From Gemmatimonadota bacterium (lineage in GTDB: Bacteria > Gemmatimonadota > Gemmatimonadetes > Longimicrobiales > RSA9), in the NCBI GenBank assembly GCA_040905425.1, contig JBBDRO010000025.1, forward strand, positions 1-37,021: a stretch of 37,021 nt of DNA, in the 5' to 3' direction. The notes beneath the pieces were generated by a model. The model was not told the DNA's origin and made no database searches. It saw nothing but the letters and a program-made list of their open reading frames with translations. Shown here in pieces: positions 1 through 37,021 of the stretch. The translations under genes and the position numbers were made by a program. Each line of letters begins with the position of its first letter. Position 1 is the first letter of the stretch.

Positions 1-64
1 GCCGCGATCCGCCGCGATCCGCCGCGATCCGCCGCGATCCGCCGCGATCCGCCGCGATCCGCCG
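1..64. repeat. Tandem repeat, 10-bp unit GCCGCGATCC x6 plus partial copy, running off the window start
   Basis: Six exact copies at 1-60 followed by GCCG. Confidence 0.97.
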
Positions 65-212
65 AGGGGGCTACCTGTCGAGACGCCCTGAAAAATGCCC
101 TGGATCCGCCGTCGTTAATACATATGTTTCGATAGGCTCAATGCTTGCAATTCGTTGTGTTGTAACATCATGCCATCGAGCCACCCAGATTTATATTCAA
201 AAAACGACTCCA

Positions 213-234
213 ATAATACAGTATACAGTATTAT
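213..234. promoter_or_regulatory. 22-bp near-perfect palindrome, candidate transcription-factor operator (GntR-like GTATAC core)
   Basis: ATAATACAGTATACAGTATTAT, 10 of 11 pairs symmetric; lies in an AT-rich patch (111-240, about 37% GC by hand count). Confidence 0.5.
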
Positions 235-334
235 GGCCTAACCACGCGCCCTGGCCGAAAATTCTCAGGGCATTGTGAAACAGGTAACCTCCGGCAGGCA
301 GCTAGGCACCGCCGGCCGGCCCGGAGGCCCGCTC

Positions 335-360
335 CGACCTCATCGACCTCATCGACCTCA
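335..360. repeat. 9-bp tandem repeat CGACCTCAT x3 at the stop codon of the TPP beta-subunit gene
   Basis: Copies at 335-343, 344-352 and 353-360; gives three in-frame TGA codons on the minus strand. Confidence 0.85.
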
Positions 361-954
361 CCCCTCCACGCCCAGCGCCGCGCGGAAGTGCCGCGACCAG
401 TCGGCCAGCGACGTCCTGAGGTAGCGCGCCTCCTCCTCCGCGCTCCGCCCGATGGGGCCCTGCTCGCCGGGGGCCATCGCCACCGCGGCGAACACGGGCC
501 CGGCGGCGGAGAGCAGGCGGGGCAGGGCCTCAGCCCAGGCTGCCGCCTGGCTGAAGCGCTCGGCCACCGGGAACCCCGCCGCGCGCGCCAGCCCCACCCA
601 GTCCACCATGGCCGCCCCCGGCACAGGCTGGTTGCCGGTGATCTCGTACGTGCCGTTCTCCAGCACCACCAGCACAAAATTCTCCGCCCCCGCCGCCGCG
701 GCCGTGACCAGCGTGCCCAGGCTCATCAGCATGCTGCCGTCGCCGTTCAGGCACACGACCCGCCGCTCCGGGCGGGCCAGCGCCACACCCAGCGCCAGGT
801 CCGCCGCGTGGCCCATGGCGCTGTCCGCCGAGGCGAAGTCCAGGTCGTGGTCGGAGAGGCGGCCCCAGGGACGCGTGGGCGCCATGGTGGCCACCACCAC
901 CTCGTTCGTGCGGAGCCGCGCCAGCGGCTCGAGCAGTTCGGGCGTGGTCAGCAC
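358..954 (-). CDS. TPP-dependent decarboxylase beta subunit (sulfopyruvate/phosphonopyruvate decarboxylase, ComE-like)
   Basis: SAMGH, TPP-binding motif GDGSMLM...VLENGTYEITG; 198 aa; adjacent to alpha subunit. Confidence 0.85.
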   Translation of the reverse strand: MLTTPELLEPLARLRTNEVVVATMAPTRPWGRLSDHDLDFASADSAMGHAADLALGVALARPERRVVCLNGDGSMLMSLGTLVTAAAAGAENFVLVVLENGTYEITGNQPVPGAAMVDWVGLARAAGFPVAERFSQAAAWAEALPRLLSAAGPVFAAVAMAPGEQGPIGRSAEEEARYLRTSLADWSRHFRAALGVEG

Positions 955-961
955 GCGCGCC

Positions 962-1510
962 TCACGTCAGGGCACCGGGCAGGAGGAGCGCCACGGGGCG
1001 TGCCGCGGAGCGCGCCTGGCGGAACGCCGCGCGCACGGCGGCGGGGACGTCGCTTTCAAGGGTGTGCCACGGGATGCCCCAGGCGTCCAGTGTGGGCAGG
1101 GTCATGAGCGCGGCGGAGTCCGCGTCGGGGCGCACGAGGTCCTCCCGCTCGTGGATGCCGGCAGCCGGATCCAGGCCGGCGGCCGCGGTCCGGGCGTGCC
1201 CCCGCCAGCCCACCAGCACCACCAGCGGGCAGCCCATGCGCGCCGCCGTGCCGCGCAGCGCGTCACCGCTCTCCAGCAGCCCCGTGTTCTGCACGCTGAC
1301 CAGCGGCACGGCGCCGCCCAGCCAGAGCCCGGCGGCCAGCCCGAAAGCTTCCCCCTCGCGGGTCACGGAGACCAGGCGGATGGCGGGGTGATCGGCCAGG
1401 GCGTGGAAGAGCGCGGCGCTGGCGTTGTCCGGCAGGCCCACCACGTGGGTCACGCCCGCCGCCTCCAGCGCCGCCACCAGCGCCCCGGCGCTCAGTGGGT
1501 CATGGACCAT
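962..1510 (-). CDS. TPP-dependent decarboxylase alpha subunit (ComD-like, TPP_enzyme_N)
   Basis: GVTHVVGLPD, VTREGEAFGLAAGLWLGG, QNTG motifs; start overlaps the DUF4159 stop. Confidence 0.85.
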   Translation of the reverse strand: MVHDPLSAGALVAALEAAGVTHVVGLPDNASAALFHALADHPAIRLVSVTREGEAFGLAAGLWLGGAVPLVSVQNTGLLESGDALRGTAARMGCPLVVLVGWRGHARTAAAGLDPAAGIHEREDLVRPDADSAALMTLPTLDAWGIPWHTLESDVPAAVRAAFRQARSAARPVALLLPGALT

Positions 1511-2340
1511 ACGGCTATGTTGATGCCCAGCGCGTACGCCGCCGGCGAGAAGGAGTTGAAGAACTGGTCATCCTCCCCCTCCCGCTCCCAGCCGTCGGCA
1601 ATGTCCGTGTTGTGCGTCATGATGACGAGCGGGCGCCCGTTGGCGTGGAAGATGGCGCGCAGGTGCGGCTCGGCGCTCTCGCGGCCGCGCTCCGAGGTCT
1701 CCACCCGACGGCCCTCGCGGCGCCAGAACTGGATGGAGGGGATCTGCGGCACCTCGTGCACCAGGTAGAGGGCGGAGAGGAGCGGATGGTCCGGCCCCAC
1801 GTCCACGATGTCGTGTTCGGGCAGGACGCGTCCGATGGCCCGCTCCCACTGCCGCCACGCCGCGTTGCCCCAGAAATCATCCACCCACAGGAAGCCGCCC
1901 TTCAGCAGGTAGTCGCGCAGGCGTACGGCCTCCACTTCGGAGAGCCTGATGGTCCCCACGTCGGACGCGAAAAGGAAGGGACAGCCGTAGAGTTCGGGGT
2001 CGGTGGGGCGCACCACGGCGTAGCCCGGCTCGCCATTGTCCCAGCGCGCGACGCGGACGTTGGTGAGCTCCTCGAAGCGGGTCATGAAGTTGTGGTCGGA
2101 GACGGGGTAGTCCGTGTTCCAGCCGTGGCCCATGGCTTCGCGACGATCGCTCTGGTAGAGGAGCCGGCAGAAGGTGAAGTCCCGGTTGACGTGGCCGCCG
2201 CGCTCGGGCAGTCCCTCGCGGATGGGGTTCGCGCGCCAGCCCCCGCCCCAGCCCTGGCGGATCTGCGCTGAGGCGGTGCCCAGCAGCACGAGCGCGCCGA
2301 CGGCGGCGAGCAGGACGGGCAGGCGGACAGGGCGGTGCAC
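1492..2340 (-). CDS. DUF4159 domain protein, secreted
   Basis: Signal peptide (ASA|Q); FTFCRLLY, WNTDYP, LRDYLLKGGFLWVDDFWG, NTDIADGWE, ALGINIAVWSMTH; GGAGG RBS. Confidence 0.85.
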   Translation of the reverse strand: MHRPVRLPVLLAAVGALVLLGTASAQIRQGWGGGWRANPIREGLPERGGHVNRDFTFCRLLYQSDRREAMGHGWNTDYPVSDHNFMTRFEELTNVRVARWDNGEPGYAVVRPTDPELYGCPFLFASDVGTIRLSEVEAVRLRDYLLKGGFLWVDDFWGNAAWRQWERAIGRVLPEHDIVDVGPDHPLLSALYLVHEVPQIPSIQFWRREGRRVETSERGRESAEPHLRAIFHANGRPLVIMTHNTDIADGWEREGEDDQFFNSFSPAAYALGINIAVWSMTH

Positions 2341-2425
2341 GGCGGGCTGGCCTCCTCCGGGCGTTGGGGGTGCAGGAAAGATAGGGGGAGGCCGCGGCCG
2401 CCCACAACGTTCGTGCGGCCCCGTG

Positions 2426-3673
2426 TCAGCCGTGGCGGCGGGCGCTCCCGCCGTCCGTGGTCATGTGGTGGCGGCCCACCGGCTGCCAGCCGGCGCGCCG
2501 GCCCGCCAGGTCGTCAATGGAGAAGAGGTGGCGAGTGCCGTCCTCCTCGCGCCGGAAGACCACCCGGGACCACCCCTGCATGGCCACCGGCCTGTACCAG
2601 TTCCGCCCCACGCGCAGCCGGTCCCCCGCAATGGCGTGGATGAGCGCGCGCTCGTAGCTGGAGCGGTCCAGCGAGGTGGTGGGGAACAGGTCATCCCAGC
2701 GGCACAGCCTGCCCACGTCCTCGTAGGCGGGCGGCCGGTCGGGCAACTCCAGCAGCACCGGCGAATCCCCGTGCAGTATGCTCTGCAGGAGGCGGCGCGT
2801 GAAGGGATCCGCCAGGTTGCGCAGCGCCGTCCCGAAATGGTCCAGCGTGCGTGCCGCGAGTTCGCGCAGGCTGAGTTGCTCGCCCGCGGTGGTGCGCCAG
2901 ACGGGCGCGTCGGGATCGGTGCGGAAGGGACTGGCCGGGTAGCAGTCCCAGCGCGCCAGCCAGCCCTGCCGGCTGGTGTGCGGCACCGGGTGGAAGCCGT
3001 CGATCACCGGCAGGCCGCGCTCGGCCAGCTCGGCCAGCTCGAAGGACGGCCAGTGCATGACCGTCCGCGCCACGGCCGCGATCACGGTGGCGGTGGCAAT
3101 CATGAGCGCCGGGCTCGGCGTGAAGTCCACCGTCACCTCAATGCGCTCGCCGCGCGGGCGCACGCCCACGCCGGTGGAGCGCGGATTGGTGGCCAGCAGC
3201 ATGACCGCCGGCGGCAGCAGGTAGCTCAATAGCAGCGCCAGCGCCTCCACCGTGCGCCCGTTGGTGCCGTCGCCGGTGAAGGAGATGTTGTAATGAGCGC
3301 TGAAGCCGGCCAGGCGCACGCTGCGGCCTGTGCGGCGCTCCCAGGCGTCCAGCTCGTCACGCGTGAAGCCGATGCCCTCCCAGAGCGAGCGGCCCGCCCG
3401 GGCCGCGCAGCCGCGCGCGATCTCGATCACGGGCGTGGCGATCTCGATGACGCCGGTATCGAAGTAGATGGCTCCACCGGTGGGCAGGTGGTAGGAGGTG
3501 CCCACGCGGTGCATGAGGGGGGCGCGCACGAAGCCGCGCGGTGAGCCGAAGAGCTTCTCGGGGCGCACCGGCCGCTCGTCCACGAACAGGGCGAATTCGG
3601 CCTCCAGCCCCATGGCCGCCAGGCGCAGGCGCTCTCCGCCAGGGGAACGATCGTGCAGCTTCTTCCGGGCCAA
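2426..3673 (-). CDS. PafA/Dop-like (glutamine synthetase/gamma-glutamylcysteine ligase fold) carboxylate-amine ligase
   Basis: GhExE motif MGLEAEF, GGAIYFDTGVIEIATP, GFSAHYNISF, RPRGERIEVTVD; TTG start after GGAGG; 5 nt from upstream stop. Confidence 0.65.
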   Translation of the reverse strand: MARKKLHDRSPGGERLRLAAMGLEAEFALFVDERPVRPEKLFGSPRGFVRAPLMHRVGTSYHLPTGGAIYFDTGVIEIATPVIEIARGCAARAGRSLWEGIGFTRDELDAWERRTGRSVRLAGFSAHYNISFTGDGTNGRTVEALALLLSYLLPPAVMLLATNPRSTGVGVRPRGERIEVTVDFTPSPALMIATATVIAAVARTVMHWPSFELAELAERGLPVIDGFHPVPHTSRQGWLARWDCYPASPFRTDPDAPVWRTTAGEQLSLRELAARTLDHFGTALRNLADPFTRRLLQSILHGDSPVLLELPDRPPAYEDVGRLCRWDDLFPTTSLDRSSYERALIHAIAGDRLRVGRNWYRPVAMQGWSRVVFRREEDGTRHLFSIDDLAGRRAGWQPVGRHHMTTDGGSARRHG

Positions 3674-3678
3674 GCGGG

Positions 3679-4326
3679 TCAGTCCTCCCGGTCCTCCTCC
3701 GGGCGGGCGTCGTCGCTCGCGTGCGCGCCCGGCTCCAGGCGCGGTTCCAGCAGCAGGTAGCCGATGTCGATGTGCAGGTGGTCGTCGGCCTCTCCGACGC
3801 CACTCCCGTACGGTCGTACCCAGAGCGCTGCTGACACCTTTCGTGCCAGCGCCGCGTAGCGCTCGATCGTCTCACGGCTCTCCAGCCAGTCGTCCCCCAC
3901 GCGGTAGACGTTGGCGGCGGTGCCCCAGCAGTGCGGCGAAGCGCCCCGCGTGAGCTGGTGGGCGGGCGTGCGGTAGCCGCCGTTCGCGGCCACGTGCACG
4001 TAGCTGCCCGCCGCCTGGCGGAACATCTCCAGGTGCGCCGCCAGCGCGCTCACCGCGCAGGGTACGTAGCGCGGGAAGAAGCGCTGCGCGGGCGCCTCCC
4101 GCACGTCCACGCCGATGAACTCCCAGAGCTTGAAGTTCGGCGTGAGCGGCAACTCGAGCGCCGTCTCCCAGGCGTCCACCCGGTAGAAGAGGGTGGGCAA
4201 GGCCCGCGCCGCGCCGTCCGCCGCCTCCAGCCGCTCCCCGGGCCGGAGGATGGCGCGCCAGTCCTGATCCAGGTGGCGCGCGTCCACGATGGGTAGCGGC
4301 AGCGCACCCTCAGGCATGCTTCCCAC
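3679..4326 (-). CDS. Peptidase M15-like (D-Ala-D-Ala peptidase/YcbK fold) protein
   Basis: NFKLWEF, GGYRTPAH, SPHCWGTAAN and HLHID match M15 SxHxxGxAxD and HxH; alternative start 4317; no signal peptide. Confidence 0.7.
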   Translation of the reverse strand: MGSMPEGALPLPIVDARHLDQDWRAILRPGERLEAADGAARALPTLFYRVDAWETALELPLTPNFKLWEFIGVDVREAPAQRFFPRYVPCAVSALAAHLEMFRQAAGSYVHVAANGGYRTPAHQLTRGASPHCWGTAANVYRVGDDWLESRETIERYAALARKVSAALWVRPYGSGVGEADDHLHIDIGYLLLEPRLEPGAHASDDARPEEDRED

Positions 4327-4368
4327 CCACGCGTTCGTAAGCGACGACGCCCCGCATCTTCCCGCGGC

Positions 4369-5208
4369 TCATCCGTCCGCCTGCCCGGTCACGTGTTCGT
4401 AGACGGCCTTCGAGATGGCGGCGATGGTGCCCTGCCGCTGGCCCGCTCCCTCCTCCCACTCCGTGAGCACCACCAAGACGTACGGCTCACCGCCATTCAC
4501 GTACACGATGCCGGCGTCGTGGGCCACGGTGGACATCTCGCCCGTCTTGTGGGCCACTCGTGTTTCGGCCGGCAGCCCCGCCGGAATGCCGCCGCGGAAT
4601 TCCTGGCCATGCAGGATGTCCAGCATGTGCTCGCACGCCTCCTCCGAGATGGCCCGCCCCTCCTCGATGGCCCGCAGGGCCTGCGCCAGGCCGCGGGCCG
4701 TGACGCGGTTGTTCACACCTGCCTCCCAGGCCGCCTCATCCTCCACGCCGCGCACGAATTCCATGCCGCCGAGCTCCAGGCGGCGGAGCGTGGCCCGCAC
4801 CCGCTCCGGGCCCAGGACGTCCACCAGCAGATTGGTGGCCAGGTTGCTGCTCGTGGTGATCATGTGCCGCGCCAGCTCCTCCACGGGGAGCATCTTGCCG
4901 CGCGCCTCGTGGACCGCGCTGTTGGCGTCACGCGCGGCGGCCAGGCGGTAGGGGCTGCCGTCGTACACGGAAAGAAACCGGTTGCGCACGTGGATGCGGG
5001 ACTGGAGCTCCAGGAGGCCGTCCGCCACCGCGTCGAACACCGCCAGCAGCACGGGAATCTTGACCGTGCTGGCGGCGTGGAACCAGCGTTCGGCGTTCAG
5101 CGTCCAGCCGGTGGCGTGGGCGTAGTCGTGCAGCGCCACGGCCACGGCGGTGGCGCCTGCATCCGCGGCAATCCGCTCGATCTGTTCGCGCAGGGAGGTC
5201 TCGGTCAT
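4369..5208 (-). CDS. Class A beta-lactamase-related serine hydrolase (Beta-lactamase2 family)
   Basis: SxxK (AASTVK), SxN (SSN), KTG (HKTG), HDAGIV; 279 aa from ATG 5208; no signal peptide. Confidence 0.9.
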   Translation of the reverse strand: MTETSLREQIERIAADAGATAVAVALHDYAHATGWTLNAERWFHAASTVKIPVLLAVFDAVADGLLELQSRIHVRNRFLSVYDGSPYRLAAARDANSAVHEARGKMLPVEELARHMITTSSNLATNLLVDVLGPERVRATLRRLELGGMEFVRGVEDEAAWEAGVNNRVTARGLAQALRAIEEGRAISEEACEHMLDILHGQEFRGGIPAGLPAETRVAHKTGEMSTVAHDAGIVYVNGGEPYVLVVLTEWEEGAGQRQGTIAAISKAVYEHVTGQADG

Positions 5209-5258
5209 TCTCGGTGCGGTCGGGTCAGCGGGCTCGCCCCGCCGGCGCGGGCCATCCT

Positions 5259-5274
5259 TGCATTTTCGGCGCCA
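5259..5274 (-). promoter_or_regulatory. Candidate sigma54 (-24/-12) promoter for the serine hydrolase-M15-PafA-like genes
   Basis: Minus strand TGGCGCCGAAAATGCA, GG-N10-GC spacing, about 50 nt upstream of ATG 5208. Confidence 0.45.
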
Positions 5275-5338
5275 CGGGCATGGGTGGCGTGACACGCGCT
5301 CTGCGCCCACGCCGCGCGGGGAACCACCGCAATCCGCG

Positions 5339-5719
5339 TCAGCGGTCCAGGCGCTCGATCCGCGTGTCCCCGCCCACGAAGACGTTCAGCAGCGCGCTCA
5401 CCACCGAGACCACGATGGCGCCCAGTAAAGCGGCGCCGAAGCCTGAAACCGTGAAGCCCAGCCCCAGCGCGCCCGACAGGGCGGCGGTGAGCTGCAGCAT
5501 GAGCGCGTTCAGGACCAGCAGGAAGAGCCCCAGCGTGAGCACCACCAGCGGACAGGTGAGCACCACCAGCAGCGGCCGCACGAGCGCGTTCACCGCCCCG
5601 AAGACCAGGGCCACGCCGAGCAGGCTCCAGCCGCTGCCACCGTGCTGGATGCCGGGTATGAAGCGCACCGCCACCCAGAGAGCGGCGGCCGTGACGAGGA
5701 GGCGGAGGAGAAAGCGCAC
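5339..5719 (-). CDS. 4-TM YvlD/DUF360 'phage holin family' membrane protein
   Basis: NALVRPLLVVLTCPLVVLTLGLFLLVLNALML signature; GGAG RBS plus GTG. Confidence 0.9.
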   Translation of the reverse strand: MRFLLRLLVTAAALWVAVRFIPGIQHGGSGWSLLGVALVFGAVNALVRPLLVVLTCPLVVLTLGLFLLVLNALMLQLTAALSGALGLGFTVSGFGAALLGAIVVSVVSALLNVFVGGDTRIERLDR

Positions 5720-5828
5720 AGCGTCTCCGGGCAGCGGGTCGAAAGGTCGTGGCGCAACGTGGGGTGGGGCCGCGTTTCAGGCAACGCCCCGGCCTCCACC
5801 TCCGCTCGACGGTGCGCTTGGCACGGGC

Positions 5829-5857
5829 TTGACAGGGGGATGCATCTCCGACACAAT
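5829..5857 (+). promoter_or_regulatory. Candidate sigma70 promoter
   Basis: TTGACA (5829-5834), 17 nt, CACAAT (5852-5857). Confidence 0.55.
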
Positions 5858-6107
5858 GGCGCTACCGGAAGCTGCGAGTGCTCGTGTGACGCCGGGCGTC
5901 GCGCCAGGCAGCCTCCGGATGGCCGGTCCATACGGACCGCCACGAGCCGTGTCTGGCGCCGCTCAATGGAGCGCAGGGGGGAATCGGCGGGGCGTAGGGG
6001 TGGCGGGAAGGGAACGGGGGCGAGCCGGCGTGACGCCAGGCATGGCGAGCGGACGATCACGGTCCGCGCAGACCGATACCCCATTCCCCCGTCACGAGGA
6101 GGACCCC

Positions 6108-6551
6108 ATGCGTACCTTGCCCATCGCTGTACTCGCCCTCACCCTGCCGCTGGCTGCCTGCGGCGGCGACGACGACGGCACCAGCCCGCCCTCCAACTTC
6201 GAGCTGGTCGTCATCGGCAGCCCGACCTTCATTGCGGCGCACAGCGGACAGGACATCCGCGCGGCCGTCGTGCGCGGTGGCCAGGTCGTGGCCACCAAGC
6301 AGAGCAAGATTGCCGTATCGGGTGATCGCGGCTTCGGCTTCACCTTCCCCGAGGTCCTGGAGAACGGCGCCAACCACGAATTCCACTACTGGATCGACTC
6401 CAATTTCGGCGGTGGGGTGGTCGGGGGTTGTGACGACCCCTCGATCGACCATCAGTGGCGGGTCGGCCTGGGCACCGCCGCGTCGAACAAGACCATCACG
6501 GAGGTCCACCGGCCGGCTGAGACCTCCGACGTGTGCGCCACCTTCGATTGA
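6108..6551 (+). CDS. Hypothetical lipoprotein, 147 aa
   Basis: GAGGAGG RBS, lipobox LAAC, typical codon usage; is the 3' part of ORF 5214..6551. Confidence 0.85.
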   Translation: MRTLPIAVLALTLPLAACGGDDDGTSPPSNFELVVIGSPTFIAAHSGQDIRAAVVRGGQVVATKQSKIAVSGDRGFGFTFPEVLENGANHEFHYWIDSNFGGGVVGGCDDPSIDHQWRVGLGTAASNKTITEVHRPAETSDVCATFD

Positions 6552-6669
6552 GCGTGGGCGCTAGCATGCCTGTCGATCGGGCGGCCGCGCGCCTATCTTG
6601 CCGGCCACCCTGACGAACCACGTTCCGCCGCGACGCGCGCGGATTCCCGTGTCTTCCGGAGGCCCGCGC

Positions 6670-9600
6670 ATGGCTCCCCGTGTCCCTGTCCTCACCATCA
6701 CGCTCGCGCTGGCCATGCTGTTTGTGGCGGGCCCCGGCGGCGCCCAGGAGACCGCCCCCCCGCGACCTGGCCCATGCCTTCGGCGTGGGCTGGCTCGTGC
6801 TGGACCGTGACGGCGACGCCGTGGTGGACGCACTGGCCGCGCGTGTCCTCCTGCCGCAGGCCGCCACGGAGGCGCATGCCGCCACGGCCGCCAACGTGGC
6901 GGCGCGGCTGGGCTTCGAGACGGCCGGGCTGGAGCCGGGGCTGGCCGACATCTTTGCTCCGGACGCCACCTATGCGGCGCCCGTGGTGCTGGTGGGGGTG
7001 GACGCCGTGCCGGGCGCGGCCGCCGCGCGCGCCGGCCTGGCTCCCGGGCAGGGCGCCGTGGCGTTGCTGCCGCCGGACGACGCACTGGGTGCCGGCGGAC
7101 TGCTGCTCGTGGGCCATGACGCCACGGGCCTGCTGGCGGTCGGCGAGTACGTAGCGGCGCGCCATCCCGCGGTGTGGGCGCCGGACGGCACGGCGTGGGA
7201 TGCGGTGGGCCGCAAGGTGGACGCGTTCCTGGCGGGCCGGAGCATCAGCGCCGATTCCGCGCGCCTGCAGCGCGTGGTGGTGGAGGCCGGCCGCGCCGGC
7301 CCGGTGAGCGCCACGCTGGTGGTGCGGCTGGGGGATCGGACGGCGCTCCGCGGGGCTGCGGCGGCGCTGGCGGGGCGGGACACCACGGCGGCGGATTCGG
7401 CGGCGGCCGACAGCGCCGCGGCGGATCCCGTAGCGGCGCCCGACACGGCGGCCGCCGACACCGCGGCCGCCGCCTCGCCCGCCGACAGCGGCGCCGCCCG
7501 GCCGCGGCCGCGCGGCCCGCTAGCCCTCTCCGAGCTGGAATTCACCGACCTGCACCGCCTGGACATCCGTCTCGAAGCCCCCGACTCCACCGCGCTCGTG
7601 CGCGTGCTGCCGCGCCGCCCCTGGCGGGCCCGCGCCGCACCGGAGGGCAACGCGGGCAGTGTCTCGCCCTTCACCCTCTCCCGCCTCTACAGCACGGACG
7701 GGCTGCTCCGGGACACGAATGGGGACGGGCTGCCGGATCGCATGGACGCGGTCTTCTTCGTGAGCGGGGGCGAGGCCGCCCCCCAACTGGCCGACCTGGC
7801 TGCCCGCCTGGGGCTGGAGAGCACCGGCATCCGCCTGCCGCTGGCGCGCGCCGCGGGCACGGAGGATCGTCCGGAAGCGGCGGGCGTTCCGATTGCCTTC
7901 GGGATCGACGGCTACCAGGCACAGCGCCTGCGCGAGAAAGGCCGCCTGCACATGCCCGCACCCGGCGCCGGCCAGGGCTTCCTGGAGCTGGTGCCGCGCG
8001 CCTTCGGTGGCGGTACCGGACTCGTGATCGGCGCGGCGGACGCGCGTGGACTCGAGGCGGTGACGGGCGTCGTGGCTTCCCGCATGCCGTATCTGTGGAC
8101 GTACGGCAAGGGGGAGTACGAGCTGGCGGACGTGGAGACGGAGGTACGGCGCTTCTTCCAAGCGGTGGAGGCGCCGGGGCAGGTTGCGCTCGGCGTCTTC
8201 AAGCTGCGCCAGTGGCTGGCGCGCCTGGGGGATGCCCCGGTGGAGGCGCTGGCCGTGGAGCTGGCGGCCGAGGAGGCGCCGGCTGGGCTGGAGGCCCACT
8301 TGAGCGCGCTGCTGGCGGCGCACTACCCGGAGGCGGAGACCGAAGTCACCACGTTCACCACGGGCTTCGGCGTGGGTCAGGAGATCTTCACCCAGGAGCT
8401 GGCCATCCCCTGGGAGGTGGACACGGCGCGGGCGCTGCTCTCCAGCCAGGTCTACCCGGCCGTGCGCGCGGGGCAGGGTGGGCGCGTCGAGCTGCGCGTG
8501 AGCGAGCCGCCCGAGTTGCGCGCCCGCCTGGTGGCGGAGATCCGTGATTCGCTGCGTGCGCGCGGCGCCGATCCGGCCGCCTGGGACGTGGACGTGCTGA
8601 GCGCCTACAAGCAGGGCTACTCGTGGCTGGTGGATGACGTGCTGCCGGAGCTGCGTGAGCTGCCCGTGGACAGCATGGCCATCACCTATCACACGCTGGA
8701 GGAGTCGGAGGAGGTGCGCTGGCAGACCATCGCGGCGGACACGCGGTGGCTGCAGGAGCTCTATCCCGTGGACGCCGTGCTGGCGCGTGAGCTGGCAATT
8801 TCAGACTCGGTGATCACCTTCACGCCCACCCGCGCACCGGATCCCATCTACCGCGTGCGGGCGTTCGACGCGGCGGGTCGGGAGCTGCTGGAGCGCACCT
8901 TCACGCCGCGCTATGTGGTGCGTCCCTTCTTCGACCTCTTTCCCGAATACGAGCAGATCCGCGTCACGACCGGCTGGCTCACCGCCGAGAGTGGCGGGCA
9001 GACGCTGGTGGACCGCCGCATCCGCACCGATCCCGAGGCTTTCTGGGACCTCCTGCAGACGGACATCTACGGGCGTATCGTGGACTACGTGGTGGACGTG
9101 CAGGATGGCAGGCCCTCCGGACGAAACGCGCCCTACTTCGACGAGTTCCGGGTGGACCTCACCCTCTCCGAGCCGAACTACCGCATCGGCGTGGACGAGG
9201 AGGTGATCTCCAGCCTGGAGGCGCTGCACGAGGACATCTACTTCGAGACGCTCACGCTCTTCGACCTCATCGGCAACCGCTACGGCGTGGGCGGGCTGAG
9301 CTACCCCGGCCGCATCCTGCCCTGGATCCACGAGGGGACCGGCGCACCGGGCACGGCGCGCATTGCCTTCACGGGGAAGGAGCGCGCCGCCCCGGAGCTG
9401 GTGCTGCGCGCGACCGTGGCGGGGCAGGAGCCGACGGTGCGCCGCTACGGCCTCTCCTCCCCCGGTACGGAGACGCCGCAGCTGCGCGGTCTCTCGGCAC
9501 GCGCCGGTGAGGCGGGCATCGGCAGCCTCCTCTTCGAGGTGGAGGCGGTGGATTCCCTGGACCGCTACGAGGAGTACCGCCTACGCAGCTCGGAGGCGGG

Positions 9601-10975
9601 CGTGGATCGTACCTTCCTGTCGGTGGAGATGCTGGCCGGCATGGTGGAGGCGCTCGGCGCGCTGCACGCGGACGGGGTCCTGGAGCAGCGCCTCTCCTTC
9701 GACCGGGTAGGCGAGCTCCGCTTCCGCTTCATCCTGGAAGACACGGCTTCGGACTTCACCCGCACGAGCGTGCTGCCGCGCAGCCGCAATCCGCTGAGCA
9801 CTGCGGCGCGCCGCCTCTACGCCGGGGACTGGCGCCACACGGGTGAGCGCCTCGTGCAGTGGGAGACGCCCATTCCGCCCGCCGAGAGCGATTCCATCCT
9901 GGCGCGCCTGGCCACCTTCCCCGGCGTCCGCGTCTACCAGGTGGCGGAGTCCTTCCTGGGGCAGCCAGTATGGGCCGCGGACTTCCACGCGGCCGAGATG
10001 CCGACCTACGTGAGCGAGCTGAAGCTCACGGCGCAGAAGCCCACGCTCTTCCTCTCCGGCCGGCAGCACGCCAACGAGGTGTCGAGCACCAGCCATCTGC
10101 TGCGCCTGGGTGAGCTGCTGGCCACCGACTCCGCCTACCGGGCGCTGCTGCGCGATGTGAATGTGGTGCTCCATCCCATCACCAATCCGGACGGCGCGCG
10201 GCTGGCCTACGAGATGCAACTCGACAACCCGGACTTCATGCTGCATGCGGGCTACCTGGGCGCACTCGGCGTGGACGCCACCTCCGGCTCGGGCGGCAGC
10301 GATCCGCTCTATCCCGAGTCGCACGCCCGCCCGCGCATCTCGGGGACGTGGCTGCCGGACATCTACATCAACATGCACGGCTACCCCAGCCACGAATGGG
10401 TGCAGTACTTTGCCGGCTACAGCGCCTGGGTGCGCTCCCGCGCGGGCGGGCAGCGGGACTGGTGGCTGCCGCGCGGTTGGTTCATTCCCGGCTTCTCCTG
10501 GGTGGACGACGAGCGCTACCCGGAGATCAAGGAGGCGCAGTACGCCGTACTGGACTCGATCGCGGCGGCCATCACCGGGGATCCCGAAATCGAGGCCATG
10601 AACCAGCGTATGTACGTGCGCTACCGGAAGTACGGCGAACAGGACCGGGAGGGTTTCCGGGAAAACTTCCGCAATGGCCTGCTGGTCTACGAATCGCTGC
10701 GGGGGCGGCGCGTGTCCGGCTCTGGCGCGTCGAGCCCGCGCGTGACCTGGTTCAGCGTCACCACCGAGGCGCCCGACGAGACGGCGCGGGGGGACTGGCT
10801 GGAGCTGGTGGCGCGGGCCGGGCTGGCCCATTCGAGCGCGCTGCTCCGGTACCTTGCGGCGGGGGAGGTCGAGGTGGATCGGGAGGCGGCAGCGGTGCCG
10901 GGTGGCGTGGTGCGGACCGTTGGCCGCGAGCGGCCCGTGCTGCCACCGGAGCCACCGGACAACGGCGGTTCGTAA
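6670..10975 (+). CDS. Large secreted M14 zinc carboxypeptidase-family protein, about 1430 aa, apparently frameshifted at C7 run 6755-6761
   Basis: GGAGG RBS and signal peptide from ATG 6670 in one frame, body in the +1 frame; C-terminal GRQHANE, NPDG, NMHGY zinc motifs. Confidence 0.85.
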
Positions 10976-11199
10976 GCGACGTCCCCCGTACGCTCACCGG
11001 GCGCCGCCTCCCCGAAGGCCGACCTGTCCACGTGGCCTCTGCTGCTGGTGGGCGGCGCCTTCCTGGCGGAGCCTCGTCGGTGGGCATGACGCGTACTGCC
11101 ACTCGTGCAATCCTGTCACGTTCTGCCATGGCACCGCCCACCTATGCACGGCAGACTTCGATGGGGACATGATTCGCCCCGCATGCCCTCTTCCGGAGA

Positions 11200-12210
11200 G
11201 TGGCCGTGAGCTGGGAGGAACAGGATGCACGCGACCGCGCGCTGGCCCTCGTGCACAGGAGACTGAGGGCCCGAGGCGTCCTCATGCCGCTGGTGCGCGG
11301 CAAGGTAGAGGAGCGGCGCTGGATGGACTGCAACCTCGCGTCCTATGCCGAGAATCGGCTCGGCCAGGTGGCGGATCCGCTCCGCCTGGACGAGCAGACG
11401 CGGACGCGCTGGACGGCCACGGTGCTGGAAGGGCGTCTGCCCCGGCCCCGTGAACACAGGTTCATTTCCTGCTACTGGATCATGCGTGGCGGCGAGGTGG
11501 CCGGTACGCTGGCTCTCGCGCGCACCTGCCTGGGACCCTGCGTAAATGCGTACAGCGTATACGTGCGGCCGTCCTGCCGGGGCGGCGGAATCATGGCGGC
11601 CACCCTCCGGACCGTCCGCCAGGAACTCGAGGCCCACGGGATCGGCCTGGCGTTCGAAGTGAACTGGACGTGGAATGCCGCGGTCCGATACTACCTCCGC
11701 AACGGCTTCTGGCTGCGGTCGTGGAAACACGCTCTCAACTTCGTCTGGATCCCCGGCACACCGCCTCCCCGGATCATGGTGGGCGCCCGCGAGGCTTCCC
11801 TTGCGATGGAGCAGGAGGGCGGAACTACCGTCCTGGCCCGCGCACGGCGAGGCGGGGGAAGGCTGCTCCGCTTCGCGCGGCCAGCCGGTTTGCTGGGCGC
11901 GAACCAGGCGCTGGACCTGCGGGCGCCTACCACCCTGGCCCTGGCACTGGCCCTGGCAGGTTGGCCCCTTGTCCGGTCCCGGAGACACGCGCAGCGATGG
12001 GGATACTGCGACCTCGTTCACCCTGAGGCGCTTGCGGACAGAATCCAGGCCTGGGAGGCCTGGACGGCCGCGCAGGGTTGGCGCGTGGAGACGCCCCGCA
12101 TCCCTGGATTGGCGTATCCCACGTGGGCAGAGCTGCGTCATAGCTCCGGCGCTGACCTCAGAAACCCGGCCCCACCCCCACTTCGAAGCGCAGCCGCCCC
12201 CGGTCGTTGA
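11200..12210 (+). CDS. GNAT-family N-acetyltransferase
   Basis: Motif A VYVRPSCRGGGI, motif B NAAVRYYLRNGF; start uncertain (11200, 11206, or 11161 via an in-frame TGA); 53-nt convergent overlap with the patatin gene. Confidence 0.7.
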   Translation: MAVSWEEQDARDRALALVHRRLRARGVLMPLVRGKVEERRWMDCNLASYAENRLGQVADPLRLDEQTRTRWTATVLEGRLPRPREHRFISCYWIMRGGEVAGTLALARTCLGPCVNAYSVYVRPSCRGGGIMAATLRTVRQELEAHGIGLAFEVNWTWNAAVRYYLRNGFWLRSWKHALNFVWIPGTPPPRIMVGAREASLAMEQEGGTTVLARARRGGGRLLRFARPAGLLGANQALDLRAPTTLALALALAGWPLVRSRRHAQRWGYCDLVHPEALADRIQAWEAWTAAQGWRVETPRIPGLAYPTWAELRHSSGADLRNPAPPPLRSAAAPGR

Positions 12211-14218
12211 GGGCCACCCCCGCCGCCAGCGGCCCCAGCGGCGTGGCGTGGAAGAGGCCCAGGTGCACGCCGGCGCGGCCGCACGCCCGGAGGCCGCAGC
12301 TCCCCAGGCGGGCGCTGCCCGCCCGTGCCCGGAGGCGGGCCCAGCCGATGCGGCCGAGGGAGCGGGCCACGTCGGCGCCGATCACCGCCAGCGCCTTGCC
12401 CTGCGCCTCGTCCCATTCCAGGCCCGGGACGCGCCGGTCCGCGCCCAGTGACGGGCGGACGTCGTGGGGCACCTGGCCGCCCGCCAACGCCCCCTCCGCC
12501 ACCAGCGCCGCCCGCCAGGCATCACGCCCGGTGGGGAGCGGCCACGTCACCCTGGCCTCCGCCACCCGGTAGGGCACCTCGCCGCCGCGGACGTCCGCCG
12601 CCACGCTCCAGCCGGTGGCCACGGGGACGGTGAGGTGGGGGAGGGTGCCCGCCCGGAAGAGGACGCCGGCCGCGAGCCCGTCCGCACCCTCCTCCGCCTC
12701 TACGTCCTCCACCGGCGCTGACAGCGCGGTGTGGAGGCCCGCTCCCGGCCAGAACGCCTCCACCCCCAGCCAGCCGCCGACGCGTCGCACGAAGCGCTCG
12801 CCACCGTCCGCACCCGCCCGGCGCACGCGGCTCTCGCCCCCGGCCAGGCCGCCGTGCACCGCCAGCGGCAGGCGCGTGAAGGGGTGCACGCGCAGCTCGG
12901 CGCTCCCCCGCCGATCCCGCTCGCCCGTCTCCACGAACAGGGCCCCCTCGGCGGGCACGCTGCCCAGCCAGGCGTGGCGCACGGCGCCCCACGCGCGCAC
13001 GCCCAGGTCGTGGTCGTACGCGGCGGCGGCTGCGGCGATGGTGGCCGGGGCGGGCTGCAGGCGGAGGATCAGCGCCACATTGTCCCCGGCCACTGGCTCC
13101 ACGGAGGGCCATACGCCGTCCACCAGCCCGGTAGCGTAGAGTCGATCCACGCCGCGCAGGACCTCCGCCGGATCCAGCGGGCCGTCGAGGACCGGCGCCA
13201 TGGCCGTGCGCGCCAACCGGGCCAGCCCGGCGGGTGCCCCCGCGATGCGCAGGTTGGTCACGCTCGACGGCAGGGGTCCGGGCGGTCGCGGGGTCACGGC
13301 ATCCGGCCGCACCCCGGCCAGCGCGTTGAGCGTAGCCTCACGCCCGATGGTGATGAGCTCGGTGGGGTCCTCCGGGAAGACCGCCGCCGAGGTTCCGGAT
13401 GGGAGGGCGGGCTGGACCAGCAGGTCCGCCTCGAGGGCGGGATGGCGCGCCCGCACCTGGAAGAGCTGGATGGCCTGCTGCGCCACGTCCAGCGCGCCCA
13501 CCGGCAGGGAGTCGGCAAAGGGCAGCGTGACGTCCACGGCCACCACCCGCTCCCCCAGCTCCCGGGCGGTGGCCACGGGGAGATAGTCGGCCAGCCCTCC
13601 GTCCAGGAGGGGCTCGCCGTCCCAGTCCACCGGTGCGAAGAAGCCGGGCACCGCCATGCTGGCCCGTACCGCCAGCGCCAGGTCCCCGCCGGACAGGACC
13701 ACCAGTTCCGCGTCCCGCAGACGCGCCGCTACCGCGCGGAAGCGGCGTGGGAGGCGGTCGAAATCCCCATGTGCGCGGGCGGCCGGCTCGAAGAGGAAGC
13801 GCACCAGCGTCCGGTTGATACGCCAGTCGGGGACGAGCCCGGCGCCCGGGTCGTCGGCCCCCCACCCGCGCACCGCCACACGCACCAGCGGGATCCGGGG
13901 GCGCCGCGCCGGCCCCGCCATCACGGGGCGCTCGGCAAAGGCCCCCACCCAGTCCTCCGCCATCACCAAGCGCCGCACCTCCTGGCCATCATAGCCGGCG
14001 GCGTAGAGGGCGCCCACCACTGCCCCCATGCTCGTCCCCACCACGGCCGCCGGGCTGTGCCCCAGGGAGTCGAGCGCCAGGAGGGCACCCACGTGGGCCA
14101 GTCCCCGCGCGCCCCCTCCGGAGAGCACCAGGACGTCCTGGCCGGCCAGCGGCCCGGCGCACAGGAGTAGCGCCAGGATGGTGGCTGGCCCACGGGGGCG
14201 GCTGAGGGACCGTCGCAT
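12158..14218 (-). CDS. Patatin-like phospholipase fused to a probable outer-membrane beta-barrel (PlpD-like architecture)
   Basis: Signal peptide; GGGARG, GTSMG, DGG motifs; C-terminal amphipathic strands ending RFEVGVGPGF. Confidence 0.85.
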   Translation of the reverse strand: MRRSLSRPRGPATILALLLCAGPLAGQDVLVLSGGGARGLAHVGALLALDSLGHSPAAVVGTSMGAVVGALYAAGYDGQEVRRLVMAEDWVGAFAERPVMAGPARRPRIPLVRVAVRGWGADDPGAGLVPDWRINRTLVRFLFEPAARAHGDFDRLPRRFRAVAARLRDAELVVLSGGDLALAVRASMAVPGFFAPVDWDGEPLLDGGLADYLPVATARELGERVVAVDVTLPFADSLPVGALDVAQQAIQLFQVRARHPALEADLLVQPALPSGTSAAVFPEDPTELITIGREATLNALAGVRPDAVTPRPPGPLPSSVTNLRIAGAPAGLARLARTAMAPVLDGPLDPAEVLRGVDRLYATGLVDGVWPSVEPVAGDNVALILRLQPAPATIAAAAAAYDHDLGVRAWGAVRHAWLGSVPAEGALFVETGERDRRGSAELRVHPFTRLPLAVHGGLAGGESRVRRAGADGGERFVRRVGGWLGVEAFWPGAGLHTALSAPVEDVEAEEGADGLAAGVLFRAGTLPHLTVPVATGWSVAADVRGGEVPYRVAEARVTWPLPTGRDAWRAALVAEGALAGGQVPHDVRPSLGADRRVPGLEWDEAQGKALAVIGADVARSLGRIGWARLRARAGSARLGSCGLRACGRAGVHLGLFHATPLGPLAAGVALNDRGRLRFEVGVGPGF

Positions 14219-14340
14219 GGAAGGAAAGAGAGGTGCGCCAGGCTGGCGCGCAAGGCGCCGGGCGTCCGGGAGGGGCGCTAGCGCGGTCCTTGCTTGTACC
14301 GGCGCGCGGATAGCCCGACACGTCAGGCGGGGAGCCAGCA

Positions 14341-16203
14341 ATGCCCACCACCGAACTGGACACGGAGGCCCTCACGGCGCTCGCGGAGCGCTACGCGGCG
14401 GGTGAGCGCGCCGTCGGGCGTCTGCCCGGTGGCGGGGTGGCCCGGCTCGAACCGGAGGTGCCCTTCCTCTTCGTCTACCGCCAGCCGGGCCAGGAGGACC
14501 AGGGCACGGCGCGGCTGCTGGGCGGTGAGGCCTCCGTGCTGCTGGCCGGCCCGGAGAGCGCGGAGGCCGAGCGGCTGATCGGCCGGGTGGCGGCGGCCGG
14601 GGCCCGCCGCTTCGGTGCCTTCCTGGTGCTGGAGCTGTGGGCCGGACGCAGCCGTGAGCGCTTTCTGGTGCGGGCGCCCGAAAAGGAGGGCTCCTCCACG
14701 GCCACGGCACTCCAGGCCGCGCTGCGGGATGGCTTTCCCGATCAGGAGGTGCTGCTGGAACGGGGTGAGGAGCGGGCCCCGGCGGGGCGCGAGCCGCTGC
14801 TCACCATCCGAGAATTGCACGAGCAGGGCACGCTCCTGCTGGGGCTCGCGGTTCCGCCCACGTACCGCTCCGCGGACGGTGAGGAGACCTACCCCGTGTA
14901 CCTGCGTGTGGTACGGGACCGGCTCTCCGCCGCACTGCGCCGCGCCGCCTTCGACTTCGTCCGGGTGCAGGCCGCCGCTGACGTGGCCAGCTACCGGGCG
15001 CTCGGTCCGCGCGTGCTCGACCAGGAAGCGGTGGCCGCCGACCGGGAGCTGGCGGAAATCGAAAAGGAGTTCAGCTTGCTCCTGCTGGTCTCCCCCGTGG
15101 ATCAGGACGAGGCCCGGGAGCGTTTCCAGGTCAGCGGCTGCGAACGGAACCCCGACTTCCATTACCGGCTGCTCCCCTTCGATCCGGACCTGCTCAAGCG
15201 GCGTCTCTTCGCCGTGCCGCTGGAGCGGGTGGAGGACCCCGCGTTGTCCTTTCTCCTGCGCGACAAGCGGGAGGAGCTGGATCGCCAGATCTCGCTCCTG
15301 GCGGAGCGCAACACACCGGCGTTCCGCCCCGGCAGCATCCGCCTCTACGGCACCGTGGATGATGACCTCGTGGCGCGGGCGGAAGATCTGCTCGCCGCCA
15401 TCGTGGGAACGGGCGACGACACGGGCACCGCGGGCGCCACGGAGGCGGCGGGTGGGGGCGGGCGGTATGTGGATGCCCACGCCTTCGCCGCCCGGGCACG
15501 GGAGGAGTTCGAGTATTATCGGAAGGCTTCCAGCGCCTTCGAGTCGAGCGTGCAGGTGCGTCCCGATCTGGTGGGGCTCATGGTCTCGGCGGGTAAGCTC
15601 CTCGTGGGTGACCGCCTGAGCCTCTCCGCCGACCGGGTGGACCCGCTCATCCACCACGAGGTGGGCACCCACGTACTGACGTGGTGCAACGGCGCCGCCC
15701 AGCCGCTTGCGCAGCTGCGTACGGGGCTGGCGGATTACGACGAACTGCAGGAGGGGCTGGGCGTCTTCGCCGAATACCTGGTGGGAGGTCTAAGCCGGGC
15801 GCGTATGCGGGTGCTCGGCGCGCGCGTGCTGGCGGCGGCCGCGGTGCAGTCAGGGGCCAGCTTCGTGGAGACCTACCGGCTCCTCCATCGCGAGCACGAC
15901 TTCTCCGCCAGCGGGGCCTTCGGCATCGCCGCCCGGGTACACGCGTGCGGCGGCTTCACGCGGGACGCGGTCTACCTGCGTGGCCTGGTCTCGCTGCTGA
16001 AGTATCTGGAGGAGGGCGGCGAGCTGGAGCCGCTCTACGTGGGCAAGCTGGCGCTCCGCCATGTGCCGGTGCTGGCCGAACTCACGGAGCGTGGCATCCT
16101 GTCCGCCCCGCCCATTCGCCCCCGCTTCCTGGATTTCCCCGACGCCGCCGAGCGCCTGCAAGCGGCGCGCGGTGGTCCGTCCCTGTCTTCTCTGATCTCT
16201 TGA
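14341..16203 (+). CDS. DUF1704 / QEGLA-motif (MATCAP-like) zinc metallopeptidase
   Basis: HHEVGTH (HExxxH), QEGLG, GGFTRDAVYLRG, YVGK. Confidence 0.88.
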   Translation: MPTTELDTEALTALAERYAAGERAVGRLPGGGVARLEPEVPFLFVYRQPGQEDQGTARLLGGEASVLLAGPESAEAERLIGRVAAAGARRFGAFLVLELWAGRSRERFLVRAPEKEGSSTATALQAALRDGFPDQEVLLERGEERAPAGREPLLTIRELHEQGTLLLGLAVPPTYRSADGEETYPVYLRVVRDRLSAALRRAAFDFVRVQAAADVASYRALGPRVLDQEAVAADRELAEIEKEFSLLLLVSPVDQDEARERFQVSGCERNPDFHYRLLPFDPDLLKRRLFAVPLERVEDPALSFLLRDKREELDRQISLLAERNTPAFRPGSIRLYGTVDDDLVARAEDLLAAIVGTGDDTGTAGATEAAGGGGRYVDAHAFAARAREEFEYYRKASSAFESSVQVRPDLVGLMVSAGKLLVGDRLSLSADRVDPLIHHEVGTHVLTWCNGAAQPLAQLRTGLADYDELQEGLGVFAEYLVGGLSRARMRVLGARVLAAAAVQSGASFVETYRLLHREHDFSASGAFGIAARVHACGGFTRDAVYLRGLVSLLKYLEEGGELEPLYVGKLALRHVPVLAELTERGILSAPPIRPRFLDFPDAAERLQAARGGPSLSSLIS

Positions 16204-16210
16204 GGCCGCG

Positions 16211-17257
16211 TTGCGCATAACATTCGTCGTAAACGACGTGGATACCGAGCACCCCAGGGCCGCCACCACGGTGATGGCGCTGGCGGCGGATCGTGCCGGC
16301 CACCGCGTGCACATGATCGGCGTGCGGGAACTGACCTGCTTCCCGGACGGGCATGTGGGTGGCGTGGCGCGCGCGGCGCCGGGCGGCGGCAAGCGCACCG
16401 GGCGTACGTTCCTGAAGACAGTGCAGGGTCCGGACGCCCCGCGTGAGCCCATCACCACGGCCGATCTGGACGTGCTCTGGCTGCGCTACAACCCCTCGGA
16501 GGAAGTGGGCGACAACGCCTGGGCGCAGGACGCGGGCATCCTCTTCGGCCAGGTGGCCATGCGGCAGGGTGTCCTGGTGCTGAACCACCCCTTCAGCATC
16601 CACCACTCCATGAACAAGCTGAACCTCATGCACCTGCCGGAGGACGCCCGTCCGCGCATGCTGGTGACGCGGCAGATCGAGGAGGTGCGCCGCTTCCACG
16701 GGGAAAACGGCGGCCGCATCGTACTGAAGCCGCTCATGGGCTACGGCGGCGCGGACGTCTTCCTGGTGGAGGAGGACGCCGCCAACCTGGTGCAGCTGAT
16801 GGAGACGCTCGGCCGCGACGGCTACGTGGTGGTGCAGTCCTACCTGCCGGACGCCAGTGAGGGGGACGTGCGTCTCTTCCTGGTCAACGGTCGGCCGCTG
16901 GAGATCGACGGCCGCTACGCCGCCGTGCACCGCAAGGGCGCCGAGGGGGATTTCCGCAGCAATATCAGCGCTGGGGGGAAAGTGTCCCGCGCCGACGTGG
17001 ACGAGCGCTGCCTGCGTCTGGCGGAGCTCGTGCGCCCCCGCATGGTGAGTGACGGCCTCTTCTTCGTGGGCCTGGATATCGTGGGGGACCGGCTGGTGGA
17101 GGTGAACGCCATCAGCGCGGGCGGGCTCAATGCCGCGGACGTCCTGGAGGAGCGGGACTTCTCGGGCGCCGTGATCGAGGCCGTGGCCCGCAAGGTGCGC
17201 TACCGGGAGCGTTACGGCATGAGCATCCCGAATCGGGTGCTCGCCACCATGGAATAG
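16211..17257 (+). CDS. Glutathione synthase (GshB)-like ATP-grasp ligase
   Basis: LDVLWLRYNP, VLNHP, VLKPLMGYGG, QSYLP, GDVRLF, DFRSNISAGG, GLDIVGDRLVEVN; TTG start 7 nt after upstream stop. Confidence 0.85.
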   Translation: MRITFVVNDVDTEHPRAATTVMALAADRAGHRVHMIGVRELTCFPDGHVGGVARAAPGGGKRTGRTFLKTVQGPDAPREPITTADLDVLWLRYNPSEEVGDNAWAQDAGILFGQVAMRQGVLVLNHPFSIHHSMNKLNLMHLPEDARPRMLVTRQIEEVRRFHGENGGRIVLKPLMGYGGADVFLVEEDAANLVQLMETLGRDGYVVVQSYLPDASEGDVRLFLVNGRPLEIDGRYAAVHRKGAEGDFRSNISAGGKVSRADVDERCLRLAELVRPRMVSDGLFFVGLDIVGDRLVEVNAISAGGLNAADVLEERDFSGAVIEAVARKVRYRERYGMSIPNRVLATME

Positions 17258-17300
17258 GCCTCGCGCGGTCGCCGGCAGGGGGGCGCCCGCTGAGCGGGAC

Positions 17301-17353
17301 CCGCGCCCGCCGGGCGTGATCCGCGCCGGCCGGGCGTGATCCGCGCCGGCCGG
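17301..17353. repeat. 20-bp tandem repeat (CCGCGCCSGCCGGGCGTGAT, about 2.6 copies) between convergent genes
   Basis: Copies at 17301-17320, 17321-17340, partial 17341-17353. Confidence 0.85.
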
Positions 17354-17355
17354 CT

Positions 17356-19098
17356 TCAACCGCCGCCCGGGATGGCGATGTGGCAGCGGCGGCAGGTCAG
17401 CTTGTTGCGATCGGCCATGCGCGTGGGGTCGAAATCGGGGCCGTGCGGGCTGATGCGCCAGCCGCCCGTGGCCGAATGGCACTGCTGGCAGTCCCGCTCG
17501 GCGTGGCAGGTGGCACAGCTCTCCAGACCCTGGCGGGCGGCCTGGGCGTGCTGCAGCAGCCAGAGCGGCAGGGCGTTGTGGAAGGCAACGTCCAGGCGGC
17601 CCTCCGATCCCAGCCCCACGCTCTCGTGGCAGCTCTTGCAGAAGGACTGGGTGTTGTGGCAGGTGCTGCATTCGGTCTGCCGGCTGTAGGCGTCCGTGGC
17701 GTGCCGCTGCACGAAATTGGGCGCGTGGAAGCCCGAACTTTCCGGCGCGTCGTGGCAGTCGCTGCAGAATGTGCTGGTGTGGCAGCTGGAGCAGCTCGGC
17801 TGATCGGCGGCCGCCGCGCCGCCGTGCGCCGTGGCAAAGCCCGGCGGGTGGAGCAGTGCCGCGCGCTGGCTCTCCCCCTGCTGCGGCGCCATGGGGCGCG
17901 CCAGCTCGGGGTGGCGTACGGTGGCGGCCCGCGGTGCCGCGTCCGGGGCGCCCGGCGTCGCGGTCACGCGCCAGCCGCTGATCTGCACACCCCCGGGGCC
18001 CGCGGGAAGCATGCGGATGAGTTCCCGGCCACCCTCGCCGATGTGACAGGCATTGCAGCTCGGTCGCGCGTGGCAGTTGGCGCACGTCTGGATGCGCGCG
18101 GTGGCGTCCTGGCGGTGGGAATAGAGCCAGCCCTGTTCCTCGTGGCTCTCGGGCAGCGGATACACGGCTACGCGCTCCAGGGAGGCGGCCAGCGCGCGCG
18201 GATCGCTGGCGAGCGCCGCGATGGCGGGGATATCCGCGGCGTTCAGATGGCAGCGCGAGCAGCTCTCCGCGGCGTGGCAGTTGGCGCACGTCTGGATGCG
18301 CGCGTTGGCGTCCTGGCCGTGGGCATAGAGCCAGCCCTGTTCCTCGTGGCTGTCCGGCAGGGGATAGACGGCCACGCGCTCCGAGAAGGCCACCAGCAGG
18401 CGCGGGTCGCTGCCGAGCGCCGCGATGGCGGGGACATCCGCCGCGTTCAGATGGCAGCGCGAGCAGCTCTCCACGGCATGGCAGACGGCGCACTGTTGGC
18501 GCGCGAACGCTTCACTGGGCGCGTGGTCGAAGGCGTAGTCCTCGGCCGCGTGTGAGGACGGTTCGGGGAAGGCGGCAATGTTCCAGGCGGCCAGCTCGTC
18601 CGCCTCCGCCAGCGGCATGTGGCATTGCCGGCAGTCCGCGTCCGCCGCCAGGTGCTCCGGCGCCTCGTGCGCGTGGCAATCCAGGCACCAGGCCGGTTCG
18701 GCGGCGGCCACGGCCATGAAGGCCGTGCTGCCATCCGCGGCGTGGCAGGTGTGGCAGGTGAGCGAGTCACCCCCCGCCCGGGCCGCGTCCCGGTGCGTGC
18801 CGTGGGTAAAACGCAGGTTGTCCGGATCGTCCTGAAAGCCGGACCAGGTCACCGTGGGCTGCACGGCGCCGTCGTGGCAGGCCGCGCACAGTTCCTGGTC
18901 CGGGAAACCCATGGACTCCTGCCCCGTGGGCAGCTCGCCGTGGCAGCCGGAGCAGGTGGGAAAGAGCGCGGCGTGCTGCGCGTGCGGGAAAGGCTGGCGT
19001 TCCTGCTGCGCAGCCGCCCACAGACCGGTGCCTCCCAGCCCCAGGAGCGCCACCACCGCCAGCGCCACCAGCCGGCCCGTGGTCACGGCGCCCCTCAC
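17356..19098 (-). CDS. Secreted 18-heme c-type cytochrome
   Basis: Signal peptide (WAAA|Q), 18 CxxCH by manual count; GTG start overlaps upstream TGA after GGAGGT; alternative start 19086. Confidence 0.93.
   Translation of the reverse strand: MRGAVTTGRLVALAVVALLGLGGTGLWAAAQQERQPFPHAQHAALFPTCSGCHGELPTGQESMGFPDQELCAACHDGAVQPTVTWSGFQDDPDNLRFTHGTHRDAARAGGDSLTCHTCHAADGSTAFMAVAAAEPAWCLDCHAHEAPEHLAADADCRQCHMPLAEADELAAWNIAAFPEPSSHAAEDYAFDHAPSEAFARQQCAVCHAVESCSRCHLNAADVPAIAALGSDPRLLVAFSERVAVYPLPDSHEEQGWLYAHGQDANARIQTCANCHAAESCSRCHLNAADIPAIAALASDPRALAASLERVAVYPLPESHEEQGWLYSHRQDATARIQTCANCHARPSCNACHIGEGGRELIRMLPAGPGGVQISGWRVTATPGAPDAAPRAATVRHPELARPMAPQQGESQRAALLHPPGFATAHGGAAAADQPSCSSCHTSTFCSDCHDAPESSGFHAPNFVQRHATDAYSRQTECSTCHNTQSFCKSCHESVGLGSEGRLDVAFHNALPLWLLQHAQAARQGLESCATCHAERDCQQCHSATGGWRISPHGPDFDPTRMADRNKLTCRRCHIAIPGGG
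18068..18484 (-). repeat. Intragenic 204-bp (68-aa) tandem duplication carrying two heme motifs per unit
   Basis: TGGCAG anchors at 18071, 18275 and 18479; 56/66 aa identical between units. Confidence 0.95.
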
Positions 19099-20558
19099 GA
19101 TCCACCTCCCCCGCCGCGCATCCCCGGATCCGCGCCCACGGCCCACTCCAGTTGCAGCGTGGCCCGCACCTGCGTCCAGTCCACCGTCCCCGGCGTGGGG
19201 CTCTCCAGGTGACGGTAGGCCGTGGCGCTGCCGCTCAGCCGCGTGTCCGCATTCAGCCGCCACGCGGCGTTGGCCCCGAGGCCGGCCACCACGCCTTCAC
19301 CGAGGGAGAATTCGCGAATGCTCTGGAAGAGCGCGCCGTGCGCGCCCACGTAGCCCGTCTCCCCCCAGTCGCGGCGCAGCGCGGCGTCCACCTCACTCTG
19401 CGCAGCGCCGAAGTTGATGTGGCGCCAGTAGGCGCCCGAGGCCATCCACGCCTCAGCGGGGCGCCACCATGCGTCCGCACCCACCCGCCAGCCGTTCGTG
19501 CGCAGCATGGCCGACGCCAGCCCGGCGTGCGCCTCGTCGTAGCTCCGCCAGGCACCCGTGAGGCGCACCCCCAGCTCATCGGCGCGCCCCCACGCCAGCG
19601 TGCCGCTCCCTTCACCGTAGCCCACGGGCGAGAACACCCCCCAGATGGTCCACAGCTCGAAGAAGGGGCGGTAGCGGCGTACCTCGGCCGCGGCGGAGAA
19701 ACCGTGCGCCAGCGGGACGTCGGCACGCAAGCGGGCCTCGTTCAGCCAGCCGGCGCCCAGGTCGGCCTGCAGTGCGCCACTCACGGCTCCGCGGCCGAAG
19801 GACACGCGGGCGTCCGCCGCCAGGCGCTCCGAGTAGAGGGCGCCTCGATCGGTGCGGATCTCCCGCTGGTAGAGCAGCGAGCCGGCCATGCCCGGTGCGG
19901 GACGCACGCGCGCCAGCGCACCCAGGATGTAGGCGCGCTCGGAGGGGAAGAATGGCTCCACGCCCTCCAGGGCGTCGTCGTGATACTCGTTGGTGCCGCG
20001 CATGAGACTCCACCCGCCGTAGGCCTCCACGGTGAGCTCGTCCATGGGCCGATAGGCCAGCGCCAGCCCATCGAAGTTGTACCAGCCGAGCGAGGAGGTC
20101 TGCCACTGGCGGCCGAGCCGTGCCCGGTAGCTGGGGCGGTCCACTTCCACGTAGGCGGAGAGGACGTCCAGGGGGTCATCGGCCTCGGGCCAGAGCGCGT
20201 CGGCCTGGCCCACCGCGGCGCGACCGCGGACATGAGCATAGGCGCGCACGCCCTGACCAAAGCCCCAGGCACTGGCACGCAGGTCCTGCATGAGCGGCAC
20301 GGTGGAGAGCCGCGGCCCCGCGCCCAGATAAAAGCACCAGGGTAGGCCCTCCGTACACCGCACCACCGAACCGTCCGGTGCCAGGCGGAGCGTGCCGGTC
20401 CCGAGCGCGTTCTCCATCGGGATGCTGTCCTTGACCGCCGTGGCCAGTTCGGCGTAGCGGGCCGTGCTGACGCCCGTGACACGCACGCCCTGGCCCGCTG
20501 CGGGCGCCACCGTCACGAGCGCCGCGATGGCCGCCACCGACCCGATCCTTGCACTCAT
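19095..20558 (-). CDS. Probable outer-membrane beta-barrel (porin) of a porin-cytochrome cluster, 487 aa
   Basis: Signal peptide (PAAG|Q); alternating strands AYVEVD, ARLGRQW, FDGLALAY, TVEAYGG, VRATLQLEW; no heme motifs; sits between two multiheme genes. Confidence 0.75.
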   Translation of the reverse strand: MSARIGSVAAIAALVTVAPAAGQGVRVTGVSTARYAELATAVKDSIPMENALGTGTLRLAPDGSVVRCTEGLPWCFYLGAGPRLSTVPLMQDLRASAWGFGQGVRAYAHVRGRAAVGQADALWPEADDPLDVLSAYVEVDRPSYRARLGRQWQTSSLGWYNFDGLALAYRPMDELTVEAYGGWSLMRGTNEYHDDALEGVEPFFPSERAYILGALARVRPAPGMAGSLLYQREIRTDRGALYSERLAADARVSFGRGAVSGALQADLGAGWLNEARLRADVPLAHGFSAAAEVRRYRPFFELWTIWGVFSPVGYGEGSGTLAWGRADELGVRLTGAWRSYDEAHAGLASAMLRTNGWRVGADAWWRPAEAWMASGAYWRHINFGAAQSEVDAALRRDWGETGYVGAHGALFQSIREFSLGEGVVAGLGANAAWRLNADTRLSGSATAYRHLESPTPGTVDWTQVRATLQLEWAVGADPGMRGGGGGS

Positions 20559-20560
20559 CC

Positions 20561-22279
20561 TCACCGGCTGCCTCCTCCCACAACGCCCTTCGACCAGTCG
20601 GTTGCGTGGCACACGGCGCAGGGCCGCTCCGGATAGTGGTCCCGCTGCGCCTCGTGACAGGTGAGGCAGACGGGCCTGGTGGGCGGCAGCGGCGCCACGA
20701 CGGCGTTCTCGTGGCAGCCCGCCCCGCCGCAGCCCAGGTGCACGGCGCGGTCGTGCACCGGGCCGGGCTCGGCGGACTGCGGCGTATGGCACGCCTGGCA
20801 CATGCTGCCGCCCACGAAGTCGTGATGGTCCTCGTGGCACGAGGCGCACGTCACGGCCGCGGCGAACGTACCCGGGGTGGTGTGGCAGGTGGTGCACGCC
20901 ACCTGCTCGTGCCAGCCGTGCGTGAACGGGAGCGCGCGGTTGCGGGGCGCGTCCCAGACGGACAGGTCGAGCAAAACGGATTCCTGGTACCTGCCGGCGA
21001 TCTCACTCGACGTGTGGCAGCGCTGACACCGGTCGCGCATGCGTGGCGCGTGGTGGCACGCCTGGCAGTCGGCGGCGGTGCGCACCACGAGCGCGCCGTG
21101 GGCCGTGGCGGTGCCATGGCAGGCGGTACACGCCACGCTGGCGTGACGGTCGTGCGAGAACGGCTCTCCACCCAGACGCGGCACCTGTTGGAGCAGGAAG
21201 CCCAGGCCGCGCAGCAGCGGGGCGGCCAGCGTGGCGGTGGGCAGCATGCCCATGCGCTCGATGCCCGCCGCCGGATGGAAGCTCTCCCCTCCCGCCGGTG
21301 GATGGGGCGCCGTGCCGCGCGGGCGGTTGGGCCGATCCAGCGTCGCCGGGTCGTGGCAGGCCACGCAGGTCACGCCCGGCGCGTTCCAGGTATGGGCGGC
21401 GTGGCAGTCGGTGCACTGTGCCAGCGCGCCGGGTTCCAGGCCTCGATGCCAGGGGCTCAGGGTTTCGGGCGTGCTATGACAGCCGGCCGAGGCGCACGAC
21501 TGCACGGCCTGCGCGGCGGTTTGCTGCTGATGCGGGTCGTGACACACGCCGCAGGACCCGCCGTGCGGTTCGTCCTCCGGGAAGTTGGCCAGCATGGCGC
21601 GCATCTGATGGCACGCCGTGCACTCGGGTCGGCGGGGCTGCAGCGCATTGGCCAGGCTGTCCGCCGGCGTCCCGGGCGCCACCGGCCGGTTGAAGTTGTG
21701 GCACGCCACGCAGTGGATGGTCATCTGCCCCATGGCGCCCAGACGCACCGTGGTATCCTCGTGGCAGCCGGCCTGGCCGCAGGTCTGACTGGTGGCGGTG
21801 AAAACGTGGATGGAGGCTGAGTGGCACTCCACGCAGCGGAGTCCCTCCAGCGACGGGTCGTCCGATTCCATGTGCACGCGGTGGCCGGCCGAGGCGGCAA
21901 TGAGCGTCCATTCCTCCGGATTGCCGTCGATATGGCACTCGGCGCAGCGCTCGTTGGGCACCTCCGCGTGCTCCTCGATGGTCTCGGGCTGCTCGATGAT
22001 CTGGCTGAGGGCCATGCGGCTGCGCGCCACGAACGTGGGCTGGTGGCAGGCCTTGCAGCCCAGGCCCCGGTGGGCACTCTGCTCGAAGCGGGAGAAGGGG
22101 TCCTGCATGAGGTGGCAGGACATGCAGAAGTCGTTGTCGTGCTGGACGTAGTCGTACGTGCGGTACATCAGGATGCCGGCCACCACGGCCCCCGCCACGA
22201 CCAGAGTCCCCAGGACGGCCATTACGCTTCTGGGCAGGTTGCGCAGCGTGCCGCCCATGCGGTCCAGCAGCGCCCTCAT
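20561..22279 (-). CDS. Membrane-anchored multiheme cytochrome c with N-terminal NapC/NirT-like domain (17 CxxCH + 3 CX4CH)
   Basis: N-terminal TM helix then NDFCMSCHLM (CxxCHxM) and SAHRGLGCKACH, typical of NapC/NrfH; 572 aa. Confidence 0.9.
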   Translation of the reverse strand: MRALLDRMGGTLRNLPRSVMAVLGTLVVAGAVVAGILMYRTYDYVQHDNDFCMSCHLMQDPFSRFEQSAHRGLGCKACHQPTFVARSRMALSQIIEQPETIEEHAEVPNERCAECHIDGNPEEWTLIAASAGHRVHMESDDPSLEGLRCVECHSASIHVFTATSQTCGQAGCHEDTTVRLGAMGQMTIHCVACHNFNRPVAPGTPADSLANALQPRRPECTACHQMRAMLANFPEDEPHGGSCGVCHDPHQQQTAAQAVQSCASAGCHSTPETLSPWHRGLEPGALAQCTDCHAAHTWNAPGVTCVACHDPATLDRPNRPRGTAPHPPAGGESFHPAAGIERMGMLPTATLAAPLLRGLGFLLQQVPRLGGEPFSHDRHASVACTACHGTATAHGALVVRTAADCQACHHAPRMRDRCQRCHTSSEIAGRYQESVLLDLSVWDAPRNRALPFTHGWHEQVACTTCHTTPGTFAAAVTCASCHEDHHDFVGGSMCQACHTPQSAEPGPVHDRAVHLGCGGAGCHENAVVAPLPPTRPVCLTCHEAQRDHYPERPCAVCHATDWSKGVVGGGSR

Positions 22280-22393
22280 TGCGCTCGCCCGCCCAGCCAG
22301 AGGCCCGGGGGTTCCCCGGGACCGGCCGTTTCCGTTCGTTGCATCCGGTATCGCCTCCCAGCCCCGGAAACCCGTCCCTTCGAATGACGCTTG

Positions 22394-22422
22394 AACGTAC
22401 ATCGCCGCGCGCCATGCGACAA
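22394..22422 (-). promoter_or_regulatory. Candidate sigma70 promoter for the leftward cytochrome-porin operon
   Basis: Minus strand TTGTCG, 17 nt, TACGTT in the divergent intergenic region. Confidence 0.3.
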
Positions 22423-22565
22423 TTCGATATGTTCCCCACAAGCCTTCAAGGAAATGCGGACAGACAACGCGGCGCCTACACCACTATCCTTGCGCACGTC
22501 GCGACGCGCCGCAGGGGTCGCGGTACGCGCGTAAAGCCGCTCACGAGGACCGAGGAGATACCGGT

Positions 22566-23018
22566 ATGATGATGCCCCGTAGCCTGCTCACCGCTCTGGC
22601 CGTGGTGGCCGCCGCCGGTCTCACCGCCTGTGGCTCGGAGCCCGAGGACGCCACGCCGATCGGTGGCGCGCCGGCGGATGCCAGCGCCCTTCCTGCGGCG
22701 GAAGTGCGTGCCGAACTCGACGCGGGGAACGCGGCGTACCGCAAGGACGATCACGAGACCGCGCTGGCCCACTACACGAAGGCCACCGAGATGGCGCCGG
22801 AGCTGGCGGCGGCGTGGTTCGGGGTGTCCATGGCCCAGGAGGCGCTGGGCAACGCGGAGGCCGCGCAGGAAGCCATGCAGAAGGCCATGGAGTTGGCGCC
22901 CGCCGACGAAGCCGGTGACCTGCAGAGCATGCCGCGGGACGCTGATCACGCGCCCGGCGGCGCCATGCCGCCCGCCACCATGCCGGACGACACCATCCAC
23001 GGCGGCACGGGCGGCTGA
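22566..23018 (+). CDS. TPR-repeat lipoprotein
   Basis: GAGGAG RBS, lipobox LTAC, two TPR-like units (GNAAYRKDDHETALAHYTKA; AWFGVSMAQEALGNAEAAQEAMQKA); Met/His-rich tail. Confidence 0.85.
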   Translation: MMMPRSLLTALAVVAAAGLTACGSEPEDATPIGGAPADASALPAAEVRAELDAGNAAYRKDDHETALAHYTKATEMAPELAAAWFGVSMAQEALGNAEAAQEAMQKAMELAPADEAGDLQSMPRDADHAPGGAMPPATMPDDTIHGGTGG

Positions 23019-23025
23019 GGTGCGC

Positions 23026-23478
23026 ATGCGCGCGCGCGCCATGGGCGTTCTGCTGAGCGGGCTCGCCGCCGCCGGCTGCGAGGAGCACGAGTTCCATCCG
23101 CCCGACCGTGCGGCACAGGTGGCCGTGGCCGATTCGCAGTACGCGCAGCTGCGCTTCGACACCATTGCGTGGGCCGCCGAGGACGCACGCATCGAAGTCG
23201 GCAATACCACGTTCGCCGCGCACTGCACGCGCTGTCACGGGCCGCTGGGCAGGGGCGGTACGGAGTACGTGGTCGAGCAGGACCTGGACGTGCCGTCGCT
23301 GGTGGAGCCCGGGTGGCCGTACGAGGGGGACACCGACGCGGTCCGTCGACGCGTCTGGGTGGGCCACCCCCAGGGCATGCCCACGTGGGGCGTGGCGCGC
23401 CTGACCCTGCGCGAGGTGGATGCCGTGGCGCACTACATCGTGGCGCAGTTGCGGCCGGAGGTGCTCGGCGGCGGCTGA
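23026..23478 (+). CDS. Monoheme class I cytochrome c lipoprotein
   Basis: Lipobox-like AAGC, one CTRCH, distal GMPTWG (Met ligand). Confidence 0.85.
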   Translation: MRARAMGVLLSGLAAAGCEEHEFHPPDRAAQVAVADSQYAQLRFDTIAWAAEDARIEVGNTTFAAHCTRCHGPLGRGGTEYVVEQDLDVPSLVEPGWPYEGDTDAVRRRVWVGHPQGMPTWGVARLTLREVDAVAHYIVAQLRPEVLGGG

Positions 23479-23594
23479 GCCACTCATTCATCGCGCACGA
23501 GGCGCCGTCCGGCTGGACCGGGCGGCGCCTCGTTACGTCTGTAAGCGACGCTGCAGCGCACCCTCCCGGCGCTCGCCAGCGGTGATCCGGGGGT

Positions 23595-23631
23595 GCGCGA
23601 AATCGCGCGCGGCATCGCGCGAAAACGCGCG
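23595..23631. promoter_or_regulatory. Tandem palindromic sites, candidate upstream activator sequences for a sigma54 activator
   Basis: GCGCGAAATCGCGCG (23595-23609) and GCGCGAAAACGCGCG (23617-23631), 14/15 identical, 22-bp period. Confidence 0.55.
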
Positions 23632-23676
23632 TTTCGGGCCACGAAGGACGCCGCGTCATCGTCGCTTGAATCCGTA

Positions 23677-23689
23677 TAAGTGGTTGTTA
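23677..23689 (-). promoter_or_regulatory. Candidate IHF binding site
   Basis: TAACAACCACTTA versus WATCAANNNNTTR, 8 of 9 defined positions, between candidate UAS and -24/-12. Confidence 0.5.
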
Positions 23690-23719
23690 TACATTGCTTT
23701 GGCTTCTTTCGAGCAGGCG

Positions 23720-23735
23720 TGGTCCCGCCCTTGTA
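23720..23735 (+). promoter_or_regulatory. Candidate sigma54 promoter with non-canonical -12 GT
   Basis: TGGTCCCGCCCTTGTA, GG-N10-GT with TTG, about 50 nt upstream of ATG 23787. Confidence 0.45.
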
Positions 23736-23786
23736 CTGGTAAGGGGCGAACGGACGCCAGATAGGCGCCGAGACCCGGAGGTAGAA

Positions 23787-24983
23787 ATGACAACCACGAC
23801 GATGACGAACGAGCGGCCCACCGGTGCTGAGTTGATGCGCGGGATTGGCCTTCCTGGACGGATAGCGGTGACCTGGGCGCTGGCGGGCGGACTGCTGCTG
23901 GGCGGCTTCCTGGTGGCGGGAATGACGCTGGCCGGGCGGCTCTCCGGCAGCGGCTTGCTGGTGACCAGCGCGGGCCTCTTCATCATCGGCGCGGCGCTGG
24001 GCTTCGGGCACGGGGCCGTGCTCGGCTTCCTGGGTCGGCCGGAGGGGGTCGGTCGCGCGGAGGCGCTGCGGATGCTGGGGCTGGCGGCCGTGTACGCTCT
24101 GCCCATGCTGGCGCTCGGCCTGCTCGTGGCCGGCTGGGTGAGCATGGCCACGGTGGCGCTCTACATCGGCCGCACGCTGCCCCTGGTAGGCGTGGTGCTG
24201 GCCGCGGCGGTCGGCGTCATAGGGCTGGTGAGCGCCGCGGCCTACGGCTGGCGTGGCGCCCAGCACGCCTATGCGCGCTGGCCGGACCGCAGCGTGGGGA
24301 CCGTGCTGGTGGCGGCTACCTATGCCGCGTTGCTGGTGCTCTTCCTGGCCGACCGCCCGGAGATCTGGGGGCTGCGGCTGCGGGTTACCGAGACGGGCGC
24401 CGTGCTGCTGGCCTCGGCGGTGACCTTCTGGCTGGTGGGTCCCGGGGTGACGCTGGCGCTCGGAGCGTTGCGCCGCCTGGCGCTGCCCATGCCCGCACTC
24501 GTGGTGAGTGACGGGCGCGGCCTGGCCGGCGGCCTGGCCGTGGGCATGGCGGCCGGTGGTGTGCTGGCGGTCCTGGCGCTGCCGTTCCACGGAGCTCCGT
24601 TCGGGGCGCATACGTTCGCCGCCGGCGCCGGCGCGGCGGGGACGCTCCTGCTGGGACTGGGCGCCGCACTGTTCAGCGAGGTACTGCTGCGCCTCGTGTT
24701 GGTGACGGCCGTGGCCGCCGTGGTGCTCCGGCGCATGGGCGCGGACCGGCTCGAGGCGGGGGCGGCCGGTGTGGTGGCCGCGGCGCTCGTGCAGGTGCTG
24801 CTCTACCTGCCGGCGGTCCTCGAGGTGGGGTTCGCCAGCTCGGTGGCGGCCGCGGGCTACGTGATCCTGGGAGTGATGGTACCCTCCCTGGTCTTCGGCT
24901 TCCTGTACTGGACGCGCGGTCTGGGCACCGCCGTGGTGGCGCACGCCACCGCGCTCGTGGTCCTGGCGCTGCTGGTGGCCTGA
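23787..24983 (+). CDS. Polytopic membrane protein with C-terminal degenerate CPBP/Abi (CAAX protease-like) domain, 398 aa
   Basis: GGAGGT RBS; many TM segments; FSEVLLR (motif 1 remnant), VFGFLYWTRGLGTAVVAHA (final motif). Confidence 0.7.
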   Translation: MTTTTMTNERPTGAELMRGIGLPGRIAVTWALAGGLLLGGFLVAGMTLAGRLSGSGLLVTSAGLFIIGAALGFGHGAVLGFLGRPEGVGRAEALRMLGLAAVYALPMLALGLLVAGWVSMATVALYIGRTLPLVGVVLAAAVGVIGLVSAAAYGWRGAQHAYARWPDRSVGTVLVAATYAALLVLFLADRPEIWGLRLRVTETGAVLLASAVTFWLVGPGVTLALGALRRLALPMPALVVSDGRGLAGGLAVGMAAGGVLAVLALPFHGAPFGAHTFAAGAGAAGTLLLGLGAALFSEVLLRLVLVTAVAAVVLRRMGADRLEAGAAGVVAAALVQVLLYLPAVLEVGFASSVAAAGYVILGVMVPSLVFGFLYWTRGLGTAVVAHATALVVLALLVA

Positions 24984-25239
24984 GCTGCCTTCGCGCGGTC
25001 CACCTGCTGTCGGATTCGTCTCACCACCGCCCCACCGGACTCCCGGTGGGGCGGACGCACGTAAGGGGGGCCGGGGCGGGCGCTTCCCTACGTGGCTGCG
25101 GTTTTTCCCACGCCAGATTCCGTCATCTCCCCACAGACGTTGGGGCGCCTCGCCCGGATATTGATGCTGTGCCGATCCAGGCGGGTGGACGCCCGCGGCA
25201 CTGGGCAGGGCGCCTGGCGCTCCGGGAGGAGGGACGCCG

Positions 25240-26730
25240 TTGGGGTGGACAATCAGGCTGCGGGATCTCCCGCTCCGAACCAAGCTGGCCATTACGGTGC
25301 TGGGCGTGGCCGTGGCCGTCCTCGGCGTCTTCACCCAGGTGTCCTTCCGCTACTGGAAGAGTGAGGCGCTGGCCGCCGCCGAGCAGCAGGCCCTGCTGGC
25401 GGGGCACTCGGCCCGCAGCCTGATCCAGACGGCGCTCCTGCAGGGCCGCTACGAGCAGGCCCACCGCAGCCTGCGCCGCCTGGTGGAGGACGCGCCCATC
25501 ACCCACGCGCGCGTGTGGACCGCCGATGGCACGATCCTGCTTTCCTCGCACGCCGAAGAGGAGGGCACGCGCCTGCCGGGAGTGTGGATTCCCCGCCGTG
25601 GGGACGTCCCTGCGGAGGGCAGCGTGCACGGCGGGGAGGATGGGGATGCCGTACGCGCCTTCTTCCCCGTGGACGGCGGCGCGGCGGCGCTCTTCGAAGT
25701 GGGCTTCTCGGTGGCCACAGTGCGCACCGCCATGGATCGTGGGGCACGCCTGGGACTGGGCCTCACCGCCGGCTCCCTGCTGGCCATCACGGTCATCCTC
25801 TTCACGCTGTTCGAGCGCGAAGTGGTGGCACCCATCGAGCGCATGCACGGGCTGCTCTCCGGGGTAGCCGTGAACGCGCCGGAACCGCTTCCCGAGCGGC
25901 CTCCCTCCCGGCGCACCAATGAGATGGGCCGCCTGGAGGCCTCGGTGGCGCACCTGGTGGAGCAGGAGCAGGCCGTGCGCCGGCTGGCACAGGAGCAGGG
26001 CCGCATGCTGCAGGAACAGCAGGGGCTGGCCGAGGTGGGGGAACTGGCCGCGGAAATGGCCCACGAATTCAAGCGGCCGCTGGCCTCCATCCGCTCCGCC
26101 CTGGAGGTGCTGGAGCAGGAGTACGTGCTGGAGGATCGGGCCCAGACGCTGCTCGGCGCTGTGGACGGCCAGCTCGAGAAGCTGAGTGAGACCATGCGCG
26201 ATCTGTTTGCCCTGGCCAAGCCGGTGGAGCTGGAGAGCCGGCCCGTGGACGTGGCTGACGTCCTGGATGACGCCCTCTCGCAGTTGGCCGTCCTGCCCGC
26301 GGCCTCGAACATCCAGGTCGAGCGCGTCTACGATCGCGGAGCGCCGCCCGTGGAGGGTGACCGGCGCCGCCTTGAGCAGGCGTTCGGCAATGTCCTGCTG
26401 AACGCGGTCGAGGCCATGGCGGAGGAGGGAGGCTCCCTCGTGCTGGGCACCACCCACACCAACGGCATGGTGGTGGTGGAGGTGACCGATACGGGCCCCG
26501 GCATACCCCCGGAAACGGTCGAGAAGACACTCCTGCCCTTCTACTCCACGAAGCCGTCCGGCACCGGCCTGGGGCTGCCTCTGGTGGCGCGCATCGTGGC
26601 CGCGCACGGTGGCACGCTGGCCATCGACGGGTCGCGCGGGCAGGGCACCCGCGTGCGCATCGGCCTGCCGGTGACCGCGGCGGTGCGCCATTCCAGCCAG
26701 GAGGGGGCATGGCCGACGCACGCATCCTGA
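25240..26730 (+). CDS. Two-TM sensor histidine kinase (NtrB/AtoS-like)
   Basis: H box MAHEFKRPL, N box NVLLNAVEA, G1 DTGPGI, F PFYSTK, G2 GTGLGL; GGAGGAGG RBS plus TTG. Confidence 0.93.
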   Translation: MGWTIRLRDLPLRTKLAITVLGVAVAVLGVFTQVSFRYWKSEALAAAEQQALLAGHSARSLIQTALLQGRYEQAHRSLRRLVEDAPITHARVWTADGTILLSSHAEEEGTRLPGVWIPRRGDVPAEGSVHGGEDGDAVRAFFPVDGGAAALFEVGFSVATVRTAMDRGARLGLGLTAGSLLAITVILFTLFEREVVAPIERMHGLLSGVAVNAPEPLPERPPSRRTNEMGRLEASVAHLVEQEQAVRRLAQEQGRMLQEQQGLAEVGELAAEMAHEFKRPLASIRSALEVLEQEYVLEDRAQTLLGAVDGQLEKLSETMRDLFALAKPVELESRPVDVADVLDDALSQLAVLPAASNIQVERVYDRGAPPVEGDRRRLEQAFGNVLLNAVEAMAEEGGSLVLGTTHTNGMVVVEVTDTGPGIPPETVEKTLLPFYSTKPSGTGLGLPLVARIVAAHGGTLAIDGSRGQGTRVRIGLPVTAAVRHSSQEGAWPTHAS

Positions 26731-28070
26731 TCCTCGAGGATGACGCCCTGCTGCATGCCATCCTGGTGGAGCGGCTGGAGCGGTCGGGCTATGAGGTTGC
26801 GGCCGCCACGACGCTGGCGGAGGCACGAGCGCTGGCGCGGGAGCACGGTCCCGACCTGGCCCTGCTGGACGTGAAGCTGCCCGATGGGGAGGGCACGGAG
26901 CTGCTCGAGGAACTGTCGGGGGAGGGAGACGTGGCGTGCGTCATGATGACGGCCCACGCCACGGTGGAGTCCGCGGTCGAGGCGCTCCGCCTGGGCGCCA
27001 TCGACTACCTGGAAAAGCCCTTCTCATTTGATCGGCTGGACGCCACGCTGGCCCGCACCATGGAGTTGACAGCGCTGCGTCGGGAGGTGCGGGAGCATCG
27101 AGAGCGCGGCGGACTGCCGGCCGGCTTCGTGGGCGAGAGTGACGCCATGCGGGAGGTGGTGCGGCTGGTGGAGCGGGTGGCGCCCGCCGGCAACACCACG
27201 GTTCTCGTGCAGGGTGAGACGGGCACCGGCAAGGGTGTGGTGGCGCGCCTGGTCCACGAGCTGAGCAAGCGGAGCGGTGGACCCTACCTGGCCGTGACGT
27301 GCTCCGCCCTGGCCGAGACGCTCATGGAATCCGAGCTCTTCGGGCACGAGAAGGGGGCGTTCACCGATGCCCGCACCATGAAGCGGGGCCTGGTGGAGCT
27401 GGCCGAAGCCGGCACGCTCTTCCTGGACGAAATCGGTGAGCTGTCCCTGCGCCTGCAGTCCAAGCTGCTGCAGTTCATCGAGGACCGCACTTTCCGCCGC
27501 GTGGGCGGCACACGGGACCTCTCGGTGGACGCGCGCATCGTGGCCGCCACCAACCGGGATCTGGAAGCGGAGGTACGCGCGGGCAATTTTCGCGAGGATC
27601 TCTTCTACCGGTTGAGCGCTTTTCCCGTTCGCATCCCTCCCCTGCGGGAGCGCAGGAGTGACGTGGCGCCGCTGGCGCGCCATTTCGTGGACACCTTCAA
27701 TCGGGAGTTCGGCAGGCAGATCCGCACCATCGCGCCGGAGACCATGGAGCTGCTGGAGCGGCACGGCTGGCCGGGCAACGTCCGCGAACTGCGCAACGTC
27801 ATCGAGCGCAGCGTGCTGCTCGCCGACGGGCCGGTGCTGGAAGCCGCCATGCTGCCGCCCGAGCTGCGCGGCCAGGACACCGGACGCTCCCTCCTGCCCG
27901 AACTCGAGCTGGGCCCGGAGGGTGTGGACCTGGAGCGGCTCGAGCGTCAGCTCGTGGAGGAGGCCCTGCGCCAGGCGGAAGGCAATCGGACGGAAGCGGG
28001 CCGGCTGCTGGGGTTGAGCCGCCACCAGGTGCGCAATCGCCTGAAGAAGCACGGGCTGGGGGACGAATGA
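26709..28070 (+). CDS. Sigma54-dependent response regulator (NtrC/AtoC family: REC-AAA+-Fis HTH)
   Basis: ILEDD, LLDVKLPD, GETGTGK, ESELFGHEKGAFTDA, LFLDEIG, WPGNVRELRN, C-terminal HTH. Confidence 0.96.
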   Translation: MADARILILEDDALLHAILVERLERSGYEVAAATTLAEARALAREHGPDLALLDVKLPDGEGTELLEELSGEGDVACVMMTAHATVESAVEALRLGAIDYLEKPFSFDRLDATLARTMELTALRREVREHRERGGLPAGFVGESDAMREVVRLVERVAPAGNTTVLVQGETGTGKGVVARLVHELSKRSGGPYLAVTCSALAETLMESELFGHEKGAFTDARTMKRGLVELAEAGTLFLDEIGELSLRLQSKLLQFIEDRTFRRVGGTRDLSVDARIVAATNRDLEAEVRAGNFREDLFYRLSAFPVRIPPLRERRSDVAPLARHFVDTFNREFGRQIRTIAPETMELLERHGWPGNVRELRNVIERSVLLADGPVLEAAMLPPELRGQDTGRSLLPELELGPEGVDLERLERQLVEEALRQAEGNRTEAGRLLGLSRHQVRNRLKKHGLGDE

Positions 28071-29269
28071 GGGGGCCTTGGCAGGATCGACGGCAGCGCG
28101 CGCTGCTGATGGCGTTGGGTCTGGCCCTGTCGGCAACGGCGGCCTTTGCCCAGGAGCCGGGCTGTGTGCGCTGCCACGGAGAGCTGGAGCTGCTGCGCCA
28201 GCACGTGCCGTCGCTGGCCGCGGCGCGGGCACTGCTCGTACGGAGTGACACGCTGGCGGCTTCCGCGCATGGCGCCATGACCTGTGCCGAGTGCCACACG
28301 GGCTATCAGCGCTTTCCACACCCTGAGGCGGGCACCAGCACGGCGGGCTGCGCTTCCTGCCACACCGCGGCGGACGCCGCGTGGCAGGAGGGCGTGCACG
28401 CCGGCGCCGCGGATGGCCAGGCGGTGGCGTGCGCCGCCTGCCATGGCATCCATGACGTGGCACCAGCGGCGGCGGTGGCGGCGGCCAGCACCGATCCGGC
28501 CCGCGACGTGGTGGTGGCGCGCTGCGTGGCGTGCCATTCCACCGACGACCTGCCGGAGGGAAATCCGCATCGCGGGCAGGTGGCCTGTACCGCCTGCCAT
28601 GCCCATCACGCCACGCGCCCGCCCATGGAGCCGAGCTCGCAACTGGCCCCCGCCGCCCAGGCCGCCACCTGCGGCGCGTGCCACGCGGAGCAGGCGTTGC
28701 TCTGGAGCGCGGACGTGCACGGCAGCGGCGTCCTGAGCGGCACACGCGCCCCGGGCGGGCGGCGCGGCGCGGCCTGCACCGACTGCCACGGCGCCCACGA
28801 CATGGCCGACCCCGGCGAGCGCGGTTATGCCGCCGCGACGGTGGATGAATGCGCGGCCTGCCACGAGCATGGCGCCCGCACGTACTACGATTCCTACCAC
28901 GGCAAGGCGGCCCGGCTGGGGTCCGCCGTGGCGGCCACATGCGCGCAGTGCCACGGCGCACACGGCATCCTGCCGGCCGCGGAGCCCGCCTCCACCGTGG
29001 CGGCAGCCAATCTGGTGGAGACGTGCGGTGCCTGCCACGCGCACGCCCGCCCGGCGTTCGTGCAGTATGACACTCATCCCGACCCCTTCAACCGGGATCG
29101 CAATCCCTACATCCATGGCGCGTTCTGGTTCATGAACAGCTTGCTCGTGTTCGTCCTGGTGGTGTTCGGCGCGCACACGCTGCTCTGGTGGATCCGCATC
29201 GAGCTCGACAAGCGCCGCGGCGTGGGGCACGGCGCTCACGACGGCCACGGCGGAGAGGCGGCGCCATGA
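28067..29269 (+). CDS. 11-heme cytochrome c with C-terminal TM anchor (CbcL c-domain-like)
   Basis: Signal peptide (AFA|Q), 11 CxxCH, YHGKA...CHGAHGILP...NLVETCGACH, C-terminal TM containing His; ATGA overlaps at both ends. Confidence 0.9.
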   Translation: MRGPWQDRRQRALLMALGLALSATAAFAQEPGCVRCHGELELLRQHVPSLAAARALLVRSDTLAASAHGAMTCAECHTGYQRFPHPEAGTSTAGCASCHTAADAAWQEGVHAGAADGQAVACAACHGIHDVAPAAAVAAASTDPARDVVVARCVACHSTDDLPEGNPHRGQVACTACHAHHATRPPMEPSSQLAPAAQAATCGACHAEQALLWSADVHGSGVLSGTRAPGGRRGAACTDCHGAHDMADPGERGYAAATVDECAACHEHGARTYYDSYHGKAARLGSAVAATCAQCHGAHGILPAAEPASTVAAANLVETCGACHAHARPAFVQYDTHPDPFNRDRNPYIHGAFWFMNSLLVFVLVVFGAHTLLWWIRIELDKRRGVGHGAHDGHGGEAAP

Positions 29270-30135
29270 GTGTTCCCCTGGATTCCGCGCAGCGCGGCAG
29301 CGGCCCCTATGTCTGGCGCTTCAACCTGTTCCACAGGTGGACGCACGGCTTTGCCATGCTGTCCTTCTACGTGCTCATCCTGACGGGGCTGCCACTGCGT
29401 TTCTCCTGCGCCCCGTTTTCGGCGCCGCTCGTCCGCTTCTGGGGTGGTGTGGAGCGGGCCGGGCTGATCCACCGCTGGGCGGCGGCCTTCATGGTGGCCT
29501 ACACGCTGATCCACATCGTCTACATGATCCGCAAGGTGTGGCGGGCGCAGGACCGCCGGAGGCTCCTGTGGGGCTCCGATTCCATGGTTCCGCATCCGCA
29601 GGACGCGCGCGACTTCATGCAGCAGTTCAAATGGTATTTCGGGAAGGGGTCGAAGCCCGCCTTCGGGCGTTACGGCTACCTGGAAAAGCTGGACTACTTT
29701 GGTGAAGTCTGGGGCTTCGTCATCATCGGAGGTACCGGGTTCGTGCTGTGGTTCCCCGAGTTCTTCGGGGCCTGGCTACCGGGTTGGATCTTCAACGTGG
29801 CCACGATCTTCCACGGTTACGAGGCGCTCATCGCCGCAGCCTTCCTCTTCACCATCCACTTCTTCAATGTCCATCTGCGCCCGGACAAATTTCCGCTGGA
29901 CGCGGTGATGTTCACTGGCCGCGGTACGCTGGAATACCTGAAGGAGGAGCACCCCGCCATGGCGGCGGAACTGGAGGCGGGGGCCGTGGGCCCCGAAAGC
30001 CGGCGCGCCGTCCACGACATGCGGGCGCCGGCGCCATCGAAGCGGCTCACCATGGTGGGCACCGTGCTGGGATTCGTGGCATGGGGTATCGGACTCGCAA
30101 CCATCGGGATGATCCTGTGGGCCGTCTTCTGCTGA
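29266..30135 (+). CDS. Di-heme cytochrome b subunit (FdnI/HydC-like, CbcL b-domain-like), 289 aa
   Basis: RFNLFHRWTH, LTGLP, IHRW, YLEKLDY, IFHGYEA, IHFFNVHLRP, EEHP. Confidence 0.88.
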   Translation: MSVPLDSAQRGSGPYVWRFNLFHRWTHGFAMLSFYVLILTGLPLRFSCAPFSAPLVRFWGGVERAGLIHRWAAAFMVAYTLIHIVYMIRKVWRAQDRRRLLWGSDSMVPHPQDARDFMQQFKWYFGKGSKPAFGRYGYLEKLDYFGEVWGFVIIGGTGFVLWFPEFFGAWLPGWIFNVATIFHGYEALIAAAFLFTIHFFNVHLRPDKFPLDAVMFTGRGTLEYLKEEHPAMAAELEAGAVGPESRRAVHDMRAPAPSKRLTMVGTVLGFVAWGIGLATIGMILWAVFC

Positions 30136-31514
30136 TCGGCGGGGCGCTGGCCCTGATGGCGTGTGGGGGAAGCGAGAGCGGGACCCCGCCCGCGACATCC
30201 GGGATTTTGGACGCGGAGGAAAGTGCGTACGGGGTGCCCCCCGGGGACGCCTTCGCCGCGGCCCACGCCGAACTGTCGTGCGCCGTGTGCCACCAGGGCG
30301 GGAGTGCCGACGCGGGGCGTTCCGCCGTGCCGCGGGAGGCCTGCACGAGCTGCCATGAGGACGTGGGACCGGCGGTGGTCTCCATCGGCACCGTGACGTT
30401 CGGCCACCGGGAGCACGGGGGGGATGACGTGCCACTCACCTGCGCCGGCTGCCACACCCACGAAAGCTGGCCTGCCCCGCTCACGGCCGGCGTGGACGCG
30501 TGCGCGCTGTGCCATGCCGGCCAGCTCACCGGGGAGGAGCCCGACGCCTGCCGCACGTGCCACACGCAGCCGCAGCACGTGACGCTCACGAGCCAGGGGC
30601 TGCCGGTGCCCCATAGCACGCTGCCATGGGTGGAGACCGGCTGTATCCGCTGCCACTATGACGTGGCCGAGCCCACGACCACGGTGTCCGCAGCGCGCTG
30701 CGCCGCCTGTCACGACGATGCCGGGACCGTGGCGGAGCGCAGCATCGGTGAGAACCTGCATCCCGTGCACGCGGGCGTCACCTGTACCGCCTGCCATGAG
30801 GCTGGCAGCCATCACGTGCGCGCGCTCAGCTCGGCGGTGGCGCTGGTGTGTACGGACTGCCACCAGCTCGCGCACGGGCAGGCGCTGGAGGGACCGCTGG
30901 CCGGGTCCACCACCTGCGCCGCGTGTCACGGCACCGTCCACCAGGCGCAGCAACGATTGCTCCTGGGGCTCTTCGACGGCGCCCAGGCCGCGCCCAGTGC
31001 CAAGTTCCTGGCGGGGATCACCTGCCGCTCCTGCCACGTGCCGGCGCCGGCGGATGGGCCGGAGGACGCCGTGCGGGGGCAGGCCACGACCTGCCAGGCG
31101 TGCCACACGGAGGAGTACGGACAGGTCCTGGATTGGTGGCTGAGCGGTATACGGGAGCGCACCCGCGTCGTGGACCGCTACGTGGCGGACGCGGGCCGTG
31201 TGCTGGCCGCCGGGGCGTCGGCGGAGGCCGTGCGGCACCTGGACGCCGCGCGCTCCATGGTGGGGCTGGTCCGCGAGGCTGGCGGTCAGCACAACCTGGA
31301 ACTGGCCGACCGGCTGCTGCGCAGCGCTCTGGAGCGGACCGCCGATGCCTACATGGCCAGCGGCCGGGCTCCGCCGTCTCCGCCGGCGCTCGGCACCAGG
31401 CCCCATGCCGGGCTGTGCACGTACTGCCATTACGGGCCGGACGAACCCTGGGACTATTCGCGCATGCCGGCCGATTTCCACGAACGGGTGCTCGGCGGCG
31501 GGGAGGGGGGGTGA
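30117..31514 (+). CDS. 13-heme c-type cytochrome lipoprotein
   Basis: Lipobox LMAC, 13 CxxCH, helical segment with GQHN between hemes 12 and 13; start uncertain (30117 GTG or 30081 ATG). Confidence 0.88.
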   Translation: MGRLLLIGGALALMACGGSESGTPPATSGILDAEESAYGVPPGDAFAAAHAELSCAVCHQGGSADAGRSAVPREACTSCHEDVGPAVVSIGTVTFGHREHGGDDVPLTCAGCHTHESWPAPLTAGVDACALCHAGQLTGEEPDACRTCHTQPQHVTLTSQGLPVPHSTLPWVETGCIRCHYDVAEPTTTVSAARCAACHDDAGTVAERSIGENLHPVHAGVTCTACHEAGSHHVRALSSAVALVCTDCHQLAHGQALEGPLAGSTTCAACHGTVHQAQQRLLLGLFDGAQAAPSAKFLAGITCRSCHVPAPADGPEDAVRGQATTCQACHTEEYGQVLDWWLSGIRERTRVVDRYVADAGRVLAAGASAEAVRHLDAARSMVGLVREAGGQHNLELADRLLRSALERTADAYMASGRAPPSPPALGTRPHAGLCTYCHYGPDEPWDYSRMPADFHERVLGGGEGG

Positions 31515-31516
31515 CC

Positions 31517-31780
31517 ATGAAACAGCATGCCGACGAAATTCAGCAGTGGGCGCCGCGGCGGGCCACCGCGCCTCCAGCCGCGGCGCCTGAGGGCCAGGCC
31601 CGGCCGCTACTGGAACGGGCGGCCGAGGAGGGGTGGGCCATGCGCGACCTCGAGCGGGCCTACATCCTCCATCTCCTTGCCCGCCACGGCGGGCATCGGG
31701 GCCGGACGGCGGAGGCGCTCGGCATCGATCGCCGGACGCTCTACCGGAAGCTCAAGGAGTACGAGTCGGACGACGGTTGA
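31517..31780 (+). CDS. Stand-alone Fis-type helix-turn-helix protein, 87 aa
   Basis: LERAYILHLLARHGGHRGRTAEALGIDRRTLYRKLKEY; GGAGG RBS; 2 nt after upstream stop. Confidence 0.85.
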   Translation: MKQHADEIQQWAPRRATAPPAAAPEGQARPLLERAAEEGWAMRDLERAYILHLLARHGGHRGRTAEALGIDRRTLYRKLKEYESDDG

Positions 31781-31787
31781 GCCGACC

Positions 31788-32176
31788 TCAGAGCACGGGG
31801 CGGCCGATGGCCAGGATGCCCAGCACCACGAGCGCCAGCGTGCCCAGGGTGCCGGCGCCAACCACAAGGCCGAACGTCGCGCGGCCGTGCTCTGGCGCGA
31901 GGCAATGACCGCCACGTGCCCCACCGCCACCGCCACGAGCATGGTCATGACGTGCCCGAAGAGCTGCGGATAGAAGCCGCGCATGAAGAGCACGATGAGG
32001 CCCAGCACGATCTGCAGGTCCAGCATGCCCACGAACGACGCGCCCAGGATCCGCCCGGCGCGCCCGGGCATAGCGCCCCGCGCCAGGGCCACGAGTCCCC
32101 ATACGGCGGCCAGTACGCCCAGCAGCAGCACCAGGTAGCGGATGCCCGAGTGGGCCTGGAACATGAGGTTGAACAT
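31788..32176 (-). CDS. Small 4-TM membrane protein with an apparent frameshift near 31851-31900
   Basis: GGAGG RBS, ATG 32176, AHSGIRYLVL...GHVMTML; the last TM (GTLGTLALVVLGILAIGRPVL*) lies in another frame. Confidence 0.7.
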
Positions 32177-32376
32177 CACGGCCTCCATGGGCCATCCGTC
32201 GGCCCCATCCGGATTCGTGCTATGCCCGCACCGCGGCGGGCAGCGGTCCATTCCCAACGCTGGCGATCGTGGCTGCGGCGGGCTATTCTAAGGCCCTCAG
32301 CCTACAACCCCAGAGCCATTCCCGATACCGGGGTCGCCCGCTGGTGACCACCGAGCGCCGTGAACAGGAGCCTTCC

Positions 32377-35088
32377 ATGAACAGAACCACCTTCCGTACG
32401 CTGCTGGCCGCGATCCTGTTGGGCCTGGCCCTGCCGTCGGCGGCCCATGCCCAGACGGGCGTGACCACGCCCGAGCAGGAGTTCGGCCATTTCATCGGCG
32501 CGGATTACGTGCTCCCGAACTACACCCAGTTCCTTGCCTACTGGCAGAAGCTGGCGCGGGAGTCGGACCGCATGGTGCTCGACACGCTGGGGCAGACGGC
32601 CTACGACCGTCCCCAGGTGATGGCCATCATCACCTCCCCGGCCAATCACGCCCAGCTCGAGCGCTACCGCACCATAGCCCGGCGCCTGGCGCGGGGTGAG
32701 GTGGCCTCGGAGGCCGAGGCGCGCCAGCTGGCCGAGGAGGGCAAGGCGGTGGTCTGGTTCGACGGCGGGCTGCACGCCACGGAGGTGCTGGGCGCCCAGC
32801 AGCTCATGGAAACGGTCTACCAGCTCGTCTCCCGCACGGACCGGGAGACGCTCCGTCTGCTGGACGATCTCATCATCCTGGCCGCCCACGCCAATCCCGA
32901 CGGCATGGAGCTGGTCTCCGACTGGTACATGCGCGAGAGCGATCCGCAGGAGCGCTCCACGGGCGGCATCCCCGTGCTCTACGAGAAGTACGCCGGTCAT
33001 GACAACAACCGTGATTTCTTTGCCTCGCACCTGCCGGAAACGGAGAACATCAACACGGCGCTCTACCGTACCTGGTACCCACAGATCGTCTACAACCACC
33101 ACCAGACGGGGCCCGCCGGGACGGTGATGTTCGCGCCTCCGTTCCGCGACCCGTTCAACTACAACTTCGATCCGCTGGTGGTGTTGGGCATCGACCGGGT
33201 GGGCTCGGCCATGCACGAGCGCTTCCTGCGCGAGGGTAAGCCGGGCGTCACCATGCGCTCCGGCGCGTCCTACTCCACGTGGTGGAACGGCGGACTGCGC
33301 ACCACGCCGTACTTCAAGAACATGATCGGCCTGCTCACCGAGACGATCGGCAATCCCACGCCGCAGACCATACCGTTCATTCCGGGCCGTCAGCTCCCGC
33401 ACGGCGATCTGCCGGACCCCATCGAGCCGCAGGTCTGGCATTTCCGCCAGTCCGTCGACTACTCGGTGACGGCCAATTACGCCGTCTTCGACTACGCCTC
33501 GCGTCAGAAGGACCAGCTGCTCTTCAACATCTGGCGCATGGGTCGGAATGCCATCGAGCGCGGCAACCAGGACAGCTGGACCGTCACCTATCGCACGATC
33601 GAGGAGGCCGAGGCGGAGCTGGGCGGCGGCCGCATGGGGGAGGAGGAGTTCGCCCGGGCGCTCCGCAAGCCGGAGGATCGTGATCCGCGGGGCTACATCC
33701 TCTCCGCGGACCAGCCGGATTTCCTCACCGCGCGCAAGTTCATGGAGGCGCTCCTGGAGGGCGGCGTCGAGGTGCGGATGGCCACGCGTGCCTTTACGGT
33801 GGCCGGTACGGACTATCCGGCGGGCTCTTATGTGGTACCGGCGGCTCAGGCGTTCGCGCCGCACGTTTTCGACATGTTCGAGCCGCAGGAGCATCCGGAT
33901 GACATCCCCTACGAGGGGGCGGATCCGGTGCCCCCCTATGACGCCTCCGGCTGGACGCTGGCCTATACCATGGGCGTGAAGTTCGACCGCGTGCTGGAAG
34001 GCTTCGACTGCCCGTGTGAGCCCATAGAGGCCGCCACGCCGCCGCTCCCCGCGGGCCGGGTCGGGCAGGCGCAGGCCGGCTGGGTCCTGGATCATCGGGT
34101 GAATGACGCGTTCGTGGCGCTGAACACCCTGCTCGGGGCCGGGCACGACGTCTACTGGCTCGAGCAACCGGTCCGGGCCGGCGCCGTCACCTATCCCACG
34201 GGCGCCTTCTTCATCCCGGCGGGCGGCAACGTGCGGACCCATCTGGAGACCCTGGCGCGCGACCGTGGCCTGGTTTTCGAAGGCCTGTCCAGCGCCCCGG
34301 CCGACCGCGGACTGCCTCTGAAGCCAGTGCGGGTGGGCCTCGTGGACCGCTACGGCGGCAACATGCCCACCGGCTGGACGCAGCTCATCCTGGAGGAGTT
34401 TGCCTTCCCCTTCGAGCTGGTCTACCCTGGCACCCTGGACGGGGGCAACCTGAACGCGGACTTCGACGTCCTGGTCTTCGTGAACGGCATGACCTTCGGC
34501 TCCGGCGGCGGCGGGGGCCCGGACCCCGCGTCCATCCCGGCTGAGTACCGGGACCGGCTGGGCAGGCTCACCCGGGAGGCCACGCTCCCACGCGTGCGCG
34601 AGTTCATGGAGGCGGGCGGGACGGTGATTGCCATCGGCAACGCCGCGGAATCCTTCGTGGACGGCCTCGAACTTCCGGTGGGGGACCACATGGTCGACGA
34701 GGCCGCCCGCCCACTGTCCCGCTCCGAATTCTTTGCTCCGGGCTCGGTCCTGGAGGCGCGGCTGGACACCTCCCTGCCCATCACCGCCGGGATGGATGAG
34801 CACGTGGACGTGTTCTACAGCGGCAGCCCCGTCTTCGAAGTGGGCGCCGTGGCCCGTACCGCCGGCATCCAGCCCATTGCCTGGTATGACAGCGCCACGC
34901 CGCTGCGCAGCGGTTGGGCCTGGGGGCAGGAGCGGCTCGAGGGCGGCGTGGCCGCGCTCCAGGCCGCCGTGGGTCAGGGCCAGCTCTACCTCTTCGGGCC
35001 GGAGATTGCCTTCCGAGCCCAGCCCCACGGGACGTTCAAGTTCCTCTTCAACGGGATCTATCACGGCCCTGCCGCCGCCGGCAGGTAG
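32377..35088 (+). CDS. Secreted M14-family zinc carboxypeptidase, 903 aa
   Basis: AGGAG RBS, signal peptide (AHA|Q), GGLHATE, ANPDG, GHDNNRD, YNHHQ. Confidence 0.92.
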   Translation: MNRTTFRTLLAAILLGLALPSAAHAQTGVTTPEQEFGHFIGADYVLPNYTQFLAYWQKLARESDRMVLDTLGQTAYDRPQVMAIITSPANHAQLERYRTIARRLARGEVASEAEARQLAEEGKAVVWFDGGLHATEVLGAQQLMETVYQLVSRTDRETLRLLDDLIILAAHANPDGMELVSDWYMRESDPQERSTGGIPVLYEKYAGHDNNRDFFASHLPETENINTALYRTWYPQIVYNHHQTGPAGTVMFAPPFRDPFNYNFDPLVVLGIDRVGSAMHERFLREGKPGVTMRSGASYSTWWNGGLRTTPYFKNMIGLLTETIGNPTPQTIPFIPGRQLPHGDLPDPIEPQVWHFRQSVDYSVTANYAVFDYASRQKDQLLFNIWRMGRNAIERGNQDSWTVTYRTIEEAEAELGGGRMGEEEFARALRKPEDRDPRGYILSADQPDFLTARKFMEALLEGGVEVRMATRAFTVAGTDYPAGSYVVPAAQAFAPHVFDMFEPQEHPDDIPYEGADPVPPYDASGWTLAYTMGVKFDRVLEGFDCPCEPIEAATPPLPAGRVGQAQAGWVLDHRVNDAFVALNTLLGAGHDVYWLEQPVRAGAVTYPTGAFFIPAGGNVRTHLETLARDRGLVFEGLSSAPADRGLPLKPVRVGLVDRYGGNMPTGWTQLILEEFAFPFELVYPGTLDGGNLNADFDVLVFVNGMTFGSGGGGGPDPASIPAEYRDRLGRLTREATLPRVREFMEAGGTVIAIGNAAESFVDGLELPVGDHMVDEAARPLSRSEFFAPGSVLEARLDTSLPITAGMDEHVDVFYSGSPVFEVGAVARTAGIQPIAWYDSATPLRSGWAWGQERLEGGVAALQAAVGQGQLYLFGPEIAFRAQPHGTFKFLFNGIYHGPAAAGR

Positions 35089-35108
35089 GCGGGCCCAGCC
35101 CGGGCCAT

Positions 35109-35139
35109 GCGGCGTCGTCCCCATTGGGGACGGCGCCGT
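35109..35139 (+). terminator. GC-rich hairpin downstream of the M14 gene, terminator-like but without U-tract
   Basis: GCGGCGTCGTCCCC-ATT-GGGGACGGCGCCGT, 14-bp stem with two G.U pairs. Confidence 0.5.
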
Positions 35140-35252
35140 GCTCGTGGACCGCGTGTCCGCCCGGGGCGGAGGGGGATCCGGCCGTTCCGGCGGCTAGGGC
35201 GCAGACGTCCGGCGCGGAAAATGCTTGCCCACGGACAGCCACCGCGGACATC

Positions 35253-35262
35253 TTGTATACAA
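35253..35262. promoter_or_regulatory. Palindrome TTGTATACAA, candidate GntR-type operator
   Basis: Perfect 10-bp AT-rich palindrome 24 nt upstream of ATG 35287. Confidence 0.45.
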
Positions 35263-35286
35263 AGACAATCAACGGGGAGGGGGCAT

Positions 35287-35691
35287 ATGGGGACGGAGGT
35301 CAGGGTGCGAAAGGATCCTACGGCGCGGCGGGTCACGGAGTTGGAGAATGCTTTTCGCGCGCTCACCAGCACGCATCCGGGGCTTTCCGTGGACGTGGTC
35401 GGGCGTGTGAGTGGAGCCGAGGCGCTGGTGCATCCCACGGCCGGCTTCCGGACGCGCCTCAGAGACGGACAGCATCACGCCGGCGTGGAGCTCTACATCT
35501 CTGCGAACTATGCGGAGTTGACGCGCTGGCAGGGCCCGAGCCCCGCCGGGCCGGGCGCCGTGCGCGAGCGCTTCCACGTGGATCTGGAGATGGGTTACGA
35601 GTGGGGTGATAGCGAGTTCCCCGACGCGGCGGCCCTGGCCCACGATCTGGTGGCCTACATGCAGTACAACCTGGATACCATGCTCTCCTGA
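35287..35691 (+). CDS. Hypothetical protein, 134 aa
   Basis: GGGAGG RBS, protein-like composition, fills the intergenic gap; no recognised motif. Confidence 0.75.
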   Translation: MGTEVRVRKDPTARRVTELENAFRALTSTHPGLSVDVVGRVSGAEALVHPTAGFRTRLRDGQHHAGVELYISANYAELTRWQGPSPAGPGAVRERFHVDLEMGYEWGDSEFPDAAALAHDLVAYMQYNLDTMLS

Positions 35692-35712
35692 GATTCCAGG
35701 CGACGATGCCCG

Positions 35713-36882
35713 TCAGCCGCCGGCCTCCTGTTCCGTCTCCTCGCGATCCGCAAACTCGTCGCTGGCCGTGTCCGCCTCGATGCCGGGCAGGGCTTCCGGA
35801 TTGATCCAGCCCGCCTCGGCCGCATGCCGCGCCGCGGCCACGGTGTCGCGCGCCAGCACCAGGTCACTGCCCGCACGCCGCACCTCCTCCCGGAGGGCGG
35901 CGATCTCTTCGCGGCGCGGCCCGATACCGCCCACGTCGCGTATATAGACGGCCATGATCCGGTTCGAGTACGCGCCCACGATCTCGTGATAGATCTCGGG
36001 ATCCTCCTGGCCGCTGTCGCCGATGAGAATGAACGGGAGGGTGGGGTAGCTGTCCAGAATGTGGCGGATGGCTTCCAGCTTGTGCACGCGGTGCCGGGTA
36101 GGCATGGACCGCTCTCCCGTCCAACCCCAGTCGCGTAGCAGGATCGGCCCCAGCGGAATGGCCCGGTGCTCCATGAACTCCACCAGTAGCTCGTAGAAGT
36201 TCCACGGTCCGCTGGAGACATAGAATAGGGGGTTGGGACCGCCACCCCGCGGCCCGGTGTGCAGTGCCCGGTAGAATGCGGACACGCCGTGGAAGGGAAT
36301 GCGCGTGCGGGCATTGCCGAACACCACCAGGCGGGCCATACGCAGGAAGCTGGTGGCGTCGGTGCGTACCACCGTGTCATCGATGTCCGAGATCACGCCG
36401 AAGGTAGCCGCGGCGGCGGGGGTCAGCACGTGCGCCACGGTGCGTGGCGGCGGGCCTTCTGCGGGCCGCGGCTCCACCAACTCCACCGTCACCTGGTGCC
36501 AGCGCCTGTCCGCCGGTAGCGGCGCGGCGGGGCGGAGCCAGGCGCGGAAATAGCCCTCGCGGTCTGAGACCGCCTGCTGCTCGGTGCCACCCCCGCTGAG
36601 CCGCACGCGTGCGCCCGGCACCTCGTCACTCCCGAGCCGCCGGTAGGCGCTCCACGCGTTTCGCCACCAGGGGTCGGCGGCGTCCGCCTCGGCCACGGGC
36701 CGACCCCGCAGCACGCGACCCTGGACGAAGAGGCCCGCCGCACCGCCCCACCCCCGATACGTCACGATATGATGGTCGCCGGGCGGCAGCCCCAGGGTGC
36801 GGGTGACCTGCCGCCGCGCCTGCCGTATTCCCGGTCGGGCCGCGGCAGCGAGCTGCGTCAGTACCTTTTCCCAAACCGCCAT
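35713..36882 (-). CDS. App1/DUF2183-family phosphatidate phosphatase (HAD-like)
   Basis: GVISDIDDTV, FYVSSGPWNFY, FILIGDSGQEDPEIY, VYIRDV; GGAG RBS. Confidence 0.92.
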   Translation of the reverse strand: MAVWEKVLTQLAAAARPGIRQARRQVTRTLGLPPGDHHIVTYRGWGGAAGLFVQGRVLRGRPVAEADAADPWWRNAWSAYRRLGSDEVPGARVRLSGGGTEQQAVSDREGYFRAWLRPAAPLPADRRWHQVTVELVEPRPAEGPPPRTVAHVLTPAAAATFGVISDIDDTVVRTDATSFLRMARLVVFGNARTRIPFHGVSAFYRALHTGPRGGGPNPLFYVSSGPWNFYELLVEFMEHRAIPLGPILLRDWGWTGERSMPTRHRVHKLEAIRHILDSYPTLPFILIGDSGQEDPEIYHEIVGAYSNRIMAVYIRDVGGIGPRREEIAALREEVRRAGSDLVLARDTVAAARHAAEAGWINPEALPGIEADTASDEFADREETEQEAGG

Positions 36883-36953
36883 GCAGCTCCGTCGATGCTG
36901 GGTCCACATGCCTCCTGGCACCGTGATGCAAGCTGAACGGCGGCGAGAGGCGT

Positions 36954-37021
36954 GGCAAGCCGGTGCGGCAAGCCGGTGCGGCAAGCCGGTGCGGCAAGCC
37001 GGTGCGGCAAGCCGGTGCGGC
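36954..37021. repeat. Tandem repeat, 13-bp unit GGCAAGCCGGTGC x5 plus partial copy, running off the window end
   Basis: Five exact copies 36954-37018 then GGC. Confidence 0.97.

Follow-up and report, generated by a model that had tools for sequence, protein, structure and literature searches.

What does an enzyme with the fold of the pupylation ligases do at a locus without Pup, beside two peptidases of the cell-wall type? The question is raised by three adjacent genes, hereafter A, B and C, in a 37,021-nucleotide stretch of Gemmatimonadota DNA (the window). To our knowledge, PafA and Dop are known solely as the writer and the eraser of pupylation. The ORF calls (Table 1) place the start of B 42 nt after the stop of A and that of C 5 nt after the stop of B, the same spacings as in an earlier, sequence-only reading of the window. 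Direct inspection of the N-termini of A, B and C revealed no hydrophobic leader, in agreement with the claim of that reading that the trio lacks signal peptides. A promoter/terminator scan of positions 1400-5900 yielded none on the minus strand. As none of A, B and C has a PADLOC match, a defence-system reading of the trio was rejected.

Table 1. Reading frames of the trio, with alternative forms of A and B (window positions).
Feature	Coordinates (strand)	Start and length	Assignment
gene A	4369..5208 (-)	ATG at 5208, 279 aa	class-A-beta-lactamase/PBP-A-like serine hydrolase, predicted cytoplasmic
gene A, long ORF	4369..5310 (-)	GTG at 5310, 313 aa	
gene B	3679..4326 (-)	215 aa	M15A/LAS-like metallopeptidase-fold protein
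gene B, short form	(-)	ATG at 4317, 212 aa	
gene C	2426..3673 (-)	TTG start, 415 aa	PafA/Dop-like carboxylate-amine ligase-fold enzyme

Structure comparison of the C model ranked Dop and PafA first, YbdK next, and then GCL and GS, consistent with the GS/GCS fold announced from the sequence. C has the carboxylate-amine ligase superfamily's six-stranded saddle fold and, as in PafA and Dop, consists of a large GS-like domain and a small C-terminal domain, the latter modelled within the whole protein. Dop and PafA align to residues 18-397/401 of the model, and YbdK alignments stop at residue 325 (YbdK: 11-325); C thus differs from YbdK/GCS2 carboxylate-amine ligases (1r8g, 1tt4) by an additional, PafA/Dop-type C-terminal domain. 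No Pfam or NCBIfam model covers the C family: the PF03136 Pup_ligase profile matched none of the 26 members at E<=10, no PF04107 (GCS2) match was obtained, and an hhalign comparison of C with PF03136 gave a probability of 27% over 23 columns only. Profile searches of C, and likewise of B, against PDB sequences returned no meaningful match.

The motifs that the sequence-only reading had picked out in C were all located, namely GLEAE (residues 22-26), YFDTGVIEIATP (70-81), HYN (127-129) and RIEVTVD (177-183), and the key residues in them show no or almost no variation across 26 family members. We compared them with the superfamily motif set as defined in the accessible part of Iyer et al. 2008 (PMC2588565). 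In those 26 sequences, core strand 1 (GhExE/Ex[EH]) corresponds to G22-L-E24-A-E26, with G22, E24 and E26 at least 90% conserved; the acidic residues of strands 2/3 are D72 (invariant) and E77 (at least 90%), and the [HD]x[NH] of strand 4 is provided by H127 (invariant) and N129 (at least 90%). Strand 6 harbours E179-V-T-V-D183 (Ex3D), whose two acidic residues are invariant and whose spacing lacks one residue relative to either form of the motif, Ex[RK]x2D or [QH]x4D. In strand 5 and the preceding loop, R172, R174 and R177 are invariant, and R165 pairs with the NTR Arg of PafA/Dop; in the alignment it is the counterpart of PafA Arg193, described as essential in the portion of PMC7947786 available to us. 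The Dop Mg ligands listed in the available text of PMC8599861 (Glu8, Glu10, Tyr92, Glu99, His155 and His241) and the catalytic D94 align to E24, E26, Y70, E77, H127, E179 and D72 of C, respectively, all invariant or at least 90% conserved in the 26 members, the last metal ligand being a Glu instead of a His. The catalytic Asp sits beside the strand-2 Tyr (Y70-F-D72), and its +5 spacing to E77 is the same as that of Dop D94.

Such resemblance might suggest that C is a protein-modifying ligase or deconjugase whose tag, encoded elsewhere and so far unrecognised, would be a novel analogue of Pup or else a protein's C-terminal Glu. Its nearest structural relatives are the sole known protein-tagging members of the fold, C-terminal domain included, and the PafA/Dop-specific catalytic Asp is kept. 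Nevertheless, we regard this explanation as very improbable. In a MAFFT alignment at ~13% identity, C lacks the Dop-loop and shows a 44-column gap at the alpha-loop, the PafA segment for target interaction according to the accessible part of PMC7947786, where only the Arg of TT...R is kept. The sequence-only reading had reported no Pup, UBact, proteasome or ARC ATPase in the window and had stated that pupylation by the protein with a Pup encoded elsewhere would speak against it. We found neither Pup (PF05639, E<=1) nor canonical PafA/Dop (PF03136) in the 96.66%-complete source genome; the genome has a single PF00227 match, which is HslV-like, a type also matched in E. coli and B. subtilis, and no 20S-type proteasome. 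Apart from the named neighbours (see below), no conserved small ORF of at least 50 aa flanks the trio in 9 loci, nor does any conserved ORF of at least 70 aa in 80 loci. Canonical Pup clusters of the same phylum (L020 and L025) differ markedly from the trio locus. The C family is thus structurally close to PafA/Dop yet devoid of Pup, proteasome and target-binding loop, indicating that this lineage has another job and providing an outgroup for the origin of protein tagging.

Partner A matches PF13354 (Beta-lactamase2) with an E value of 5.7e-52 and carries STVK, SSN and KTG, all kept in 72 orthologues, which substantiates its initial description as an SxxK serine hydrolase. Over 73 A sequences, STxK, SSN, RGVED and KTGE are present in at least 95%. 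The NCBIfam bla_class_A model (NF033103) scored 115.9 bits, below its curated cut-off of 200; on profile scores, A is therefore a member of PF13354 only and not of the curated class A beta-lactamases. The best solved relative is PBP-A Tll2115 (2j9o; E 3.1e-21, A residues 4-271), with residue 4 of A paired with residue 18 of the crystallised chain at the alignment start. Orthologue alignments begin at residues 1-6 of the 279-aa form, indicating that its ATG is the conserved start. PBP-A is presented as a DD-carboxy/endopeptidase on muropeptides in the available part of PMC11189452.

For B, previously labelled an M15-like peptidase, an M15A/LAS-like fold is the probable assignment; the label overlooked the substitution of a zinc ligand. 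The motif of B reads S130-x-H132-CWGTAA-N139, with H183-x-H185 also in place, so that the zinc-ligand Asp of M15 enzymes (H-x6-D ... H; SxHxxGxAxD, HxH) is replaced by Asn139, invariant in 24 sequences. Among the fold neighbours of B are enzymes of the VanX, VanXY and VanY types, the first of which acts as an LAS enzyme in the cytoplasm. By joining a ligase to two genes of DD-peptidase character, A being related to a beta-lactamase-fold DD-peptidase, the trio mirrors the logic of vanHAX. It might accordingly remodel cell-wall precursors, its DD-peptidases stripping D-Ala-D-Ala from UDP-MurNAc-pentapeptide in the cytoplasm and C adding a group, with an altered wall and resistance to antibiotics or lytic enzymes as the outcome. 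This is quite improbable in our view: no two-component regulator or dehydrogenase recurs beside the trio, it is linked to mpl and ldcA, which serve salvage, and not to murF or ddl, and A lies far under the curated beta-lactamase cut-off. A complex prediction for C(10-402) with B(5-195) scored 0.00, which gives no verdict and counts for neither side.

Of 41 related genomes, 17 contain C, and these same genomes contain B, the gene order being A-B-C throughout. The trio is colinear in all 17 relatives having C and, in other species, at 76 of 80 loci, cultured Ramlibacter among them, so the gene set does show the conservation on which the sequence-only reading depended. Colinearity persists at a divergent locus of a 47%-GC lineage (L107), although C is only 40% identical there; at another (L073), C has 511 bp upstream and B is absent. 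The C family comprises more than 3,800 sequence clusters and is found in at least 529 species genomes. It is carried by cultured and harmless strains of Ramlibacter and Caenimonas, making it directly testable. A search for fusions in longer proteins returned just 2 hits, one with PF00753 at 38% coverage, and no fusion that recurs. A 648-aa protein (P0140) considered as a B-C fusion was rejected, since it seems to be B read through into C by a frameshift.

The surroundings of the trio point to the cell wall. By score, the neighbouring Mur ligase belongs to Mpl (TIGR01081, 432.8-464.1 bits; cut-off 388.7) and falls short of the threshold for MurC. At 25 of the 80 loci, mpl lies within 5 kb of the trio, 7 times upstream and divergent at 80-121 bp and 18 times downstream and convergent, and the mpl-linked loci are spread over several clades of the C tree. 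Among the 17 relatives with the trio, mpl adjoins it in 5 and ldcA in 2. An Mpl above cut-off is encoded in 16/17 trio genomes vs 11/24 others, and LdcA (PF02016) in 17/17 vs 13/24, counts that overstate the signal because kin are not independent. Both mpl and ldcA are common genes anyway. A peptide ABC importer (SBP_bac_5 and permease) is coded directly upstream in 16-19 loci of a single clade, and this linkage thus counts as one event. The locus with the most divergent C (L106) has a Peptidase_M74 (MepA-like) gene alongside. The target class given in the sequence-only reading, a cell-wall precursor or muropeptide, thereby gains independent support from the linkage to mpl, ldcA and the importer.

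In the source genome itself, mpl (contig C54) and ldcA (C87) are unlinked to the trio. The window neighbours, i.e. genes for a DUF4159 protein, a PF04020 holin-like protein, a split TPP enzyme and an M14 giant protein, are not conserved with the trio at the loci of 8 relatives or at the 80 others. In 12 Comamonadaceae loci no recurrent cell-wall neighbour was found, Peptidase_S11 adjoining the trio in one only. As LdcA is present in all trio genomes, B was rejected as an LdcA replacement. MurT_C was found in 0 of the 41 relatives, so that the most straightforward rationale for a D-iGln deamidase falls away; the case for such an activity on the cell's own wall is thus weakened, though amidated imported peptides may be substrates.

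The cassette occurs patchily, in 6 of 151 genomes of a phylum sample, and it appears to have been transferred between phyla. This behaviour, reminiscent of accessory metabolic cassettes, would suit a pathway to a small metabolite of the gamma-glutamyl peptide type without relation to peptidoglycan (for instance a thiol, a signalling compound or a peptide resembling an antibiotic), with C as its ligase and A and B as peptidases for maturation or self-protection. C keeps the full ligase motif set, a gamma-glutamyltranspeptidase gene is found upstream at one Ramlibacter locus, and all non-Pup branches described in the available part of PMC2588565 make small molecules, e.g. glutathione-type peptides and glutamine. 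We nonetheless deem this pathway unlikely, since no NRPS, exporter or regulator recurs among the 80 loci, the recurring neighbours are mpl, ldcA and the peptide importer, and both A and B come from peptidoglycan-peptidase families.

We propose instead, with evenly balanced confidence, that the trio is a cassette for processing murein peptides in the cytoplasm, C making or breaking a gamma-glutamyl amide whose carrier is a peptide and not a protein. This is in essence the interpretation of the sequence-only reading, which withstood checks of the fold of C, the conservation of the trio and a Pup encoded elsewhere. The three genes would form a self-contained, operon-like set of enzymes acting on peptidoglycan-derived stem peptides that the cell recycles from its own wall or takes up from its surroundings. 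A would be a DD-peptidase of the PBP-A-like type and would trim peptides ending in D-Ala. B, with its M15A/LAS-type peptidase fold, would act on another D-amino-acid bond (L-Ala-D-Glu, mDAP-D-Ala or a cross-link), or might bind such a peptide. C, whose glutamine-synthetase fold is of the PafA/Dop branch, would depend on ATP and Mg; by phosphorylating a small peptide at a gamma-glutamyl carboxylate or amide, it would make or break a gamma-glutamyl amide. We infer the substrate, the bond assigned to each enzyme and the mode of C, which may ligate, hydrolyse or deamidate. Chemically, the bond that comes closest to Pup-Glu(gamma)-Lys is L-Ala-D-Glu(gamma)-mDAP, and products of the cassette would enter, or be taken from, the Mpl/LdcA murein-peptide salvage route.

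More tentatively, the PafA/Dop lineage could have in C its first member with a non-protein substrate, forming or cleaving in an ATP-dependent manner the gamma-D-glutamyl-diamino-acid bond in stem peptides of murein, which is, among small molecules, the exact equivalent of the Pup-Glu(gamma)-Lys isopeptide; we find such a role possible, though doubtful. If true, peptidoglycan recycling would gain an enzyme class so far missing from it, and bacterial protein tagging by means of Pup might have its origin in the peptide chemistry of the cell wall. Should the link to mpl and ldcA be functional, the trio would represent three new murein-peptide salvage enzymes in Gemmatimonadota, which are abundant soil bacteria; we know of no study of this salvage in the phylum. 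Our search of openly accessible article texts found no GS-fold enzyme among the listed papers on peptidoglycan recycling and no published description joining Pup-ligase-like, beta-lactamase-like and peptidoglycan genes.

Each component has a known counterpart from which it departs. Relative to Dop (depupylase/deamidase) and PafA (Pup ligase), C is not only distant in sequence and devoid of the two loop segments but also unlinked to pup, prcAB and ARC, and partnered by two cell-wall-type peptidases. A shares the class-A beta-lactamase fold and the SxxK, SxN and KTG motifs with PBP-A of Thermosynechococcus elongatus, from which it differs by the absence of a leader peptide, by its predicted cytoplasmic location and by the conserved RGVED acidic pair close to the omega-loop Glu position. 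Compared with the Streptomyces albus M15A zinc DD-peptidase (1lbu) and MepK-type M15 enzymes, B has, beyond its Asn (24/24), no signal peptide and ~60 additional N-terminal residues. The cassette is both linked to and co-occurring with mpl and ldcA of the murein-peptide salvage route (Mpl, LdcA and MpaA in E. coli), and the dpp-ykfABCD genes of B. subtilis serve in murein-peptide salvage and catabolism. A, B and C are not homologous to MpaA (M14), YkfC (NlpC/P60) or LdcA (S66). The family-5 peptide importer coded upstream of the trio in one clade recalls MppA/Opp and the muropeptide importer YejBEF-YepA, as the latter is described in the accessible part of PMC9790009.

The trio genes, which code for a PBP-A-like serine hydrolase (A), an M15A-like protein (B) and a PafA/Dop-like protein (C), lie on the minus strand of the window, whose G+C content is 69-78%. 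Our ORF coordinates agree with the intergenic gaps of 42 and 5 nt given in the sequence-only reading, and its description of the three proteins as signal-less holds on direct reading, with no hydrophobic leader at any N-terminus. The alignment of A with the crystallised chain of PBP-A starts at residue 4 of A and residue 18 of that chain, which leaves no space for a signal peptide. The flanking genes of the window, namely those for DUF4159 and PF04020 proteins, a split TPP enzyme and a giant M14 protein, are not conserved with the trio in the loci of relatives or in 80 other loci, where neither the PF04020 gene nor the split TPP enzyme was seen beside it; the same holds for the second large Peptidase_M14 ORF. 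The window also codes for a bacterial member of PF08014, a family (microtubule-associated tyrosine carboxypeptidase) named for a eukaryotic enzyme, and for a cluster of multihaem cytochromes.

Features of the window and of loci from other genomes
Feature	Sequence	Position	Strand	Remarks
Gene A	window	4369-5208	-	conserved ATG at 5208; longest possible start, GTG at 5310
Gene B	window	3679-4326	-	ORF, middle of trio
Gene C	window	2426-3673	-	ORF, last of trio
PF04020 'phage holin 4_2' protein	window	5339-5719	-	four-TMS membrane protein, directly upstream of A
TPP enzyme	window	358-1510	-	separate N- and C-domain genes, downstream of trio
Peptidase_M14 ORF	window	6680-10975	+	1431 aa; zinc carboxypeptidase domain, E 1.4e-11; long Ala-rich low-complexity start
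PF08014 MATCAP protein	window	14341-16203	+	620 aa; E 5.9e-83
Multihaem c-type cytochrome cluster	window	17356-31514		MtrC/MtrF-like, c7 and c3 domains; cytochrome b561 gene
Histidine kinase	window	25240-26730		amid cytochrome cluster
Sigma-54 response regulator	window	26709-28070		amid cytochrome cluster
Peptidase_M14 ORF	window	32269-35088	+	939 aa; zinc carboxypeptidase domain, E 2.6e-23
DUF1697 (PF08002) gene	L095	7261-7902		example from Gemmatimonadaceae clade
C homologue and genes after it	L106	4986-11200		Peptidase_M74-like, weak CHAP-domain, 4'-phosphopantetheinyl transferase, AMP-binding enzyme
Canonical Pup cluster	L020; L025	1-4323; 1-4251		complete; genome G049

Among the window's genome and 40 relatives, a set that takes in the unpublished genomes G015, G016, G018 and G026, C and B are present in the same 17 genomes, with a high-identity A orthologue adjacent in all 17 and the order always A-B-C. 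Leaving out the window's genome, the trio occurs in 8 of 24 genomes of family f1, none of the 8 of f2 and all 8 of f3. A scan with one genome per species found C relatives in at least 529 genomes, and the three genes are colinear in 76 of the 80 best loci. Contig ends cut two of the others after B (L038 and L091) and one just before C (L077); in the sole exception, on an Acidobacteriota-labelled contig (L073), the 511 bp that precede C contain no B. The grouping of these genes noticed in the window is thus conserved, and the trio is inherited as a unit. It was found again in a metagenomic locus of 47% GC whose C is 40% identical to that of the window (L107), while in L106, whose C is the most divergent of those examined (36% identity), A and B are missing. 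Only 6 of the 151 genomes of a phylum-wide sample have C, which marks the cassette as accessory, with a patchy distribution.

The hosts of the 80 loci are mainly Gemmatimonadota, together with 12 Comamonadaceae, which include the cultured Ramlibacter montanisoli, R. cellulosilyticus, R. paludis, Ramlibacter sp. AN1133 and Caenimonas sedimenti. A quick tree of C with 81 rows, rooted at the midpoint and with SH-aLRT as its only support measure, joins the 12 Comamonadaceae in one clade (99); this clade and four Gemmatimonadota rows belong to a larger supported set (99), a topology consistent with a single transfer between phyla. The C of the window has a long terminal branch in this tree (0.83 vs a median of 0.11), with all its catalytic residues intact.

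A corresponds to PF13354 (Beta-lactamase2, E 5.7e-52) and scores 115.9 bits on the NCBI class-A beta-lactamase model, below the cut-off of 200. Among solved structures, PBP-A (Tll2115) of Thermosynechococcus is its best relative (E 3.1e-21). In a set made up of the window copy and 72 orthologues, at least 95% retain the STxK, SSN and KTGE motifs together with an RGVED acidic pair close to where the omega-loop lies. An alignment of 24 B sequences (A2) revealed the invariant motifs GGYRSPxH, S130-x-H132-C-W-G-x-A-x-N139 and D182-H183-x-H185-x-D187. These match the LAS/M15 signature SxHxxGxAxD ... HxH, but the zinc-ligand Asp is replaced by Asn in all 24. Foldseek searches with the B model (pLDDT 79.4) gave weak rows (E>=0.029), nearly all of them LAS proteins; 12 of the 24 homologues match PF08291 (Peptidase_M15_3, best E 1.7e-4), the window's B matches PHROG endolysin family 894 (E 7.5e-5), and in a language-model atlas it lies next to 'Peptidase M15A' clusters (0.96), which is a lead only. 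On this evidence B is M15A-like in fold, with putative zinc binding and cleavage.

Neither C nor B has a Pfam or NCBIfam match beyond chance, or any match among PDB sequences. The C family is large and unnamed: of 8,000 candidates scored, 3,812 clusters were collected at E<=0.001, all labelled 'hypothetical' and none with a precomputed Pfam domain, and clustering at 50% identity left 416 representatives. The only longer proteins found with a C-like part are P0391 (733 aa) and P0392 (827 aa); the latter, which also carries PF00753 (metallo-beta-lactamase fold), spans just 38% of C and may be a chimeric gene call. A confident structure model (pLDDT 91.7, pTM 0.90), built with an alignment of 26 family members (A1), best matches Dop 5lrt (score 21.3; rmsd 3.7, 341 residues aligned, model residues 18-401), followed by further Dop entries (18.7-20.7), PafA 4bjr (18.4), YbdK 1tt4 and 1r8g (17.3 and 17.0, model residues 11-325 only), plant GCL (14.5) and GS (about 9-10). 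The GS/GCS fold proposed from the sequence is therefore supported. From the extents of the Dop and PafA alignments as against those of YbdK, C is modelled as a GS/GCS catalytic domain followed by a small C-terminal domain otherwise present in PafA/Dop rows only.

The sequence relationship is faint. No member of the C family matches the PF03136 HMM, and hhalign of the family against five canonical PafA/Dop sequences of this phylum (A3) aligned 23 columns only (probability 27%, E 6.6e-4). Nevertheless, MAFFT L-INS-i aligned four motif blocks with equal spacing: G-L-E-A-E-F in C with G-x-E-T-E-Y in PafA/Dop, Y70-F-D72-x4-E77-x2-T-P with Y-x-D-x4-E-x2-T-P, H127-Y-N129 with H-E-N, and N163-x-R165...R172-x-R174-x2-R177-x-E179 with N-T-R...R-x-R-x2-R-x-H. 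The Mg ligands of Dop are given as Glu8, Glu10, Tyr92, Glu99, His155 and His241, and its catalytic residue as D94 (PMC8599861, in part). By this mapping, which combines motifs with an alignment at about 13% identity, each has a counterpart in C, invariant or at least 90% conserved in the 26 members. The last metal ligand is Glu in C, as in GS/GCS, whereas it is His in Dop. The Dop-loop of approximately 40 residues and the alpha-loop segment are gaps in C, although the essential Arg that closes the latter segment is retained. The alpha-loop is reported to discriminate the ligase from the hydrolase and to play an important part in the contact of PafA with protein targets (PMC7947786, in part).

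The locus is Pup-less, as initially proposed: neither PF03136 nor PF05639 (Pup, E<=1) finds a match in the window's genome, which is 96.66% complete. Its single PF00227 gene is HslV-like, since the same model also matches the E. coli and B. subtilis controls. In a sample of 151 genomes from the phylum, 5 have canonical PafA/Dop proteins. The genes for these form ARC-Dop-Pup-PrcB-PrcA-PafA clusters wholly unlike the trio locus, and the Pup encoded there terminates in GGE. One such genome (G049), from another family of the phylum, encodes a 65-residue Pup ending in QRGGE.

Clustering of the flanking ORFs of the 80 best loci, combined with Pfam and NCBIfam, yielded three recurrent neighbours. The first is a Mur ligase gene identified as mpl (murein peptide ligase), with TIGR01081 scores of 432.8-464.1 bits in four examples (cut-off 388.7) whose MurC scores fall under the MurC cut-off. 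It lies within 5 kb of the trio in 25 of the 80 loci, many of which are shortened by contig ends: upstream and divergent in 7, 80-121 bp from A, and downstream and convergent in 18, at 97-4,852 bp. On the C tree, several separate clades contain such loci. Among the 17 relatives, mpl is within 2.5 kb in G011, G026, G030, G036 and G040, and ldcA (PF02016, Peptidase_S66) adjoins the trio in G011 and G018, the order in G011 being mpl, ldcA, then divergent A-B-C. The third neighbour is a peptide importer, whose genes precede A by 41-75 bp in one Gemmatimonadaceae clade (20 rows): a family-5 solute-binding protein is encoded there in 16 loci and a permease in 19; limited to one lineage, this importer linkage counts as one event. 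A DUF1697 gene is located 6-337 bp after C in 15 loci of the Gemmatimonadaceae clade, between C and the convergent mpl. In L106, C is followed by a convergent gene for a Peptidase_M74 protein (MepA-like murein endopeptidase, 28.8 bits vs a cut-off of 25).

Genome-wide, mpl is over the cut-off in 16 of 17 trio genomes vs 11 of 24 others, the trio genome without it (G015) being 75% complete, and PF02016 is found in 17 of 17 vs 13 of 24; these figures are descriptive only, as related genomes are not independent. The trio is thus associated with murein-peptide salvage genes. Against this link, mpl and ldcA are on other contigs of the window's genome (C54 and C87), unlinked to the trio, and the 12 Comamonadaceae loci share no cell-wall neighbour, one having a Peptidase_S11 gene and another a gamma-glutamyltranspeptidase gene.

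The trio encodes three predicted cytoplasmic proteins with intact catalytic signatures, two from peptidoglycan-peptidase families and one with the fold of carboxylate-amine ligases that depend on ATP. We consider it about an even call that they act on murein peptides. Stem peptides from wall release or import would then be the substrates; A would trim them at the D-Ala-D-Ala end, B might handle another D-amino-acid bond or bind the peptide, and C would phosphorylate a gamma-glutamyl carboxylate or amide using ATP and Mg, like GS, GCL, PafA and Dop. PafA and Dop target a Glu carried on a peptide, with a free alpha-carboxylate and with its gamma-carboxyl joined to the amine of a diamino acid, so the closest small-molecule counterpart is L-Ala-D-Glu(gamma)-mDAP. 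C might form this bond, rebuilding the tripeptide for Mpl, or cleave it in a Dop-like manner, a task performed by MpaA in E. coli; we hold the specific gamma-D-Glu bond as its target to be about half as likely as the murein-peptide reading as a whole. Alternatively, C could deamidate an amidated peptide; where the wall of the cell itself is concerned, this idea is weakened by the finding of MurT in none of the 41 relatives.

Our literature search, with subscription journals and supplements outside its coverage, brought up no publication that describes such a cassette. It is real, conserved and unstudied and includes a family new to the PafA/Dop lineage; what the cassette does can be tested in cultured Ramlibacter. 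Iyer et al. (2008) reported two further families of the superfamily outside the Pup system, of which one carries a fused transglutaminase-like domain and the other is linked to GATase-like peptidases or Aig2 (PMC2588565); as described there, neither fits the trio. C resembles PafA and Dop in shape, but it fails the PF03136 HMM, pup linkage and loop features and is therefore not filed as either; it is predicted to work like GS-fold ligases and represents a sister family.

Follow-up and report, generated by a model that had tools for sequence, protein, structure and literature searches.

The locus at positions 17356-31780 of the window (the whole stretch of 37,021 nucleotides that was analysed) raises the question of whether its many haem proteins carry respiratory electrons across the cell envelope and, if so, between which partners. 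It consists of two divergent operons, one on the minus strand with c18, the barrel gene, and c20, and one on the plus strand running from a TPR lipoprotein to a small HTH protein (Table 1). A recount of the haem motifs in the five c-type cytochrome genes gave the 18, 20, 1, 11, and 13 of the original prediction, or 60 CxxCH and 3 CX4CH in total. The genes named there were also recovered, whereas the TPR lipoprotein, the 12-helix membrane protein, and the Fis-type HTH protein had been overlooked. A longer one-haem frame was rejected, as its true start lies at 23026 and the TPR lipoprotein is encoded by a gene of its own at 22566-23018.

Table 1. Features of the haem-rich locus, with positions in the window.
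Feature	Position	Strand	Description
c18	17356..19098	-	secreted 580-aa cytochrome, 18 CxxCH
barrel	19095..20558	-	487 aa, signal peptide, predicted outer-membrane beta-barrel
c20	20561..22279	-	572-aa predicted inner-membrane cytochrome, 17 CxxCH + 3 CX4CH
divergent intergenic region	22280..22565		presumed promoters of both operons
TPR lipoprotein	22566..23018	+	150 aa, opens the plus-strand operon
c1	23026..23478	+	150-aa monohaem class I cytochrome c lipoprotein
memb	23787..24983	+	polytopic membrane protein, 12 hydrophobic segments
sensor histidine kinase	25240..26730	+	HisKA, HATPase_c
NtrC-type response regulator	26709..28070	+	PF00072, PF00158, PF02954
c11	28067..29269	+	predicted periplasmic 11-haem cytochrome, signal peptide, one C-terminal TM helix
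dihaem cytochrome b	29266..30135	+	HydC/FdnI (cytochrome b561) type, PF01292
c13	30081..31514	+	13-haem lipoprotein, lipobox LMAC
small Fis-type HTH-like protein	31517..31780	+	87 aa, closes the plus-strand operon

Over the whole 4.12-Mb assembly, 15 frames with at least three CxxCH hold 142 motifs, and 4 of these frames with 59 of the motifs fall inside the window. The haem-motif richness of the locus is not a product of chance, and the multihaem frames show the GC3 bias of real genes. The genome is 96.7% complete and contains four haem-copper oxidase genes, with rpoN located on contig C108. The earlier tentative assignment to Gemmatimonadota agrees with the labels of 78 of the 80 public loci (the remaining two are labelled “uncultured bacterium”) and with the named protein homologues, all of which belong to this phylum.

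The gene flanked by c20 and c18, initially described as beta-barrel-like, was modelled by AlphaFold2 as an all-beta protein with 22 long strands (pLDDT 81.6, pTM 0.73), and its product models as a plugless outer-membrane beta-barrel of ~22 strands. No match to the barrel was found in Pfam, NCBIfam, or the PDB sequences, MtrB_PioB included, and the protein contained neither a plug nor a TonB-box domain. In structure comparison, TonB-dependent transporter barrels were the closest, led by 5t3r_D (Z 18.6, rmsd 4.5, 370 residues aligned), with the 22-strand barrels of this type reaching Z 17-18.6 over ~365 residues. Further matches among these transporters were FyuA, Cir, and BtuB, and usher pores and porins were also among the close folds. 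TonB-dependent transporter barrels house a plug domain, and such a lumen can therefore accommodate a protein. The MtrB barrel has 26 strands, and the lower number found here speaks against a conduit.

Gemmatimonadota are a phylum common in soils. The barrel family was found in 184 of the 401 Gemmatimonadota genomes searched, and every homologue with a taxon name came from this phylum. Searches of many complete genomes from the same order yielded no barrel, among them all those of two genera (0 of 11 in g9 and 0 of 24 in g10). By sequence comparison the barrel founds a family without existing annotation, and no published description of it was found in the literature. A metagenome survey from 2026 lists a Gemmatimonadota MAG with porin-cytochrome clusters plus bc1 genes.

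The two cytochromes on either side of the barrel are not lipoproteins, which distinguishes them from MtrC and OmcB and also speaks against a conduit. In both, a long haem-free linker separates two haem domains, so that an unbroken haem wire would require domain-domain packing. A Sec-type signal without lipobox precedes the two haem domains of c18 (12 + 6 haems, with a variable linker), which matches PF14522 and, slightly above the cut-off, PF22113. Sixteen CxxCH are invariant in this family, and an internal duplication that is missing in the 35 other aligned sequences adds two haems to the protein of the window. The GTG start of c18 overlaps the barrel stop (GTGA), and the gap between c20 and the barrel gene measures 2 nt. 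The structure model of c18 was of too low quality for use (pLDDT 59.7).

A single N-terminal TM helix in c20 is followed by a NapC/NirT/NrfH-like head, corresponding to the NapC-type module of the original prediction, and by 16 more haem motifs; an alternative longer frame stays open to 22441. Matches were below the cut-off for PF03264 (19.0 bits, cut-off 24.1) and for the NrfH model TIGR03153 (E 4.6e-8), and residues 13-82 aligned to the NrfH structure 2j7a_C with E 0.0016. Of 33 homologues, 30 have the TM helix with a CxxCHxM first motif and 32 have 20 haem motifs. PF03264 was detected in most homologues, and some homologues are named NapC/NirT. As suspected from their haem counts, the cytochromes of the locus are not MtrA/DmsE decahaems according to Pfam and NCBIfam.

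In the plus-strand operon, the TPR lipoprotein (lipobox LTAC; TPR_8, TPR_2, and TPR_16 matches) adjoins c1, as it does in locus L008. The c1 protein, also conserved in L008, has an AAGC lipobox and matches PF13442 (E 2.7e-9) and PF00034. No Pfam or NCBIfam family was found for memb. Eight sequences, one of them on contig C113, share its conserved core, which contains an invariant GxxHG...GR motif together with a WP pair, and 7 of 80 loci have memb at a distance of up to 9 kb from the barrel. The start of c11 overlaps the stop of the response regulator (ATGA). Its product matches PF14522 and PF22113, stays below the cut-off of the DmsE family (67.6 against 192.2 bits), and matches octahaem nitrite reductase, OcwA, and NrfB weakly. 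The frame previously called cytochrome b passes PF01292 (37.8 bits, cut-off 30.1) and weakly matches formate dehydrogenase gamma, with His27, 69, 83, 183, and 198 invariant among nine sequences. This domain is fused C-terminally to a multihaem domain in L073, L079, and L010 and forms a separate gene in the window, L008, L017, and L057. Judged by domain content, c11 and cytochrome b are a split CbcL-like quinone module, as anticipated, and the expected lipoprotein cytochromes are c1 and c13. Residues 205-438 of c13 align with residues 279-513 of PDB 6i5b_A (E 2.7e-12), an alignment by which its C-terminal half is homologous to OcwA, described as a cell-surface terminal reductase of Thermincola potens (PMC6703420). 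The C-terminus of the 87-aa protein resembles, in our reading, the Fis HTH of the regulator; the frame at 31527-31780, another frame of the same stretch, had no Pfam match.

Neighbours were counted in 9 kb around the barrel at 80 public loci, many of which end at a contig edge. A c18-type cytochrome occurred in 67 and a c20-type cytochrome in 35 of them, followed by ccmF in 21, an [NiFe] uptake hydrogenase in 19, cytochrome b in 18, and Rieske genes in 16. Both c11 and the HydC-type cytochrome b were present in 6 loci, and c13 stood alongside the barrel in only 2, so the conserved core is independent of c13. This core is a NapC/NirT-headed 20-haem protein, the barrel, and a 16/18-haem protein. 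A consistent partnership with a known terminal reductase, which would have pointed away from the predicted conduit, was not found, with one NapA-like gene among 12 loci scanned. Contig C113 of the same genome carries a paralogous locus in which Rieske/cytochrome b genes come after those of the barrel and its cytochrome. The locus is not a singular system; it shows one of the arrangements of a family spread across the phylum, and its own genome holds a paralogue.

Pfam matches confirmed the predicted kinase and sigma54 activator. The kinase has TM segments at residues 16-34 and 173-191 with a periplasmic loop of ~140 aa between them, and the regulator combines a receiver, a sigma54-interaction AAA+ domain (PF00158, E 1.9e-64), and a Fis HTH. 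Both genes adjoin the two paralogous loci and also occur at L008, L010, L056, L076, and L077. Neither a sigma54 (TGGCAC-N5-TTGC) nor a sigma70 consensus was found in 22280-22565, the sigma54 consensus being absent before both operons of the window, and it was not consistently present upstream of cytochrome operons in 82 sequences (the 80 public loci, C113, and the window). For what had been called self-regulation, the evidence is gene linkage.

Among known systems, MtrCAB of Shewanella and MtoAB-MtoD-CymA of Sideroxydans share with the locus a large barrel gene beside or between multihaem cytochrome genes, a NapC/NirT-type quinol dehydrogenase, and a presumed logic leading from the quinone pool to the cell surface; Mto, like the locus, also includes a class I monohaem cytochrome c. 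In contrast to both, the barrel of the locus lacks an MtrB_PioB match and models with 22 strands, the 18- and 20-haem cytochromes remain below the DmsE/MtrA family cut-off, the quinol dehydrogenase head carries a fused 16-haem extension, and the barrel operon has no lipoprotein cytochrome. Compared by description, Geobacter Pcc (OmbB-OmaB-OmcB) and the candidate classes PCC3 and PCC4/Ptd have the same architecture built from unrelated families, in which a porin is combined with a periplasmic multihaem cytochrome and optionally with an outer cytochrome and a redox protein of the inner membrane. PCC3 resembles the locus further in that its cytochromes carry very large numbers of haems. The gene sets outlined for PCC3 (porins of up to 42 strands, a conserved ~300-aa inner-membrane protein with five helices) and PCC4 (4-, 5-, and 10-haem cytochromes, Fe-S proteins, flavoproteins) are both absent from the window (passages in PMC5566968).

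The c11/cytochrome b pair resembles the CbcL/MtoC/MtrH family of Geobacter and other bacteria in domain architecture, with a periplasmic multihaem domain and a HydC/FdnI-like dihaem cytochrome b. CbcL is described with 9 haems and six helices (PMC6295460, in part), compared to 11 haems and one helix in c11, and the module is encoded in the window by two genes, the stop of the first overlapping the start of the second, while it is fused in L073 and L079 of the same phylum. As in NrfH, CymA, and NapC, the membrane helix of c20 leads directly into a CxxCHxM first haem motif, and its matches to NrfH models and structure are weak but specific; those proteins have 4 or 5 haems as opposed to 20 motifs, and c20 stays below the Pfam and NCBIfam cut-offs. 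The alignment of c13 with OcwA spans ~234 residues including haem motifs and the helical tail, and both are candidates for the final step to the acceptor, although OcwA is reported with 9 haems from a Gram-positive host and c13 is a diderm lipoprotein with 13 motifs (PMC6703420, in part). The clusters DFE_0448-0451 and DFE_0461-0465 of Desulfovibrio ferrophilus likewise encode large cytochromes with many haems, for which a position across the outer membrane has been proposed, but use NHL-repeat beta-propellers instead of a barrel (passages in PMC5815863). FeGenie labels of the DFE type have been given to Gemmatimonadota MAGs (excerpts of PMC11316326, PMC13055281), and beyond these hits, rare MtrCAB, and Cyc2, no other iron-related annotation of the phylum was found in the literature consulted. 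The statement that such modules generally come from separate loci was too strong, as cymA, mtrH, and mtrABC are described as one cluster in Rhodoferax (PMC6295460, in part).

The locus probably moves respiratory electrons across the cell envelope. Our tentative reading, which falls a little short of probable, is a lineage-specific porin-cytochrome-type conduit between the quinone pool and the outside of the outer membrane. In this conduit, c20 would be anchored in the inner membrane by its one helix and exchange electrons with (mena)quinol via its NapC/NirT-like four-haem head, and its 16 further haems would bridge the periplasm. Next in the chain would be c18, translationally coupled to the barrel and seated in or threaded through its plugless 22-strand lumen, bringing haems to the cell surface. 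A second branch would lead from c11 and the dihaem cytochrome b, as a split CbcL-like quinol:cytochrome module, to the OcwA-like lipoprotein c13, and the monohaem c1 could connect to oxidases. The kinase, the sigma54 regulator, and memb would share a transcript with this branch and presumably control the switching of the system. The module types of the original prediction are retained, while its self-regulation and generally separate loci are not.

The same conduit could run inward, with electrons supplied by Fe(II), Mn(II), humics in reduced form, a cathode, or another cell acting as partner. These electrons would reach the haem-copper oxidases downhill via c1 and the quinone pool uphill via the NapC-like, CbcL-like, or Rieske/cytochrome b proteins. 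The class I monohaem cytochrome c lipoprotein of the locus and the four oxidase genes are consistent with this direction, as are the Rieske/cytochrome b genes at the paralogous locus and at 16-18 of the 80 loci, which are as compatible with uphill as with downhill flow. The set of c1, a NapC-type protein, and a barrel is reminiscent of the Mto iron-oxidation cluster, mtoA-mtoB-mtoD-cymA. Inward flow is nevertheless unlikely: no RuBisCO large subunit was found in the 96.7% complete genome, which makes Calvin-cycle lithoautotrophy on iron improbable, the c13 relative OcwA is a reductase, and the uptake hydrogenase at 19 of 80 loci is another donor enzyme, for which a pairing of donor and sink fits better. 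In favour of inward flow, the CymA and CbcL/MtoC families are described from iron reducers and iron oxidisers alike (PMC6295460, in part).

The plus-strand operon could be purely periplasmic, and it is conceivable, if rather doubtful, that nothing in the locus is extracellular. Periplasmic respiratory chains would then pass electrons from quinol to an acceptor in solution, c13 being the OcwA/NrfA-like reductase, and the barrel would be a channel through which a bulky soluble substrate (metal chelate, humic, or polysulfide-like) enters or leaves, or an unrelated co-transcribed outer-membrane protein. The missing lipobox of c18 and c20, the weak matches of c11 to octahaem nitrite reductase and NrfB, and the solute transporters and porins among the nearest barrel folds all fit such chains. 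Such chains account less well for a barrel that lies adjacent to c18 in 67 of 80 loci, is translationally coupled to it in the window, and lacks a plug, a TonB-box, and a porin-family match. The 16 to 20 haems per protein far exceed, in our judgement, what a periplasmic quinol-to-reductase relay needs, and the presence of c13 in only 2 of 80 loci and of a known terminal reductase in 1 of 12 scanned also counts against this reading. The 63 haems might also act mainly as a periplasmic capacitor for oxic-anoxic swings without a dedicated external partner. The very high haem load (59 of the 142 CxxCH in the multihaem frames of the genome) would suit a store, and capacitor-like roles of giant cytochromes have been speculated on (passages in PMC11495043). 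Storage is compatible with conduction, and as the main function it is very improbable, leaving unexplained the conserved barrel between cytochrome genes and the two quinone-interacting modules.

For the proposed conduit between quinone pool and cell surface, we lean towards outward flow, in which the electrons would reduce minerals of Fe(III)/Mn(IV), humics, or further acceptors outside the cell. The host would then be an aerobic heterotroph short of oxygen, and the four haem-copper oxidases together with the missing RuBisCO large subunit fit a heterotroph in need of an alternative electron sink. The core of the locus belongs to an unstudied family carried by nearly half of the searched Gemmatimonadota genomes.

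Positions 17356-31780 are filled by two divergent operons, which encode five c-type cytochromes named here by their haem-motif counts (c1, c11, c13, c18, and c20) and a 487-aa outer-membrane protein, the barrel. The window is the whole 37-kb contig C25 of an assembly with 4.12 Mb and 115 contigs (G+C ~72%), and gene models were picked by third-position G+C and haem motifs. The recount gave 18 motifs in c18, 17 CxxCH plus 3 CX4CH in c20, and 1, 11, and 13 in c1, c11, and c13, respectively. With a sum of 60 CxxCH and 3 CX4CH in five cytochromes, it was identical to the original prediction, of which the observation is real and exact. Four of the 15 open frames with >=3 CxxCH in the whole genome are located in the window. 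Stop and start codons overlap as GTGA at the barrel/c18 junction and as ATGA at the junctions of regulator/c11 and c11/cytochrome b.

Coordinates and strands of the features in the two operons and their flanks
Feature	Position	Strand
M14 carboxypeptidase-domain protein, 1431 aa	6680-10975	
Carboxypeptidase and ATP-grasp gene pair	14341-17257	
Tandem 20-bp units	17311-17350	
c18	17356-19098	-
Barrel	19095-20558	-
c20	20561-22279	-
TPR lipoprotein	22566-23018	+
c1	23026-23478	+
Polytopic membrane protein (memb)	23787-24983	+
Histidine kinase	25240-26730	+
Sigma54 response regulator	26709-28070	+
c11	28067-29269	+
Cytochrome b	29266-30135	+
c13	30081-31514	+
Small HTH protein	31517-31780	+
M14 carboxypeptidase-domain protein, 939 aa	32269-35088	

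Flanking genes code for M14 peptidases, a patatin-like lipase, a MATCAP-like protein, an ATP-grasp enzyme, and a phosphatase, with no respiratory enzyme found among them. The two very large proteins with M14 carboxypeptidase domains are secreted and lie on either side of the region. A gene for a putative carboxypeptidase of MATCAP/DUF1704 type stands immediately before one for a glutathione-synthetase/RimK-like ATP-grasp enzyme, a pair that looks like a peptide-tail ligase and trimming set without relation to the cytochromes. Where the ATP-grasp gene and c18 converge, the gap between them holds two exact tandem, G+C-rich, partly palindromic units, which may form a terminator-like structure.

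The barrel sequence matched no Pfam family at E <= 0.01, no NCBIfam family, and no PDB sequence at E < 0.5. The barrel-like nature predicted for the gene was borne out by an AlphaFold2 model built with 35 homologues, which is all-beta with 22 long strands (pLDDT 81.6, pTM 0.73) and retrieved only outer-membrane barrels with Foldseek. In the full structural scan, barrels of TonB-dependent transporters came first (Z 17-18.6, ~365 residues, 4.5-5 Å), followed by usher pores; the fold matches listed comprise these two groups and porins, and MtrB is not among them. TonB-dependent transporter and usher barrels have 22 and 24 strands and hold a plug or pass a pilus subunit, respectively. Judging from the model, the barrel would be of similar size, without a plug of its own.

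Homologues of the barrel numbered at least 374 in a collection of 5.8 billion proteins, and every taxon-named one belonged to Gemmatimonadota. A profile search found 527 clusters among 1.84 billion representatives, and 412 encoding stretches turned up in species genomes with a pattern scan. Among the 80 retained loci, 78 were labelled Gemmatimonadota, as guessed in the original prediction, and two “uncultured bacterium”. The barrel occurred in 184 of 401 sampled Gemmatimonadota genomes and in 83 of 148 genera with an uneven spread across families; in this sample, none was found in two genera of the same order that have many complete genomes.

Neighbours were counted in the 80 public loci up to 9 kb from the barrel, and the counts represent lower bounds, with many loci ending at contig edges. 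The c18-type cytochrome was the most frequent neighbour (67 loci), followed by an 8-haem cytochrome (59) and the c20-type cytochrome (35). Genes for ccmF occurred in 21 loci, [NiFe] hydrogenase subunits in 19, PetB-type cytochrome b in 18, and the Rieske protein in 16, while memb occurred in seven, c11 and HydC-type cytochrome b in six each, and the kinase with the sigma54 regulator in five. L008 and L010 share the arrangement of the window, the former gene for gene. The neighbour identities held in a Pfam scan of 12 loci with 82 neighbouring genes. A known terminal reductase as a regular neighbour was rejected, with NapD and a molybdopterin enzyme (NapA-like) found in only one of the 12 loci (L064); the remaining ones carry hydrogenase, Rieske/cytochrome b, Ccm, or regulators. 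In the 19 hydrogenase-bearing loci (L016, L037, L044, L047, L050, and others), the operon of a group-1-like [NiFe] uptake hydrogenase directly adjoins the barrel-cytochrome module and contains small and large subunits, a cytochrome b, and maturation genes.

The membrane protein memb belongs to a family that recurs beside barrel-cytochrome loci and their kinases and found no match in Pfam or NCBIfam. Its members share an invariant GxxHG...GR motif and a WP pair. The copies of the window, L008, and L010 have an additional C-terminal membrane region of ~170 aa.

In c20, an N-terminal transmembrane helix at residues 19-37 is followed by the first haem motif, CMSCHLM, at residue 52. A CxxCHxM first motif after a membrane helix is a mark of the NapC/NirT family, and helix and motif were present in 30 of 33 c20 homologues from related loci. 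All 20 motifs were retained in 32 of these homologues, and the odd one ends at a contig edge. No score of c20 rose above the curated cut-offs of the PF03264, TIGR03153, or TorC models, with 19.0 bits for PF03264 (NapC/NirT, cut-off 24.1) and 33.2 bits at E 4.6e-8 for the NrfH model TIGR03153 (cut-off 134.2). A PDB search gave a weak match to the sequence of the NrfH crystal structure (E 0.0016). PF03264 is precomputed on most of the 120 listed c20 homologues, some of which are named NapC/NirT. The predicted NapC-type quinone module is supported by the helix and motif of c20, though below the family cut-offs.

The second multihaem protein of the core, c18, has a Sec-type signal, and neither c18 nor c20 has a lipobox. 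Its family is characterized by 16 invariant CxxCH motifs, divided into a 10-haem N-terminal and a 6-haem C-terminal part with a variable linker between them. An internal duplication of one two-haem unit at residues ~255-322 (window 18000-18500), which is absent from all 35 aligned homologues, brings the window copy to 18 haems as opposed to the 16 of the family. The single-chain model of c18 was too poor for fold comparison (mean pLDDT 59.7, pTM 0.43). PDB sequence searches with c18 and the cytochrome b returned nothing usable.

The divergent operon encodes a further set of cytochromes. Secreted c11 carries 11 haems and one membrane helix at its C-terminal end, and the cytochrome b, of the HydC/FdnI dihaem type, passes PF01292 (37.8 bits, cut-off 30.1), with five invariant His within its transmembrane helices. 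According to the accessible parts of PMC6295460, CbcL consists of a multihaem domain fused to a b domain. The window version resembles CbcL/MtoC/MtrH in the type of its membrane domain and is likened to them by architecture, but it is split into two genes; the CbcL-type module of the original prediction is supported in its cytochrome b type. Fused forms, with the b domain behind the multihaem domain, are found in the relatives L073, L079, and L010. In L073 (12429-17363) and L079 (6258-11155), two successive genes each encode a multihaem domain (11 and 19 motifs) fused to a HydC-type cytochrome b domain and represent tandem CbcL-like proteins right after the barrel. The lipoprotein c13 aligns with residues 205-438 to residues 279-513 of OcwA (PDB 6I5B; E 2.7e-12), which an abstract describes as the terminal reductase on the cell surface of Thermincola and as resembling reductases of soluble acceptors. 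The lipoprotein c1 is a class I monohaem cytochrome c.

A paralogous locus occurs on contig C113 of the same genome (L081, 1-14871). Its order is memb, 8-haem, 9-haem, barrel, 16-haem, 9-haem, Rieske, and PetB-type cytochrome b, with a dCache-HAMP kinase and a sigma54 regulator divergent to the cytochrome-barrel genes. Its two cytochrome frames upstream overlap each other and may represent a single gene interrupted by a frameshift. The two barrel copies were widely separated in a quick tree of 82 barrels, in which the C113 barrel was placed in a well-supported clade of Rieske-linked loci and the window barrel branched deeply near L001 and L009/L010. Further multihaem frames in this genome are found on C61 (7121-9178; 4-haem and 5-haem, NrfH/NrfA-like by size only) and on C103 (69189-78843; 10-, 8-, and 5-haem).

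For the self-regulation proposed for the locus, the candidate components are present, namely a kinase, a sigma54 activator (PF00158, E 1.9e-64), and rpoN (Sigma54_DBD, contig C108). No good match to the -24/-12 promoter (TGGCAC-N5-TTGC) was found in 22280-22566 or in other intergenic regions of the window, and window-wide consensus matches with <=2 mismatches numbered 29 compared to 46 expected by chance in the shuffled control. A weighted sigma54 scan and a scan upstream of cytochrome operons in 82 sequences found no consistent site. The sigma70/terminator scan returned no promoter and two terminator-like sites, not above chance expectation. With no sigma54 promoter detected ahead of either operon, and none recurring consistently in relatives, control by the adjacent kinase and activator is putative and suggested by gene linkage, which recurs in both paralogous loci.

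Membership of the parts in the Mtr group was ruled out by sequence. In contrast to MtrCAB, MtoAB, and PioAB, the barrel matches neither MtrB_PioB nor any other Pfam family, and against the MtrA/DmsE decahaem model (TIGR03508, cut-off 192.2), c11 and c13 reached 67.6 and 33.6 bits and c18 and c20 gave no match, in agreement with the predicted difference from MtrA/MtrC decahaems. Unlike MtrC/OmcB systems, the barrel operon lacks a surface lipoprotein cytochrome; c1 and c13 sit in the divergent operon. The candidate porin-cytochrome classes PCC3 and PCC4 have other parts in the accessible text of He et al. 2017 (PMC5566968), as do the DFE clusters of Desulfovibrio ferrophilus with their beta-propellers in that of PMC5815863. 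The claim that such modules generally come from separate loci is too broad: according to PMC6295460, a single Rhodoferax cluster contains a porin-cytochrome unit together with quinol dehydrogenases, and by this precedent the combination is not new. In the literature found on Gemmatimonadota, MtrCAB is described as rare and horizontally acquired (PMC8805035; PMC11316326), FeGenie matches to Cyc2 and DFE genes are given (PMC11316326, PMC13055281), and one CbcL-type and two ImcH homologues are counted (PMC6295460). A 2026 survey, as far as its text and supplement are accessible, reports porin-cytochrome clusters with petB/petC in MAG SAW209 (Gemmatimonadales, family GWC2-71-9) and treats them as generic; they are probably the Rieske-linked form of the barrel family. 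The literature search found no paper that describes, defines, or tests the barrel-cytochrome family. The locus is regarded as a lineage-specific system of porin-cytochrome type whose distinguishing parts are a fused 20-haem protein of NapC type and a barrel from a new family, and which is widespread in a phylum that is abundant but little cultured.

The conserved core comprises a quinol-dehydrogenase-headed haem protein, a large plugless barrel, and a second multihaem protein, which are produced jointly. Its quinone-pool partner varies between a NapC-like head, a CbcL-like module, and a Rieske/cytochrome b complex. Also found repeatedly in the neighbourhood are genes for cytochrome maturation, an uptake hydrogenase, and a two-component sigma54 system. 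These features are most simply read as a porin-cytochrome type of electron conduit across the envelope, an interpretation that is quite possible, if tentative. In such a conduit, c20 would reach out from the inner membrane, c18 would pass through the barrel, and c11, cytochrome b, and c13 (with c1) would form a second branch. The predicted quinone-to-surface conduit is in this respect largely reasonable, its key step still being a proposal. Barrel and secreted multihaem cytochrome genes lie side by side and are kept across genomes, as in the generic porin-cytochrome architecture. A purely periplasmic role, in which the barrel would serve as a solute channel, is a less likely alternative.

For the conduit, we lean towards outward electron flow because the organism looks like an aerobic heterotroph, its genome having four haem-copper oxidase genes but no match to RuBisCO, because the hydrogenase, an electron-donor enzyme, often adjoins in relatives, and because c13 is related to a reductase. 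Lithoautotrophy is considered unlikely for this genome, as neither the RuBisCO nor the [NiFe] hydrogenase large subunit had a match in the 96.7% complete assembly. Inward flow, amounting to metal oxidation, is a serious alternative in view of the Rieske/cytochrome b neighbours and of c1 with its single haem, and only slightly less probable than a periplasmic role. A more specific form of the conduit would be a wire of two cytochromes particular to Gemmatimonadota, in which a NapC-type dehydrogenase with 16 further haems would donate electrons straight to a 16-18-haem protein running through the new 22-strand barrel, without any soluble shuttle. Its interchangeable quinone modules would be the NapC-like head, CbcL-like proteins in split or fused form, or Rieske/cytochrome b, often beside uptake hydrogenase. 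This form is speculative and somewhat unlikely.

Gemmatimonadota belong to the bacterial phyla that are common in soils and sediments, and their known cultured strains are aerobes; to our knowledge, almost nothing is known of their anaerobic and metal-related physiology. That the barrel had no match in the complete genomes from two genera of this order would help explain the neglect of the family. If the two-cytochrome wire is real, nearly half of the species in a major soil phylum would be electroactive via a system missed by the Mtr, Pcc, and Cyc2 marker sets. Three consequences are predicted for a conduit that would occur in 184 of the 401 genomes sampled, with quinone-pool modules next to it and, in some relatives, an uptake hydrogenase. 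These heterotrophs would join the redox cycling of iron, manganese, and humics, the barrel family would become a new marker for surveys of extracellular electron transfer, and the locus would be a further independent porin-cytochrome case with an unusual fused quinol-dehydrogenase wire.
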